A DNA stretch of 39,477 bases, from positions 1 through 39,477 of the forward strand of contig JAFZNL010000293.1 of the NCBI GenBank assembly GCA_017550925.1, written 5' to 3'. Each line of letters opens with the position of its first letter. The first letter of the stretch is position 1. The position numbers and the translations under genes were made by a program. Positions 1 through 39,477 of this stretch are shown here, one piece after another. This stretch comes from Lachnospiraceae bacterium. GTDB lineage: Bacteria > Bacillota > Clostridia > Lachnospirales > Lachnospiraceae. Under the pieces are notes generated by a model. That model was not told the origin of the DNA and did not search any database. It saw nothing but the letters and a program-made list of their open reading frames with translations.

Positions 1-302
1 ACCGTCACCATCCGGTCCGGATCGGGCGCCGGCTGCTCGCCAAAGTCATCGCTGAAGGGATCCCCCTGGGGCATTTCCCCGAAAAGTGCAGAAACAGACG
101 GATCCTCTTCCGCTCGGGAAGGCTCACCGTCTCCATAGGGATCAAAACCATATTTTGCAATGGGGTCATTGCTATCCGGCTGTTCCGGCGGCAATTCCCC
201 CACTTTTTCCAAAAACAGGGCATCTGAATCGATCACGTGGACATTTTCCTGCTCCACATTCACGTAAGATGCCTTTAATATCTTGTTTCCACTCCTAGAC
301 AA
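1..302 (-). CDS. fliH: flagellar assembly protein FliH, 5' part only (gene continues past the left edge)
   Basis: Not in the ORF track because there is no stop inside the window. On the minus strand, TTG at 302-300 has GGAGGTG 7 nt upstream and overlaps the fliG stop by 8 nt. The frame from there is uninterrupted to base 1: (M)SRSGNKILKASYVNVEQENVHVIDSDALFLEKVGELPPEQPDSNDPIAKYGFDPYGDGEPSRAEEDP... An acidic, Pro-rich N-terminal region directly after fliG fits FliH. The competing 72-aa ORF 5..223 has no RBS and a Cys/Trp/Arg-rich composition. Confidence 0.5.
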   Translation of the reverse strand, partial: MSRSGNKILKASYVNVEQENVHVIDSDALFLEKVGELPPEQPDSNDPIAKYGFDPYGDGEPSRAEEDPSVSALFGEMPQGDPFSDDFGEQPAPDPDRMVT

Positions 303-1314
303 CAATCTCGTCACCTCCGCCTCTGGAGATTACGATCTCGCCTGCATCCTCTAACTTACGGATGATATTAACGATCTTCTGCTGCGCTTCCTCCACATCC
401 TTCATACGGACAGGACCCATGAAGTCCATATCCTCCTTGATCATGGAAGCCAGACGTTTCGACAGGTTGTTGAAGATCGCATTCTGAACTTGCTCGTTTG
501 CACCCTTCAAGGAAATTGCCAGATCGGAATTTTCCACATCACGCAGCACACGCTGAATCGCGCGGTCGTCGAGAAGCAGGATATCCTCGAAGACGAACAT
601 TTTCTTGCGGATCTCGTCTGCCAGCTCGGGATCCTCGATTTCCAAAGTCTCCATGATATGCTTTTCTGTTCCGCGGTCTACCGTATTCAAAATTTCGACA
701 ACCGCGTCTACGCCGCCGATAATGTTGTATTCCTGATTGACCAGGGAAGCCAGTTTTGTTTCCAAAATTCTCTCCACCTCCTTGATGACATCGGGTGAAG
801 TCCTGTCCATGGTAGCAATACGTTTTGCCACGTCTGCCTGCCTGTCAGGCGGCAGTGCGCCCACGATCTGAGCCGCCTGGGTGGGTGCCAGATAAGACAA
901 GATCAGCGCGATGGTCTGCGGATGCTCGTCCTGGATAAAGTTCAGAAGCTGGGATGCCTCTGCTTTTCGCACAAACTCGAAAGGCTTTACCTGCAAAGAC
1001 GCTGTCAGGCGGCCGATAACCTCCATAGCCTTTTCCGGTCCCAGAGCACTTTCCAAAAGCTCCTTGGCATAACTGATACCACCCTCTGCGATATACTGCT
1101 GTGCCAGACAGATTTCATAAAACTCCTTGATCACCTGATCCTTCACCGCCGTGGTGATGGTCTTAGTGTTTGCGATCTCCAGAGTCAGCTGTTCAATTTC
1201 TTCTTCCTTTAAATGCTTAAAGACCTGAGCTGATTTCTCAGGTCCAAGCGCGATCAACAAGATCGCCGCTTTCTGCACGCCGGTTATTTCCGGTTCGGCA
1301 ACTCCTCTCGCCAA
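295..1314 (-). CDS. fliG: flagellar motor switch protein FliG
   Basis: 339-aa ORF with a TTG start and AGGAGGG 7 nt upstream. Canonical FliG sequence runs throughout, e.g. GVQKAAILLIALGPEKSAQVFKHLKEEEIEQLTLEIA and the C-terminal MFVFEDILLLDDRAIQRVLRDV...LSKRLASMIKEDMDFMGPVRMKDVEEAQQKIVNIIRKLEDAGEIVI. It sits after fliF as in fla/che operons. Confidence 0.95.
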   Translation of the reverse strand: MARGVAEPEITGVQKAAILLIALGPEKSAQVFKHLKEEEIEQLTLEIANTKTITTAVKDQVIKEFYEICLAQQYIAEGGISYAKELLESALGPEKAMEVIGRLTASLQVKPFEFVRKAEASQLLNFIQDEHPQTIALILSYLAPTQAAQIVGALPPDRQADVAKRIATMDRTSPDVIKEVERILETKLASLVNQEYNIIGGVDAVVEILNTVDRGTEKHIMETLEIEDPELADEIRKKMFVFEDILLLDDRAIQRVLRDVENSDLAISLKGANEQVQNAIFNNLSKRLASMIKEDMDFMGPVRMKDVEEAQQKIVNIIRKLEDAGEIVISRGGGDEIVV

Positions 1315-1371
1315 ATTGATTCCCTCCTACATGACATCTATCAAAAGAGGCTTCCCCCTCTTAGATCACTT

Positions 1372-2976
1372 CTACCATTCTTCCTCAAGCCAGTTCCTCA
1401 AAAGGTTCGCTACCGCCTCCGGATTCTCATCCACAAACTTCTCTATCAGCTTGCGTTCCTCTGATTTGCCCTCAAGCTCCAGATCTTCAAGCTCTTCCTG
1501 AGGCGTTGACTGCAAAAGCGTTTCCACGGAAAGTTCCTCTTCCGGCTCTTCCTCCTTCTGTGTCCGCATCGAACGGATCACAACGAAGGCCAGGATACCA
1601 AGGATCAGTACGATCAGCAGGATCTGTACGATATCTGCCACTTTGATCTTGCTGCCTTCCTTGTCAATGAAAACAGGCACTTCATAAGCAACGATGGTGA
1701 TGTTCTCCTGGGCGATTCCCGTTGCAGTATGTACCACGCTGTACAGATCTTCGTCCACCGTCAGCTTTGTCTGCTCGCTGTTCGCCGCCTTATACTCATC
1801 CCAGCTCATGTCCACCAGAAGCCCCTGTGCTTCCACATCCTCCTGACGAATGGGATGCAGCTTCTTGGCTGTCACCGAAATGGATGACGAATCATACTTG
1901 ATAAGTCCCGCCGGAACCGTCTGCTTTTCCACGAACTCGTTGGGCAGATACTTCCTTGATTCCTCAGACACCGTCTGACTGGAATCGTTAGCATTTTCGA
2001 TCACATAAGTCGAACCGTTTTCTCCGTTGGAATCTGTTCCCGGCACGCCACCGGTGGAACCCTGGGATTCCGAATTGTAAATATCCTCGCTCGCCAAAAG
2101 TCCCTGGGTGGAACCTTCCGGCGAAGAATAATCATGCCTTGTTCTTTCATAGGACGAAAAATCAAGCTCTAAGTTTGTTGCAACTTCAATGGAATCATAA
2201 AGATTTGTTCCCAGCAAAACTCCCCGGACTTCATTTTTCACCAGCTGCTCCGCCTGAGTCTTGGCTGCCAGCTGCGTACTTGTGCCGCCCACGCCGCCGT
2301 TACCACTCATGATCTCGCCTGAGAACAAAAGATTTCCCACCGTATCGATGATGGTGATATTGTCCGTCGTATCATTTCCCAGCGCCGTTGCAATAAAATG
2401 TGCCAACGCCGCCGCCTGGTCAGACTTCATCTCGCCCTCAAGGTCCAGAACCACCGATGCGGAGGAAGATGCCTTTTGGGAGATCAATGTTCCGTCATCA
2501 TCCGGAACCGTCAGGGTCACATGCGCTTCCTTGATCAGCTCGTTTGCCAAAAGATCCTGCTCCAGCTTATTTTCTTTATAATACACATACCGTTTTTGCT
2601 TGTCAGACTCTGTCGTAGAAAAACCGCCGTCCGTCACATCGGTGATGGAATACCCTACTGTCGGGATGTCATTTGCACCAAGCAACAGATTCACCTTGGA
2701 CTCGTCTTTTTTCAAAACCGAGACTGTCAGCGCATCCTCTGAAGTTTTGTATTCAATGGATTCACCATCCAGCAAAGCAGTGATCGCGGATGATTCCTTC
2801 GCGCTCTCGCACCTGGCGATGACCACATATTCCGGTCTGGTCAGGGCATACGTCAAAATAGCGATCGCCAAAACGGCCGCCGCTGCACTTGATACGATAA
2901 TGGTTTTTTGCTTGGGGGTGAACTTATTCCACCACTCCACAATCCGCTGCCATAAGGCACGTAAACGATCCTGCAT
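1372..2976 (-). CDS. fliF: flagellar M-ring (MS-ring) protein FliF
   Basis: 534-aa ORF with an AAGGAG RBS. It has an N-terminal TM (IIVSSAAAAVLAIAILTYAL), a large extracytoplasmic ring-building region and a second TM (IVQILLIVLILGILAFVVI). The acidic C-terminal tail (VANLLRNWLEEEW) is typical of the FliG-binding end. Synteny is fliE-fliF-fliG. Confidence 0.93.
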   Translation of the reverse strand: MQDRLRALWQRIVEWWNKFTPKQKTIIVSSAAAAVLAIAILTYALTRPEYVVIARCESAKESSAITALLDGESIEYKTSEDALTVSVLKKDESKVNLLLGANDIPTVGYSITDVTDGGFSTTESDKQKRYVYYKENKLEQDLLANELIKEAHVTLTVPDDDGTLISQKASSSASVVLDLEGEMKSDQAAALAHFIATALGNDTTDNITIIDTVGNLLFSGEIMSGNGGVGGTSTQLAAKTQAEQLVKNEVRGVLLGTNLYDSIEVATNLELDFSSYERTRHDYSSPEGSTQGLLASEDIYNSESQGSTGGVPGTDSNGENGSTYVIENANDSSQTVSEESRKYLPNEFVEKQTVPAGLIKYDSSSISVTAKKLHPIRQEDVEAQGLLVDMSWDEYKAANSEQTKLTVDEDLYSVVHTATGIAQENITIVAYEVPVFIDKEGSKIKVADIVQILLIVLILGILAFVVIRSMRTQKEEEPEEELSVETLLQSTPQEELEDLELEGKSEERKLIEKFVDENPEAVANLLRNWLEEEW

Positions 2977-3000
2977 GTGTGCTCCTTATATAGTGGTTTA

Positions 3001-3177
3001 GATATAAGCCGATTGCTCCGTGCTTCGCACTCTCGCAATCGCCACAGCCATTCGCAAATCGCCCCGCTCATTCCATTCGCGTGACTTCTTTGCTTCATGT
3101 CTGTTGGGTTGCCATATGTCCATGCATCCGCTCGTGCAAGCACGGCGTATGCATGCCCGCATGGCAACGCTTATATC
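3001..3177 (-). repeat. copy A of a ~180-nt structured intergenic element (fliE-fliF spacer)
   Basis: It shares an 89-92-nt alignable block with copy B, including a 42-nt identical core (3056-3097). Visible helices: a closing stem 3001-3009/3169-3177 (GATATAAGC/GCTTATATC), a hairpin 3010-3041, a stem 3042-3047/3101-3107 bracketing the core, and an imperfect 61-nt hairpin 3108-3168. The strand is assigned to the operon sense strand only by context. Confidence 0.7.
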
Positions 3178-3500
3178 TGCATATTCATCAGTGTTCTGTA
3201 CGATTCGAGAAATTTATCCCTGACCGCTACCGTGTATTGCAGCGCGGTAGACGCCTTCTGGAGAGCAATGGTCAGGTCATGGGTGGATTCGGTCTCGCCA
3301 AGGGCAAGCCGTATCTCCTCATTCTCTGCATCAGAAACGTAAGCATTGGTCTGGTTGATACTTTTGAGCGCAGCATCAAAAACAGACGCAAACGCATCCG
3401 TATTCTTATCATCGCTTGCGATCTGCCCACGCATCTGATCTGTGCGCATCTGATTATAGATCACGCCACTATTTACATGATACAGATTATCAATTGCCAT
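3171..3500 (-). CDS. fliE: flagellar hook-basal body complex protein FliE
   Basis: 109-aa ORF with an AAGGGGAG RBS. The C-terminal signature THDLTIALQKASTALQYTVAVRDKFLESYRTLMNMQI is typical of FliE. It lies between flgC and fliF. Confidence 0.9.
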   Translation of the reverse strand: MAIDNLYHVNSGVIYNQMRTDQMRGQIASDDKNTDAFASVFDAALKSINQTNAYVSDAENEEIRLALGETESTHDLTIALQKASTALQYTVAVRDKFLESYRTLMNMQI

Positions 3501-3550
3501 TGCTATCTCCCCTTACCGCGGCCATCAAGCCGTGCTCTCGCCTACGTTAT

Positions 3551-3730
3551 ATTGATACCCCGATTGCTCCGCAGCTACGCTGCTCTCGCAATCGCCGCCG
3601 GCCTTCGAAAATCGCCCCGCTCATTCCATTCGCGTGACTTCTTTGCTTCAGTCCGGCGTAACCGGCAAATGTCCGGCTTGCTATCCATGCAAGCATGGCT
3701 ATCTAGCCAGACGCTTGCCGGTGTATCAAT
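3551..3730 (-). repeat. copy B of the ~180-nt structured intergenic element (flgC-fliE spacer)
   Basis: The 42-nt core 3609-3650 is identical to copy A. Visible helices: a closing stem 3551-3558/3723-3730 (ATTGATAC/GTATCAAT), a hairpin 3561-3594, a stem 3596-3601/3653-3658 bracketing the core, and a 60-nt hairpin 3662-3721. Confidence 0.7.
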
Positions 3731-3737
3731 CGCTGTA

Positions 3738-4184
3738 TCAACCACCAGCCATCTCTAACCCTTTGCTTGCCATATTCTTGCTGGCCTGGAAAGCCGTTGC
3801 ATTCGCTTCATAAGAACGGCTCGCCGAGATCAGGTTCGTCATCTCCGTCATGACGTCTACATTCGGATAGGTCACATAACCGTTCTCGTCCGCATCCGGA
3901 TGCGCCGGATCATAAGCTTTTTTCATATCCGTTTCCTGATCTTCAAAGGTACCGATCACGCGCACGCCTTTCCCACGATAAGAACCGGTCGCTTTGGAAA
4001 AAGCATCTGCAAAATGCGCGCCCGTTCCCTTTTCTTCAAAAGTCACGATCTTACGCCGATAGGGCGTTCCGTCCGCCGTCCTTGTGGTATCCACGTTGGC
4101 GATATTCTCTGAAACCACATCCATACGGTAACGCTGTGCTGTCAGACCGGAGGCATTGATATCAAATGAACTGAATAAACCCAT
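3738..4184 (-). CDS. flgC: flagellar basal-body rod protein FlgC
   Basis: 148-aa ORF with an AAAGGAG RBS. It carries the N-terminal rod motif SGLTAQRYRMDVVSENIANVDTTRT and the C-terminal MTEMTNLISASRSYEANATAFQASKNMASKGLEM. Confidence 0.95.
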   Translation of the reverse strand: MGLFSSFDINASGLTAQRYRMDVVSENIANVDTTRTADGTPYRRKIVTFEEKGTGAHFADAFSKATGSYRGKGVRVIGTFEDQETDMKKAYDPAHPDADENGYVTYPNVDVMTEMTNLISASRSYEANATAFQASKNMASKGLEMAGG

Positions 4185-4203
4185 AAGTATTCTCCTTTAA
4201 GCC

Positions 4204-4593
4204 TTATTTCATTACCATCTGCAATCTCGAAAATTCCTGATTCACACTTTGGATCAGCGCGTTGTACTTCAGCTGGTTGCTGGCAAGTTCCGTATTCTCC
4301 GTATCGATATCTACATTGTTACCATCCATACGATAAGAGAAATCTCCGTGATCCACATATGTTCCGACTTCCAGCCTCGAAGTCATCAGCCGATTCACCT
4401 TCTGGTCCACCGTCACATACCGTGCATCCCGCATCTCCCGCTCTAAAACATCCTCGAAATTCACATCGATCCGCTTATATCCCGGTGTATCCACATTGGC
4501 AATGTTATTGGCAATCGCTTCATTGCGGAGCCAGGAAGCATCCGCTGCCTTATCGAGTACCTTTACATAATCATATACATTCGAATTTAACAT
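4204..4593 (-). CDS. flgB: flagellar basal-body rod protein FlgB
   Basis: The sequence includes ANNIANVDTPGYKR and the C-terminal ELASNQLKYNALIQSVNQEFSRLQMVM. The track ORF starts at GTG 4611. I prefer ATG 4593 (MLNSNVYDY...) because GAGGA lies 7 nt upstream of it. Confidence 0.9.
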   Translation of the reverse strand: MLNSNVYDYVKVLDKAADASWLRNEAIANNIANVDTPGYKRIDVNFEDVLEREMRDARYVTVDQKVNRLMTSRLEVGTYVDHGDFSYRMDGNNVDIDTENTELASNQLKYNALIQSVNQEFSRLQMVMK

Positions 4594-4659
4594 ATCTCTA
4601 TCCTCGCTCACTTACGCATTTTCCGGAGCGCTCAAGGTTACATAACACCTCACCACTCT

Positions 4660-4687
4660 ATTATAATGCAAAATAACAAAAACACAA
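4660..4687 (-). promoter_or_regulatory. candidate sigma-A type promoter of the flagellar operon
   Basis: On the minus strand, TTGTGT (4687-4682), a 16-nt spacer, then TATAAT (4665-4660). This lies about 65 nt upstream of the flgB start. Pattern match only. Confidence 0.3.
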
Positions 4688-4723
4688 GGTTTTTTTACAA
4701 AAAACACAATATATAGTGGAACA

Positions 4724-4760
4724 ACAAAAAAAGGATTCGCAATTTCTCACAAATCCTTTT
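4724..4760 (-). terminator. weak hairpin plus U-run (candidate codY terminator or attenuator)
   Basis: An AAAAGGATT/AATCCTTTT 9-bp stem (4729-4737 with 4752-4760) has a 14-nt loop and is followed on the minus strand by a T-run. The stem is AT-rich, so the hairpin is weak. Confidence 0.35.
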
Positions 4761-4831
4761 GTTCATCGGGATATCCTTTTCCCACTATGTATTTATGCCG
4801 ATTGCCTTTTCGTGATACCTTTACATCTAAT

Positions 4832-4859
4832 CTATCGGCATAAAATCCCGGTTTCATTA
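4832..4859 (-). promoter_or_regulatory. candidate sigma-D/FliA type promoter upstream of flgB
   Basis: On the minus strand, TAAT (4859-4856), a 16-nt spacer, then GCCGATAG (4839-4832). The Bacillus sigma-D consensus is TAAA-N15-GCCGATAT. The match is 7/8 in the -10, 3/4 in the -35, and the spacer is one nt long. Confidence 0.3.
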
Positions 4860-4920
4860 TACCCGTCTGTCGCTTTCTGCAATCTATTGCCAACCACCGG
4901 ACGCTTTGCCCGCGATCGCA

Positions 4921-5706
4921 TCACTTCTTCTGCTTGCGGCTCTCCTCTAATTCCTCATACACATACTCATTGGAAATCTTGATAAAAGTACCTTTCATGC
5001 CTGAAGAACGCGACTCGATCACGCCGGCGCTCTCAAACTTCCGCAACGCGTTAACGATCACCGACCTTGTGATCCCGATGGAATCCGCGATCTTCGATGC
5101 CACAAGGATGCCCTCGCTGGCGCCGCCCAGCTGCTTAAAGATATTGTAGATCGCCTCAAGCTCCGATTGCGATAAAGTGCCGATAGCCGACCGGACTACT
5201 GCTCTGCCCCGCATTTCATCCGCGCTCTCCTCGTGAACGCTTCTCAGCATTTCAAGACCAACTACCGTTGTGCCGTACTCACACAGGATAATGTCATCGA
5301 TCTCATATTCATCCCGCAACTTGTATATAAAAAGCGTGCCTAATCTCTCTCCGGCGATCTCGATCGGAGAGATCAATGCCTTGTATGGCATATCACTTTG
5401 CACCTCGAAACCAAGGGTCGCCAAATTCACATTTTCCTTCGTGGAAAGAACACTCAGAAAACGGTCTGTCAGATTGGTATCAACAAAAGTCCCCACCTTG
5501 TTTTCGATCAGATTATTCAGCAATGGAATGGACGGCCTTGCCCCGATTCCTAAAACCTTACCCTTTTTACTGATCACAAGAACATTAGAACGCAGGATAT
5601 CTCCGAGCACATCACAGATATCATTAAAAACTACCTTGGAAGAATTGTTATTATGCAAAAGCCTGCCGATCTTTCGCGTTTTATCCAAAAGCTGAATACT
5701 GCTCAT
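4921..5706 (-). CDS. codY: GTP/BCAA-sensing pleiotropic transcriptional repressor CodY
   Basis: MSSIQLLDKTRKIGRLLHNN...GERLGTLFIYK... (GAF-like domain), then a C-terminal winged HTH ASKIADSIGITRSVIVNALRKFESAGVIESRSSGMKGTFIKI. The track ORF extends to 5853. ATG 5706 has AGGGGG 6 nt upstream and gives the usual ~261 aa. Confidence 0.93.
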   Translation of the reverse strand: MSSIQLLDKTRKIGRLLHNNNSSKVVFNDICDVLGDILRSNVLVISKKGKVLGIGARPSIPLLNNLIENKVGTFVDTNLTDRFLSVLSTKENVNLATLGFEVQSDMPYKALISPIEIAGERLGTLFIYKLRDEYEIDDIILCEYGTTVVGLEMLRSVHEESADEMRGRAVVRSAIGTLSQSELEAIYNIFKQLGGASEGILVASKIADSIGITRSVIVNALRKFESAGVIESRSSGMKGTFIKISNEYVYEELEESRKQKK

Positions 5707-5824
5707 TGACCATACCCCCTGCCATCCGGCGCTGTGATTGCTGAATTGCGAAACATCCCCGGCCTCCGCAAAACATACCTTCTCTTTTCGTACATTAAAA
5801 AATTCCCCAAATAGCGTACATGTA

Positions 5825-5833
5825 ATTATAACA
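5825..5833 (-). promoter_or_regulatory. candidate extended -10 promoter element for codY
   Basis: TGTTATAAT on the minus strand, about 120 nt upstream of the codY ATG. No good -35 at 17 nt. Confidence 0.25.
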
Positions 5834-5874
5834 CTATTCCGAGGAATTTTCAATCAACTTATTTATTTTGTCGG

Positions 5875-5889
5875 AATTTTCTGATAATT
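5875..5889. promoter_or_regulatory. CodY-box-like palindrome
   Basis: AATTTTCTGATAATT matches 14/15 positions of the CodY box consensus AATTTTCWGAAAATT. It lies between the topA stop and the codY promoter region. A second 11/15 match is at about 5847-5861. Confidence 0.45.
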
Positions 5890-5916
5890 TATACCAATTC
5901 CTTCAGCTTATGTCCT

Positions 5917-8073
5917 TCATGCATTCTCCGTAGCCTTCTTGGGCATCTGCCATACCATATAATCGCATTCCGGATTGTTGATACAGCCATAATACCTGCG
6001 TCCCTTCCTGGTCCGCTTGGCAACAATATCCGCGCCGCACTTCGGGCAGGCAATGCCGATCTTCTCATAATAAGGTTTTGTATTGCGGCACTCAGGGAAA
6101 CCGGGACATGCCAGGAATTTCCCGCTGGGACCATACTTGATCACCATCATCCTGCCACAGTTCTCACACTGCACGTCTGAAACCTCATCCTCAATCTTCA
6201 CGGAAGCGAGCTCCTTCTCAGCCTTCTCCACCGCATCATGCAGATCCGGATAAAAATTCCTGATCACGGTCTTGTATTCCACATCCCCTGTCTCCACTGC
6301 ATCAAGCAGTGATTCCATGGTCGCTGTAAAATTCACATCCACGATAGATGGAAAAGCATCCTTCATCAGCTTGTTGACAGCCTCACCAAGCTCCGTCACA
6401 TACAGACTCCGCTTCTCTTTTGTAATATAATGCCTGCCCATGATGGTCGAGATCGTCGGCGCATAAGTACTCGGCCTGCCGATTCCCTTTTCTTCCATGG
6501 CCCGCACCAGACTTGCCTCTGTAAAATGCGCGGGAGGCTGCGTAAAATGCTGCTCCTGGTCGAAACCGACCGCCGAAAAAGCATCCCCTTTCTTCAGCTT
6601 TTGCAGACACTTGCCGATATCTGTCTTCTTTGCCTTCCTGCGCAGTTCATCCAGTGCCGCATTCCCGGATGAAGAGCCGCCTTTTCCGTCGCCTGCACCG
6701 GCGGTCTTCTTCGCTGCGCCTGTGCCCTTGCCCTCTTCTACCGGAAGCGCATCATCATGATCTTCCTGCTCTTCTGCCTCTGTATAAATATGCATGAATC
6801 CGGCAAACTTCAACGCAGAATCCGCTGCTGTAAATACATAACCATCCTTCTTTGTGGTAAACTTCGCAGAGATCGTTGCATAAACCGCTGCCGTCATCTG
6901 AGATGCCGTAAACCGCTTCCAGATCAGCTGATACAGACGCAGCAGATCCCGCGGAAGAACATTCTTCAGATCCGTCGGAGTGCGTTCAATATCTGTAGGT
7001 CTGATCGCCTCATGGGCATCCTGCACCTTCTTTGCGCCGTCGCCGCTTCCCGCTGCGCCGCCGGAAGATACCGCATTTCCTACATACTGTGCCCCATAAT
7101 TATTTGTGATAAAATTCCTGGCAGCCGCCTGCGCCTCTGCCGAGATACGGGTCGAATCCGTACGAAGATAGGTGATCAGCGCTACCGTGCCGCTTCCCTT
7201 GATCTCCACGCCTTCATAGAGCTGCTGTGCCAGCCGCATTGTCTTTTGTGCGGAAAAATTGAGCGCCTTACTTGCTTCCTGCTGCAAAGTAGAAGTCGTA
7301 AACGGTAGCGGAGCCTTGCGAACACGCTCACCGGTCTTTAATTCTGTTACCTCAAAAAGATCGTCTTTGCAAGCCTTCACGATCGCAGTGGTCTGATCGC
7401 CGCTCTTCAGATCTGCCTTGCCGTCTTTATCTGCACTGAAACGCACCGGCAATACCTGTCCTGCAGCACCTGCTTTCAGAAAGGCATCCAGGGTCCAGTA
7501 TTCTTCCGGCGTAAATGCCGCAATCTCATCCTCCCTGTCACAGATCATGCGAAGTGCCACAGACTGCACTCGTCCCGCAGAAAGGCCCCGTTTGATCTTG
7601 CCCCAGAGAACCGGCGAGATCTGATATCCCACCAGTCTGTCAAGGCCGCGGCGTGCCTGCTGCGCATCCACCAATGACATATCGATCTGACGCGCATTCT
7701 TCAGTGATTCCTTGACTGCATTTTTTGTAATCTCATTAAAAGTGATCCTGTAGACAGGCTTATTCTGTTCCTCTAACTTCAGCGCTATACCCAAATGCCA
7801 GGAGATTGCTTCACCCTCACGGTCCGGGTCGGTTGCCAGATAGATCTTGTCTGCTTTCTTTACTTCTTTTCGAAGAGATGCCAGCAGATCCCCCTTCCCA
7901 CGGATGGTAATATATTGAAAATCAAAGTCATGGTCTACATCGATCCCCATACGGCTTTTGGGCAGATCCCTTACATGTCCGCCGGATGCCATGACCGTAT
8001 AATTCGTACCCAAAAATTTTTTGATCGTCTTCACCTTTGCCGGCGATTCCACAATTACCAGATACTTTGCCAT
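5917..8073 (-). CDS. topA: DNA topoisomerase I
   Basis: 718 aa with an AAGGAG RBS. It has the TOPRIM N-terminus MAKYLVIVESPAKVKTIKKFLG, the active-site Tyr context ITYLRTDSTRIS, and C-terminal Cys4 zinc ribbons (CENCGRMMV...CPGFPEC and CPKCGADIV...CINNPEC). Confidence 0.97.
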   Translation of the reverse strand: MAKYLVIVESPAKVKTIKKFLGTNYTVMASGGHVRDLPKSRMGIDVDHDFDFQYITIRGKGDLLASLRKEVKKADKIYLATDPDREGEAISWHLGIALKLEEQNKPVYRITFNEITKNAVKESLKNARQIDMSLVDAQQARRGLDRLVGYQISPVLWGKIKRGLSAGRVQSVALRMICDREDEIAAFTPEEYWTLDAFLKAGAAGQVLPVRFSADKDGKADLKSGDQTTAIVKACKDDLFEVTELKTGERVRKAPLPFTTSTLQQEASKALNFSAQKTMRLAQQLYEGVEIKGSGTVALITYLRTDSTRISAEAQAAARNFITNNYGAQYVGNAVSSGGAAGSGDGAKKVQDAHEAIRPTDIERTPTDLKNVLPRDLLRLYQLIWKRFTASQMTAAVYATISAKFTTKKDGYVFTAADSALKFAGFMHIYTEAEEQEDHDDALPVEEGKGTGAAKKTAGAGDGKGGSSSGNAALDELRRKAKKTDIGKCLQKLKKGDAFSAVGFDQEQHFTQPPAHFTEASLVRAMEEKGIGRPSTYAPTISTIMGRHYITKEKRSLYVTELGEAVNKLMKDAFPSIVDVNFTATMESLLDAVETGDVEYKTVIRNFYPDLHDAVEKAEKELASVKIEDEVSDVQCENCGRMMVIKYGPSGKFLACPGFPECRNTKPYYEKIGIACPKCGADIVAKRTRKGRRYYGCINNPECDYMVWQMPKKATENA

Positions 8074-8190
8074 TTCCTGCTCCTTATATCCTTAGATTGA
8101 TCATCCGAAATACTGCTGTGGCTGCCAAGTTTCTACTATAATTTATATGTATAAGTAAAACCCAAGCCGCACCGCTACAAACTATACACC

Positions 8191-8229
8191 AAAAAAAGAG
8201 CCGTGTAAAGAATTTTCTTTACACGGCCC
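8191..8229 (-). terminator. rho-independent terminator ending the pilus operon
   Basis: A perfect 12-bp stem GCCGTGTAAAGA/TCTTTACACGGC (8200-8211 with 8216-8227) has a 4-nt loop. On the minus strand it is followed by TC plus T7. It lies 16 nt after the stop of the 1682-aa gene. Confidence 0.85.
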
Positions 8230-8244
8230 TTTGATTCTTAACTC

Positions 8245-11200
8245 TTAGTTCAGTCTCAACAGACTTGTCTTGGTAACTCTCAGCTTCTCAACACCATAGT
8301 TCTGAGGATCGGTATCAGAAGGATTCGTTACAATGGTCTTACCTGTCATAGCGGATACACTGTAGAAGATCGAGTGTACTTTCGCATAGATCGTGAAGTC
8401 CGCATTCGTATTCAGATAATTCATCGGCAGGTAGATTGCATAGGTCAGACCGCTATGGAGTTTATCAAACTTATTTGTGGTTGCATTCCTGCTAAGCTCA
8501 GTCGTCAGCGCACCATTCGTATCGGCCTCAAACAGTCTGATCTGATCTGTCACATCCACAACAAAGTCGGAATCCGTATTGCCGAAACCATCAGCGTACT
8601 GCAGCCATTCGGTTGTTCTGTTACCTGCATTCGTTGTCACAGATGCAACTGTGGTATCATTCCGCATAGAACTTGTCTGCAGGAAGAACTTCAGATCCAG
8701 TTCCTTAGAACCTCTGACGAAGTTATTATCTTCCAGTCGCAGGTAAACGATGGTACCATTTGCTTCCTGTCCTGCCGTTGTATTCGGATCAACGAACTTG
8801 TACTTATAATTTCCGTCCGCATCCTTCACTACGGAAGAGTTCACTGTTTCATCCTGTGTTACATTACCATCATACGGAACAGCAATATTGGTAATCTCCG
8901 GTGCATCTAATGTATGGTTTTCATAGAATCCAACCCTCGGCCGGATGAATTTGCTCTTGTATGCGGCAAACAGCGTATTTACAAAGAGCTGTGCTTCATA
9001 CTCGGAACCTGCCGTTACGGATGAATGGCCGGCACCTGTGTAGGTAACATTACCTTTGTTATAGATGTAATATGCATCTGCAGGTCTGACGCCGCCGGAG
9101 TTCACTCCGAACGGATCTGATCCTGATGTATTCGTTCCAAGGGTATACCATACAACGCAGTCAGACTCACCGTCATTATCATCATCTGCATCCATATCCA
9201 GTTCGAAATACTGGTTATGTGTTGTTGCAACCTTGAAACTTGCCGGGATCGCATACGGGAAGGATGTCAGCTGACCTTCATTCAATTTATCTACCGTATA
9301 AGTACCTGCATTCAGGTTTCCGCTGCCCCATTTAAATCTGTTATTATACTTCACAAAGGTCTGTGCTCCGCTGTCATTATACATATAACGGTTCATAGAC
9401 AGAACCGAATCTCCTGCCTTATATGCCGACAGCGTATTTCTCAGTGAACCGGGTTCATAAGCCGGCGTCTTTCCTGTATTCTCAACTGCTTCAAATACGC
9501 CGCCGTCAGCCGCTCTCGTATAATTTACATTCGTGAATAAGCTGTTCATCGCATTCGCCGGTGCAGTTTTGACTCTGTTCAGAAGCGAATATGATCCGTC
9601 ATTCTCCGGAATAATGTAATCCGTAACGCCATACTTATCCATTCCTACAAGGTCACGCAAAGCATAGAAATGTCTGGAATCCGGCATCACCGTATTGAAC
9701 ATGATGAAGTCATGGGTCAGCAGAACCGGATTACCGTTCTCGATATAAGCCTGCAAACCATCCGTTGCAGTCTGCGTACCAAACGGTGCGTAGTTATCAC
9801 CGAAACCGAGAACGATCATGCTGGCACCGACAATATTATCTGCTGCATCGATCACGTATTCGTCAAAATACTGCTGACCAAATTCAGCTGCCGTCAAAGA
9901 AGGATCCGCATTATGCGCTGCCGTATATTTATTATTGAAATCCGTCTGGAAGGTATTGGTATCGATCGTATCGATATATACCTTATACCCCGGCATCTTA
10001 TTCAGATATTTACCAAAACGGCTTCCGTTATTTCTGGTATGGTTTGTTTCACTGGTGTACAGCTGTGTCTCCAGGTTCAGTGTACTCGAAGTATGGTTGA
10101 TCTGAAGGATCTTAATAACCTCATCACCATCCATGGGCTTGGCCACCGTGTTGCCCTGAACAGAAGCATGGGCTGCACTGACTGTCTTATGATCCACCGC
10201 AAACTTCCACGCCAGATAACCGGAATAATCATCATCAACTGCTCGCTTTAGTTCATATTCCACATCCTTCTTCAGTGCATAATACTCTGAATCATCCGGA
10301 TCTCTGTCCGCTTCTGCTCCGCTCGATTTCACGCGGATCGTCACGTCGGTAATATCCTCTGTTTCCTTTGAGTACTTACCGTCATTATTGATATCCAGAT
10401 ACAGATGCGGCCTGAACGTTGAATCTGCGGACATACCGGAGATCTCGGAATTGATCACAAAACCGAAAGTCAGGTATCTGTGGCCATTGGAATCTGCAGT
10501 CAGATATTTTACAGTCGTCGGATCGATAACCAGCGATCCGGGGCTCAGCTCATAATCATAAGCCTGCGGAACCTGTGTCATGGTCAGGCTCACCCTCTGT
10601 TTCAGGATATATTTCTCAAGTGTTTCCTGTGCAACGATTCCTCTCTTAACATCTTCGCAGCTGATCAGGTTCTGGCAGGGCTCAAAGAACGTAGTACCAT
10701 CATAGCTGTTTACATATTCGCCGTTTTGTCCGTATTTATACTGGTAGCGATAACCCAGTGCGTACTCGAACAGCTCATACATATAAGAGGAGTTATCCAT
10801 TCTGCCCTTATCAGTTTTGCTGTTATCATTCGGTTTCTTGACAGCAGTCGGATTTACTTCCCTTTCCTGCGCACCTGCTGTATCAGTTGTTGTCATCAGC
10901 TCCTTATCACAAAGGATCAGGTTGCCGTTATCCAGGAAAGCTTCCAGTTTCGACAGCTTATCTTTCGTGATATCTCTGGAGCCATATCTGTGCCACTTTG
11001 TATCCGGTGTCATAAAGTGATCCATACGCGCTTCATTCACTCTGGTCATACTACCCTGCGAATAATATACATTTCCATACATGGCAGTATTCTGCGTATT
11101 TGTAGATGCGCCGGTGGTAATTCTGAACTGCGGCAGGGATTTCTTTACTTTTGCGGTCACTGACATTCCTTCATACGCCGCCGTGCTGGTTGCCGCATCT

Positions 11201-13293
11201 AATTCTTTCCTGGTATCTATCTGTTCTTCATAATAGAGATCGCCTCTTTGTACTCCGATATAGATGATATCGTAGGTCTCGATCAGGTCTTCATTATGAC
11301 CGTTAAACTCATCCACGTTCATGGATGTGAACCGGATATCATCGATCTTTTTCTGATAATACTCACTCAGATAGTTCGCTGCAAATTCATCACGATTCTT
11401 CTTATATGTATCTGCCAGATATCCATACTCCTCAGATTTCGAATCGACCGGATTATACAGGAAGGAATTCACAGGCTCAATCTCAAGAATATGCAGTGTC
11501 TCCTTCAAAAGGGTCAGCGGATTGCCATCGCTGCAGAGGATATACTGAATCGCCACGGCCGGTGATACGTAAGTTGGCATCTGTCCGTCTGTAGAGTTCT
11601 TATTCGTTGTCGATATATATTCCAGCACAGCTGCAAAACCATTTGCTGCTACTTCCGACGTATATGCATTACTGAAATCACCGGTACAGAACAGATCTCC
11701 TGCATCCGTTTTCGATCTTGAAGCCGCATAGTCAGCAACATGATGATCATATACATATACGTTTCCGTTTACAAAGTTATGGGACGGAACATCGATCATG
11801 TTATCCTTTAAGTATTTCAGGAATTCGTCTGACAGATTGTTCGGATCTGCCAGCGTGATCTTTGTTTTTCCGGTGGTCGAATCCGTGGATTCTACCAGAT
11901 CACTGCCATACAGCGCATAGGCACTGCTGATGGAATCATTCAGCCATAACAGGCGGCACAGCTTATCCACGTTTAATTCTTTTCCGCCGGAATATGCCTT
12001 ATAGTCCATCATAACGGCTTTATGATCGTTTACTTCCTGATCAAAGATCGCCGCCATGACCGCCGGCTTTAAGTCTTTTGTTTCTGAGAATACTACCCCG
12101 GCATCTTTATTTGAACTCGAGGAAATATAGATCAGGTTTGCATTGTCAATATCATCCGTATTGACTTCATTCGCCGGTTTTACATTATATTCAATCTTTG
12201 AATTTGCGTATTCAATCCTACTTCCGAGCACAAATTCACGGAATGCGTCATTAGAAAAGAATCTGTAATTCTGGTCATTTGACATATAAATCGGATCATC
12301 CGTGCTGTAACCGAGATAATAATGTCTTGCCGGATCCGGCACTTCATCAATTCTGATCGCCGTAAAATTCAGATTACCCGTGTTTGTATCATTTCTCGTA
12401 ATATACGGCACGCCAGTCGACGAAGTCGGAAGTTCCTGGCCCGCCCTGATATCCGTGACAAGGGTCTTGACGGTGATTACAAAATTTCCATCTGCATCCT
12501 CTGTGTATCCTTTCTCAACTGCATTTTCACTGACAGTTTTGACTCCATCCGCATCAGCTGCCCAGGTATCTACCGTATTACCACTAACGGTTTCCTGCGT
12601 AACCTGATAAATACCGCCATCATCACCCATAGTATAACCATCGGCAATGTTATAAGCGCCATGATATGCATTATCATCACCGAGCTCAGCCAATGAATAG
12701 GTACCTGATACAAGGATGAAAGTATCCGGAAGCAGATATGGCGTTGTATTCTTATAGGTATCGCTGAAAACCTGCGCGGATTGCGTACCGCCATAATATG
12801 CAAAGATCGGATATTCTTCCACGCCGCTAGCACCTAAACGGTCATCCTTGATCAAACCATATTCCCAATAATTATGGATCGTATCGAGATCAGGATTATC
12901 ATTCAGCGCATTAAATGTCCTTTCCGTCAATGCCATGCCATAGGTAGCGGAAGTCGGCGACTGAATTGCGATATCTACATACCCTGATGGGGTTGCTTTC
13001 GGCGACCTGGGGCCGCGCAGAAAATAACCCATTTCGGAATACTTGTTAAAGTTCTTCGCGGTCTCATACTGGAATGTATTGCTCATTACCTCACTCGACG
13101 GCGTGATCTCGAGAATCTTCAGAACCGTATTACCGTCGCTTACAGGGAATTTCTGCGTAATGCCATCAAATACCTTGACCGCCTGTGCCTCCTGCACGCC
13201 GCTCAAAGTACCTGTCAGGAACATGACCGCAGCCATGGTAATCCCGGCAAATCCCATCCCTATTCTTTTGAGTGCTGTGTTCTTTTTCATCAT
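8245..13293 (-). CDS. 1682-aa secreted protein, last gene of the T4P operon (candidate pilus-associated adhesin, unknown family)
   Basis: It has a Sec-type signal peptide MMKKNTALKRIGMGFAGITMAAVMFLTGTLSGVQEAQA|VK, not a prepilin leader. There is no LPXTG motif and no C-terminal TM. A module signature recurs three times (see findings), and there is an acidic DxDxDG-like motif at 9160-9198. Function is inferred from position only. Confidence 0.85.
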   Translation of the reverse strand: MMKKNTALKRIGMGFAGITMAAVMFLTGTLSGVQEAQAVKVFDGITQKFPVSDGNTVLKILEITPSSEVMSNTFQYETAKNFNKYSEMGYFLRGPRSPKATPSGYVDIAIQSPTSATYGMALTERTFNALNDNPDLDTIHNYWEYGLIKDDRLGASGVEEYPIFAYYGGTQSAQVFSDTYKNTTPYLLPDTFILVSGTYSLAELGDDNAYHGAYNIADGYTMGDDGGIYQVTQETVSGNTVDTWAADADGVKTVSENAVEKGYTEDADGNFVITVKTLVTDIRAGQELPTSSTGVPYITRNDTNTGNLNFTAIRIDEVPDPARHYYLGYSTDDPIYMSNDQNYRFFSNDAFREFVLGSRIEYANSKIEYNVKPANEVNTDDIDNANLIYISSSSNKDAGVVFSETKDLKPAVMAAIFDQEVNDHKAVMMDYKAYSGGKELNVDKLCRLLWLNDSISSAYALYGSDLVESTDSTTGKTKITLADPNNLSDEFLKYLKDNMIDVPSHNFVNGNVYVYDHHVADYAASRSKTDAGDLFCTGDFSNAYTSEVAANGFAAVLEYISTTNKNSTDGQMPTYVSPAVAIQYILCSDGNPLTLLKETLHILEIEPVNSFLYNPVDSKSEEYGYLADTYKKNRDEFAANYLSEYYQKKIDDIRFTSMNVDEFNGHNEDLIETYDIIYIGVQRGDLYYEEQIDTRKELDAATSTAAYEGMSVTAKVKKSLPQFRITTGASTNTQNTAMYGNVYYSQGSMTRVNEARMDHFMTPDTKWHRYGSRDITKDKLSKLEAFLDNGNLILCDKELMTTTDTAGAQEREVNPTAVKKPNDNSKTDKGRMDNSSYMYELFEYALGYRYQYKYGQNGEYVNSYDGTTFFEPCQNLISCEDVKRGIVAQETLEKYILKQRVSLTMTQVPQAYDYELSPGSLVIDPTTVKYLTADSNGHRYLTFGFVINSEISGMSADSTFRPHLYLDINNDGKYSKETEDITDVTIRVKSSGAEADRDPDDSEYYALKKDVEYELKRAVDDDYSGYLAWKFAVDHKTVSAAHASVQGNTVAKPMDGDEVIKILQINHTSSTLNLETQLYTSETNHTRNNGSRFGKYLNKMPGYKVYIDTIDTNTFQTDFNNKYTAAHNADPSLTAAEFGQQYFDEYVIDAADNIVGASMIVLGFGDNYAPFGTQTATDGLQAYIENGNPVLLTHDFIMFNTVMPDSRHFYALRDLVGMDKYGVTDYIIPENDGSYSLLNRVKTAPANAMNSLFTNVNYTRAADGGVFEAVENTGKTPAYEPGSLRNTLSAYKAGDSVLSMNRYMYNDSGAQTFVKYNNRFKWGSGNLNAGTYTVDKLNEGQLTSFPYAIPASFKVATTHNQYFELDMDADDDNDGESDCVVWYTLGTNTSGSDPFGVNSGGVRPADAYYIYNKGNVTYTGAGHSSVTAGSEYEAQLFVNTLFAAYKSKFIRPRVGFYENHTLDAPEITNIAVPYDGNVTQDETVNSSVVKDADGNYKYKFVDPNTTAGQEANGTIVYLRLEDNNFVRGSKELDLKFFLQTSSMRNDTTVASVTTNAGNRTTEWLQYADGFGNTDSDFVVDVTDQIRLFEADTNGALTTELSRNATTNKFDKLHSGLTYAIYLPMNYLNTNADFTIYAKVHSIFYSVSAMTGKTIVTNPSDTDPQNYGVEKLRVTKTSLLRLN

Positions 13294-13361
13294 AACTCTC
13301 TCCCGTCCTGCCTACTGCAGTCTGTCACGCCAATTCCGTGCTTGATCAGTGTTGTTTCTCA

Positions 13362-15920
13362 TTAGGTCGTCGGTACCCAAGATTTACTTGTCGGACTGTA
13401 TTTATACTTCTTGCTTCCATAGTTCAGATACAGATAACTGCCCTGTGAATAAATGCCGGCCGTGATCGTATTTCCGTTCGCATCCAGTCCCGTAATGGTG
13501 GACGGTCCGTTCGGCTGATTACTGATGGTCGTCGGGAATTTCAGTCCCGTTTCCGTGGACGTACTGTCTTTTGTCGGGAAGTATACATCTGCTCCTTCCA
13601 CATTTACGGTGATCACCTTGTAATCCGTATAGGAAGCCGCATACTGGCCGATTTTGATCCTGTAATAATCATCCGCGGTCAGGCGCAGGGTGATCGGATC
13701 CGTCATATATTTCCCACCCGCTTTGGCGCTCAGGGTCACTGTTCCTTCATCCACAAAGGTATCCGCATTACCATAACCGGTCATCATGCTGATGGTAAAG
13801 TCTTTATTCACACCACCCTGGCCTTCTTTCAGCAGGTTGTTTGCCATATCGCCGGCAGTATCCGTATTCTTGCCAAGGTATGCACCAAAATAATACATAC
13901 CGCTCTTCGGCTCCATCAGGTTATAGTACTTTGTTGTAACCGAAATGTTTTTACTCTTACCTTTTGCCAATACGATGATATCGGATGTCGGAGAAACTTT
14001 ACTGGTCACTACCGGTTTCGGCGAATAGGTACAATCCTTCTGAAGTTCTGTCAGCTGGCTGACTGAACATCCAAGTGCGGCAGCTGCTTGCGCCTTATAT
14101 TCGCTAAGCCCCTGTCCGATGATGCAATAAGGCTTCGTTGCATCATTGGTCGTATAACCCATTACGTAATGGATCAGTACATTGCCATCGTAGAAGTTCT
14201 TCTTCTGGTCTCCGGAATAGGAGAATGCATTATAGTCCAGATACAGTCTGATCTCCCCGTTCGAATCCGTTGAAATCTTCACCTTGCTGGCACCGTGGTC
14301 TGCTTCTGAAGAGTTGCCGACACCATCCACCATTGTCACTGCAAAGAACTTCACTTCATTGACAGTCGGCACATCATCCTGAGGGTAAGGTTTCTCACCA
14401 TAATACAGGCTGCTGATATTGGTACGGTATCCACGGCTGTATGCACCGTCAGCATTACTTGTCCTGGTGCTCGGCAGGATACCGAAGATCTTCTCTCCGT
14501 ATACCGTATCATCATACTCGGAATAAGCCGTTACCTTAAATGCGAAATCATTGGTTGCGCCCTTACCAAGCTGTACAACATTCGTTGTCAGATTAGTGCC
14601 CGGATTTACAAGCCTTGCAATATTTGCGTCATTGACTACAGCCCAGTCACTGTCGCTTCCGTCATATCTTCTCGATTCCAGTTTCCAGGTCACGCCCGTC
14701 AGATCCAATACATTGACAAGTTCCGGCTTCGCCCTGAAGGAGATACTCTGACCTCCACCGTATGTAACATAGAAATCTGCCTCATTTGCTTCATGGCCGT
14801 TATAAGGATTCTCTTCATAGATCTCATCCCAGTCCTTGATATTCGGAGAAGGGTTAGGGTTTACAGACACGCTGCGGCACATACGCAGATTAACGGTTCC
14901 GTTCGCGGTTACAGCAGGTGTTGTCTTATTCTCGCCATTCTTTGTATAAGCACCGACTGCACTGACTCTCACATTATAGGAAGTCATTGCTTTCGAAAAG
15001 TCTACATTGGTAACATTCAAAAGCGCAGTATCCTCCGTGCCGGCGATGGACGCCCATCCGTCAGAACCTGAATCAACTGACCAGGTATAAGAGATCTTAT
15101 CACGGCTGATGGTACCGGTCGGGAATGCCCTGTATCCAACCTGCGGTGAAGTGGCATCAAATGTCAGATAGGAGTCCGCTGAGCTTGTGGGATTTGACTT
15201 ATAATATCTGCCGAAAAGCCTGTTGTTCTTGATATCAATATAGATTCTGGGCGGCTCCATTGTCAGTCTGTTCAGCGTCGGATCAGCATCCGGATCTTCC
15301 ACAGTCGCCGTTGCGGGAAGTTCCTGATTTCTGACATAAACCTGATAATCACCGTGATATGTCTGGCCTCTCTTCTCAATCAGCATATCGTAGCTGACAA
15401 TACTCTCATTTCCGTAGCGGCTCAGATCCACATCAAAAGAGCTCACATATTCACCAAGCAGCGACGTTGTAGTTGTTGTGCCGCCGCCACCATCCGGCTC
15501 TTCCGTAACAAGATAAACTTCTTTTCGGGTATTATCATATACTACCCTGTACGTAGTCATACTTCCGTCAGCATTGATCGTCTGTACGATCAGGAACTTA
15601 TTCGGATCCGCATCAGGCGTGATCGTGATATTGTTCCCGTATGCATCCACGCGGTTATATGTTGCTGCGAGCATTCCGACCGCTGTCGTGGGATCATCAA
15701 TAATATTCTTTGAATCGATCAATATATCGGAAATGGAATTCGCCACCAGCTGGGATTCCGATTGCAGCTGCGATTCCGCACTGGTTCTTGAATACATGCC
15801 TGAGGACGAATTCATCATTGTAAAGATCATCACTCCCAAAGAGCCAAGAACTGCTATTGCAATAATCAGCTCCAAAAGTGAAAAACCCTTCTGCTTCTTA
15901 CTCATTCTCATTTTTTTCAT
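13362..15920 (-). CDS. giant pilin-like protein (~852 aa) with a prepilin-type N-terminal cleavage/methylation motif
   Basis: MKKMRMSKKQKG|FSLLELIIAIAVLGSLGVMIF is a class III signal (G-1, F+1, E+5, hydrophobic helix). ATG 15920 with AAAGGAG 8 nt upstream is preferred over the track GTG at 15929. The remainder is Ser/Thr/Asn-rich and beta-rich with Ig-like segments. Confidence 0.85.
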   Translation of the reverse strand: MKKMRMSKKQKGFSLLELIIAIAVLGSLGVMIFTMMNSSSGMYSRTSAESQLQSESQLVANSISDILIDSKNIIDDPTTAVGMLAATYNRVDAYGNNITITPDADPNKFLIVQTINADGSMTTYRVVYDNTRKEVYLVTEEPDGGGGTTTTTSLLGEYVSSFDVDLSRYGNESIVSYDMLIEKRGQTYHGDYQVYVRNQELPATATVEDPDADPTLNRLTMEPPRIYIDIKNNRLFGRYYKSNPTSSADSYLTFDATSPQVGYRAFPTGTISRDKISYTWSVDSGSDGWASIAGTEDTALLNVTNVDFSKAMTSYNVRVSAVGAYTKNGENKTTPAVTANGTVNLRMCRSVSVNPNPSPNIKDWDEIYEENPYNGHEANEADFYVTYGGGQSISFRAKPELVNVLDLTGVTWKLESRRYDGSDSDWAVVNDANIARLVNPGTNLTTNVVQLGKGATNDFAFKVTAYSEYDDTVYGEKIFGILPSTRTSNADGAYSRGYRTNISSLYYGEKPYPQDDVPTVNEVKFFAVTMVDGVGNSSEADHGASKVKISTDSNGEIRLYLDYNAFSYSGDQKKNFYDGNVLIHYVMGYTTNDATKPYCIIGQGLSEYKAQAAAALGCSVSQLTELQKDCTYSPKPVVTSKVSPTSDIIVLAKGKSKNISVTTKYYNLMEPKSGMYYFGAYLGKNTDTAGDMANNLLKEGQGGVNKDFTISMMTGYGNADTFVDEGTVTLSAKAGGKYMTDPITLRLTADDYYRIKIGQYAASYTDYKVITVNVEGADVYFPTKDSTSTETGLKFPTTISNQPNGPSTITGLDANGNTITAGIYSQGSYLYLNYGSKKYKYSPTSKSWVPTT

Positions 15921-15995
15921 TCCGGACACTCCTTTAATCCCGCTTTGTGGCCTTGTGCACCAACTCTTTTGCTCAATTTGATTATTGCCTGCTTA

Positions 15996-16541
15996 TTATC
16001 TTGTTCTGTTGATCACCTTGCCGGTGGCCGGGATCAACTGTATCTGATATACCTTATTTGCTGAGGAGTAACACTCTATATATTCCACCTGTGATAGCCC
16101 CGCAGTCGGAGACGGAGATGACAACATCGCTCCGGTAGATCTGTTAAAGCAAATCGTCAATGCTCCGGTAGCCTCATCACCAATTTCCGTTGTCGTAATA
16201 CTGTTTCCGCCATACCTGATACCGATCCTTGCACCGATCTCCACTGCATCTTCCGGTGTTCCGTTCACATAGGTCTTCCGATAGATCTTCTTTCCGTCCT
16301 TATAGACAACCATATAAATATCGCCATTGTTTACCGCTTTCGAAAGTGTTTTTACTTTCAATTCAGAGATGGAATTTGCAAGCAGATTCTTGCATTTTCT
16401 GGCCCTGTAGCCGTTCAATGCATCAATATTATTGGCCATCAATCCCAGAAGAACGCTCAGTATCGCGACAGCTACTATCAGCTCCACCAAACTGAAACCC
16501 TTCTGTACACTTCTTTTATCGGAACGATTTGCGTCTGCCAT
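15996..16541 (-). CDS. minor pilin (prepilin-type N-terminal motif)
   Basis: MADANRSDKRSVQKG|FSLVELIVAVAILSVLLGL. ATG 16541 with GGAGG 8 nt upstream is preferred over TTG 16556. The ATG overlaps the upstream stop as TAATG, which suggests translational coupling. Confidence 0.85.
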   Translation of the reverse strand: MADANRSDKRSVQKGFSLVELIVAVAILSVLLGLMANNIDALNGYRARKCKNLLANSISELKVKTLSKAVNNGDIYMVVYKDGKKIYRKTYVNGTPEDAVEIGARIGIRYGGNSITTTEIGDEATGALTICFNRSTGAMLSSPSPTAGLSQVEYIECYSSANKVYQIQLIPATGKVINRTR

Positions 16542-19057
16542 TACTCTTTCCTCCAATTGGTGTAGGTGATGTACTTACCTAAGGATCTGTTTTCGTCTTC
16601 CAGTCTTTCCTCTTCCGTAACTGTTCCGGTTCCGCCCATGCTCTCATCTCTTCCCACATCAGGAACAAACATGTCAGAAAGCTTGATGACGGTAGAGCCA
16701 TTCTGAATCGCAAGATTCTTCAGGGCTGTCTTAACCGGCGTCTTCTTACGGTTGATCTCGCCGCACATCGGTCCGATCACGACATTCTTTCCTGCGATCG
16801 CGAGTCCGTCAAATTTTTTGTCCAGATAAATATTGCCGGATGCTACAATAACGATGATATCACTATCCGATGAGTCGCCGAAGGTATAATCACCGTCAAC
16901 AACAATGGCCTTGTATCCGGGTGAATCACCACTGATGGTAATGTTGGTTCCCGAACCGGTCCACAGTTTGTCAAACACTCTTGTTGAACTGAAGAACGGA
17001 CTTGATATCTTATCGGTCTTCACAATGTTTTCAAACACACCGGGATCCGTAAGATCCGAAGGCGCAACAGCCGGCTGTGTTGTATAGAGTCTGTTGAAGT
17101 ACTCTTCTGCCTTATTTGTGGAAAGATCCTGCAGTCTTGATGTCCTGATAGCCGAAGTGTTGACATTGTTTTCGATCATCTGTAGCGCACCTGCATTATC
17201 ATAATAGAATAGATTTCCGCGAAGTGTCAGATTCGGATAATCATCACCGTTCTTGGTCAAAAGCGTCGTACCGAACGTGGAATGGTCTTTATTATAGTAG
17301 GGCGCGATCAGACTGTCCACCTGAGTCGGGTCTTCATCATAAAGCCCCTTCAGGAAAGCTGCCGCATTCTGCTCATCCGATCCGAAATCCAGGTATAAAT
17401 ATACGAGAACCGTGCCATTGATCCGCCTGTAAACCGCTTTATACTGTGTCGTATTCGCATCTCCGAGCCGTGACCAGCTTACAACATCATATCTGGGCTT
17501 TTCAAGTCCGTCTACCGGATCAGTATAAGTCGTATTTTTCAATCTTTCAAACTCATCCCTGCTCATGGGGTTCTTGCCGAGCCACATCTCATTCGTTGTC
17601 TTATCATAACCGATGCAGTTTGCAGGGATCAGATACAGCATCTGCTCTGCCCTTGCACCCATGGCACCACCCATCAGAAGGTCCTGTGAATTCTGCGGTA
17701 CATAGGTATCTTCAGGCATGACCGGCGTCGGAAGGAGATTATTGTCATTCAGCGCCTTATTATAGGTTTCAATCTTTACGATCTCGTCACTGTTATCGGA
17801 TTCGCCGGAGCCATATACCCCATCATATCTGGCAGCGTCTGCATCATAATTAGTTGCTCCGATGAAGCTGTTTCCGCCGAGGATCAGTTCATTCAAACCC
17901 GACATATCCAGTGTCGTATTAGCTCCGTTTACCAGAATCGAACTGCTTCCCGAAGAATTGGAATAATCACTTCCGTATCCGTAATAATAACCACTGACAT
18001 AGACCTGATTGTTTCTGCCGTTGATGTCAAGGTCATCCTGTGCATAAATGGTTCCGTCAAGATTCAGAAGGGATGTCCCGCTGACCACAATATCATTTGC
18101 ATAGGTTGTATAATTATCCTTAATGGTCAGGCCATGACTGGAATCGGAATCTTCCACTGTCATATCATTTGTTACCAGATAATACTTCGTTGTGGACTCT
18201 TCCCCGTCTGCATAAGTAAATTCCACTTTGGATCCCCTTACATAGAGCCCCTGTCTTCCGGCATTGACATCGCCGCCGAGTTTGAGATTGATCGGGCCGC
18301 TGGCATGAGAGCCGGGTTCCGGAGAATAGTGAATACCTGCATCTGAAGGATAATTCACATCCGATACGACTGCATCATTAGCGATCAAACAGAAATCGTC
18401 CAGATTTGCTGTCGTCGTCGTGCCCGTATTGCTCATTTCCGGAATGGTAATCCTGACATCCGTCTGGATGACCGAAACATAACCATTTGTATTTGTGTAA
18501 GTCACCCTGAAGTTTTTGATGGTGATCAGGGTATCTGACGTTGTAATAGCATTGTCCGTTGAAAGGCTCGGATCATCTCCTGCCTCAATATAGGCGCCGA
18601 CTGCACCTGCGGAAGGAGCAACTGCCATGCCGGGCTGCATGCCACGCTTATACAGTTCAATAAAATAATTAACATCCCAACTGTCTCCTGCCGGTGTTTC
18701 CTGAAGCTTCTCCTTAAACGCCGTCGTAAAACGCTGTCTGAAGAGCGCATCTCTGGTCAATCCGAAAGCAGCGAGCTCATCAGTAGAAAGTTCCATAATA
18801 TAAGTATAGGCATCCAGCATGGCATCCGAAATATCCACCTGCATACCTGCGTTAACGATATCCAGAACTGATTCCGCGGAATAGAAGTTATCTTTCGCCC
18901 TGGTATCATTATACTTCATCAAATAGTTGCCATACGCCGAATATACGATCATGGCCACCAGCATACCAATGAAAGCGATTGCAAGTATGACCATTACCAG
19001 CGCATTACCTTTTTGTCTGCCCCGCTTTCCATTCTTAAACTTTTTCATCAACGACAT
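16541..19057 (-). CDS. large PilK/PilX/GspK-like pseudopilin (~838 aa) lacking the F+1/E+5 motif
   Basis: MSLMKKFKNGKRGRQKGNALVMVILAIAFIGMLVAMIVYS has a basic leader and a hydrophobic helix but no G|F...E5. GspK/PilK-type minor pilins look like this. ATG 19057 (GGGAGAG RBS) is preferred over TTG 19096. Confidence 0.75.
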   Translation of the reverse strand: MSLMKKFKNGKRGRQKGNALVMVILAIAFIGMLVAMIVYSAYGNYLMKYNDTRAKDNFYSAESVLDIVNAGMQVDISDAMLDAYTYIMELSTDELAAFGLTRDALFRQRFTTAFKEKLQETPAGDSWDVNYFIELYKRGMQPGMAVAPSAGAVGAYIEAGDDPSLSTDNAITTSDTLITIKNFRVTYTNTNGYVSVIQTDVRITIPEMSNTGTTTTANLDDFCLIANDAVVSDVNYPSDAGIHYSPEPGSHASGPINLKLGGDVNAGRQGLYVRGSKVEFTYADGEESTTKYYLVTNDMTVEDSDSSHGLTIKDNYTTYANDIVVSGTSLLNLDGTIYAQDDLDINGRNNQVYVSGYYYGYGSDYSNSSGSSSILVNGANTTLDMSGLNELILGGNSFIGATNYDADAARYDGVYGSGESDNSDEIVKIETYNKALNDNNLLPTPVMPEDTYVPQNSQDLLMGGAMGARAEQMLYLIPANCIGYDKTTNEMWLGKNPMSRDEFERLKNTTYTDPVDGLEKPRYDVVSWSRLGDANTTQYKAVYRRINGTVLVYLYLDFGSDEQNAAAFLKGLYDEDPTQVDSLIAPYYNKDHSTFGTTLLTKNGDDYPNLTLRGNLFYYDNAGALQMIENNVNTSAIRTSRLQDLSTNKAEEYFNRLYTTQPAVAPSDLTDPGVFENIVKTDKISSPFFSSTRVFDKLWTGSGTNITISGDSPGYKAIVVDGDYTFGDSSDSDIIVIVASGNIYLDKKFDGLAIAGKNVVIGPMCGEINRKKTPVKTALKNLAIQNGSTVIKLSDMFVPDVGRDESMGGTGTVTEEERLEDENRSLGKYITYTNWRKE

Positions 19058-19113
19058 GGCCATCTCTCCCTTTCTTACAAATAACAGACGCTGCAACGAA
19101 ACAAAATCAACTC

Positions 19114-20604
19114 TTAAACTCTTCCTCCGGACAATGCACCCTTATAGGTTACTTCTGTTCCGGTCTTTCTGTCTTTTACGATAATTTCAACATTATAAAT
19201 GGTAGGTGTTGTTGAATCCATCAATCCGTCATCGATCAATCTCTCATAATCATCCGACAAAATTTTATTTACCGTAGTATTGTAATAGATATCGCAACGG
19301 TTCTTGTCATAATGGGTGGAAATCGAGGTAATATCAGGATCTGTATCCGAAATGCCTTTTTTCCTGTTCAGACGCTTAGTATTCTCTTCCGATATCTCAT
19401 GTCCGCCTTCGTCATAATATCTGAGGTTGTCCAAAGAACCCAGATTCAGGTCATAACGAAGATTCTGCACTACCTTTGTCAAGTCATTCAAATTACCGGC
19501 CCCGTCATCCGATGTGATATGTAATTCACACTTATAACTGGAATTAATGGCATCCGAGGAGTTTCTCTTCTGACGGAATACAAAGAAGTTGATCTCCTCT
19601 CCGGTATGATTGACAAGCTCGATCGTATCCAACGATGACGCCAGACTGCTTCCGGGCGTACCGCAGTATGTTAGATAAATATTTCTCGGTTTTTCCGAAT
19701 TATTGTCATAGATCGGCGAAAGGTTAACGGGAAGATAAACGCTGTCCACCGGGTTAAGATTCCAGCTGGTCACGTAAGTGTCCTTGATCTTATATTTCTC
19801 GGTTACAAGCACCTGATAATCGGGATGATCCGCATCCGGACCGTCATTTGTCACTTCACAGCGAAGTACATGCTCGATCTTCCCGTTTAGCATGCTCTGG
19901 TTGATCACCGTTACCGGGCTGGTAAGTGTGGCAAAGGTGCTCATGGCATCTGAATAGTAGGATCCGCCGCCTGCTCTTTCCACATTGGCAAAACTGCAGT
20001 CGATGGAGTCATTTACTTCATACATACGATTCAGTTCGTCATCGATCTTGCCCTGATATCCTGCGTAAGACATTTTGATGGAAACATCGTAGGTGTTCTT
20101 CTGCTGTTTCAGTCCGTTGATATAGAAGTAGTAGTCCGGCTCAGCCTTATTCATCTTGGGTATAACCTTGGATCCCACAAGATCTGCATACTGCATGCCG
20201 AGACTTGCTGTCGCATCCTCCGCAGCCGTATTGTCGTCAGTATTGACATCTACCTTATATCCGTCTGTCAGAGTGCCGCCGGACATGACCCTGTCACCAT
20301 GGGAAGAATATTTAAGTCGTGCTGGAAGCAATGTGCCGTTGAGAGATTCAGCACTTTCGAATTTCGCAATTACTTCTTCGCCTTTATAAGCACTCAGACC
20401 TTCCATGATGTCCTGCGCCAGATTCATTTCATTCAGCTGTCTTCTGGCCTTCATGTTGACGGTACCGGATTTTACGAAATTAGAGATCATAGGCGCAGCC
20501 GCGACAGCCAGAATTGCTACCGCAATGATCACCTCGACCAGTGTAAAACCACTATTTTTTTTCATTTGATCGTTTCTTCGTTTCATCATCCATCCGCCCT
20601 TCAT
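19114..20604 (-). CDS. minor pilin (496-aa ORF) with a prepilin-type N-terminal motif
   Basis: ...MKKNSG|FTLVEVIIAVAILAVAAAPMISNF. The start is uncertain: candidate ATGs are at 20604, 20589/20586 and 20565. Confidence 0.85.
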   Translation of the reverse strand: MKGGWMMKRRNDQMKKNSGFTLVEVIIAVAILAVAAAPMISNFVKSGTVNMKARRQLNEMNLAQDIMEGLSAYKGEEVIAKFESAESLNGTLLPARLKYSSHGDRVMSGGTLTDGYKVDVNTDDNTAAEDATASLGMQYADLVGSKVIPKMNKAEPDYYFYINGLKQQKNTYDVSIKMSYAGYQGKIDDELNRMYEVNDSIDCSFANVERAGGGSYYSDAMSTFATLTSPVTVINQSMLNGKIEHVLRCEVTNDGPDADHPDYQVLVTEKYKIKDTYVTSWNLNPVDSVYLPVNLSPIYDNNSEKPRNIYLTYCGTPGSSLASSLDTIELVNHTGEEINFFVFRQKRNSSDAINSSYKCELHITSDDGAGNLNDLTKVVQNLRYDLNLGSLDNLRYYDEGGHEISEENTKRLNRKKGISDTDPDITSISTHYDKNRCDIYYNTTVNKILSDDYERLIDDGLMDSTTPTIYNVEIIVKDRKTGTEVTYKGALSGGRV

Positions 20605-20643
20605 GTTAGAAGCAACTGTTTTTGTTACAGGATTTTGCCAAGA

Positions 20644-20678
20644 CAGGCAATAGGGAATTTTCCCTGCCCTATTGCCTG
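20644..20678 (-). other. perfect 12-bp intercistronic hairpin between pilO and the minor-pilin genes
   Basis: CAGGCAATAGGG (20644-20655) pairs with CCCTATTGCCTG (20667-20678) around an 11-nt loop. No U-run follows on the minus strand. Confidence 0.6.
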
Positions 20679-20700
20679 CATATTACAACTTTATTTCTAA

Positions 20701-21507
20701 TTACTGTGCTGCTGCAGCTGCAGATTTCGCTGCTGCTGCCGCCTGTCCTGCTGCCTTCTCTGCGAGGATCGCTGCAAGACGGGCCTGTGTATCAAACAGG
20801 TCATTTGTACCAACTGCAACACCAGGTGTCTTCGGTGATTCATAAGTCTTATCCGTACCTGTCAGTGAATACATGTTGTAGGTAACTGTTCCTTCCAGAT
20901 TACCGGTTTCTTCACTGAACGCCATGTTGACCATATCAACCGATTTCTTGTTAACGCCGTCTTTCGTAATTCTGGTGAGCACATCCTTAAGTGTACTGTA
21001 AGCTGTTCTGACAGTCACCGTTACCGGCGTCTGATACAGCATGTTCGAAGGTTTCGTAGGTTCTGACTCGGTCACGGTATTCTCAACGATCTCGCCGGTC
21101 TCTTCTCCGGTTGCTTCATCTGTTACAGCTTCTTCCGCTGCAGGTGCTGAAGGTGCAGCCACCTCGATCACGCTTGAACCCGGCATGGAAATTGCGGTAA
21201 TATCAAGCTGAAGGCTGTTTTTCTCTGTTTCATCCGCATATAAGATCTCATCTTCCGGTTTTACATCTGCCGGGAACTGCGCGATGATCTTCTCGTCTTC
21301 TTCCTTCATTGTCTTGGTATCATTGATATACTGTTCTTTGTGATCCGCAAGATCCTGGAGACGATCCACCTCAGCCTGAAGTGCGTCATTCTCCACCTTT
21401 ACCGCATCGGTCTTTTCGCCGAGGGAATTCCAAATCACGGTATAGGCTACGATAATACATACAATTCCGAGAAGTCCCAAAATGATTCCTACATAATTAT
21501 TCTTCAT
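20701..21507 (-). CDS. pilO: PilO-like pilus assembly protein
   Basis: 268 aa with an AGGAGGG RBS. It is a bitopic protein with an N-terminal TM (VGIILGLLGIVCIIVAYTVIW), a coiled coil (VENDALQAEVDRLQDLADHKEQY) and an extracytoplasmic domain. It sits directly after pilMN. The assignment rests on architecture and position, not on strong sequence recall. Confidence 0.6.
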   Translation of the reverse strand: MKNNYVGIILGLLGIVCIIVAYTVIWNSLGEKTDAVKVENDALQAEVDRLQDLADHKEQYINDTKTMKEEDEKIIAQFPADVKPEDEILYADETEKNSLQLDITAISMPGSSVIEVAAPSAPAAEEAVTDEATGEETGEIVENTVTESEPTKPSNMLYQTPVTVTVRTAYSTLKDVLTRITKDGVNKKSVDMVNMAFSEETGNLEGTVTYNMYSLTGTDKTYESPKTPGVAVGTNDLFDTQARLAAILAEKAAGQAAAAAKSAAAAAQ

Positions 21508-21524
21508 GATCTGTTTCCCTCCTG

Positions 21525-23357
21525 TTACTCAGCCGTATTCTCGGTCTGTTCCGCGGTCTGTTCCTCAACCAGAGCCGGATTCGTTCCATAAGTACATACA
21601 ACCTGTGTTTCAACTCTGGGCTCTGCCAATACTCTGCCCTGATCATCCAGTTCTTCTTCCACTTCATTCACCGCAGTGATCTGAACATCAGAGAAGTTAT
21701 CAAAGGTTCTCAGGCTCAGTACTGCTGCAGCAACTTCTTCCTTCGTTGCAACCGTAAAGGTCAGGATAAAGCTGTCTGTGGTTGCATTGATCGCGTTCAC
21801 CTGAATGCTGCTGGGCAGCTTTTTCTCCATCTCTTCAATGGTCTCGGTGATCTGCGTATTATAATTTTCCGTCATCGCATAAACCGCTGTCAGATACTCG
21901 TTATCTGTCTTGGTCTGCATATATTCATTATAAATCTCGAGAACCGGTTCAAGCTGTGCTTTCTTCTCTTTCAGATTTTCATTACGTACATTTTCATTCA
22001 CATAATTCGGAATGCGAAGCGCCGAAACAACAGCCAAAACAACAAGACCTATCAAAAAGACTGTCAATCCCAGCTTATCACCGGATACGCTGACCGATTT
22101 TGCCTTAGCGCCTTTTTCTTTTTTGCCGCCCTTGCCGACAACCGCGTCTACCGGCATGAAACCAACGGAGCCGAGTGCCGCACCGATAACGGTGATGTAA
22201 TCACCAAGGGATACATCGTGCAAATGGAGACCCTGTGAAATATCCGTTCCTGCAAGGTCTTTCAGCACTTCGACTTCACGACCGAGCTCTTCGGAAAGCA
22301 ATCCGGAGAATCCCCAGAAGTCGGCTGCTATACCGGTCAGGATGATGTTGTCAATGGCTGCATCGCGGTTTTTGCTGTTATAGTAGTCAATTACGCGGAC
22401 AATGGAACTGATCAGCTGCATGTAGGCGTAAGTAACATCTCTTCTCAGTCTGAGCATCTTCAGGTTTGCGCCTGCCTGCTTTGCTGCTACCGTTGCACCG
22501 GCAATACCGGAGGAGTCACCGGTTGCTGCCGCCTCAGCGATCGCTGCTTCACTCTTTCTTTCGAGTTCCGCAACTTCCGCTTCCTTATCTGCCAGCGTCG
22601 CTTCTTCTTCTTCCTTCATAACCAGATTGTTACGACGAAGGGTCTTCACTGCTGCTTCATAAGAGAGTGCATCGCCGTATACATCTGTTTCCATCATAAT
22701 ATCAACAACCTGATCCGCACCATAGATACCGGAACGCTGCATGGTAATGATACCGTTGTTGGTAACCGTGATCAGTGATGAACGTTCATCAATCTTTACT
22801 GTCAGGTTTACGCCCTGAGCAAATCTGGTACGCAGTGCCTGGAAGATACTGTTACCGGAGTAGTCAATGGATACGAGGTCAAGTCCAAGTTGTTTTGCCA
22901 GATATCCGTAACCATCCAGGATCTCACTGGGGCAGGCCATGATCATAACTCTGTACTGCTTGGAACCGGATTCATCCGTAATGGTATCCATGATATTATG
23001 TGCAAACTGATAAGCACTCGGATCTACCGGGAAGTAATCTGTAATGTTCGCCATCAGCAGATCGCGCACCTTGTTCTCTTTGACAGCCGGGATCGTTGCT
23101 TCCCTGTTGGCGATCTTCGTGGATGATACCGCGAAGATAACCTTTTTCGCCGTCAGGCCATTGGCAGCGATATAAGATTTCAAATCCTGTACAAATGTTT
23201 CCGTTGCCATGATCGCGCCGTCATTTAAGATGTTGTCCGGCGTCTTCATACTGAATACATTGTACACCTGCGGTTTCTTGGACTGGTAATCCATTTCGCA
23301 GACCTGCGTCAATGAATAGCCAATCTCAATACTGATAACTCTTTGCGATTTTGCCAT
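21525..23357 (-). CDS. pilM: PilM-PilN fusion protein (actin-like ATPase fold plus bitopic PilN-like C-terminal part)
   Basis: 610 aa with an AGGAGG RBS. The N-terminus RVISIEIGYSLTQVCEM... matches the PilM/FtsA-like phosphate-1 region. There is an internal TM (LGLTVFLIGLVVLAVVSALRI), then a coiled coil and a small alpha/beta domain as in PilN. PilMN fusions are known in clostridial T4P clusters. Confidence 0.8.
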   Translation of the reverse strand: MAKSQRVISIEIGYSLTQVCEMDYQSKKPQVYNVFSMKTPDNILNDGAIMATETFVQDLKSYIAANGLTAKKVIFAVSSTKIANREATIPAVKENKVRDLLMANITDYFPVDPSAYQFAHNIMDTITDESGSKQYRVMIMACPSEILDGYGYLAKQLGLDLVSIDYSGNSIFQALRTRFAQGVNLTVKIDERSSLITVTNNGIITMQRSGIYGADQVVDIMMETDVYGDALSYEAAVKTLRRNNLVMKEEEEATLADKEAEVAELERKSEAAIAEAAATGDSSGIAGATVAAKQAGANLKMLRLRRDVTYAYMQLISSIVRVIDYYNSKNRDAAIDNIILTGIAADFWGFSGLLSEELGREVEVLKDLAGTDISQGLHLHDVSLGDYITVIGAALGSVGFMPVDAVVGKGGKKEKGAKAKSVSVSGDKLGLTVFLIGLVVLAVVSALRIPNYVNENVRNENLKEKKAQLEPVLEIYNEYMQTKTDNEYLTAVYAMTENYNTQITETIEEMEKKLPSSIQVNAINATTDSFILTFTVATKEEVAAAVLSLRTFDNFSDVQITAVNEVEEELDDQGRVLAEPRVETQVVCTYGTNPALVEEQTAEQTENTAE

Positions 23358-23481
23358 GATTTACCTCCTAAGATCTTTGAGCAGCTCGCCCTCGTTTTTC
23401 ACCGGTATTGCCGGTTTTATATCAACCCCTGCCTTCATCTGCTCAATTGCAAGGGAATAATATACAATTTCACGAAAAATT

Positions 23482-24258
23482 TTATAGATGTAACAGACCG
23501 AAATACCAGTCAACGAAGCCCCTCCCGACGGTAATTGCGATCATAATGCCTAATGACAGGTATGGCCCCATGGCCAGTTTCCTGTCCGCTCCGAAAAACC
23601 TCATTCTGATAATATGTATCACTGAGCCGAGGACACAACCCGCGATCAGCGCAAACACAATCTGTTTCCAGCCGATCAGCAGCCCTGCGGCCCCCATCAA
23701 AAACACGTCTCCCCAGCCCATGGCTCCCTCATGTGTAATGATTACGATCAAAGCCAAGGGAATACTGACAGCAAAGAGGCCGATCACTAAGGTCACCCAA
23801 TCCCCTAAGTGAAATCCCAGGTGGATCAGCCCCAGTGCCAGTATAAATCCATTATTTGCAAGAAAAATCTCCTGCGTACGAAAGTCGATGACGCTCAGCA
23901 CGATCAGTGCAGAGGCCAATAAACAGTATATCGCTGAATCTATACTCCACCCGTAAAGATAGAACACAAGAACATATACCGCTCCGTTTAATGCTTCAAT
24001 AATTGGGTATTGAGCGGAAATATGCTCACCGCATTTTCGGCATCGACCACGAAGGAACAGGTAACTGAACAGCGGAATCAGATCATACCAGGCTAAGGTG
24101 TAGCCGCATTTCATGCAATGGCTGCGTTCTTTCGCCACGCTCTCCCCCGCCGGTAATCGCAGGATACAGACGTTCAAAAATGAACCGATCACGATACCAA
24201 AGAGAAATATCATAATTCCTAAGATCAAAATTGCCATGAGTTCCTCAGAAGCGATCAT
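23482..24258 (-). CDS. pilD: prepilin peptidase (A24 family, PilD)
   Basis: 258 aa and polytopic. It has the N-terminal motif GSFLNVCILRLPAGESVAKERSHCMKCGYTLAWYDLIPLFSYLFLRGRCRKCGEHISAQYPIIE (Cys4 region) and the second catalytic-Asp region GAMGWGDVFLMGAAG. Confidence 0.93.
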   Translation of the reverse strand: MIASEELMAILILGIMIFLFGIVIGSFLNVCILRLPAGESVAKERSHCMKCGYTLAWYDLIPLFSYLFLRGRCRKCGEHISAQYPIIEALNGAVYVLVFYLYGWSIDSAIYCLLASALIVLSVIDFRTQEIFLANNGFILALGLIHLGFHLGDWVTLVIGLFAVSIPLALIVIITHEGAMGWGDVFLMGAAGLLIGWKQIVFALIAGCVLGSVIHIIRMRFFGADRKLAMGPYLSLGIMIAITVGRGFVDWYFGLLHL

Positions 24259-24279
24259 AGGGGAAATGCCTCCTTGCGG

Positions 24280-24319
24280 AAAATTCCGGCTTGGCGGCCT
24301 AAGTCAGGCCGCCTGCCGG
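24280..24319 (-). terminator. GC-rich hairpin after the second pilin gene (candidate leaky terminator or stabiliser)
   Basis: CCGGC-TT-GGCGGCCT (24286-24300), loop AAGTC, AGGCCGCC-T-GCCGG (24306-24319). This gives 13 bp, followed on the minus strand by AATTTT only. Confidence 0.5.
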
Positions 24320-24329
24320 GAAACGTTTT

Positions 24330-24728
24330 TTACCAAGTACCTGTGCAGGAAAGAGATCCGTCACCGGTGGTATCTGTTACAGTAACAGTGTAGGTGCTGT
24401 TCTTGTAAGCTTTGGATTTAACCTTTACAGAACCCCAGGAAGCGAAGTACTCGTTCAGACCTGCGGTGATACCTGCGGAACCAGTATTAACGCCGCCTGA
24501 GCTGAAGGTAAGGGTATCGCCATCAGAGATGGAATCGATATAATCTTCATCTGTGCAGGATGTCATAACTGCGTTCTTCAGGTTATCAGCATTGTCCTCA
24601 TCCGCGGACTTACGGCTCTTCTCAACATACTTGATGTACTGAGGAGCAAGAACTCCGATCAGGATAGCCATAATAGCGATAACGATGATAAGCTCTACCA
24701 ACGAGAAACCTTTGTTTGTCTTTTTCAT
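24330..24728 (-). CDS. pilA: type IV pilin (132 aa), probable major pilin
   Basis: MKKTNKG|FSLVELIIVIAIMAILIGVLAPQYIKYVEKSRKSADEDN... ATG 24728 has AAGGAGAGG upstream, and the track start 24767 is probably too early. There are two Cys residues (TSCTDEDY and LSCTGTW). A strong hairpin follows. Confidence 0.9.
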   Translation of the reverse strand: MKKTNKGFSLVELIIVIAIMAILIGVLAPQYIKYVEKSRKSADEDNADNLKNAVMTSCTDEDYIDSISDGDTLTFSSGGVNTGSAGITAGLNEYFASWGSVKVKSKAYKNSTYTVTVTDTTGDGSLSCTGTW

Positions 24729-24807
24729 TTTTTTCCTCTCCTTTTGTGTTTGTTTTTTATTTCTCATACAGTCCGCACCCCTATTCTACGGACCGTCATG
24801 ATTCAAT

Positions 24808-25209
24808 TTAACTCCAGTCACCGAAGATATCGAAATCTCCTTTTGCCGTCTTCGTAAAGCTGACTGTATAAGTCTGTGTCTTATACTTTTTGGATTTTGG
24901 CTTTTTTTGCGCCAGATTATCCGAATAGAATACGCCCAAAGCACTCATGATCGCCGCATTGCCGGAAGTGATGCCGCCGGAAGAAAACGTGATGGTGTCT
25001 CCGTCGTTGATGCTGTCGAAGTATTCTTCGTCCGAGATCATGACAAACGCCGATTCAAAAATCGATCCGGCTATATCCTCGTCAGCGGATATCCTCGATT
25101 TCTCCACATATTTGATGTACTGCGGTGCTAACACCCCGATCAGAATCGCGAGGATCGCAACCACAATGATCAGCTCCACCAGCGAAAAACCTTTGTTCGC
25201 GTGCTTCAT
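24808..25209 (-). CDS. pilA: type IV pilin paralogue (133 aa)
   Basis: MKHANKG|FSLVELIIVVAILAILIGVLAPQYIKYVEKSRISADEDI... with an AAAGGAGG RBS. It is homologous to the downstream pilin over its whole length and has no Cys. Confidence 0.9.
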   Translation of the reverse strand: MKHANKGFSLVELIIVVAILAILIGVLAPQYIKYVEKSRISADEDIAGSIFESAFVMISDEEYFDSINDGDTITFSSGGITSGNAAIMSALGVFYSDNLAQKKPKSKKYKTQTYTVSFTKTAKGDFDIFGDWS

Positions 25210-25221
25210 ACGCGCCTCCTT

Positions 25222-26445
25222 TTACAGGTTATCAAGACCTGTGTACATAGCGGCCATAGGAGCCATAACCGCACCGATGATAGTTCCGCAGATCGCAGCC
25301 AGGATAATGATCATCAAAGGCTCCAACGCTGCCATCAACGCTTCAGTTGCCGTTTCCACTTCTTCCTCATAATAATCAGCCAGTGTATCCAGCATGCTCT
25401 CGATATTACCGGTTTCCTCACCGATCCTTACCATATGATAAACCATCGGCGGGAACAGTCCGGATCTTTCGAGCGGCTGTGACAGGGGAACACCCTGCAT
25501 AACGTCTGTTCTTGCATCCCTCATGGATTCCTGATAAAACTTATTTCCCATTGTCTCGGCTACGATTTCCACTGCCTCCGGCATCGAGATGCCTGCTGCC
25601 AGCATGGTGGAAAGGTTCCTTGCAAATTTCGCAGAGTTCTGCTTGGTTGTCAGGTCTGCAAGAAGCGGGATCTTGATCGCTGCCCTCGCGATCAGTCTCT
25701 CACCTGTCGCCGTCTTGCTGAAATATCTGATACCGATCACCAATACGATCAGTACAGCAAGCAAGATATACCATCTTGACTTTACAAAGTTCGATGCCGC
25801 CACAACTGCCAGCGTGATCTTCGGCATGTCAATTTCCATATCCGCGAACATATCCATGAAAGTCGGCACGATGTAGGTCAGCATGACGATAACGACCACG
25901 ACTGCCACGATCATAACCATGATGGGATATACCATTGCTTTTTTGATCAATCCCTGGATCTTGGCGGATTTTTCAAACTGAACTGCCATACGCTCAAACG
26001 CGATATCCAATGAACCTGAAGCTTCACCTGCTTCTACCATGTGGATCAGCAGTTTCGGGAATACGTCCGGCCTCTGTGCCATGGAACCGGCAAGGGATTC
26101 ACCCTTCTGCACTCCGAGGTAGCAGTCTTCCAAACCGCTCTTCAGCGTCGGGTTTTCTGTCTGTTCTGTCAACATCCTCATGGATTCAAGGATTGTGACA
26201 CCGGCACGGTGCATACTTACGAACTGCCTGCAGAACAGGGACATGTCGCGCACGGGAACTTTCTTTTTAAAGAGGCTTCCCATATCCAGGTCTTTGTCCA
26301 GGATACCCGCTTCCCTTACTTCAGTCGGCGTCAACCCCTGGCGCTTGAGCGCGTCCGATGCCTTCTGCAGGGAATCGGCTTCAATGGTGCCGTTTGAACT
26401 CTTTCCCGTTTTCTGGTCTACCGCGGTATACTTAAATGTTGCCAA
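25222..26445 (-). CDS. pilC: type IV pilus platform protein PilC (GspF family)
   Basis: 407 aa with a TTG start and AGGAGGG 7 nt upstream. It shows the duplicated GspF-type organisation: MATFKYTAVDQKTGKSSNGTIEADS..., two cytoplasmic domains each followed by TM segments, and the typical C-terminus EPLMIIILAAICGTIIGAVMAPMAAMY. Confidence 0.92.
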   Translation of the reverse strand: MATFKYTAVDQKTGKSSNGTIEADSLQKASDALKRQGLTPTEVREAGILDKDLDMGSLFKKKVPVRDMSLFCRQFVSMHRAGVTILESMRMLTEQTENPTLKSGLEDCYLGVQKGESLAGSMAQRPDVFPKLLIHMVEAGEASGSLDIAFERMAVQFEKSAKIQGLIKKAMVYPIMVMIVAVVVVIVMLTYIVPTFMDMFADMEIDMPKITLAVVAASNFVKSRWYILLAVLIVLVIGIRYFSKTATGERLIARAAIKIPLLADLTTKQNSAKFARNLSTMLAAGISMPEAVEIVAETMGNKFYQESMRDARTDVMQGVPLSQPLERSGLFPPMVYHMVRIGEETGNIESMLDTLADYYEEEVETATEALMAALEPLMIIILAAICGTIIGAVMAPMAAMYTGLDNL

Positions 26446-26491
26446 CTTGCTGCCCTCCTGATTCTTTCATTCTTCCTCATATCTTATATCG

Positions 26492-28243
26492 TCAAGCTTC
26501 AAACGATACTTTAATCATCTCACTGACAGATGTGATTCCCTCCATGACATACCGGGTTGCGCTCATTCTCAAAGTGCTCATCCCCTGTGTCAAAGCCACA
26601 TCTTTGATTTGGTCCGCGTCGCCGCCCTTAGCGATGATCCTCTTTACCTCGTTGGACACTTCCATGATCTCGTATGTACCGATACGCCCTCTGTATCCGC
26701 TGTTATCACAGTTTGAACATCCAACCGGTTCGTAAATCTCCACTTCCTCGCCGGGCTGCTTGCCGAGAAGTTCGAGTTCATCCTCATCCGCCAGGCGTTT
26801 GCGCTTACATTTCGGGCAAAGCCTTCTGACAAGTCGCTGTGCGATGATACCCACAACGGAATCGGCAATCAGATAAGGTTCAATTCCCATATCTTCCAAA
26901 CGGGATACTGTACTTGCCGCCGAGTTAGTATGCAGGGTACTTACCACCAAGTGGCCCGTAATCGATGCCTGTACCGCAATGGATGCCGTTTCCGTATCAC
27001 GGATCTCACCGATCATGATAATGTCCGGGTCCTGACGGAGAATGGAACGGAGCGCCGACGCAAAGGTCAACCCCGCTTTTACGTTGGTTTGTACCTGATT
27101 GATACCAGCTACGTTAGCCTCGACAGGGTCTTCTACTGTGATGATATTGACATCTTCGGTATTCAACTCGGAAAGTGCCGTATATAGGGTTGTGGACTTT
27201 CCGGAACCGGTAGGCCCCGTAACCAGGATAATTCCGTGCGGGTTCTTTAATATATGGGTAAATACTTTACGTTCTTCATCATTAAATCCGAGTTCCGAAA
27301 TATCCCTGGTCAAGTTTCCTTTGTTCGTGATACGCATTACGGTCTTTTCACCGTATACGGTGGGAAGGATGGAAACACGGATATCATATTCTCTGTTATC
27401 TACGAAGGTTGTGATACGACCGTCCTGGGGTTTTCTCTTTTCGGAGATATCCATTCCGCCGACAACCTTCAGACGGGCTACGATAGCGGGAAGCAACTTA
27501 ATATTATAGGTAGCTCTTTCAAAGAGCGCCCCGTCGATCCTGTATCTGACGCGGACGGATTTCTCAAGCGCTTCAATATGGATATCGGAAGTTCTCTGGC
27601 GTACCGCCTGCTCCAACATGGAATTCACCAGCTGTACGATGGGGGAGTTGTTGACATCGTCGTTTACCATCTTGTCGATGTCTTCCTCTGCAAAGAGGTC
27701 TGCTCTCTCCGCCTCGTAATCCTTTGCTGCCTTGGAGGCTTCGGCGTTACCGTAATATTTGTCGATCGCCAGCATGATCTCGCTGGGCGTTGCGACCACC
27801 GGCTGGATCATACGGTTACATACCATCGAAAGGTCGTCTACCGCGAGCAGGTCCATGGGGTCCGCCATAGCCATCAGGATGATATTGATGTTTCTGTCGT
27901 CATAGGAATAAGGGATGGCGGTGTACTTTTTTAATATATCGATGTCGAACATCGCGATCAGGTCGCTCGGTATGCTCACATCTGACATATTTGCCCTGTC
28001 ATATCCCAGCTGGCGGCTCAGTGCGTTTGCCATTGCATCGTCGGTGATGAATCCATCCTCGATCAGCACCTCGCCAAGCCTCTTCTTTTTCTGCTGCTGG
28101 ATCGCTAAAGCTTCGTCTAACTTCTCCTGGGTGATGACGCCTTCATTTAAGAGCACATCACCGATCCTCAGTTTCCTTCTTCCGGCTAAACTCATCCGCT
28201 TTTCCCTGCCGTTTCCTTGCTTTTTTCCCGATTCTAAGCACAC
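26492..28243 (-). CDS. pilB: type IV pilus assembly ATPase PilB (GspE family) with an MshEN-type N-terminal domain
   Basis: Walker A GPTGSGKSTTLYTAL, Walker B DPDIIMIGEIRD, His box TGHLVVSTLHTN and tetra-Cys CPKCKRK...CSNCDNSGYRGR. The start is either GTG 28243 (AGGA 4 nt upstream) or ATG 28195 (MSLAGRRKL...). Confidence 0.95.
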   Translation of the reverse strand: MCLESGKKQGNGREKRMSLAGRRKLRIGDVLLNEGVITQEKLDEALAIQQQKKKRLGEVLIEDGFITDDAMANALSRQLGYDRANMSDVSIPSDLIAMFDIDILKKYTAIPYSYDDRNINIILMAMADPMDLLAVDDLSMVCNRMIQPVVATPSEIMLAIDKYYGNAEASKAAKDYEAERADLFAEEDIDKMVNDDVNNSPIVQLVNSMLEQAVRQRTSDIHIEALEKSVRVRYRIDGALFERATYNIKLLPAIVARLKVVGGMDISEKRKPQDGRITTFVDNREYDIRVSILPTVYGEKTVMRITNKGNLTRDISELGFNDEERKVFTHILKNPHGIILVTGPTGSGKSTTLYTALSELNTEDVNIITVEDPVEANVAGINQVQTNVKAGLTFASALRSILRQDPDIIMIGEIRDTETASIAVQASITGHLVVSTLHTNSAASTVSRLEDMGIEPYLIADSVVGIIAQRLVRRLCPKCKRKRLADEDELELLGKQPGEEVEIYEPVGCSNCDNSGYRGRIGTYEIMEVSNEVKRIIAKGGDADQIKDVALTQGMSTLRMSATRYVMEGITSVSEMIKVSFEA

Positions 28244-28335
28244 TATTCCTAAGAAATAGCTACTTGTGAAAATAATCTTAACAACATTTGAAGAAAATGT
28301 AAACCCTTATCTGTAAAAAAACGCCATTATATCGC

Positions 28336-28363
28336 ATAATATTTCTCTTCCTGTTTTGTGCAA
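28336..28363 (-). promoter_or_regulatory. candidate sigma-A promoter of the pilus operon
   Basis: On the minus strand, TTGCAC (28363-28358), a 16-nt spacer, then TATTAT (28341-28336), in a 355-nt AT-rich divergent intergenic region. Pattern match only. Confidence 0.3.
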
Positions 28364-28372
28364 CATGCACAA
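28356..28372. promoter_or_regulatory. perfect 7-3-7 palindrome (candidate operator)
   Basis: TTGTGCA-ACA-TGCACAA. It overlaps the putative -35 of the pilB promoter. Confidence 0.4.
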
Positions 28373-28474
28373 TTTTAGAGGCGTTTTATTTATATTTTAG
28401 ATAGATTTTACATTTTTAAGAATGCCTTCAAGCATACTTAATAGAAACTTCTTCTTTCTCCGGACCTGTTTCTT

Positions 28475-28483
28475 TGCTATAAT
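28475..28483 (+). promoter_or_regulatory. extended -10 element TGCTATAAT upstream of the first YfhO-like gene
   Basis: TGCTATAAT lies 116 nt upstream of ATG 28599. The same 9-mer, in a similar context, is found upstream of the second gene. Confidence 0.35.
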
Positions 28484-28598
28484 ACGTAATAATCTGATAG
28501 ACCAGCCGGGATTTCCATTATAATTCGAGTGATAGTGTAAAGTACGATATGAAAATCCGGAGATGATATACTTGTGATCAGTTTACGGAGCACCTCCT

Positions 28599-31500
28599 AT
28601 GAAACAGCCTGCAGCCAGCCCCCACACAAAACAAAAACAGAACGCTTCCGGAAAAAAGGATTTTTCCGTACAGCCCGGCATTCGGTTTTATTATGTCTTC
28701 TCTTTTCTGTTTCCGGTTTGCATGCTGATGATCATCTTCTATATGAAAGGAATCCTCCCTTTCGGAAACAACAGTCTGTTTATCGGTACCACGGCAGAAA
28801 AGGCTTTCTCTGTTTTACATGATTACGTCCGTCTCGTACAGAGCGGCCAATTCTCGCTCCTGCATCCGGCAGGACTGGCCGGCATGGATTTCGGCGATGC
28901 CTTCTGGCTTTACCTGTCAAGCCCCTTTACCCTGGTTCTCGGTTTTTTCACGCCTGACACTGCCTTCCGCGGACTTTCCGTCCTGACAGTTTTACGTCTT
29001 GGCTTCGCAGGACTTTGCATGGCACATTATCTGTATCGCCGCGCCGGCCAGGAGCATTTCGCAAAGCAGGGATATCTGCTGATGCTGTTTTCTGTCTCCT
29101 ATCCCCTGTCAGGTGCACTTCTTACTGCACAAACCGATTATCGCTTTCTGGACTGTTTCATGCTGCTGCCTCTCCTCATGCTGCTTTATGAGGGTCTCAT
29201 CTGTAAACAGCAAAAAAAGGGACTGATCATCCTTTTGACGGTCCTGCTGATCGATAACTGTTATATCGGAACGGTCTGCGCCGTCATCCTGGTCCTGGAT
29301 TACTGCATTATTAAAAGGGCCCTTCTTGCGCAATCGGAAAAGAAAAACACTTCGCTGTCCCTTCTATCTTCGGTGGCGATTTCACTTCTGCTGTCATCCG
29401 TCTCCGTCATTCCGGGGGTTCTTTCCTTTTATAAGAATATCCTCAGCCATACGGCATGGCCCGGAACAGACCCGGCGCATGCCTGGAGCAGCATCCCGGG
29501 CCGTTTCCTGCCATTTTGCGACCAGTCCTTCTTATCCGCAGGCAGCAGCGGACTAAACCTTTACTGCGGCATACTGCCCCTGATCTTTTTTCTCCTGTAT
29601 TTTGTCTGCAAGAAAAAAAACACAGGCACGGAAAACAATGGCTTTGCGCGTTTCCGGACTGCCTGTTTTCTCTTACTGCTCATCACGGTCAGCAATATCC
29701 CCGCCCTCGGCAGGGCGTTTGCACTCCGTTCAGATTACACGGATACTTTCGCCCCCCTGTCCTTCATCATCATATTTTATATCATCAGCAAAGGCGCCGA
29801 GGCAACGAATTCCCTGAAGTCAATCCGTCTTGCGGCTTTTATCCCGGTTGCTCTCCTTCCGTGCATGTATTTCATTTATTCGCTGGCAGTCACCGGAGAT
29901 TTCAAACGTTCTTCCCTTACATCCCTGACCGTATGCCTCATCCTGCATACGCTGTTCGTCCTGGCCCTGCGGATCAAGCCGGTCAGGCCGGACCTTCTCG
30001 AGCTTTTCATTCTGCTCCTCTTTCTCGGAGAACTGTTTTTAAATACAGAGCATATCCTGTTTCAATGTCAAAATTATACGGACTATTACTCCGAACAGCT
30101 CGAGACTTTGAAAAGCCCGGATCAGGATCTCCTCGATCCGCTGTCGGATTTCGGTCTCTCACTTCCCGTTCCTTCCGAGGACCTGCAGCTTAGAGTCCCT
30201 GCATTTTGCCTCCTTCCCGGAGAATACAAAAATCCGCAGGAAGGCAGTTTCGAATATGAAACCATCAACCGCATCGCACGCTCCCTTTCCTCCGCGAGCG
30301 ATCTGCTGACCCGCGAAAAAGCTGATATTTCCATCCCTTCCACGGATAAAGTCCGGGTAAAAGAATCCGGCGATGATTTCTTTACCGTATTTTGTCCCAA
30401 CTCTGAAAAGGACGTCTTCTATATCGGCGCATCCGTCGTCCCCGAGGAAACCGGCCATTTCATTTTATATACAGACCATCCGGAATACATCGGAGAAACA
30501 GCCGGCGGACAGGAACTCGTGCGCGGAATAAGGCTGAACCGCTACGGAAATAACCGGATCGTTTTTCCTTCCATCTGCTGCCGCCTGCATACAGATGCTT
30601 TGGAAGAACTGATCTCTTCACTCAGCAATATGGCGATCACGTCCCCCCAGGCAGCCCTTTTCGGATATCAGATCGCCATACCGGACAACCGGTCACAAGA
30701 AACCACCTCCCTCATCGTTCCGGTTTCTGAAAAGCAGTGCAGCATCCGGATCGGCAATGACCGCGCCACAACAGTTCCCGGCCCTGATCATTCCGCCGTG
30801 GTATCCGTCCCTTCCGGCGCGCAGACTGTGACCGTTCGGAAAAATATGCGGATCCCTTCCTTCGCCATCCTTTTATCACTGGCCGTCATGGCCTGCTGCC
30901 TGATATCACGGCAAAAAAAGATCCGCCTGACAATGATCAAAAATGCCGCACAAACTCTTATCGATCATTTAACCGCCCATCGCGGCCTGATCCTTTCGTT
31001 TGTGCTGCCGCTTAGCATGCTTTCCGTCGCCTGCATCTGCTGTGGTGACATGCCCTTCGGGGACCGGTTCTTTTTCAAGGGAGACGGATGCGGAGAAACG
31101 ATCCCGGCCCTCTTCCAATACAAAGCCGGCCTCGAAAACCGAAGCCTTCTCTACAGCCTTCTCATCGGCGGCGGCAGCAATTTATTCTACAGCAGGCCCA
31201 ATGCCCTTGCTTTTTTGTGGACGCTCCTTCCTTCGAACGCACACCTGATCAGCTTTGCCTCGATCATCCTCATGATCAAGATCAGCCTGTGCGGCACGGC
31301 CATGCATGTATATCTCACCCACCGCTCTTTCGGGAAGCGCCTTGAAAAAAACGATATTTTTACGCTTGTGCTCAGCTGCTCCTGGGCGCTTTGCTCCTAC
31401 AGCATCAATTACCGGCATTATCTTCTGTGGACCGATATCCTGTTTCTGTTCCCCCTGCTTCTGATCGCGCAGGAACATATGCTCGCCTCAGAAGAATCCA

Positions 31501-33488
31501 TTCCAAAAAAATCCGTTCCCCAGAAATCGGCCCCCTATGTCCTGCTGCTGTTTTTATGCATCTGGGCAAGCCCCATGCTTTCCATTTACATTTGCCTGTT
31601 TCTGCTTCTCCGGTTTTTTACCTTTCAGCACGGGTCAGCCAAAAGACTTCTTCGGAATCTGACCTGGTTCGGCCTTGCTTCCGTTCTTTCTGCCGGAATG
31701 GCCTTTCGTGTCTTATATGTCAATCTCCTTTCAAGGAGCGTCGGCGCATACCAGTACCGCGACAATGTCAAACCGAGCCTGTTTGTATTCTATCAAAGTT
31801 ATTTAAAATCCCTGCGTCAGCTGTTTCTTTTGCCTGATGCTGTATCCATCACCACGGAAAACGGTGCGATCAATCTGTATTTCGGCGTCTTTTTGTTTAC
31901 GCTTGCCCTCACCGCGGTGATCACGCAGAAAAAAAACGCTTACAGGATCTTCCGGCTTTCATGCATTGCCTTTCTTTTCTTTGCGAGCAACAACGATCTT
32001 CTCAGTTATCTCCTGAACGGCATGCATTATCAGGTCAAAGTACCGAACCGATATTCCTTTATAATGATCTTCCTGCTTCTTGACCTTGCCGCCAATGCGC
32101 CGGAGTGTATTACCTACCTTTCCAAAAAGAAACTGGTGCTCACGATATCTGTCCTTGCAGGCATTTTTCTCTTATCGTCATTCTCCGGCACGCCCCCCAT
32201 TCCCATCGAGGCCTTTTTCCTTTCATTGGCCTGCATTGTAATTTCCGTCCTGTTGATCCGGGCCGGTCGGCATGCTGCTGATTCCGGCAGATCAGGCATC
32301 CGGGGACTTTTCTGCTTTTTCTGCTGCTTAGAGCTTCTTTTTCAATGCACGTATTTTCTCATGGAAGAGTCGCCCGGAGACGGTCTCTCCATTCCGGACA
32401 CCATGTCAGCCACCGAATTCTTACAGCAGCAGGCCGGCATTGATAACTCCTTTACGCGGGTAAACTTTTATACGATCCCCTGCTACAACCTGAATATGGT
32501 CAACCGTGTTTCGAGCATCAACGAGTTTGACAGTTTTATCACAGAAAACCAGTATAACTATGCAGCTTCCCTCGGCCTGTACGCAACGCCGAACCTGATC
32601 TACTCTCCGACAGTGGGCAATCCGTTTATCAATGCCGTCACCGATACGCGCTATTTTCTTGTCAATTCCCAAACGGAAGCCGGGGACCATGATTTTTCAA
32701 ACCTGCAGCTGATCGGGCAGCGGAATTCATACTATTTTCTGGAAAATGACCGCTGCCTTTCTGCCGGCTTTTTCATTCCTTCTGACACACTTCAGCGGCA
32801 GGATGATATCACCAGCGCTTACACCCTATCCAACGTCATCTGCTCCGCTTTCAACGGCAGCCGTCCCATTTACACTGACACGATCGAGTTATCAGACAAA
32901 AGCACCCCTTCCTCAGAAACGGCCGCCCCTTCCGATAACTACTACATCTCCACGCGGGAAACAGACGGCGAATGGTATGAAACCAAGCTCCACTTTACGC
33001 CCACAAAAAGCGGCCACTGGTATTTGAAGACTCTCTGTTTCTATGATATCGGAACCCTTGAAAAAGATGCGCCCTGCGAAATCACGATCCGGACCAGGAC
33101 AAAAGACAACATGACCGTCACCTGCTTTGATGAGGATGCCTTTTCCGCTTTCTATGAAAATGCATCGCAGCATGTCCTGTCCATAACTGATTGCAACGAC
33201 AGTTCCCTGTCAGGTTCCATTACCTGCCCGGACGACGGCGGCATCCTGCTTTCCATCCCCTACGACGACGGATGGCAGGTTTCCCTTGACGGCATATCCG
33301 TCCGGGCTCAGCAATTTGTCAATGGTGCTATGATGATCCCCGTTACCAAAGGAACACACACACTGTCCATGACTTTTCGCCCGATTGGCCTTACCGAATC
33401 CATGATCGTCACCGGTTTGTTCTGGATGGCTTTCCTGATATGGATGACAGCCGGTTTCTTTCTTCGCAAAAAGAGACAAGCCCCATAA
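28599..33488 (+). CDS. 1629-aa polytopic membrane protein made of two tandem YfhO-family (GT-C-like) modules
   Basis: Module 1 covers about 28599-30930 and module 2 covers 30933-33488. Each module has a YfhO-like N-terminus (TM1, then a PFG motif: GILPFGNNSLF and GDMPFGDRFFF), many TMs and an extracytoplasmic beta-rich domain. Each ends with the typical motif plus anchor TM: VVSVPSGAQTVTVRKNMRIPSFAILLSLAVMACCLI for module 1 and LLSIPYDDGWQVSLDGISVRAQQFVNGAMMIPVTKGTHTLSMTFRPIGL plus TM for module 2. Confidence 0.8.
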   Translation: MKQPAASPHTKQKQNASGKKDFSVQPGIRFYYVFSFLFPVCMLMIIFYMKGILPFGNNSLFIGTTAEKAFSVLHDYVRLVQSGQFSLLHPAGLAGMDFGDAFWLYLSSPFTLVLGFFTPDTAFRGLSVLTVLRLGFAGLCMAHYLYRRAGQEHFAKQGYLLMLFSVSYPLSGALLTAQTDYRFLDCFMLLPLLMLLYEGLICKQQKKGLIILLTVLLIDNCYIGTVCAVILVLDYCIIKRALLAQSEKKNTSLSLLSSVAISLLLSSVSVIPGVLSFYKNILSHTAWPGTDPAHAWSSIPGRFLPFCDQSFLSAGSSGLNLYCGILPLIFFLLYFVCKKKNTGTENNGFARFRTACFLLLLITVSNIPALGRAFALRSDYTDTFAPLSFIIIFYIISKGAEATNSLKSIRLAAFIPVALLPCMYFIYSLAVTGDFKRSSLTSLTVCLILHTLFVLALRIKPVRPDLLELFILLLFLGELFLNTEHILFQCQNYTDYYSEQLETLKSPDQDLLDPLSDFGLSLPVPSEDLQLRVPAFCLLPGEYKNPQEGSFEYETINRIARSLSSASDLLTREKADISIPSTDKVRVKESGDDFFTVFCPNSEKDVFYIGASVVPEETGHFILYTDHPEYIGETAGGQELVRGIRLNRYGNNRIVFPSICCRLHTDALEELISSLSNMAITSPQAALFGYQIAIPDNRSQETTSLIVPVSEKQCSIRIGNDRATTVPGPDHSAVVSVPSGAQTVTVRKNMRIPSFAILLSLAVMACCLISRQKKIRLTMIKNAAQTLIDHLTAHRGLILSFVLPLSMLSVACICCGDMPFGDRFFFKGDGCGETIPALFQYKAGLENRSLLYSLLIGGGSNLFYSRPNALAFLWTLLPSNAHLISFASIILMIKISLCGTAMHVYLTHRSFGKRLEKNDIFTLVLSCSWALCSYSINYRHYLLWTDILFLFPLLLIAQEHMLASEESIPKKSVPQKSAPYVLLLFLCIWASPMLSIYICLFLLLRFFTFQHGSAKRLLRNLTWFGLASVLSAGMAFRVLYVNLLSRSVGAYQYRDNVKPSLFVFYQSYLKSLRQLFLLPDAVSITTENGAINLYFGVFLFTLALTAVITQKKNAYRIFRLSCIAFLFFASNNDLLSYLLNGMHYQVKVPNRYSFIMIFLLLDLAANAPECITYLSKKKLVLTISVLAGIFLLSSFSGTPPIPIEAFFLSLACIVISVLLIRAGRHAADSGRSGIRGLFCFFCCLELLFQCTYFLMEESPGDGLSIPDTMSATEFLQQQAGIDNSFTRVNFYTIPCYNLNMVNRVSSINEFDSFITENQYNYAASLGLYATPNLIYSPTVGNPFINAVTDTRYFLVNSQTEAGDHDFSNLQLIGQRNSYYFLENDRCLSAGFFIPSDTLQRQDDITSAYTLSNVICSAFNGSRPIYTDTIELSDKSTPSSETAAPSDNYYISTRETDGEWYETKLHFTPTKSGHWYLKTLCFYDIGTLEKDAPCEITIRTRTKDNMTVTCFDEDAFSAFYENASQHVLSITDCNDSSLSGSITCPDDGGILLSIPYDDGWQVSLDGISVRAQQFVNGAMMIPVTKGTHTLSMTFRPIGLTESMIVTGLFWMAFLIWMTAGFFLRKKRQAP

Positions 33489-33551
33489 GCAGGGCATAAA
33501 ACATCACATATTATCATCATGGCAGATCCGATGGAATTTCCCGTGTATTTC

Positions 33552-33560
33552 TGCTATAAT
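33552..33560 (+). promoter_or_regulatory. extended -10 element TGCTATAAT upstream of the second YfhO-like gene
   Basis: TGCTATAAT lies 33 nt upstream of ATG 33593, which has a GGGAG RBS. Confidence 0.35.
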
Positions 33561-33592
33561 AAGGATTATTATGCAGATCACGGGAGCTGACT

Positions 33593-36500
33593 ATGAAACA
33601 AGCAAAGATCAATATCCTGCCGAAATTCCACATGGGAGAATGGGATGGCGACATCCCGCGCAAAGACGCCCCCTTCTATCCGGGAAACAACAAATATCCG
33701 GCCTTTCTTCTCAATAACAGCCTGTATATCCTTTCCTTTCTGATCCCGTTTATCATCCTGCTCGGATATATGATCTATTTCGGTTTTTCTCCCTTCGGTC
33801 CGAATTCCATGATCATCATGGACGGAACGCTTACCAATCTGCCGCTTTTGCAGCAGACAAATGCAACGCTTCATACAGGACAGTACGCTTTCTATCAGAT
33901 GGCCGGAAAAGGCACGCCGGAACTGCTCTCCACCTGGGCCTTTTTCTTCACGAGTCCGTTTACGCTTCTGACTCTTTTGTTTGATCAGTCCGCTGCGATA
34001 CCGCTTTTGTCCATATTCAATATCCTTCGGATCTCCATGGCAGGTCCGCTTCTTTTGTATTTCCTGACCCACAGGCCCCTGGGCAGGCAAGGCAGCAAAT
34101 ACGACCTTTCGCTTCTCATCTTTACCATCGGTTATGCCCTTTCCAGCTTTGCGCTGTTTCAGCACAGCGATTTTATGTATATGGATCACTTCATGCTGTT
34201 TCCGCTGTTTTTGCTCGGACTGGAAAAACTGATGGCCGGCGGCAGCAGGAAACTATTTTGCATCATCAGTGCTGCCTGTCTGTTTTCCCAGTTTAATCTC
34301 GGCGCCACAATGCTTCTGTTCGCACTGTTTTATTTTCTGTTTCGCACGGACGAACCCTTCCCCATTGCCCTCAGGCAGCTTGGAAACCTGGTACTCTCCG
34401 GTCTGATCGCCTTAGGGCTGTCGGCAGTGACCGTCATTCCGGGATTCGCAGGGCTTTCCCACATTCTCTCAGACAGATGTCCCAACGCCGTGTTTGTATT
34501 TTCCCCGTTGGACCTTGTATTGATGCAGATGTTCCGTCATGCACCCTCTTTTTATACTACCAGCTTTTCCGGTAGCAATGTCTATTGCGGACTTCTTGTC
34601 ATCTTCCTGGCCATCCTTCATTTTACCGACAAAACATTCCAGATCAGAAAACGGATCCGGGATTTGCTGCTTTGGTTCATCCTTTTACTTGCCATCACAC
34701 AGTCGCAGATCATCTATCTGTCTGCCATGGGGCATTCCGTCACCAGCTCCTTCCTGCCCCATGCATTTTTGTTTGTCGGCCTGCTGCTGCTCTATGCCTT
34801 TGAAAGTCTTCCGAATATCCGCAAGCAGCATGTATTATGGCTTCTGTTTGCACTGCTTCTGCCCTTCGGCCTGATCGTACTGGCCATGAAGTTTTCCGTT
34901 GGGAAACCTGACTTTTCCTCTGCACAGCAGTCTTTCGGACTCCTTGCCTGCTTTGCCGTCCTGCTTGTACTATACCGGATTGGCAGCATCCGCAGGAAAA
35001 CCTTTTACGGCCTTGTTGTTTCCATAACAGTGCTTGAACTGTGTATATCCGCTTTCTTTACCATGTCCTTCACTGCAGAGGAAGGCGAGCTCTGCGAAGA
35101 AATAACCGCATCTTCTCTCTCCCCCGCTGACAGCGCATCTAATGGCCTTGGCGAGATCCATAAAGACAGGGACGGCTACTTAAACAGCAGGTACGGCCTT
35201 TCATCGCGTTATGATGTCAACCCTTTTACCACCGCAACCACCTTGTCTCATTTATCAGGCGAAACTGCCCTCCGTTATGATCCCCTGTCAGACTCCATGG
35301 CAGGCTTGAAACAATTGTATCTGCCGCAGGGTTCCTCTCCCGACCTGCTGCCAAACGAAACGCAGTACCGCAAAGCCGGCATGTCCTTTGACGGCAGCTA
35401 TGACATCTACGAAAACGACGACGCATTCCCGTTCTTCTACACCGTCCTCTCTACTGAGCAGGATTATGAAACCATGCAGAAAAGCTGCACTGACTGGGCG
35501 CAGTCCCAAAATGCCATCACACACTTTTTGGGAGCCGATCCTTCTGCAGAGCTGTTTTCACATGCTAAGCTGAAAACCGAACTATCCTCAAAGGATGATC
35601 TGTCCATCAAACACCTCGGCCACAATATTTTTACTGCTACCGAACCGGAAGGAGAAAACGCAAAAGACCGTTATCAGGTCAAGATCCAGTTTACGCCGCA
35701 GGAAAGCGGCGACGTGTACCTCTATCTGGATAAACCGGTACACTACGGCGATGCAGTCGCAGGAGACATCGAGAAGTATTTTTACTTTTTTGAATCCTCC
35801 GGCTTTACCGACCACACGATTTGGGTACAGGGATATTTATTCCACCCGGAAATCCTGCATGACCTGTCTCAGAAACTTTGCGATAACGAAATACGTCAGA
35901 TCGATTTTCATCCTTTTTCCTTCCAGATCACGACGGATTACCCGCAGGACAGATATCTGATCAGTGCCCTGCCGGCGGACAATCTGTTTTCCGTGAAGCT
36001 GGACGGAAAAAAAGCTGCCGTCTGCGCAGTTGGTGATCACCAGGCCGTTTTCCTTCCTGCCGGACAACACAAAATCGAGTATTCCATCCCCGTCCTGCCG
36101 CTTGCAGCCGGCTTGCTAATCACGCTGCTCACGCTTGTTTTATCGCATGCTTTGGCACATTTTGCTGCCCTGCAGGCAAGGAGCGCAGCGATCAGGCTCC
36201 GGGCTGTATCCGGGAAGATTGCAGACCTGATCACGGATAACCGCATCTATCTGCTTTCCTTTTTCCTGCCCTTTTTCATCCTGCTGTTGGCTGCGCTCTT
36301 CGGAAGCAATACCCCCTTCGGTTACTACAGCATCTTAAACGGCGATGCCTGCTCTGCCGAGATCCCTGCAGTTTATGACAGCGTTACTCTGATCCGCACA
36401 GGTCTGATCTCACACTTTTTCCAAAGCGGCGGCGGCATCGTACAATCCATCAGCAACCCGGCCGGCTTTATGCGGGCCCTGTATCTGCTGTTCCCGGAAG

Positions 36501-38737
36501 AGGATTATGTAAACCTGATCACCTTCCTTGTACTGCTGCGTCTTTCCCTGTGTTCCTTTACGCTGGTATGGTATCTGACACACCGCAGCATCAAGGCTCC
36601 GGCTGATAAGCATGACTATAAGCTACTTTTGGCGGGACTGACCTACAGCCTCTGCAACTATATGCTGATCATGATGGTATATTTTTCCTGGCTGCAGACT
36701 TTCGTTTTACTGCCCCTCATCCTCTGGGGAATGGATGAACTGATGGTCAAAAAGAAAAAGAGAGCCTACATTGCCCTGCTCTCCCTTTCCTTTTTCCTGC
36801 ATTATTACATGACCATGTTTATCTGCTTTTATCTTGTGCTGCGGTTTTTTACTTACCATTTCCGTTCATGGAAGCAGTTTCTGTCATCCGGCATCCGGTT
36901 TGCCCTTTGCAGCCTGGCTACCGGTGCCCTTGCCTTTTCGATCCTGTACCAGGGCCTTGCTTCTCTCTCCGGCAGCACCTATGGAGAAAAAGACGCCACC
37001 TTCACCGCTTCCTACTGGTTTAACGGTTTTCCCTACCTGTTCCAAAAACAGTCCGTATTTGCCGATGCCGCTGCCGTCTCCTGGAACGAAGGCGATGCCA
37101 GCCTTTACTTCGGGCTGCTGCAGCTGATGCTCCTTATGATCTTCATTCTGGCTAAGCAGATCCGCATATCCGAGAAGATACGCACGCTGTTTCCCATTGT
37201 CTTTTTATATATCACGTTTAACCAGTCTGTTTTGAATTTCATCTTCAACGGGCTGCACTATCAAAACGGCGTACCCAACCGTTTCGCCTTTCTGCTGCCC
37301 CTGTGCTGCGCCATCGTCTCCTATGACGCATTCCGGATCCTGCCAAAGCAGCCAAAGCGGAAGATGCTGATTAGCGTCATAGCCGTTTTCCTGCTGCTTG
37401 GCATCAGCGATCTTCATATCTATGAAACACCGGTATCCCGTCTTTCGCTGTTTGCGACCCTCGGGCTTTTGCTGATCTACGGCATTCTCATGCTCACCCT
37501 GCAGGGCTCTTATCAAAAGCGAAAACTGCTCCCGCAGCTTTTGCTTTTGTTTGTCATTGCGGAAATGAGCGCGAATGCCTATTTTGAATTTCACGCAAAT
37601 CAGGCAAATCCCGCAGGCATCACCTATGAGCAGGAAGCCGTCGATATGCTGAACGACAAGCTGGATTTTGACAAGTCCCTGGACAAAGTGGCAGTCATTA
37701 CCCCAACCAATAAAAACTTCGGCTCCGTTACGAAGGCTTTTACCATGCAGCTCTTCGCCGGCGGAAGCATCACTCCCTATCAGATCCGAATGACCGACTA
37801 CAGCGGCATGAATCCGGAGGCAAACGGCATGCTGGTGGACTGCACCAATACGCTGATCGGAAATGCCGTTGCCGGCAACAGGTATATCGTGATCCACGAC
37901 CGGTCTACGCTGCAAAACGCAGGCGATCTGAAATACTATACGCCTGTTGCCCAGACCTCACACAGCATCATTTTGAAAAACGATCTATGTCTGCCTTTCG
38001 GCTACTATCTGCCCTCTTCCCTTTCCTTCTCCGAAGAAGATAGGATCCGAAAATCCGACTTTTGGGACAGGCTGTCCGAAACCGTCACAGGGGAAACCGT
38101 GATGAGTGCTCATGACCTCCCTCTTTTCAACCCCGCTGATCCGGATCAAAGGGAGTATTACAGCCAGGAGCCCATCGATACTTACAGTGACACCCTGGCG
38201 ATTCACTTTGTCACGCCGCAGGATGGCGACCTTTATCTGAACACGGAGTTTTTCCAGTATATGGATGAAGTGCCGAAAGACGCAGAAGTTCATTTCACAT
38301 CTATCCGTACCCGGGACGGCGAAGCGGATAACCTTAACGGAATCAGCTATTATCTGCTCGACAGGGATGCACTTGACAGATTATGCGAAAAAATCAATGA
38401 AAACGCATTTGTGACAGAATCCTTTGATAACAATCATGTGAACGGATCCATCGATATGCCAGAAGACGGAATCCTGAACTTTTCGATTCCCTATACGGAT
38501 CAGTGGAATGTATTTGTTGACGGACAGCCTGCCCCGGCCGAGCCTTTTGCACAGGCCTTTTTGAGCGTGCAGGTTCCGAAAGGACACCATTCCATATCCC
38601 TGTCATACAATCTGAAATTCTGGACCTGGCCCATGACGCTGACACTGCTCTGCTGGATCTTATTCATCACTGCCTGCATCATTTCCGGCCACAGCCGCCT
38701 TTTCCCCCGGCAGATACAAAAGGCCGATCAGCAGTAA
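33593..38737 (+). CDS. 1714-aa polytopic membrane protein made of two tandem YfhO-family (GT-C-like) modules
   Basis: Module 1 covers about 33593-36150 (N-terminus YILSFLIPFIILLGYMIYFGFSPFGPNSMIIMDG; end LFSVKLDGKKAAVCAVGDHQAVFLPAGQHKIEYSIPVLPLAAGLLITLLTLVLS). Module 2 covers about 36240-38737 (N-terminus IYLLSFFLPFFILLLAALFGSNTPFGYYSILNGDA; end ILNFSIPYTDQWNVFVDGQPAPAEPFAQAFLSVQVPKGHHSISLSYNLKFWTWPMTLTLLCWILFI). It is collinear with the upstream gene, e.g. NGLHYQNGVPNRFAF versus NGMHYQVKVPNRYSF. Confidence 0.8.
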   Translation: MKQAKINILPKFHMGEWDGDIPRKDAPFYPGNNKYPAFLLNNSLYILSFLIPFIILLGYMIYFGFSPFGPNSMIIMDGTLTNLPLLQQTNATLHTGQYAFYQMAGKGTPELLSTWAFFFTSPFTLLTLLFDQSAAIPLLSIFNILRISMAGPLLLYFLTHRPLGRQGSKYDLSLLIFTIGYALSSFALFQHSDFMYMDHFMLFPLFLLGLEKLMAGGSRKLFCIISAACLFSQFNLGATMLLFALFYFLFRTDEPFPIALRQLGNLVLSGLIALGLSAVTVIPGFAGLSHILSDRCPNAVFVFSPLDLVLMQMFRHAPSFYTTSFSGSNVYCGLLVIFLAILHFTDKTFQIRKRIRDLLLWFILLLAITQSQIIYLSAMGHSVTSSFLPHAFLFVGLLLLYAFESLPNIRKQHVLWLLFALLLPFGLIVLAMKFSVGKPDFSSAQQSFGLLACFAVLLVLYRIGSIRRKTFYGLVVSITVLELCISAFFTMSFTAEEGELCEEITASSLSPADSASNGLGEIHKDRDGYLNSRYGLSSRYDVNPFTTATTLSHLSGETALRYDPLSDSMAGLKQLYLPQGSSPDLLPNETQYRKAGMSFDGSYDIYENDDAFPFFYTVLSTEQDYETMQKSCTDWAQSQNAITHFLGADPSAELFSHAKLKTELSSKDDLSIKHLGHNIFTATEPEGENAKDRYQVKIQFTPQESGDVYLYLDKPVHYGDAVAGDIEKYFYFFESSGFTDHTIWVQGYLFHPEILHDLSQKLCDNEIRQIDFHPFSFQITTDYPQDRYLISALPADNLFSVKLDGKKAAVCAVGDHQAVFLPAGQHKIEYSIPVLPLAAGLLITLLTLVLSHALAHFAALQARSAAIRLRAVSGKIADLITDNRIYLLSFFLPFFILLLAALFGSNTPFGYYSILNGDACSAEIPAVYDSVTLIRTGLISHFFQSGGGIVQSISNPAGFMRALYLLFPEEDYVNLITFLVLLRLSLCSFTLVWYLTHRSIKAPADKHDYKLLLAGLTYSLCNYMLIMMVYFSWLQTFVLLPLILWGMDELMVKKKKRAYIALLSLSFFLHYYMTMFICFYLVLRFFTYHFRSWKQFLSSGIRFALCSLATGALAFSILYQGLASLSGSTYGEKDATFTASYWFNGFPYLFQKQSVFADAAAVSWNEGDASLYFGLLQLMLLMIFILAKQIRISEKIRTLFPIVFLYITFNQSVLNFIFNGLHYQNGVPNRFAFLLPLCCAIVSYDAFRILPKQPKRKMLISVIAVFLLLGISDLHIYETPVSRLSLFATLGLLLIYGILMLTLQGSYQKRKLLPQLLLLFVIAEMSANAYFEFHANQANPAGITYEQEAVDMLNDKLDFDKSLDKVAVITPTNKNFGSVTKAFTMQLFAGGSITPYQIRMTDYSGMNPEANGMLVDCTNTLIGNAVAGNRYIVIHDRSTLQNAGDLKYYTPVAQTSHSIILKNDLCLPFGYYLPSSLSFSEEDRIRKSDFWDRLSETVTGETVMSAHDLPLFNPADPDQREYYSQEPIDTYSDTLAIHFVTPQDGDLYLNTEFFQYMDEVPKDAEVHFTSIRTRDGEADNLNGISYYLLDRDALDRLCEKINENAFVTESFDNNHVNGSIDMPEDGILNFSIPYTDQWNVFVDGQPAPAEPFAQAFLSVQVPKGHHSISLSYNLKFWTWPMTLTLLCWILFITACIISGHSRLFPRQIQKADQQ

Positions 38738-39477
38738 CCCGGCAGCCTTGATCACGTTTGCTGCCAGAAGGGCAACCGCCATGCCTTCCACAGAATACTT
38801 CGCGGACAGCGGAAATGCCAGAACGCAGAACAAAACCAGATACACGATATTTACATACAACTGGTATTTTTCATGCAGATAACGAAGGATGATAATGCTC
38901 AGGGTCGAAGCCAGAAAATAAAACACCTGCCCTGCATTTGCAAGCAGGAAATACGGTCTGGCCTGCAGATATACATCCGGATAAAAAAGGCGGACGAAGA
39001 TCAGTGAAAAAAGATGACATGCAAGAGATATCAGCACACCGCCGCATGCAGACAGGCACCAGATCCCGAGAAATGCTTTCTTCTTCATCTGATAACCGGT
39101 TTTTGAAAGATAGCCGACGATCACGCCGTCTAACGGAACTGCCGCAAGGGCTACGATCTTTCCCCCAAGGGATGCCACATAAAATACCGTTACGGTTTCT
39201 CCGCCTTTCATATGCTGTAAAATCACACGGTCTCCATGCAGGATCAATGCATTGATCAGATAGGTTCCCGCCAGCACAAAACAGGCGCGGAAGATCTCCC
39301 TGCCCTGCCCGGAAAGACGGAAAACCGGTTTCACAAAGAGTCTGCCCTTCCACAGCACATACAAAACACAGAGGATCTCGCCGCTCAGAAGGCAGGCCAT
39401 CCATGAACGGGTCACCTGATACAGCAAAAGCCCGGCCAGATAACCGGCCGCAAGAAGAATATAAAAGACGCAGAAAA
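38660..39477 (-). CDS. polysaccharide/oligosaccharide flippase-like (MOP/Wzx-type) membrane protein, 3' part (N-terminus outside the window)
   Basis: The frame stays open from 39477 to the stop at 38660, so the track start at TTG 39427 is an artefact of the window edge. It is polytopic, with a pattern typical of the C-terminal half of Wzx-like proteins (TYLINALILHGDRVILQHMKGGETVTVFYVASL...LDGVIVGYLSK...). The family call comes from pattern recall only. Confidence 0.5.
   Translation of the reverse strand, partial: FCVFYILLAAGYLAGLLLYQVTRSWMACLLSGEILCVLYVLWKGRLFVKPVFRLSGQGREIFRACFVLAGTYLINALILHGDRVILQHMKGGETVTVFYVASLGGKIVALAAVPLDGVIVGYLSKTGYQMKKKAFLGIWCLSACGGVLISLACHLFSLIFVRLFYPDVYLQARPYFLLANAGQVFYFLASTLSIIILRYLHEKYQLYVNIVYLVLFCVLAFPLSAKYSVEGMAVALLAANVIKAAGLLLIGLLYLPGEKAAVAGNDAGSDE

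Follow-up and report, generated by a model that had tools for sequence, protein, structure and literature searches.

Two Clostridiales-1 (RF01699) RNA copies in a Lachnospiraceae flagellar operon, probably MITE-like repeats carried as structured passengers

Structured repeats of bacteria and the identity of the two elements

Dispersed structured repeats include REP/BIME and ERIC (IRU) of enterobacteria, BOX/RUP of Streptococcus pneumoniae and bcr1 of the Bacillus cereus group, all of which occupy intercistronic or 3'-UTR positions and are transcribed with their host operons. REPs are hairpins of ~35 nt, mobilised by RAYT (Y1) transposases and devoid of terminal inverted repeats (TIRs) and target duplications, that shield upstream mRNA from 3' exonucleases and thereby bring about differential expression within operons, while RUP and bcr1 are MITE-like. 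The Correia elements of Neisseria (CREE/NEMIS) are small and non-autonomous, with TIRs, target duplications and many copies per genome; they are often intergenic and co-transcribed, giving long RNA hairpins that are cut by RNase III with altered transcript stability. They are built as simple palindromes, duplicate a TA and in some cases contain promoters or IHF sites.

Weinberg 2010 (Genome Biol 11:R31, PMC2864571, supplement) published 206 representatives of Clostridiales-1, a "large four-stem structure" called "very common" in the human gut, and rated it neither cis-regulatory nor a switch. That description assigned no function and mentioned no inverted repeats, target duplications, insertion polymorphism or repeat status (PMC2864571), and the Rfam type label for the family (RF01699) is "Gene; sRNA".

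Our window, the whole 39,477-nt stretch of DNA analysed here, carries the gene order topA-codY-flgB-flgC-fliE-fliF, in which the flgB-flgC spacer is 19 nt long, the flgC-fliE spacer 237 nt and the fliE-fliF spacer 194 nt. The two long spacers each hold one element, both in sense orientation, directly after a stop codon and ahead of the next ribosome-binding site (Table 1). Evaluating these with cmscan revealed minus-strand matches to RF01699 over the full model (positions 1-166 of 166) at 103.6 bits for copy A and 90.5 bits for copy B, where the curated gathering threshold is 48 bits; copy A scored 109.6 bits with a covariance model built in this analysis, and no other Rfam family matched either copy even at E <= 1. 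Both elements are thus copies of the known Clostridiales-1 RNA, so that the family is known and these copies are new members. The sequence-only reading of this DNA had treated the element as new and had itself named an Rfam match, or a repeat family scattered through the genome, as grounds for giving that up; the Rfam match was found, and the family is dispersed with MITE features (see below).

The family hallmarks are present, namely a GCUUGC-capped variable first hairpin and a conserved P4 (GAUUGCG-R-GAG ... CGGAGCAAUC), and the window copies resemble RF01699 in their four stems, the GCUUGC tetraloop on a long variable hairpin, the P4 sequence and the taxon (Lachnospiraceae), with nothing that rules out membership. 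The nearest FliE homologues bear the NCBI name "Lachnospiraceae bacterium", which fits the host range of the family (Clostridiales; human or animal gut). Within the family, the copies belong to a GC-richer subfamily whose P4 starts CGAUUGCGAGAG and whose P0 is ATAAGC/GCUUAU-like, and they differ from the rest in a longer P3 loop and in the missing GGGUCAAAAGG motif at the base of P1.

Table 1. Flagellar genes and Clostridiales-1 features in the window
Feature	Position	Strand	Details
fliF	1372-2976	minus	gene call; Pfam labels from identical contig L122
fliE	3171-3500	minus	gene call; Pfam labels from identical contig L122
flgC	3738-4184	minus	gene call; Pfam labels from identical contig L122
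flgB	4204-4611	minus	gene call; Pfam labels from identical contig L122
flgB-flgC-fliE-fliF (host context)	1372-4611	minus	downstream of codY and topA
codY	4921-5853		upstream of flgB-fliF genes
topA	5917-8073		upstream of flgB-fliF genes
Copy A, Clostridiales-1 (RF01699)	3000-3178	minus	fliE-fliF spacer, operon sense; cmscan, MFE
Copy A closing stem P0, 5' arm	3169-3178	minus	AGAUAUAAGC; pairs with 3000-3009 (GCUUAUAUCU)
Copy A long hairpin P1	3108-3168	minus	23 pairs; apical G-CUUG-C (GCUUGC 3136-3141); CUUG is CAAG on plus strand, 3137-3140
Copy A P2/P3 arm, stem bracketing core	3042-3107	minus	holds 42-nt block 3056-3097
Copy A P4 hairpin	3010-3041	minus	CGAUUGC-GAGA-GUGC-GAA-GCAC-GGA-GCAAUCG
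Copy B, Clostridiales-1 (RF01699)	3553-3728	minus	flgC-fliE spacer, operon sense; cmscan, MFE
Copy B closing stem, 5' arm	3723-3728	minus	UGAUAC; pairs with 3553-3558 (GUAUCA)
Copy B long hairpin P1	3661-3722	minus	G-CUUG-C (GCUUGC 3689-3694); CUUG is CAAG on plus strand, 3690-3693
Copy B P2/P3 arm	3596-3658	minus	holds 42-nt block 3609-3650
Copy B P4 hairpin	3561-3594	minus	outer CGAUUGC/GCAAUCG, inner stem GCAGC/GCUGC

Fold, covariation and strand

Unconstrained minimum-free-energy folding of the sense RNA gave one common four-way junction for both copies, formed by a closing stem and three hairpins (-83.9 kcal/mol, z = -9.0 for copy A; -81.7 kcal/mol, z = -5.8 for copy B). The element coordinates, the identical 42-nt block, the four helices and the CUUG loops reported from the sequence alone were all recovered. 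The block has no third match in the window even at 3 mismatches and no match in 100 shuffles, and it sits in an ungapped A/B repeat that reaches 68 nt at 93% identity. By comparison, the P1 arm sequences of the two copies are unrelated, and the P4 hairpins share the outer stem CGAUUGC/GCAAUCG around different inner stems (GUGC/GCAC in copy A). P4 is the best-conserved module of the family, its outer stem being 99% paired in the family alignment. At its 5' end copy A starts at the fliE stop codon (UAA), which lies inside the P0 5' arm as had been noted, and its 3' end falls 12 nt before the fliF AAGGAG, close to the earlier estimate of about 10 nt. A second TGATACA occurs at 3734-3740, 5 nt upstream of the closing stem of copy B, and overlaps the flgC stop codon.

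Structure across the family was assessed in a covariation set of 101 members in which, on a covariance-model-guided alignment that leans towards the modelled structure, 72.6% of cells were paired versus 58.1% in shuffles, with none of 500 shuffles reaching the observed value and only 32-45% pairing when partners were slid. Double changes were seen in 49 of the 56 pairs of this set, and MAFFT with RNAalifold recovered only the P3 base and P4. The structure is under selection and a chance repeat is excluded, which bears out the earlier suggestion of a selected fold, including its call for covariation among more copies, and the fold is also kept across three species (see below).

The 42-nt core proved invariant between copies A and B but not beyond them, as the distal part of the core is changed at 8 of 21 positions in the orthologue of copy A on contig L125, and the family consensus departs from the core as well. 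The GGA that had been offered as a speculative CsrA-type site falls in the least conserved part: the P3 loop reads AUGGAAUG in both window copies, GAACGAAGAGA in the L125 orthologue and GAUA in the family consensus, so that GGA is missing from both of the latter. A CsrA-binding site is thus not supported, the loop GGA not being conserved among homologues.

Of 54 copies, 53 folded more stably as sense than as antisense RNA (-73.7 vs -63.0 kcal/mol, p = 2e-10). Counts of G-U against A-C pairs came to 264 vs 260 overall and so favoured neither strand, in agreement with the sequence-only reading that such evidence leaves the strand open; part of this indecision reflects the poor alignment of P1 and P2 in the covariance-model alignment. 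Within P4 and the P1 tip the same count was 41 to 11, and in P0 and P3 it leaned to the "wrong" strand.

Dispersal and transposon-like anatomy

A pattern scan of 185,579 species genomes revealed at least 120 family loci, nearly all in Lachnospiraceae, several of the scanned assemblies giving 2-3 separate loci each. The NZ_ABOU02 assembly carries at least 22 near-identical copies on ~20 contigs. Further copies were found in the JGI metagenomes (4 contigs), among faecal "phage" records (11) and in IMG/VR (5 contigs); the matches that BLAST returned from the phage collection were unannotated faecal contigs only, and plasmid BLAST gave no family match. An exact 30-mer of the 42-nt core had no match in the JGI metagenomes, where a looser P4 pattern of the subfamily found just 4 loci, all non-flagellar. 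Most copies (83 of 98) are intergenic, their neighbouring genes vary and their orientations are mixed; where the neighbouring genes are co-directional, 31 copies lie in the sense and 11 in the antisense orientation (binomial p = 0.003). Variable neighbours and mixed orientation, with no terminator-like site in either window copy, do not fit a cis-regulatory leader (riboswitch or attenuator). An association of the family with flagellar genes was rejected, since FlgB, FlgC, FliE, FliF and FliG gave no tblastn match at the 120 genome loci listed or the 4 metagenome loci.

Long-form Clostridiales-1 copies possess imperfect TIRs of ~20 bp (GATRCCAGGGTCAAAAGGTC ... GACCTTTTGACCCCAACATC), in that the 5' end TGATACCAGGGTCAAAAGGTC recurs inverted at the end of a ~30-nt 3' extension. 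Many family copies are flanked by AT-rich target duplications of 7-8 bp: among 19 clear long-form copies, at least 7 of 8 flanking bases match in register in 8 copies (versus 1.8% under the null), and in most of the remainder the flanks repeat over 7 bp with a shift of one base. Derivatives reduced to the TIRs or to P1 exist. Dispersed copies and presence/absence polymorphism, both expected of a MITE, were found in other assemblies and at sister-species sites, respectively. A search of 132 loci for an autonomous partner found no ORF enclosed by TIRs spaced 1-3 kb but only MITE copies and shorter derivatives, and the IMG/VR matches to the TIR were all MITE copies with no transposase among them; an IS256-like source (8-9-bp duplications, ends starting GATA) would be conceivable. 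Taken from these termini and this dispersal, Clostridiales-1 is probably a MITE-like dispersed repeat of gut Lachnospiraceae.

Set beside the Correia elements, Clostridiales-1 is alike in small size, TIRs, duplications, copy number, residence in spacers and hairpin RNA, but it has no sequence relation to them, occurs in another phylum, adds a three-hairpin module that makes the four-way junction and has a 7-8-bp AT-rich duplication. REP, ERIC, BOX, RUP and bcr1 are unrelated to it in sequence and fold, and are without a four-way junction or a P4-like hairpin with internal loops.

Neither the 3' inverted-repeat extension nor the terminal motif GGGTCAAAAGG nor a 7-8-bp target duplication is present in the window copies or their orthologues. 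In the window copies the closing stem of 6-10 bp is the sole TIR-like feature, with ATAA microhomology alone at the boundary between filled and empty fliE-fliF sites. These particular copies may be old, immobile derivatives.

Flagellar spacers among relatives and competing readings

Family membership and the fold are established, as are its covariation, the dispersal of the family, the polymorphism and the fact that relatives lack the element. Beside these findings stands the reading that we favour, at a probability of roughly 65%, in which the two elements are Clostridiales-1 MITE-like repeats co-transcribed as structured passengers in the flagellar operon and at most modulate mRNA processing or decay. 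The underlying element would be a ~170-nt four-stem repeat scattered through Lachnospiraceae genomes, in many of them with the anatomy of a non-autonomous transposon (MITE), copies of which would have landed, in the lineage of the window, in the short spacers between the first flagellar genes, later to be kept, truncated, swapped or lost among relatives. Once transcribed within the flgB-fliF mRNA, as we expect them to be, such copies are predicted to fold as a very stable four-way junction whose effect on the host would be passive or mildly modulatory. This junction could block exonucleases or, alternatively, P0 and P1 could offer an RNase III-type substrate as a duplex of ~30 bp, and either route could uncouple the decay of neighbouring cistrons. 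The conserved fold and P2-P4 sequences would then serve the persistence of the element itself, or its tolerance, in transcribed spacers.

Relatives with FliE 89%, 70% and 69% identical have spacers of 11-50 nt that contain the ribosome-binding site only, and the element is missing from the flgB-flgC, flgC-fliE and fliE-fliF sites alike. On contigs with 100% identical FliE the DNA is only 85-88% identical to the window, which makes these contigs a sister species separate from that of the window, and the filled/empty polymorphism is accordingly established for that sister species, not for the species from which the window comes. There, the fliE-fliF site is, depending on contig, empty, occupied by a full copy or occupied by a divergent 237-nt version (empty in 4 of 7 contigs and divergently filled in 2 more); the CAGATATAA of the copy A P0 region is also found in the empty sites. 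The flgC-fliE site of the sister species holds a 75-nt "mini" element consisting of P0 and P4, in which the copy B P4 tip CAGCGTAGCTG recurs, and a 5'-truncated copy occupies its flgB-flgC site, where the window has none. A role in FliE/FliF/rod stoichiometry, raised in the sequence-only reading, finds no footing in these short spacers, the polymorphic sister-species sites or the non-flagellar loci of the family, and we infer that the copies are not dedicated to regulating flagellar stoichiometry.

The fliE-fliF copy occupies the identical junction in three species-level lineages (the window, the sister-species contig L125 and contig L133) and retains the four-way junction in each, at -83.9, -90.6 and -78.0 kcal/mol, respectively. 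Between the window and L125 the distal arms of P1 differ at 22 of 49 positions and are still paired, and outside the variable arms only 3 of 110 positions differ versus 13% in the coding flanks (p = 2e-4). This looks like purifying selection at the locus, and hence suggests some function for the host to which the passenger reading gives too little weight. An alternative is gene conversion from other copies, to which the shared A/B core and the copy B P4 tip in the sister mini element point. Some constraint, or else gene conversion, thus acts on the fliE-fliF copy.

On a rival reading that we consider unlikely, a Clostridiales-1 copy was recruited in this clade as a domesticated, cis-acting intercistronic RNA of the flagellar mRNA, where it would serve for processing, for stabilisation or for insulating translation and so determine how much FlgC, FliE and FliF are made relative to one another. 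In its boldest form, which is also unlikely, Clostridiales-1 would be a transposon-borne structured RNA selected for working in transcripts and surviving preferentially in sense just after stop codons, with its fliE-fliF copy and perhaps its flgC-fliE copy domesticated for processing or stability and kept by purifying selection across at least three species as the arms evolved by compensatory change. The shared junction with its retained fold, the conserved core beside compensated arms, and the sense placement from stop codon to just before the ribosome-binding site all speak for domestication. Against it stand the empty and divergently filled sister-species sites beside an identical FliE, the element-free lineages, and a family whose listed genome and metagenome loci are without flagellar association. 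Further, when the window is compared with L133, the core of the fliE-fliF copy differs at 21 of 113 positions, a degree of conservation that does not exceed that of coding DNA, and gene conversion can mimic conservation, as the orthologues lack a segment common to copies A and B.

Rather improbable, in our judgement, is that the fold matters as DNA, with a single-stranded hairpin or cruciform acting in transposition or replication and the RNA as a by-product. P0 and P1 are built from the terminal inverted repeats of the element, the overall G-U against A-C count favours neither strand with P0 and P3 leaning the "wrong" way, and hairpin-prone DNA can gain "compensatory" changes through template switching without selection. 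However, TIRs and a 7-8-bp duplication mark an element that moves in double-stranded form, for which internal hairpins are unneeded. The purine-rich asymmetric loops of P4 and P2/P3 and the CUUG loop favour one strand, as do the ~10.6 kcal/mol by which the sense fold is more stable and the 41 to 11 count in P4 and the P1 tip; the 31:11 bias to the sense of flanking genes points the same way, though replication-strand bias could give a like result.

It is very improbable that the element is an independent small RNA gene, transcribed from a promoter of its own to its own terminator and active in trans, even though the class is rated not cis-regulatory by Rfam and Weinberg and about a quarter of family copies lie antisense to genes or between divergent or convergent ones. 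The window copies fill operon spacers, overlapping a stop codon on the 5' side and abutting a ribosome-binding site on the 3' side; a promoter/terminator scan found no promoter-like or terminator-like site inside or adjoining either copy, and many near-identical copies per genome, as in NZ_ABOU02, are atypical of such genes. We can all but dismiss a self-cleaving or other catalytic RNA, which multi-copy repeats often host in the form of small ribozymes, for while the best-conserved internal loops lie in P2/P3 and P4, which adjoin each other at the junction, the likeness to the hairpin ribozyme and twister-sister is one of gross architecture and occurrence in repeated elements only, with no Rfam ribozyme match at E <= 1, no common core nucleotides and no resemblance to ribozyme catalytic cores.

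As to its wider meaning, the finding in the window is the rediscovery of a catalogued motif, and nothing links the element to flagellar regulation. Clostridiales-1 is nonetheless one of the abundant structured RNAs of the gut microbiome, catalogued since 2010, and the evidence here places it in a testable, MITE-like frame within operon transcripts, composed of TIRs and 7-8-bp duplications, truncated and modular derivatives, a sense bias, filled and empty alleles and an orthologous copy with a kept fold. In the flagellar spacers, alleles with and without the element occur naturally and would offer a ready-made comparison of its effect on neighbouring cistrons. Should the reading as a domesticated module be true after all, a 15-year-old orphan Rfam motif would turn out to be a mobile "operon punctuation" RNA of Lachnospiraceae.

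Two RF01699 members between flagellar genes

Scanning the whole window against Rfam 15, we found exactly two above-threshold matches, both on the minus strand and both to RF01699 (Clostridiales-1 RNA), scoring 103.6 and 90.5 bits (gathering score 48) and covering the full model (1-166 of 166); a permissive search of the element region returned no other Rfam family at E <= 1. The elements between fliE and fliF (copy A) and between flgC and fliE (copy B) are therefore new members of a known family, and the novelty implied by the sequence-only reading, which had itself proposed the Rfam search, does not stand. In describing Clostridiales-1 RNA, Weinberg et al. 2010 (PMC2864571) reported 206 representatives with significant covariation and a conserved tetraloop, judged the motif to be neither cis-regulatory nor a riboswitch, and gave no function.

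The description itself held up well, and the feature is real. With codY and topA upstream, the flgB-flgC, flgC-fliE and fliE-fliF spacers measure 19, 237 and 194 nt as reported, and the identical 42-nt block was re-found in both copies, with no further match elsewhere in the window at up to 3 mismatches and none in 100 shuffles. Folded without constraints as minus-strand RNA, copies A and B reach -83.9 kcal/mol (z = -9.0) and -81.7 kcal/mol (z = -5.8), and their minimum-energy structures have a four-way junction in common; the helices, compensatory differences and G-CUUG-C loops described earlier recur in both predicted folds, and the closing stem of copy A does contain the fliE stop codon.

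Coordinates of the elements and other features in the window
Feature	Position	Strand	Detail
flgB	4204-4611	minus
flgC	3738-4184	minus
fliE	3171-3500	minus
fliF	1372-2976	minus
Copy A, as folded	3000-3178	minus	42-nt block at 3056-3097
Copy B, as folded	3553-3728	minus	42-nt block at 3609-3650
Hairpin + T-run	4729-4760	minus	terminator-like
Pilus-like cluster	13362-28243	minus	type IV pilus-like
T2SSE/PilB	26492-28243	minus	pilus-like cluster
T2SSF/PilC	25222-26445	minus	pilus-like cluster
PilM-like gene	21525-23357	minus	pilus-like cluster
Giant ORF, 1629 aa	28599-33488	plus	YfhO membrane-protein domain; adjacent to next
Giant ORF, 1714 aa	33593-38737	plus	YfhO membrane-protein domain
DUF5057 protein, 1682 aa	8245-13293	minus

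The terminator-like hairpin lies between codY and flgB, so the flagellar operon is probably started independently, beyond this hairpin. Within the element, GGAUUGCGAAUG on the 3' side of P2/P3 (the arm holding the 42-nt block) resembles GGAUUGCG(G/A)GAG on the 5' side of P4 (the CGAUUGC/GCAAUCG hairpin), both in the family consensus and in the window (3042-3060 versus 3030-3041, minus strand); AGCAA occurs in both partner strands, so alternative pairing between the arms is conceivable and could give a possible switch. Elsewhere, the pilus-like cluster encodes unusually large proteins (496-855 aa) bearing prepilin N-terminal methylation motifs, and a 44-nt direct-repeat family (15847, 16459, 20510, 24670, 25151) corresponds to its conserved prepilin N-terminus.

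Flagellar spacers in related lineages

By the names of its FliE homologues, the window comes from a Lachnospiraceae bacterium. Among contigs encoding an identical FliE, one is the window's own, and the rest are only 85-88% identical to it in DNA and thus represent a sister species (92-100% identical to one another). All three spacers vary in it: fliE-fliF is empty (12-14 nt) in four contigs, holds a full copy (99.4 bits) in L125 and a divergent 237-nt version in two; flgC-fliE carries either a 75-nt mini element, reduced to the closing stem and P4, or 100 nt of unrelated filler; and flgB-flgC, empty in the window, is occupied there by a copy truncated at its 5' end (95-103 nt). In L133, a third lineage (DNA 76-82%, FliE 91% identical), the fliE-fliF spacer contains a full copy and the two remaining spacers contain degenerate or unrelated fillers, and lineages with FliE at 89%, 70% and 69% have 11-50-nt spacers at all three, containing the RBS only. 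Compact spacers in the more distant lineages, with variable ones in the sister species, indicate that the compact state is ancestral and that the elements were added within this clade; expression of FliE and FliF can evidently cope with filled and empty spacers alike. The flgC-fliE fillers unrelated to Clostridiales-1 lie at L121:2901-3000 (100 nt, with a CCTTCCCCCCAGGGGGAAGG hairpin) and L133:2280-2542 (264 nt), and insertions seem to accumulate at the head of the flagellar operon in this clade.

The fliE-fliF junction (CAGATATAA meeting (A)GCGTTGCC) and the base of P1, the long hairpin, are the same in the window, L125 and L133, which makes this one old insertion, and the three orthologous copies share the same predicted four-way junction (-83.9, -90.6 and -78.0 kcal/mol, respectively). 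Between window and L125, leaving aside the distal arms of P1 and P3, 3 of 110 positions differ against 13% in coding flanks (binomial p = 2e-4), and within the arms 22/49 (P1) and 8/21 (P3) positions have changed with pairing retained, which is the pattern expected for a selected structured RNA. Between window and L133, 21/113 core positions differ, a level of conservation not above that of coding DNA. Copy B has the P4 tip of the sister-species mini element at the same site and the P3, with the 42-nt core, of copy A; these mixed affinities show that sequence exchange between copies takes place, which alone, without selection at the locus, could hold cores near the family consensus. The 42-nt core, identical between copies A and B, is thus local to this genome and no family constant, and the GGA in it that had been offered as a CsrA site is missing from both the L125 orthologue and the family consensus.

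Domestication as a flagellar-operon element is one reading of this persistence, and an unlikely one: neither flgB, flgC, fliE, fliF nor fliG lies near the element among the at least 120 genome loci listed or at any of four metagenome loci that belong to the same subfamily as the window copies, and together with the compact spacers in relatives and the sister-species polymorphism this leaves flagellum-specific functions unsupported.

Dispersal, anatomy and constraint across the family

In the published seed alignment, one assembly, NZ_ABOU02, which we take to be Ruminococcus lactaris, contributes at least 22 almost identical copies of 168 nt, spread over about 20 contigs. Running a pattern for the conserved P4 hairpin over 185,579 species (one genome each) gave at least 120 loci, nearly all Lachnospiraceae among the matches listed (Blautia, Agathobacter, Fusicatenibacter, Coprococcus, Enterocloster, Bilifractor and others), and a home-made profile followed by a covariance model recovered about 55 copies at full length, along with numerous partial copies. 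Copies are mostly intergenic (83/98), lie between co-directional genes in sense more often than antisense (31 versus 11, p = 0.003), and in many cases begin no more than 10 nt from the stop codon that precedes them. Element copies also occur on faecal contigs labelled 'Bacteriophage sp.' (phage collection H1-H11; MT835871.1 and others) and on IMG/VR viral contigs L143-L147; these contigs may be prophage or bacterial DNA that was misbinned, or they may mark a route by which the element spreads.

At many loci the Rfam unit (TGATACC...GGTATCA) continues for about 30 nt, such as AAGGGGTCAAAAGACCTTTTGACCCCAACATCA, the last part of which repeats the 5' end of the element, TGATACCAGGGTCAAAAGGTC, in inverse orientation, and short AT-rich direct repeats (ATTTTTAT, TTTTATAA, ATAATCAT, ATTAATAT, ATTTTAAT) flank the whole. 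Among 19 clear long-form copies, 8 have flanks that agree in register at 7 or more of 8 bases (1.8% of mismatched pairs do so), and most of the others have a 7-bp repeat shifted by one base. Reduced derivatives include palindromes of the terminal inverted repeat (TIR) only, P1-only units and 3' partial units in tandem arrays (L061:4272-4777, L022:466-1002, L131:106-384 and L059 downstream of 5144); in L059 a (TAGATATCR)n microsatellite directly follows a copy. Judged by sequence, the inverted repeats, flanking duplications and short derivatives are hallmarks of a non-autonomous cut-and-paste element, and no transposase with matching ends was found among family loci and IMG/VR matches to the TIR. 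This MITE-like (miniature inverted-repeat transposable element) anatomy is found in only part of the family, and copies A and B have neither an outer inverted repeat nor a target duplication.

Across 101 aligned members, fitted to the covariance model and so leaning towards the modelled structure, 72.6% of cells are paired versus 58.1% in shuffles (0/500 reach 72.6%) and 32-45% in a partner-sliding control, with double changes in 49 of 56 pairs; the covariation proposed from two copies extends to more, and the fold itself is under constraint in the family. In the closing stem the covariation is with the internal GGTATCA and not with the outer inverted repeat, which argues for hairpin constraint over simple conservation of transposon ends. 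The sense fold beats the antisense in 53/54 copies, the mean difference being 10.6 kcal/mol; G-U and A-C counts are 264 and 260 overall, the sense strand being favoured only by P4 and the P1 tip, and the earlier caution that G-U evidence leaves the strand undecided was well placed. We regard a purely DNA-level role for the fold as improbable, a little more so than domestication.

Probable effect on the operon

We favour the reading that copies A and B are a structured mobile passenger, at most modulatory (probability about 0.65). Each spans from a stop codon to shortly before the next RBS, and a scan found no promoter-like or terminator-like sites in or beside them, consistent with co-transcription in the flgB-fliF mRNA; a free-standing sRNA is a remote prospect, and a ribozyme remoter still. 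The RNA copies would adopt a very stable junction, with P0 (the closing stem) and P1 predicted to stack into a duplex of about 30 bp. Transcribed repeats such as REP/BIME, ERIC and Correia act as exonuclease barriers or RNase III-type cleavage sites and uncouple neighbouring cistrons, and we liken Clostridiales-1 to these and to RUP and bcr1 elements. By this analogy the folded element would most likely be an exonuclease barrier, or an RNase III-type cleavage site decoupling the fates of the adjoining cistrons, with effects on them most likely small and dispensable. For an orphan RNA family, the combination of MITE-like anatomy with orthologous persistence and compensatory change is modestly interesting.

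Follow-up and report, generated by a model that had tools for sequence, protein, structure and literature searches.

A Lachnospiraceae type IV pilus operon with oversized minor pilins and a terminal DUF5057 protein that may act as a tip adhesin

Type IV pilus (T4P) loci described in clostridia include the primary cluster of C. difficile, arranged as pilA1-pilB1-pilC1-pilMN-pilO-pilV-pilU-pilK, and the main locus of C. perfringens, which ends in cpe2280-cpe2277. They encode PilB, PilC, PilD, a PilM-N fusion, PilO and small pilins, and contain a downstream minor-pilin block proposed as the tip complex; the locus analysed here has the corresponding parts, those for PilN and PilO being putative. 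In Gram-negative type IVa pili (T4aP), the fimU-pilV-pilW-pilX-pilY1 genes and Myxococcus clusters 1-3 specify four minor pilins, one of them lacking Glu5, and then a large Sec-exported non-pilin. This protein, PilY1, carries a type I signal peptide, lacks an anchor and has a variable N-terminus, a conserved C-terminal part and loops of the DxNxDG type (PMC7541494, PMC8179133). According to reviews, monoderms lack the late-stage components of diderm pili and those of the PilC/PilY1 type (PMC6916266). Modular pilins are found in Streptococcus sanguinis, where PilB carries a vWA module and PilC a lectin module, and a bulky module grafted on the pilin module was considered probably compatible with the pilus tip only (PMC8179133). 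In the pseudopilus tip GspH-I-J-K of type II secretion systems (T2SS), a Glu5-less apex subunit contacts the folded exported protein (PMC7541494), and the T4P-dependent secretion of BsaC in C. perfringens shows a way in which a large folded protein can pass a barrier (PMC11580942). Few gut bacteria are as abundant as Lachnospiraceae, and their attachment to mucus, fibre or each other is poorly known.

The stretch of DNA analysed (39,477 nucleotides, here the window) was found to carry 12 co-oriented minus-strand genes, running from 28195 to 8245, which ORF calls and family searches identified as one T4P operon of ~20 kb. On its gene content, the locus is classed as a chromosomal type IVa-like pilus operon of a Lachnospiraceae bacterium. 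It encodes PilB, PilC, two small pilins, PilD, a PilM-PilN fusion, a PilO-like protein, four minor pilins and a giant DUF5057 protein, with gaps between genes of -16 to 124 nt. A first-pass annotation had proposed this block, and all twelve ORFs were recovered in the order and at the positions it had described; in the family profile check that it had suggested, T2SSE, T2SSF, Peptidase_A24, PilM and N_methyl were matched, the PilO-like protein gave weak T2SSM/GspM matches, and PilN was matched weakly in an orthologue. The operon closes with an intrinsic terminator (8195..8232, minus strand) made up of a 17-bp stem and a U-run (dG -25.8 kcal/mol, z -6.76), in keeping with the strong terminator noted previously. 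The AT-rich divergent intergenic region 5' of pilB (28196..28598) is the presumed promoter region, in which no known riboswitch was matched in Rfam at E ≤ 1.

The first gene, pilB (26492..28195, minus strand as for all genes below), encodes an extension ATPase of 567 aa from a refined ATG start at 28195 (T2SSE, 2e-138). PilB scored 628 bits (1.2e-188) against TIGR02538, just under the equivalog cut-off of 675, and is probably c-di-GMP responsive, as its N-terminus includes an MshEN-type c-di-GMP-binding motif (MshEN, 7.5e-16; NF053729 c-di-GMP motif, 68 bits). The platform protein PilC (25222..26445, 407 aa) includes two T2SSF repeats (1.4e-63), and by homology with characterised systems PilB and PilC are predicted to drive polymerisation. 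PilD (23482..24258, 258 aa; A24_N_bact, 2.9e-35; Peptidase_A24, 1.2e-13) is the predicted processing enzyme for the six prepilin-like proteins encoded in the operon. The 610 aa product of the pilM-pilN fusion gene (21525..23357) consists of an actin-like PilM part, one transmembrane segment (~aa 422-440) and an extracytoplasmic C-terminal part. The PilM part matched TIGR01175 (5.2e-25) with a score under the subfamily cut-off, and the PilN part was assigned from the transmembrane segment together with a weak PilN Pfam match in the orthologue from one related locus (L005). The adjacent gene (20701..21507) encodes a bitopic protein of 268 aa with an N-terminal transmembrane segment; its matches to T2SSM/GspM were weak and below cut-off, and its designation as PilO-like is mainly positional, the position being kept in all loci. 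PilM-N and PilO are predicted to form the alignment complex. No operon protein matched Secretin, GspC or GspL in profile searches.

The N_methyl/TIGR02532 profiles were matched above cut-off by five proteins (133, 145/132, 496/491, 186/181 and 855/852 aa), and every one of the G↓F(S/T)L(V/L)E motifs that the earlier annotation had reported for five proteins was present. Pilin 1 (24808..25209, 133 aa; N_methyl, 1.8e-8; KG↓FSLVE) is the candidate major pilin, and pilin 2 (24330..24728; N_methyl, 1.9e-8; KG↓FSLVE) is its paralogue, 132 aa long from an RBS-backed ATG start at 24728. The fibre would be built by one or both of these proteins.

The four minor pilins are encoded further downstream. 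The first, mp496 (19114..20589, ~491 aa from ATG 20589; N_methyl, 1.2e-8; SG↓FTLVE), gave weak N-terminal matches to PilV/GspI/GspJ, and pilins in the PDB matched its alpha1N part only. The second, K851 (16541..19063, ~840 aa from ATG 19063), is a putative GspK/PilX-type minor pilin with the prepilin-like sequence KG↓NALVM, in which Gly(-1) is present and Glu5 absent; throughout the sampled loci G(-1) is kept and residue 5 is not acidic. K851 matched no Pfam or NCBIfam family, T2SSK/GspK included (E ≤ 1 and 0.1, respectively), and a PDB profile search returned a weak alpha1N match only. The third, mp186 (15996..16541, 181 aa; N_methyl, 2.7e-8; KG↓FSLVE), starts at ATG 16541, overlapping the K851 stop. 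The fourth, mp855 (13362..15920; N_methyl, 1.5e-6; KG↓FSLLE), is 852 aa long from ATG 15920, also its length in the public gene call, and ranges from 174 to 891 aa among relatives. The refined starts reproduce the sizes of ~838, ~181 and ~852 aa proposed before.

The locus differs from the clostridial T4P loci in having four minor pilins, three of them of 491-852 aa, sizes that imply extra modules beyond the pilin motif; the minor pilins of Gram-negative T4aP are several times smaller, and the host here is monoderm. The design seen in S. sanguinis is one that mp496, mp855 and K851 would fit, though their putative grafted modules, unlike those of S. sanguinis, matched no Pfam, NCBIfam or PDB family. 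S. sanguinis also differs in having no DUF5057-type non-pilin partner and in encoding PilT in its pilus locus. The assignment of the four proteins to the GspH/I/J/K classes follows their number, their order and the missing Glu5, with no domain homology behind it.

The last gene of the operon (8245..13293) encodes a non-pilin of 1682 aa (187 kDa), and the fixed terminal position of this giant is a further difference from the clostridial loci. By inspection it has a type I signal peptide, with no further transmembrane segment and no LPXTG motif, and is predicted to be exported by Sec. Residues 774-1195 matched DUF5057 (PF16480; 8.5e-67, 226.6 bits against a gathering score of 27.9), as did all 18 diverse relatives of the giant that were searched. 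A structure model (pLDDT 72.7, pTM 0.76) gave as its best Foldseek match the ThuA-like protein 4jqs (E 9.6e-5, probability 1.0, target TM 0.60). On this model, the conserved domain looks like a ThuA-like domain of the class-I glutamine-amidotransferase type; the giant matched no ThuA family in Pfam and had no sequence relative in the PDB. The conserved core, 694-1041 aa in homologues, comprises the predicted ThuA-like alpha/beta domain, beta-sandwich domains and a motif at the extreme C-terminus, while the N-terminal region is variable (485-1350 aa). The Pfam model spans three structural units, namely the end of an alpha/beta domain, a beta-sandwich and the first half of the ThuA-like domain. 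H1359, Q1361, E1433 and D1219 are invariant polar residues of the core, H1194/D1195 are near-invariant, and two DxNxDG-type loops are conserved. The giant resembles PilY1 in its type I signal peptide without an anchor, in its place directly behind four minor pilins of which one lacks Glu5, in its variable N-terminal region beside a conserved core, and in its DxNxDG-type loops. It differs from PilY1 in that its conserved part is built of the ThuA-like domain and beta-sandwiches with no beta-propeller: the PilY1/PilC propeller (Pfam Neisseria_PilC, IPR008707) was not matched at E ≤ 1, and no PilY1 structure was among the 50 Foldseek matches listed.

Homologues of the giant with 24-46% identity led to the related loci, with synteny sampled from the giant outwards only. 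The loci came from human, mouse, ruminant, rabbit and horse gut genomes, almost all of them of Lachnospiraceae, and in every one with enough flank (~80) the order pilMN, pilO, mp496, K851, mp186, (mp855), giant was found, the giant always closing the series behind the same set of minor pilins. The distal five-gene module is hence the rule in Lachnospiraceae and not peculiar to one contig. The distal ~12 kb had been described as a minor-pilin/tip module with a non-pilin giant, and this view of a coherent module was borne out; the proposed test of whether its five genes travel together was positive; the view that this half of the operon is unusual did not hold in the family. Nor is the position of the ATPase and platform genes at the head of the operon distinctive, as had been suggested, since it is one of at least two arrangements, a PilB orthologue being located 3' of the giant in ~17 Blautia-like loci. 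Identity is 28-49% for the five distal genes, against 63-78% for topA and codY; the distal genes diverge much faster, a pattern typical of exposed proteins. In one distant relative (P0019), the core domain of the giant is fused to pAdhesive_15, Big_2 and PKD modules, and a distant relative of different architecture still lies within a pilus locus.

The first-pass annotation had also reported no second ATPase in the window, and a six-frame search of the 39 kb with bona fide PilT matched PilB only. PilT was likewise found in none of the loci L001-L083, and unlike in other clostridial systems pilT is neither in nor adjoining the locus. The further suggestion that a retraction ATPase is lacking does not follow from a 39-kb contig, since in C. 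perfringens pilT belongs to a separate pilT-ftsA-ftsZ operon unlinked to the pilus locus (PMC6958937), and PilT is encoded in one distant pilus locus that is linked to DUF5057.

Together, the five distal genes probably specify an adhesive pilus tip of very large size. The explanation that accounts best for the data, held here with moderate confidence, is a T4aP-like operon whose giant is the tip adhesin, a functional analogue and not a homologue of PilY1/PilC; gene order, architecture and the PilY1 analogy lead us to infer it. The four distal prepilin-like proteins would be the counterpart of the conserved priming or tip set of four minor pilins (GspH-I-J-K; FimU-PilV-W-X), with the Glu5-less, 840 aa K851 at the apex of the minor-pilin complex. 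Following export, the giant would dock on this complex at the membrane through its core, the elongating pilus would push it through the wall, and its variable N-terminal part would be shown at the tip as an adhesin. The five canonical prepilin motifs and the Glu5-less one, the tight gaps and the single strong terminator are consistent with this reading, as are the rapid divergence of the distal genes and the fusion of the core domain to pAdhesive_15, Big_2 and PKD modules in P0019. Against it, the PilY1 beta-propeller is absent, and the conserved domain looks like a ThuA fold of an enzyme type with invariant His, Asp, Glu and Gln, so that the core could serve catalysis and not docking. The tip complex, at ~450 kDa, would also have to cross a Gram-positive wall.

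The first-pass annotation had named a T2SS-like pseudopilus that exports the giant across the wall as an alternative. In it, the machine would build a short pseudopilus whose minor-pilin tip pushes the folded giant through the peptidoglycan like a piston and releases it as cargo. This appears unlikely, although the giant has a Sec signal without an anchor and is far larger than the ~25 kDa quoted as the sieving limit of the wall, every locus encodes cargo and machine together, and Treuner-Lange et al. termed PilY1 an analogue of T2SS substrates (PMC7541494). BsaC secretion in C. perfringens was reported to need T4P genes, yet the minor pilins cpe2279/2280 and cpe2277 were dispensable for it (PMC11580942). 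True T4aP typically have a PilM-N-O set together with two small genes of the major-pilin type, as here (PMC6916266), hypertrophied modular minor pilins make most sense on display, and the distant relative has adhesin repeats and PilT in its locus. The operon also differs from T2SS in that the T2SSK domain was not detected in K851, the putative cargo is encoded within the operon, and there is no secretin, as the host is monoderm.

A role for the giant as a secreted enzyme or glycan binder, coregulated with the pilus without being bound to it, is improbable. The ThuA-like best match, the invariant polar residues and the lack of any pilin-like element in the giant would suit such a passenger, for which loss or relocation would be expected more often than was seen: the strict terminal position after the minor pilins is kept by relatives down to 24% identity, the link to a pilus persists in a differently organised locus, and no giant was found outside a pilus locus among ~85 loci, one of which (L084) had no readable upstream genes. 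That the giant sits in or at the cell wall and makes or keeps up the passage for the pilus, as a collar or local remodelling factor replacing secretin-associated parts of diderms, is very improbable: how T4P get through the thick wall has yet to be explained (PMC6916266) and the giant is large, multi-domain, conserved in its core, enzyme-like in its conserved domain and always encoded with the machine, but a Pfam search found no SLH, CW_binding, LysM, SH3 or peptidoglycan-hydrolase domain in it, and its fast-evolving, length-variable N-terminus is less in keeping with a structural collar than with an exposed part that binds ligands.

Extending the tip-adhesin reading, it is tentatively proposed that the counterpart of PilY1/PilC that monoderms are missing is the DUF5057 giant, in which an unrelated carrier (ThuA-like domain, beta-sandwich and C-terminal motif) would sit on the apex pilin without Glu5 in a hypertrophied complex of four minor pilins and hold N-terminal effector modules, specific to each lineage, at the tip; while the pilus passes the wall or attaches, glycans of the wall or the host might be acted on by the conserved enzyme-like pocket. 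DUF5057, which found no mention in the literature searched, is an uncharacterised family of about 1150 clusters at 50% identity, in which most proteins have 1200-2700 aa, and the reading offers it a concrete, testable role. The operon also provides a system for studying the priming of a very large tip complex and its transport through a Gram-positive wall.

Last, the operon is flanked by topA, codY and flgB-flgC-fliE-fliF-fliG on one side and by two tandem double-YfhO proteins on the other, the location given in the first-pass annotation, and the neighbouring flagellar regulon together with the c-di-GMP-type PilB suggests a switch from a motile to an attached state.

The window, a 39.5-kb metagenome contig (ENA ERZ27256909, k141_1925084), carries twelve co-oriented ORFs on the minus strand at 28243-8245, with intergenic spacing of -16 to 124 nt. 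Profile searches identified PilB (T2SSE 2e-138 with an MshEN domain; TIGR02538, 628 bits), PilC (T2SSF 1e-63), two small pilins (N_methyl) and PilD (A24_N_bact and Peptidase_A24). A 610-aa PilM-PilN fusion was recognised from TIGR01175 (5e-25) and its one TM segment, and a bitopic, 268-aa PilO-like protein from weak GspM-type matches only. The operon is flanked on one side by topA, codY and flgB-flgC-fliE-fliF-fliG and on the other by two tandem double-YfhO proteins. The first-pass annotation had described these ORFs, identities and flanks in the same way; its protein sizes were reproduced by RBS-backed start codons, the prepilin motif G|F(S/T)L(V/L)E was present in five proteins as it had reported, and the strong terminator that it placed at the end of the block was located at 8195-8232. 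This terminator, a 17-bp hairpin followed by a U-run (dG -25.8 kcal/mol, z -6.8), is the only strong one. Homology identifies the machine as a type IVa-like pilus assembly system with its own pilins.

Residues 10-62 of PilB (window 28030-28195) match the c-di-GMP-binding motif of the MshE type (NF053729; 68 bits, cut-off 38), which suggests c-di-GMP control of pilus extension from an operon adjoining the flagellar regulon. No riboswitch, of the c-di-GMP or any other class, was found upstream of pilB.

The distal half encodes a ~491-aa pilin (mp496), a ~840-aa protein (K851), a 181-aa pilin (mp186), an 852-aa pilin (mp855) and a 1682-aa protein, here called the giant. The predicted precursor masses of the four minor pilins are 55, 92, 19.5 and 93 kDa, and that of the giant is 187 kDa. 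The N-terminus of K851, KG|NALVM, keeps the glycine of the cleavage site and is missing Glu5, and its orthologues retain glycine at -1 with a hydrophobic residue at position 5. A Glu5-less N-terminus is a hallmark of GspK and PilX, which are proposed apex subunits (PMC7541494). The profile search gave no family match for K851, and no Pfam or NCBIfam family covers the globular parts of K851, mp855 and mp496, the profiles of which matched solved structures in the N-terminal helix only. These three proteins fit the concept of modular pilins, thought to be compatible with the pilus tip only (PMC8179133).

The giant (8245-13293, minus strand) starts with a classical Sec signal peptide, the last residues of which are AQA, and DUF5057 (PF16480, 8.5e-67) was the only family found by profile search. 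A structure model of residues 585-1682, computed with 15 homologues as input (pLDDT 72.7, pTM 0.76), comprises an alpha/beta domain (~600-815), then a beta-sandwich (~940-1057) and a second, large alpha/beta domain (~1058-1454), and finally one or more C-terminal beta-sandwiches (~1469-1677); the Pfam DUF5057 model spans parts of three of these structural units. The best structural match was the ThuA-like 4jqs (E 9.6e-5, probability 1.0, TM 0.60 on target), an assignment that comes from one medium-confidence model and is accordingly provisional, and the other matches were generic Ig-like domains. The N-terminal third was modelled poorly (pLDDT 61) and had no significant fold match, a viral structure library returned only generic Ig-like matches, and sequence searches of the PDB with the whole protein and with the conserved domain found no relative. 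A repeated KILEI.P strand at residues 60, 602 and 1062 had raised the suspicion of three homologous ThuA-like modules; self-BLAST was empty and profile-profile probabilities were below 8%, so that this kinship is a loose impression.

Conservation in the giant is highest in the large alpha/beta domain, which has the motifs YDMLILGF, SGKSVLFxHDTT, GMDRYGV, NxGQITxYPY, THxQYYQLDLxxDxDxDG..VVWY, NNYYIYNKGNITYTGxGH and ExKLFINT. The protein also has two conserved DxNxDG-type loops (967 and 1370). The last ~14 residues (window 8248-8290) read L-x-[VI]-x4-[LM]-[FL]-x-L-[DE]-COOH, and Leu at -2 occurs in 75/75 non-redundant relatives despite an overall identity of ~18-27%; this motif may serve for docking or recognition. 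Length varies chiefly at the N-terminus, the N-terminal region ranging across relatives from 485 to 1350 aa, the core from 694 to 1041 aa and the C-terminal tail from 130 to 311 aa. The conserved domain alone retrieved 1148 clusters at 50% identity from 1.84 billion representatives, and the best 150 of these were nearly all proteins of 1200-2700 aa with the domain at the same relative position.

The contigs that carry homologues of the giant (24-46% identity) were located, and a scan limited to a single genome for each species gave 192 relatives, of which 77 loci were fetched. Word-indexed homology searches with long profiles added few proteins. Nearly all hosts are Lachnospiraceae obtained from the guts of humans, mice, ruminants, rabbits or horses; three of the carriers are cultured (Kineothrix alysoides KNHs209, Kineothrix sp. 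MSJ-39 and Anaerocolumna jejuensis DSM 15929). ORFs searched with the window proteins showed the order pilMN, pilO, mp496, K851, mp186, usually mp855, and giant in all of these giant-seeded loci with enough upstream DNA, which answers positively the question, raised in the first-pass annotation, of whether the five distal genes travel together; topA, codY and flagellar genes come next in most loci. Sizes across loci were 373-590 aa for mp496, a median of 814 aa for K851, 162-228 aa for mp186, 174-891 aa for mp855 where it was detected, and a median of 1726 aa, up to 2530, for the giant. Given this shared order and these sizes, the heavy distal half, earlier regarded as unusual, is instead a conserved trait of the lineage. 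In two loci the DUF5057 protein was called shorter (750 aa in L085, 2333-6318; 768 aa in L084, 1-4965), with an overlapping 578-aa ORF directly before it in L085 and ~2.6 kb of uncalled DNA upstream in L084, and these products may be split or frameshifted giants.

Identity to orthologues in the same loci was 28-49% for the five distal genes, against 63-78% for topA and codY and 64-80% for PilMN; the rate of divergence in the distal half is about twice that of the neighbouring genes, as would be expected for exposed proteins. The G+C content of the distal half (8000-21000) is 43-48%, compared with 50-52% in the flanking topA/flagellar and YfhO regions. Recent horizontal transfer was considered for this slightly lower value and rejected, since this stretch has kept its chromosomal neighbours throughout the family.

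The four prepilin-like proteins of the distal half would correspond to the conserved priming/tip set of four minor pilins and would be joined by the Sec-exported giant, for which we infer a functional role in the pilus tip. It resembles PilY1/PilC, the Gram-negative T4aP tip adhesin, in its type I signal peptide, in the variable N-terminus set on a conserved C-terminal carrier and in the position of its gene, which immediately follows those of four minor pilins, including one without Glu5. However, the profile search did not find the PilY1 domain in the giant, which is therefore filed as an analogue and not as a member. A T2SS-like system, for which there is a precedent in C. perfringens (PMC11580942), would differ only in that the giant is released instead of staying on the tip, and appears unlikely. 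That a protein encoded in this position is a secreted enzyme or a binding protein independent of the pilus is quite improbable. Beyond the signal peptide the giant has no further hydrophobic segment, LPXTG motif or wall-binding domain, and a part as a component of wall passage is very improbable indeed.

PilC/PilY1-type late components are listed as absent from monoderms in a review of their pili (PMC6916266), and no mention of DUF5057 was found in the literature searched; the giant is a testable candidate for a tip adhesin carrier of monoderms, in abundant gut bacteria. The T4P loci of C. difficile and C. perfringens have a similar core, whereas here the four-minor-pilin set is hypertrophied, a DUF5057 giant is fixed and the chromosomal site adjoins the flagellar regulon.

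The arrangement with ATPase and platform first, named in the title of the first-pass annotation, is one of at least two. In ~17 Blautia-like loci (L045, L048, L053, L055, L057, L060-L062, L065, L067-L074, L078) the operon ends in a T2SSE ATPase, which lies between the giant and topA; considered as a possible PilT, it turned out to be an orthologue of PilB, complete at 564 aa (E about 1e-244). When all six frames of the window were queried with a bona fide PilT, PilB was the only match, and PilT was found neither in the window nor in 83 loci, each covering just 10 kb per side. In a compost metagenome (L086; GCA_003941945.1, contig RCUO01000834.1, 201-12434) the giant has a distant relative (P0019, 1571 aa) that belongs to a differently organised pilus locus, with PilC, PilT (353 aa; TIGR01420, 1e-137) and PilB on one strand and pilin genes beyond its own gene; its DUF5057-type domain is N-terminal (residues 331-625, hhalign probability 99.8) and is followed by pAdhesive_15, PKD and Big_2 modules. 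In C. perfringens the pilus locus and pilT are far apart, pilT being part of a pilT-ftsA-ftsZ operon (PMC6958937), and pilT is missing from many Gram-positive pil operons (PMC3244431). Thus the lack of a retraction ATPase, remarked on in the first-pass annotation, holds for the 39.5-kb window but, with flanks of 10 kb, an unlinked pilT elsewhere and PilT in the P0019 locus, says nothing on retraction.

Two Clostridiales-1 RNA motifs (RF01699; 103.6 and 90.5 bits) lie on the minus strand at 3000-3178 and 3553-3728, in the fliE-fliF and flgC-fliE spacers of the flagellar operon; the copies have a common conserved core and differ in their stem regions, and none of five related loci covering the same flagellar genes has the motif. 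On the plus strand, divergent from pilB, tandem genes at 28599-33488 and 33593-38737 encode giant membrane proteins of 1629 and 1714 aa, which match YfhO in three and four separate stretches, respectively, so that each may be a doubled YfhO and the two a GT-C-type pair.

Follow-up and report, generated by a model that had tools for sequence, protein, structure and literature searches.

Two giant genes of the YfhO family (G1 and G2) lie next to a type IV pilus operon in a stretch of 39,477 nucleotides from a Lachnospiraceae genome, called here the window. In Firmicutes, YfhO enzymes complete surface glycosylation outside the cell. The locus raises the question of whether each gene encodes one true polypeptide, how many of its modules transfer sugars, and to which acceptor. 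The explanation that we consider rather probable is that G1 and G2 belong to an old duplication-fusion family, in which a catalytic C-terminal module would be joined to a partner N-terminal module, perhaps acting on a pilus or other surface acceptor.

Two giant genes with two YfhO modules each

The features of the window are listed in Table 1. Two adjacent same-strand ORFs of 1629 and 1714 aa had been described in the original prediction, and both coordinates and lengths proved exact; the peptides quoted there (GDGCGETIPALFQY, GDACSAEIPAVYDS, LLLRFFTFQHGSAKRLL, LVLRFFTYHFRSWKQFL) were all found in the translations, and mapping of TM segments and linkers located the junctions where they had been placed.

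Table 1. Annotated features of the window, with strand and supporting evidence
Feature	Positions	Strand	Evidence
Type IV pilus operon, divergent from G1	13362..28243	-	Pfam
Prepilin peptidase	23482-24258	-	Pfam
Two pilins	24808-25209 and 24330-24767	-	Pfam
PilC	25222-26445	-	Pfam
PilB	26492-28243	-	Pfam
Further pilus operon genes: PilM-like, T2SSM-like, N_methyl proteins of 496, 186 and 855 aa		-	Pfam
Divergent intergenic region pilB/G1, extended -10 element TGCTATAAT at 28475-28483 (+)	28244..28598	.	sequence
G1, doubled YfhO, 1629 aa, subgroup C (pilB-adjacent type)	28599..33488	+	ORF, Pfam YfhO 1.2e-100, tree
G1 module 1 (G1M1, aa 1-770), degenerate GT-C/YfhO: membrane domain, beta-rich ecto-domain, anchor TM	28599..30908	+	Pfam, AF2
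G1 inter-module linker (aa 771-796), predicted cytoplasmic	30909..30986	+	K+R 6 vs D+E 1; between anchor TM and next TM1
G1 module 2 (G1M2, aa 797-1629), canonical YfhO: PFG-x7-Asp829, NGMHYQVKVPNR (Arg1151), IPYDDGW...LDG	30987..33485	+	Pfam, motifs
G1-G2 intergenic region, second TGCTATAAT at 33552-33560, 33 nt ahead of G2 start	33489..33592	+	sequence
G2, doubled YfhO, 1714 aa, subgroup A	33593..38737	+	ORF, Pfam YfhO 8.6e-129, tree
G2 module 1 (G2M1, aa 1-850), partly degenerate YfhO	33593..36142	+	Pfam, 21/37 columns
G2 inter-module linker (aa 851-884), predicted cytoplasmic	36143..36244	+	K+R 5 vs D+E 2
G2 module 2 (G2M2, aa 885-1714), canonical YfhO: Asp918, NGLHYQNGVPNR (Arg1230), IPYTDQW...VDG	36245..38734	+	Pfam, motifs, AF2
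Partial membrane protein (C-terminal 271 aa), convergent with G2, overlaps G2 3' end by 78 bp	38660..39477	-	translation

The uncut proteins match the Pfam YfhO profile (PF09586, gathering score 28.5 bits) in 3-4 stretches, with the E-values reported in the table. When they were cut at the junctions, every half matched from profile position 1 (G1: aa 1-785, 4.7e-40, and aa 786-1629, 8.9e-63; G2: aa 1-875, 3.2e-55, and aa 876-1714, 8.5e-77), and the four modules, at 138, 213, 188 and 260 bits, all lie above the gathering score. Each of the two genes encodes one continuous polypeptide with two GT-C modules of the YfhO family. The earlier description of two complete copies per ORF is correct for the C-terminal modules (M2), which are canonical, but not for the N-terminal ones (M1), where the Pfam match is confined to the membrane part (profile 1-458 in G1M1 and 1-450 in G2M1). 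The closing IPYxxGW...DG...GxH motif, followed by the anchor helix, is canonical in both M2 modules; in M1 it is degenerate (G1 LIVPVSEKQCSIRIGND, G2 ALPADNLFSVKLDG...AGQHKI), with the beta-rich domain and the anchor helix present. At each junction the anchor TM (aa 752-770, nt 30852-30908, in G1; aa 832-850, nt 36086-36142, in G2) is followed by the linker and then by TM1 of the second module (aa 797-815 and aa 885-903, respectively). As to topology, both linkers are K/R-rich, and so are the N- and C-termini.

Among the closest described systems is the three-component CsbB/GtcA/YfhO glycosylation of teichoic acids in B. subtilis, S. aureus and L. monocytogenes, which shares with all four modules the same Pfam family, the layout (TM1, PFG loop, whose Asp is kept in three of the four, multi-helix core, large extracytoplasmic domain, final anchor helix) and the presumed donor, an undecaprenyl-phosphate sugar produced by a GT2 enzyme. 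The YfhO proteins known so far are single-module and 800-1000 aa long, whereas G1 and G2 have two fused modules, the first of them degenerate; the neighbour is csbB in the known system and a pilus operon here.

Origin of the doubled YfhO family

At least 41 colinear doubled homologues were found in independent assemblies, and all of them show two modules when analyzed with an HMM derived from an alignment-free set of none other than 14 single YfhO proteins. The homologue alignments span 97-100% of the query, and among the best 150 representatives (50% identity clusters) 59 reach 1400 aa or more. Because the colinear doubled homologues come from independent assemblies, the fusions are genuine, as had been proposed, and not assembly chimeras. 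The named source organisms are Lachnospiraceae, and the informative loci come from this one bacterial family; new loci retrieved by a metagenome scan all belong to subgroup B. The doubled architecture is conserved in gut Lachnospiraceae and appears to be previously undescribed.

In a tree of the modules, M1 and M2 form separate clades (bootstrap 45, a modest value, and 70, respectively), within each of which the same five subgroups are found. This topology indicates one old duplication-fusion, followed by a split into at least five subgroups. G1 groups with P0014/15/16/52/53 in subgroup C (bootstrap 70 for M1 and 96 for M2), and G2 with P0002-P0009 in subgroup A (72 and 96). Since the two genes belong to different subgroups, and were sisters in 0 of 100 bootstraps, G2 is not a recent local tandem copy of G1. 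An internal duplication preceding a whole-gene duplication had been predicted; the order is borne out by the M1 and M2 clades and their matching subgroups, but the second duplication is old and no tandem event at this locus.

Linkage to pilus genes and possible acceptors

The pilus operon of the window also adjoins a doubled YfhO gene in a relative (L011), where identity is 90-91% for PilB, 85% for PilC, 83% for PilD and 80% for PilM. Divergence increases in the order PilB, PilC, pilins (51-67% identity), minor pilins (47-57%) and doubled YfhO (30%). Across four genomes, PilB is 91-93% identical and the adjacent doubled YfhO, which is hypervariable, only 29-46%.

Linkage to pilus genes recurs in four of the five subfamilies, as had been expected from the window. 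Subgroup C genes are divergent from pilB in five loci out of five (window, L003, L006, L011, L030), while subgroup D genes adjoin pilB or lie within 8 kb of it (L014, L015, L016, L018, L019), divergently in L016. A PilT-type ATPase gene, accompanied by comM and dprA, lies at a distance of 4-5 kb in subgroup B and in one subgroup A locus, and N_methyl pilin-like genes lie 7-8 kb away in subgroup E (L031). With pilB, pilT or pilin genes near most loci, a GT-C gene adjoining a pilus cluster is conserved across relatives. Of the three subgroup A relatives whose flanks could be used, two (L002, L029) are located by sugar operons or an IS element, away from pilus genes. In L014 a pilB-dprA-comM-pilT-hemN-sigma block adjoins the doubled gene, and a single ancestral block may have given rise to both the pilB-linked and the pilT-linked contexts. 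As the loci come from one family, and possibly from one such block, the linkage could reflect inherited synteny rather than function.

The recurrent linkage, and the extreme divergence beside a near-invariant PilB, suggest as acceptor perhaps a part of the pilus, or else some other surface structure that is under diversifying selection. Pilins are a plausible though uncertain target, a cell-wall glycopolymer is an equally plausible one, and other targets share the remaining probability.

If the doubled proteins glycosylate a wall glycopolymer (lipoteichoic or wall teichoic acid, or a secondary wall polysaccharide), the pilus adjacency would be inherited gene order, for which a single bacterial family leaves room. 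Teichoic acids are the substrates of the single YfhO enzymes characterised in Bacillus, Staphylococcus and Listeria (PMC5836110, PMC8035078), and relatives have sugar-nucleotide and GT2 operons at their flanks, as is typical for wall-glycan loci. The pilins, moreover, lack Ser/Thr-rich regions: S+T amounts to 14-21% in the pilus-operon proteins of the window and no 30-aa segment of them reaches 45%, at variance with the Ser/Thr-rich pilins and giant proteins of the original prediction. The linkage persists, however, over subgroups that are 21-30% identical, while the other flank varies freely; it occurs in at least three arrangements (pilB-adjacent, pilT-adjacent and pilin-adjacent), and the divergence of the doubled gene tracks the order of the surface-exposed pilus parts given above. 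With a wall polymer as acceptor, the family would be a modest architectural variant.

Protein acceptors have precedents. The original prediction knew of no described YfhO-dependent pilin or protein glycosylation system, but YfhO-type PgfM1/PgfM2 and PgtC2 O-glycosylate Ser/Thr-rich streptococcal proteins (PMC12041528). In the Pgf (PgfS, PgfE, PgfM1, PgfM2) and GtrB/PgtC2 systems, as may be the case here, YfhO-family GT-C enzymes act on surface or membrane proteins outside the cell; their acceptors are Ser/Thr-rich disordered regions, of which none was found in the pilus-operon proteins of the window. In NCBIfam, all four modules match PgfM2 and PgfM1 best, but with 42-115 bits each, where the cutoffs are 1400 and 1500, they are not orthologues. 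A correspondence of N-terminal modules to PgfM2 and of C-terminal ones to PgfM1 was discarded, as all four score higher to PgfM2.

Group IV pilins of Pseudomonas aeruginosa are glycosylated by the GT-C arabinosyltransferase TfpW (bioRxiv 10.1101/2020.04.19.049825), a finding for which PMC5836110 also cites Kus et al. 2008, and pilus glycosylation protects against pilus-specific phages (bioRxiv 10.1101/150227). TfpW resembles the proteins described here in being a GT-C enzyme encoded in a pilus cluster and in using a polyprenyl-phosphate sugar, as presumed for G1 and G2, and its pilin accessory locus is strain-variable. It differs in belonging to another GT-C family, to a Gram-negative organism and in having a single module; pilin glycosylation by G1 and G2 is a candidate function.

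A more specific reading, which we regard as speculative, is that doubled YfhO proteins are dedicated pilin or pilus-tip O-glycosyltransferases of Gram-positive gut Lachnospiraceae, with the degenerate module as a pilin-binding or donor-presenting subunit, and with a locus that diversifies in a serotype-like manner under phage or host pressure. The low identity of doubled YfhO beside PilB, and the presence of two paralogues in one genome, would both be explained. A hypervariable gene by a conserved machine is the signature expected of a determinant of phage, adhesion or immune interactions. If the pilus is the acceptor, this would be the first YfhO-type pilin glycosylation system, as far as literature searches show (those combining YfhO with pilin, type IV pili or Lachnospiraceae returned no relevant paper). 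It might then help to determine how abundant gut commensals adhere, how susceptible they are to phages and how they are recognised by the immune system.

Function of the N-terminal modules

In order to compare the modules, a set of 37 columns was used, each with a conservation of 85% or more across 51 single and M2 modules. G1M2 and G2M2 keep 35 and 36 of them, G1M1 and G2M1 only 13 and 21. An Asp in the first loop, eight residues past PFG, is 100% conserved in the 51 modules; it is present in G1M2 (D829), G2M1 (D77) and G2M2 (D918), and is replaced in G1M1 by Thr64, the nearest acidic residue being E67. The Arg of NGxHYQxxVPNR, the most conserved YfhO motif, is also 100% conserved in single and M2 modules (R1151 in G1M2, R1230 in G2M2); it is gone from every N-terminal module of the doubled family, including G1M1 and G2M1, and so are the Gly and Pro of the same motif. 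G1M1 has no HYQxxVPNR motif; in G2M1, His is the residue retained from the G-x-H-...-P-x-R block (HMM columns 369-379), whose Gly, Pro and Arg are lost. In subgroup D, the N-terminal module lacks the whole first helix and loop.

Asp and Arg are also invariant in an independent 27-sequence alignment (A2), as D43/R355 of the G2M2 module; D829 and R1151 of G1M2 are invariant in alignment A1. From this invariance, and from general knowledge of GT-C enzymes, we infer a catalytic role for the two residues, and the comparison of enzyme and pseudoenzyme modules points to them as functional. We know of no structure or catalytic residue established for YfhO enzymes, and a search by sequence found no solved YfhO structure.

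The fold of G1M1 and G2M2 was predicted by AF2 and compared by Foldseek. The model of G1 aa 1-785 (pLDDT 79, pTM 0.77) shows a beta-rich domain (aa 537-748) and an anchor helix (aa 751-771); that of G2M2 has a pLDDT of 77 and a pTM of 0.81. Both match GT-C proteins, with a probability of 0.97-1.00 for hits that include AftD, PglB, ArnT, STT3, EmbC, AftA and ALG9. The matches are EmbC, AftA, ALG9, AftD, STT3, PglB and PIG-U for G1M1; AftD, PglB, ArnT, STT3, DPY19, ALG12 and EmbA-EmbB (7bvc) for G2M2. Membrane-domain identity within subgroups is 45.6% for M1 vs 47.6% for M2 in subgroup A, and 37.4 vs 46.2% in subgroup C; the closest relative of G2 (L032) is 63% identical in M1 and 67% in M2. Since the modelled GT-C fold is kept, and identity within subgroups is about that of M2, M1 is, on model and sequence grounds, maintained and not decaying.

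The C-terminal module would be the catalytic unit. Its donor would be an undecaprenyl-phosphate sugar, and the acceptor that receives the sugar would lie on the outer side of the membrane, as in the transfer demonstrated genetically for single YfhO proteins. The N-terminal module would be a retained, probably non-catalytic partner, maybe a covalently tethered pseudo-dimer subunit binding acceptor or donor. As this module is probably non-catalytic, each doubled protein would perform one transfer step, not two. Pairs of GT-C folds acting together are known from the EmbA-EmbB and PMT1-PMT2 dimers and from PIG-U, a GT-C-like non-catalytic subunit of GPI transamidase; there the partners are separate polypeptides, whereas in G1 and G2 the pair is covalently fused. 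A natural fusion of enzyme and pseudoenzyme in dozens of lineages suggests that YfhO enzymes work as pairs.

The multi-step machine of four modules originally envisaged, in which all would be active as an extracytoplasmic assembly line building or attaching a multi-sugar glycan, is improbable, as the N-terminal modules have lost most family-invariant residues (Arg in all, Asp in G1), down to the first helix and loop in subgroup D. It draws on the Pfam scores of all four modules, on the GT-C models and on S. mutans, where both YfhO paralogues, PgfM1 and PgfM2, affect glycosylation (PMC12041528), cooperating in one locus as separate proteins, unlike the fused modules of G1 and G2. The loop Asp is kept in G2M1 and in several other M1 modules, so that some M1 activity is possible.

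Similarly doubtful is a role of the N-terminal module in donor supply, with the undecaprenyl-phosphate sugar translocated or presented by this module in place of a GtrA-type flippase. Neither GT2 (CsbB/GtrB-type) nor GtrA-type flippase genes were found among the ORFs of at least 100 aa in the 39-kb window; in relatives L008, L029 and L033, convergent or divergent sugar operons include a GT2 of 310-329 aa. Single YfhO proteins with an N-terminal GtrA domain exist (PF04138 + PF09586; P0026, P0030, P0058, P0059), which gives a fused donor-supply module a precedent, and flipping of the lipid intermediate by YfhO itself was raised as a possibility in 2018 (PMC5836110). This role would rest, however, on positional analogy, GT-C folds are not known as flippases, and both the adjoining gene and sugar operons of relatives encode another membrane protein, about 400 aa long, with a weak likeness to Polysacc_synt.

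The latter protein, partial in the window, had been called a MOP-type flippase, a weakly supported assignment. Its fragment matches nothing in Pfam (Polysacc_synt, MurJ and MATE profiles included), NCBIfam or PDB, nor does a profile of 12 homologues match PDB entries. The homologues have 398-438 aa and no Pfam domains, but 3 of 12 full-length ones touch Polysacc_synt below threshold (best E 0.0032), and one, 42% identical, belongs to a sugar-biosynthesis operon convergent with a 1526-aa YfhO. From these sequence matches, a lipid-linked-sugar transporter is possible. A non-catalytic partner remains our preferred reading of the N-terminal module.

Gene integrity and promoter elements

That the giant ORFs are artefacts, with two ordinary YfhO genes joined by mis-assembly or frameshift, is practically negligible: dozens of independent assemblies carry uninterrupted colinear ORFs of 1500-1800 aa, the inter-module linker is a conserved architectural element, and the case in favour, L032, whose modules are split into two ORFs with 4 nt between them, is an exception from a 5.4-kb contig at 3.8x coverage, broken inside the anchor helix, at a T-rich run, by what looks like a 1-nt indel.

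A generic sigma-70 and terminator scan was uninformative (8 promoter-like sites vs 10.7 expected). The extended -10 element TGCTATAAT occurs just twice in the window, ahead of G1 and of G2, and since the second copy precedes G2, this gene has, judging from the motif, probably a promoter of its own. Of 21 related loci, 19 have the pattern TGnTAnAAT ahead of the doubled gene, at a distance of 39-122 nt.

Two genes with two YfhO modules each

Both giant genes of the window, G1 and G2, were cut at the predicted junctions and each half was run against the YfhO profile. All four halves, named M1 for the N-terminal and M2 for the C-terminal module, matched from profile position 1, confirming the two same-strand ORFs with two YfhO modules each of the original prediction. 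At both junctions an anchor helix is followed by a K/R-rich linker of 26-34 residues and by the first helix of the next module. Given these linkers, and N- and C-termini that are also K/R-rich, the predicted topology is self-consistent, leading from inside through the first module to an outside domain, back inside and into the second module.

Features of the window, with profile matches and reference columns kept (37 columns in all)
Feature	Position (nt)	Strand	Residues	Match or property	Columns kept
G1	28599-33488	+	1629 aa	YfhO (PF09586) 1.2e-100, Pfam	
G1M1			aa 1-785	YfhO profile E 4.7e-40	13/37
G1M2			aa 786-1629	YfhO profile E 8.9e-63	35/37
G1 junction	30852-31043	+			
G2	33593-38737	+	1714 aa	YfhO (PF09586) 8.6e-129, Pfam	
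G2M1			aa 1-875	YfhO profile E 3.2e-55	21/37
G2M2			aa 876-1714	YfhO profile E 8.5e-77	36/37
G2 junction	36086-36301	+			
Extended -10	28475-28483			116 nt upstream of G1	
Extended -10	33552-33560			33 nt upstream of G2	
3' membrane protein	38660-window end	-	C-terminal 271 of ~400 aa	overlaps G2 by 78 bp	
PilB	26492-28243				
Large protein	8245-13293	-	1682 aa	DUF5057	
Large protein	13362-15929	-	855 aa	N_methyl	
Large protein	16541-19096	-	851 aa	no family	

The extended -10 sequence TGCTATAAT occurs exactly twice in the window, once before each doubled gene. In 19 of the 21 related loci with enough flank (among L001-L031), the pattern TGnTAnAAT (mostly TGNTATAAT) precedes the doubled gene by 39-122 nt, and each doubled gene probably has a separate promoter. 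A generic scan for promoters and terminators was uninformative.

The fusions are genuine, as originally proposed. A search of a 5.8-billion-protein collection returned 22 clusters of G2 homologues, sized 1518-1795 aa; the best one covers 99% of the query at 35% identity, and the best G1 cluster 97-99% at 29%. Each of the 41 doubled sequences examined proved to have two modules when scanned with a single-module HMM, trained on 14 single YfhO proteins. Colinear long homologues and the two modules found in each of these sequences therefore establish the fusion as a conserved architecture. With G2M1 as the query, an exhaustive phmmer search gave 2937 relatives, and 59 of the 150 best representatives (50% identity clusters) are at least 1400 aa long. 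Organism-named records of the doubled family are Lachnospiraceae MAGs, including Robinsoniella and Butyribacter, with the exception of a single match, short and partial, on an Alistipes-binned contig. Where the doubled proteins are named at all, the source label is "YfhO family protein".

In L032, the locus of the closest relative of G2 (65-5207; M1 63% and M2 67% identical), each module has an ORF of its own, and 4 nt separate the two. The break falls within the anchor helix, where the sequence runs T-rich; the contig has 3.8x coverage, and the break is most simply explained by a 1-nt indel, either real or a sequencing error. A further YfhO C-terminus lies convergent immediately downstream.

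The two modules of each protein are unequal

Conservation of at least 85% across a reference set of 51 single and C-terminal modules defined 37 alignment columns. By the columns kept, the four-module, multi-step machine originally envisaged is replaced by two modules predicted to be active and two degenerate ones. Two columns, one Asp and one Arg, are 100% conserved in the reference set, and both are among the eight invariant columns of an independent 27-sequence alignment. The Asp, located in the first external loop, eight residues after PFG, corresponds to D829 in G1M2, D918 in G2M2 and D77 in G2M1; G1M1 has Thr64 at this position, and other N-terminal modules have Q, E, N, G, Y or V. The Arg, part of the motif NGxHYQxxVPNR, is R1151 in G1M2 and R1230 in G2M2, and is absent from every N-terminal module in every subgroup (A to E, the subfamilies of doubled proteins). 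The Gly and Pro beside it are lost in nearly all N-terminal modules; some of these modules, G2M1 among them, still have the His of the motif. The subgroup D proteins (1515-1554 aa) have an N-terminal module that is devoid of the first ~100-135 profile positions. From their invariance, and by analogy with other GT-C enzymes, we infer that the Asp and the Arg may act in catalysis and donor-phosphate binding; a 2018 study of YfhO could not identify catalytic residues (PMC5836110).

A sequence search of the PDB yielded no YfhO structure. The model of G1M1 (pLDDT 79, pTM 0.77) matches EmbC, AftA, ALG9, AftD, STT3 and PglB, and also PIG-U, a non-catalytic GT-C-like subunit; that of G2M2 (pLDDT 77, pTM 0.81) matches AftD, PglB, ArnT, STT3, DPY19 and ALG12. 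The N-terminal modules are not decaying, their membrane domain being about as conserved as that of M2: identity is 45.6% for M1 vs 47.6% for M2 inside subgroup A, and 37.4 vs 46.2% inside subgroup C. In our reading, the C-terminal module would be the canonical catalytic unit of each protein, and the N-terminal one a selectively maintained, probably non-catalytic GT-C module. As far as a limited literature search shows, doubled YfhO is an apparently undescribed, fused pseudoenzyme-enzyme form of the family.

Evolutionary history of the modules

A neighbour-joining tree was obtained from the membrane core (344 columns) of all modules and single YfhO proteins. M2 modules form one clade (bootstrap 70), with M1 modules as its sister clade (bootstrap 45), and each clade is divided into the same five subgroups; this indicates a single duplication-fusion that took place before the fused gene diversified. 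G1 belongs to subgroup C, with bootstrap values of 70 (M1) and 96 (M2), and G2 to subgroup A (72 and 96). A recent tandem copy is ruled out for G1 and G2, which belong to different old subgroups and whose modules are sisters in none of 100 replicates; judging from the tree, the pair consists of two old paralogues brought side by side. The order originally suggested, internal duplication followed by whole-gene duplication, is thus retained, and the local origin of the window pair is not.

Other arrangements were also observed. P0023 (1761 aa) derives from an independent, younger duplication, its own halves being closest to each other (bootstrap 100). P0102 (2487 aa) has, by inspection, three PFG-type YfhO modules. 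P0109 (2055 aa) contains a near-identical internal repeat of ~800 aa, explained perhaps by very recent duplication, perhaps by an error of assembly. Four proteins of ~1050 aa (P0026, P0030, P0058, P0059) join an N-terminal GtrA-like domain to a single YfhO (PF04138 + PF09586), and would be flippase-transferase fusions, another N-terminal fusion to YfhO.

Linkage to type IV pilus genes

G1 is divergent from the type IV pilus operon of the window, which encodes PilB, PilC, two pilins, a prepilin peptidase, PilM-like and T2SSM-like proteins, three N_methyl proteins and the 851-aa protein. Beyond it are found the DUF5057 protein, topA, codY and flagellar genes. The large distal proteins, like the 1938-aa protein beside N_methyl genes in L031, may be pilus-displayed adhesins, and as such candidate acceptors.

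Position of doubled YfhO genes relative to pilus genes
Subgroup	Loci	Context
C	L003, L006, L011, L030, window (5/5)	head-to-head with pilB
D	L016	head-to-head with pilB
D	L018	pilB one gene away
D	L015	pilB two genes away
D	L014	pilB 6 kb away; dprA-comM-pilT-hemN-sigma between
D	L019	pilT and pilB fragment within 8 kb
D	L017	no pilus gene found within 8 kb
B, one A	L001, L004/5, L008-L010, L012, L013, L021, L023-L026	divergent from lepA-hemN-sigma-pilT-comM-dprA; PilT-type ATPase 4-5 kb from doubled gene
E	L031	two N_methyl genes and a 1938-aa protein (16114-21930), 1-8 kb downstream
A	L002	exception: beside IS110 element and sugar genes
A	L029	exception: beside NeuB/PglD/epimerase/GT2 operon

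The expected linkage to pilus genes recurs, in several arrangements, across subgroups that are 21-30% identical, with L017, L002 and L029 as exceptions; in L011 the whole pilus operon is syntenic with that of the window. Support for the pilus connection is real but circumstantial. Some of the arrangements seem to derive from one ancestral block, as L014 suggests, and inherited synteny is a real alternative, because all loci come from one bacterial family.

In L014 (92-8036), L001, L004 and L008, doubled YfhO is separated from the pilus operon, or from the place where that operon would be expected, by the competence-type genes dprA and comM and a PilT-type ATPase gene; this is a hint that the pilus of these bacteria may be a DNA-uptake or retractile one. 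Loci with multiple GT-C genes recur. L030 carries, 3.8 kb from the subgroup C gene, a second doubled YfhO (9534-13886, minus strand; 1450 aa) whose first module is degenerate at its N-terminus, and the gene between pilB and doubled YfhO in L018 (6193-7878, minus strand) encodes a weakly PMT_2-like, 561-aa membrane protein, another GT-C candidate.

Sequence variability and possible acceptors

Evolutionary rates were compared in four genomes (window, L003, L006 and L011). PilB is 91-93% identical among them, against only 29-46% for the doubled YfhO next to it. When the window is compared with L011, identity is 90-91% for PilB, 85% for PilC, 83% for PilD, 80% for PilM, 51-67% for pilins, 47-57% for minor pilins and 30% for doubled YfhO. 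By these identities, doubled YfhO evolves like the exposed parts of the pilus, or faster, and behaves as a surface-variation locus; so extreme a rate difference between two divergent genes that share an intergenic region suggests that the locus is under diversifying selection or undergoes replacement of alleles. An analogy is offered by Pseudomonas, where pilins are glycosylated by the GT-C enzyme TfpW, a modification that varies between strains and gives protection from pilus phages (bioRxiv 10.1101/2020.04.19.049825, 10.1101/150227). The variability is compatible both with a pilin-modifying role and with a wall-glycan serotype role; were the pilus the acceptor, the finding would be considerably more interesting than it is now.

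The pilins and giant proteins had been described as Ser/Thr-rich, which their composition does not confirm. In the pilus-operon proteins of the window the S+T content is just 14-21%, and no 30-residue window reaches 45%. YfhO-type enzymes of streptococci act on Ser/Thr-rich disordered regions (PMC12041528), which the pilus proteins do not have; the low S+T content therefore argues against the streptococcal recognition mode, but not against site-specific pilin glycosylation. The earlier view of YfhO-dependent protein glycosylation as undescribed is outdated, since the YfhO-type enzymes PgfM1/PgfM2 and PgtC2 O-glycosylate streptococcal adhesins and membrane proteins (PMC12041528). All four modules match the PgfM2 and PgfM1 NCBIfam models, but score far below the equivalog cutoffs.

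Donor pathway and downstream genes

Neither a GT2 nor a GtrA gene was found in the window. The 3' membrane protein, originally taken for a MOP-type flippase, gave no Pfam, NCBIfam or PDB match; 3 of 12 homologues match Polysacc_synt weakly (best E 0.0032), and the protein is at most a candidate member of the MOP superfamily. A 42% identical homologue is located in L033-L035, inside a sugar operon (DegT, TPP enzyme, GT2, epimerases, LicD, methyltransferases, nucleotidyltransferase) convergent with a 1526-aa doubled YfhO. On this ground, it is plausible that the 3' protein belongs to the same glycosylation system, perhaps as its lipid-linked-sugar transporter.

The 3' end of doubled YfhO repeatedly overlaps the convergent downstream gene, by 78 bp in the window (38660-38737), 54 in L003 (6788-6841), 74 bp in L030 (5648-5721) and 29 bp in L033 (12135-12163). 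Downstream of subgroup C genes (L011:14851-22560; L003:6788-10726) lie a split transketolase, a short-chain dehydrogenase, a LuxC-like acyl-CoA reductase, a LuxE-like acyl-protein synthetase, a thioesterase and an AMP-binding enzyme. The set is unusual and suggests a pathway for an acylated substituent, or another uncommon one, in place of the usual operon for sugar nucleotides.
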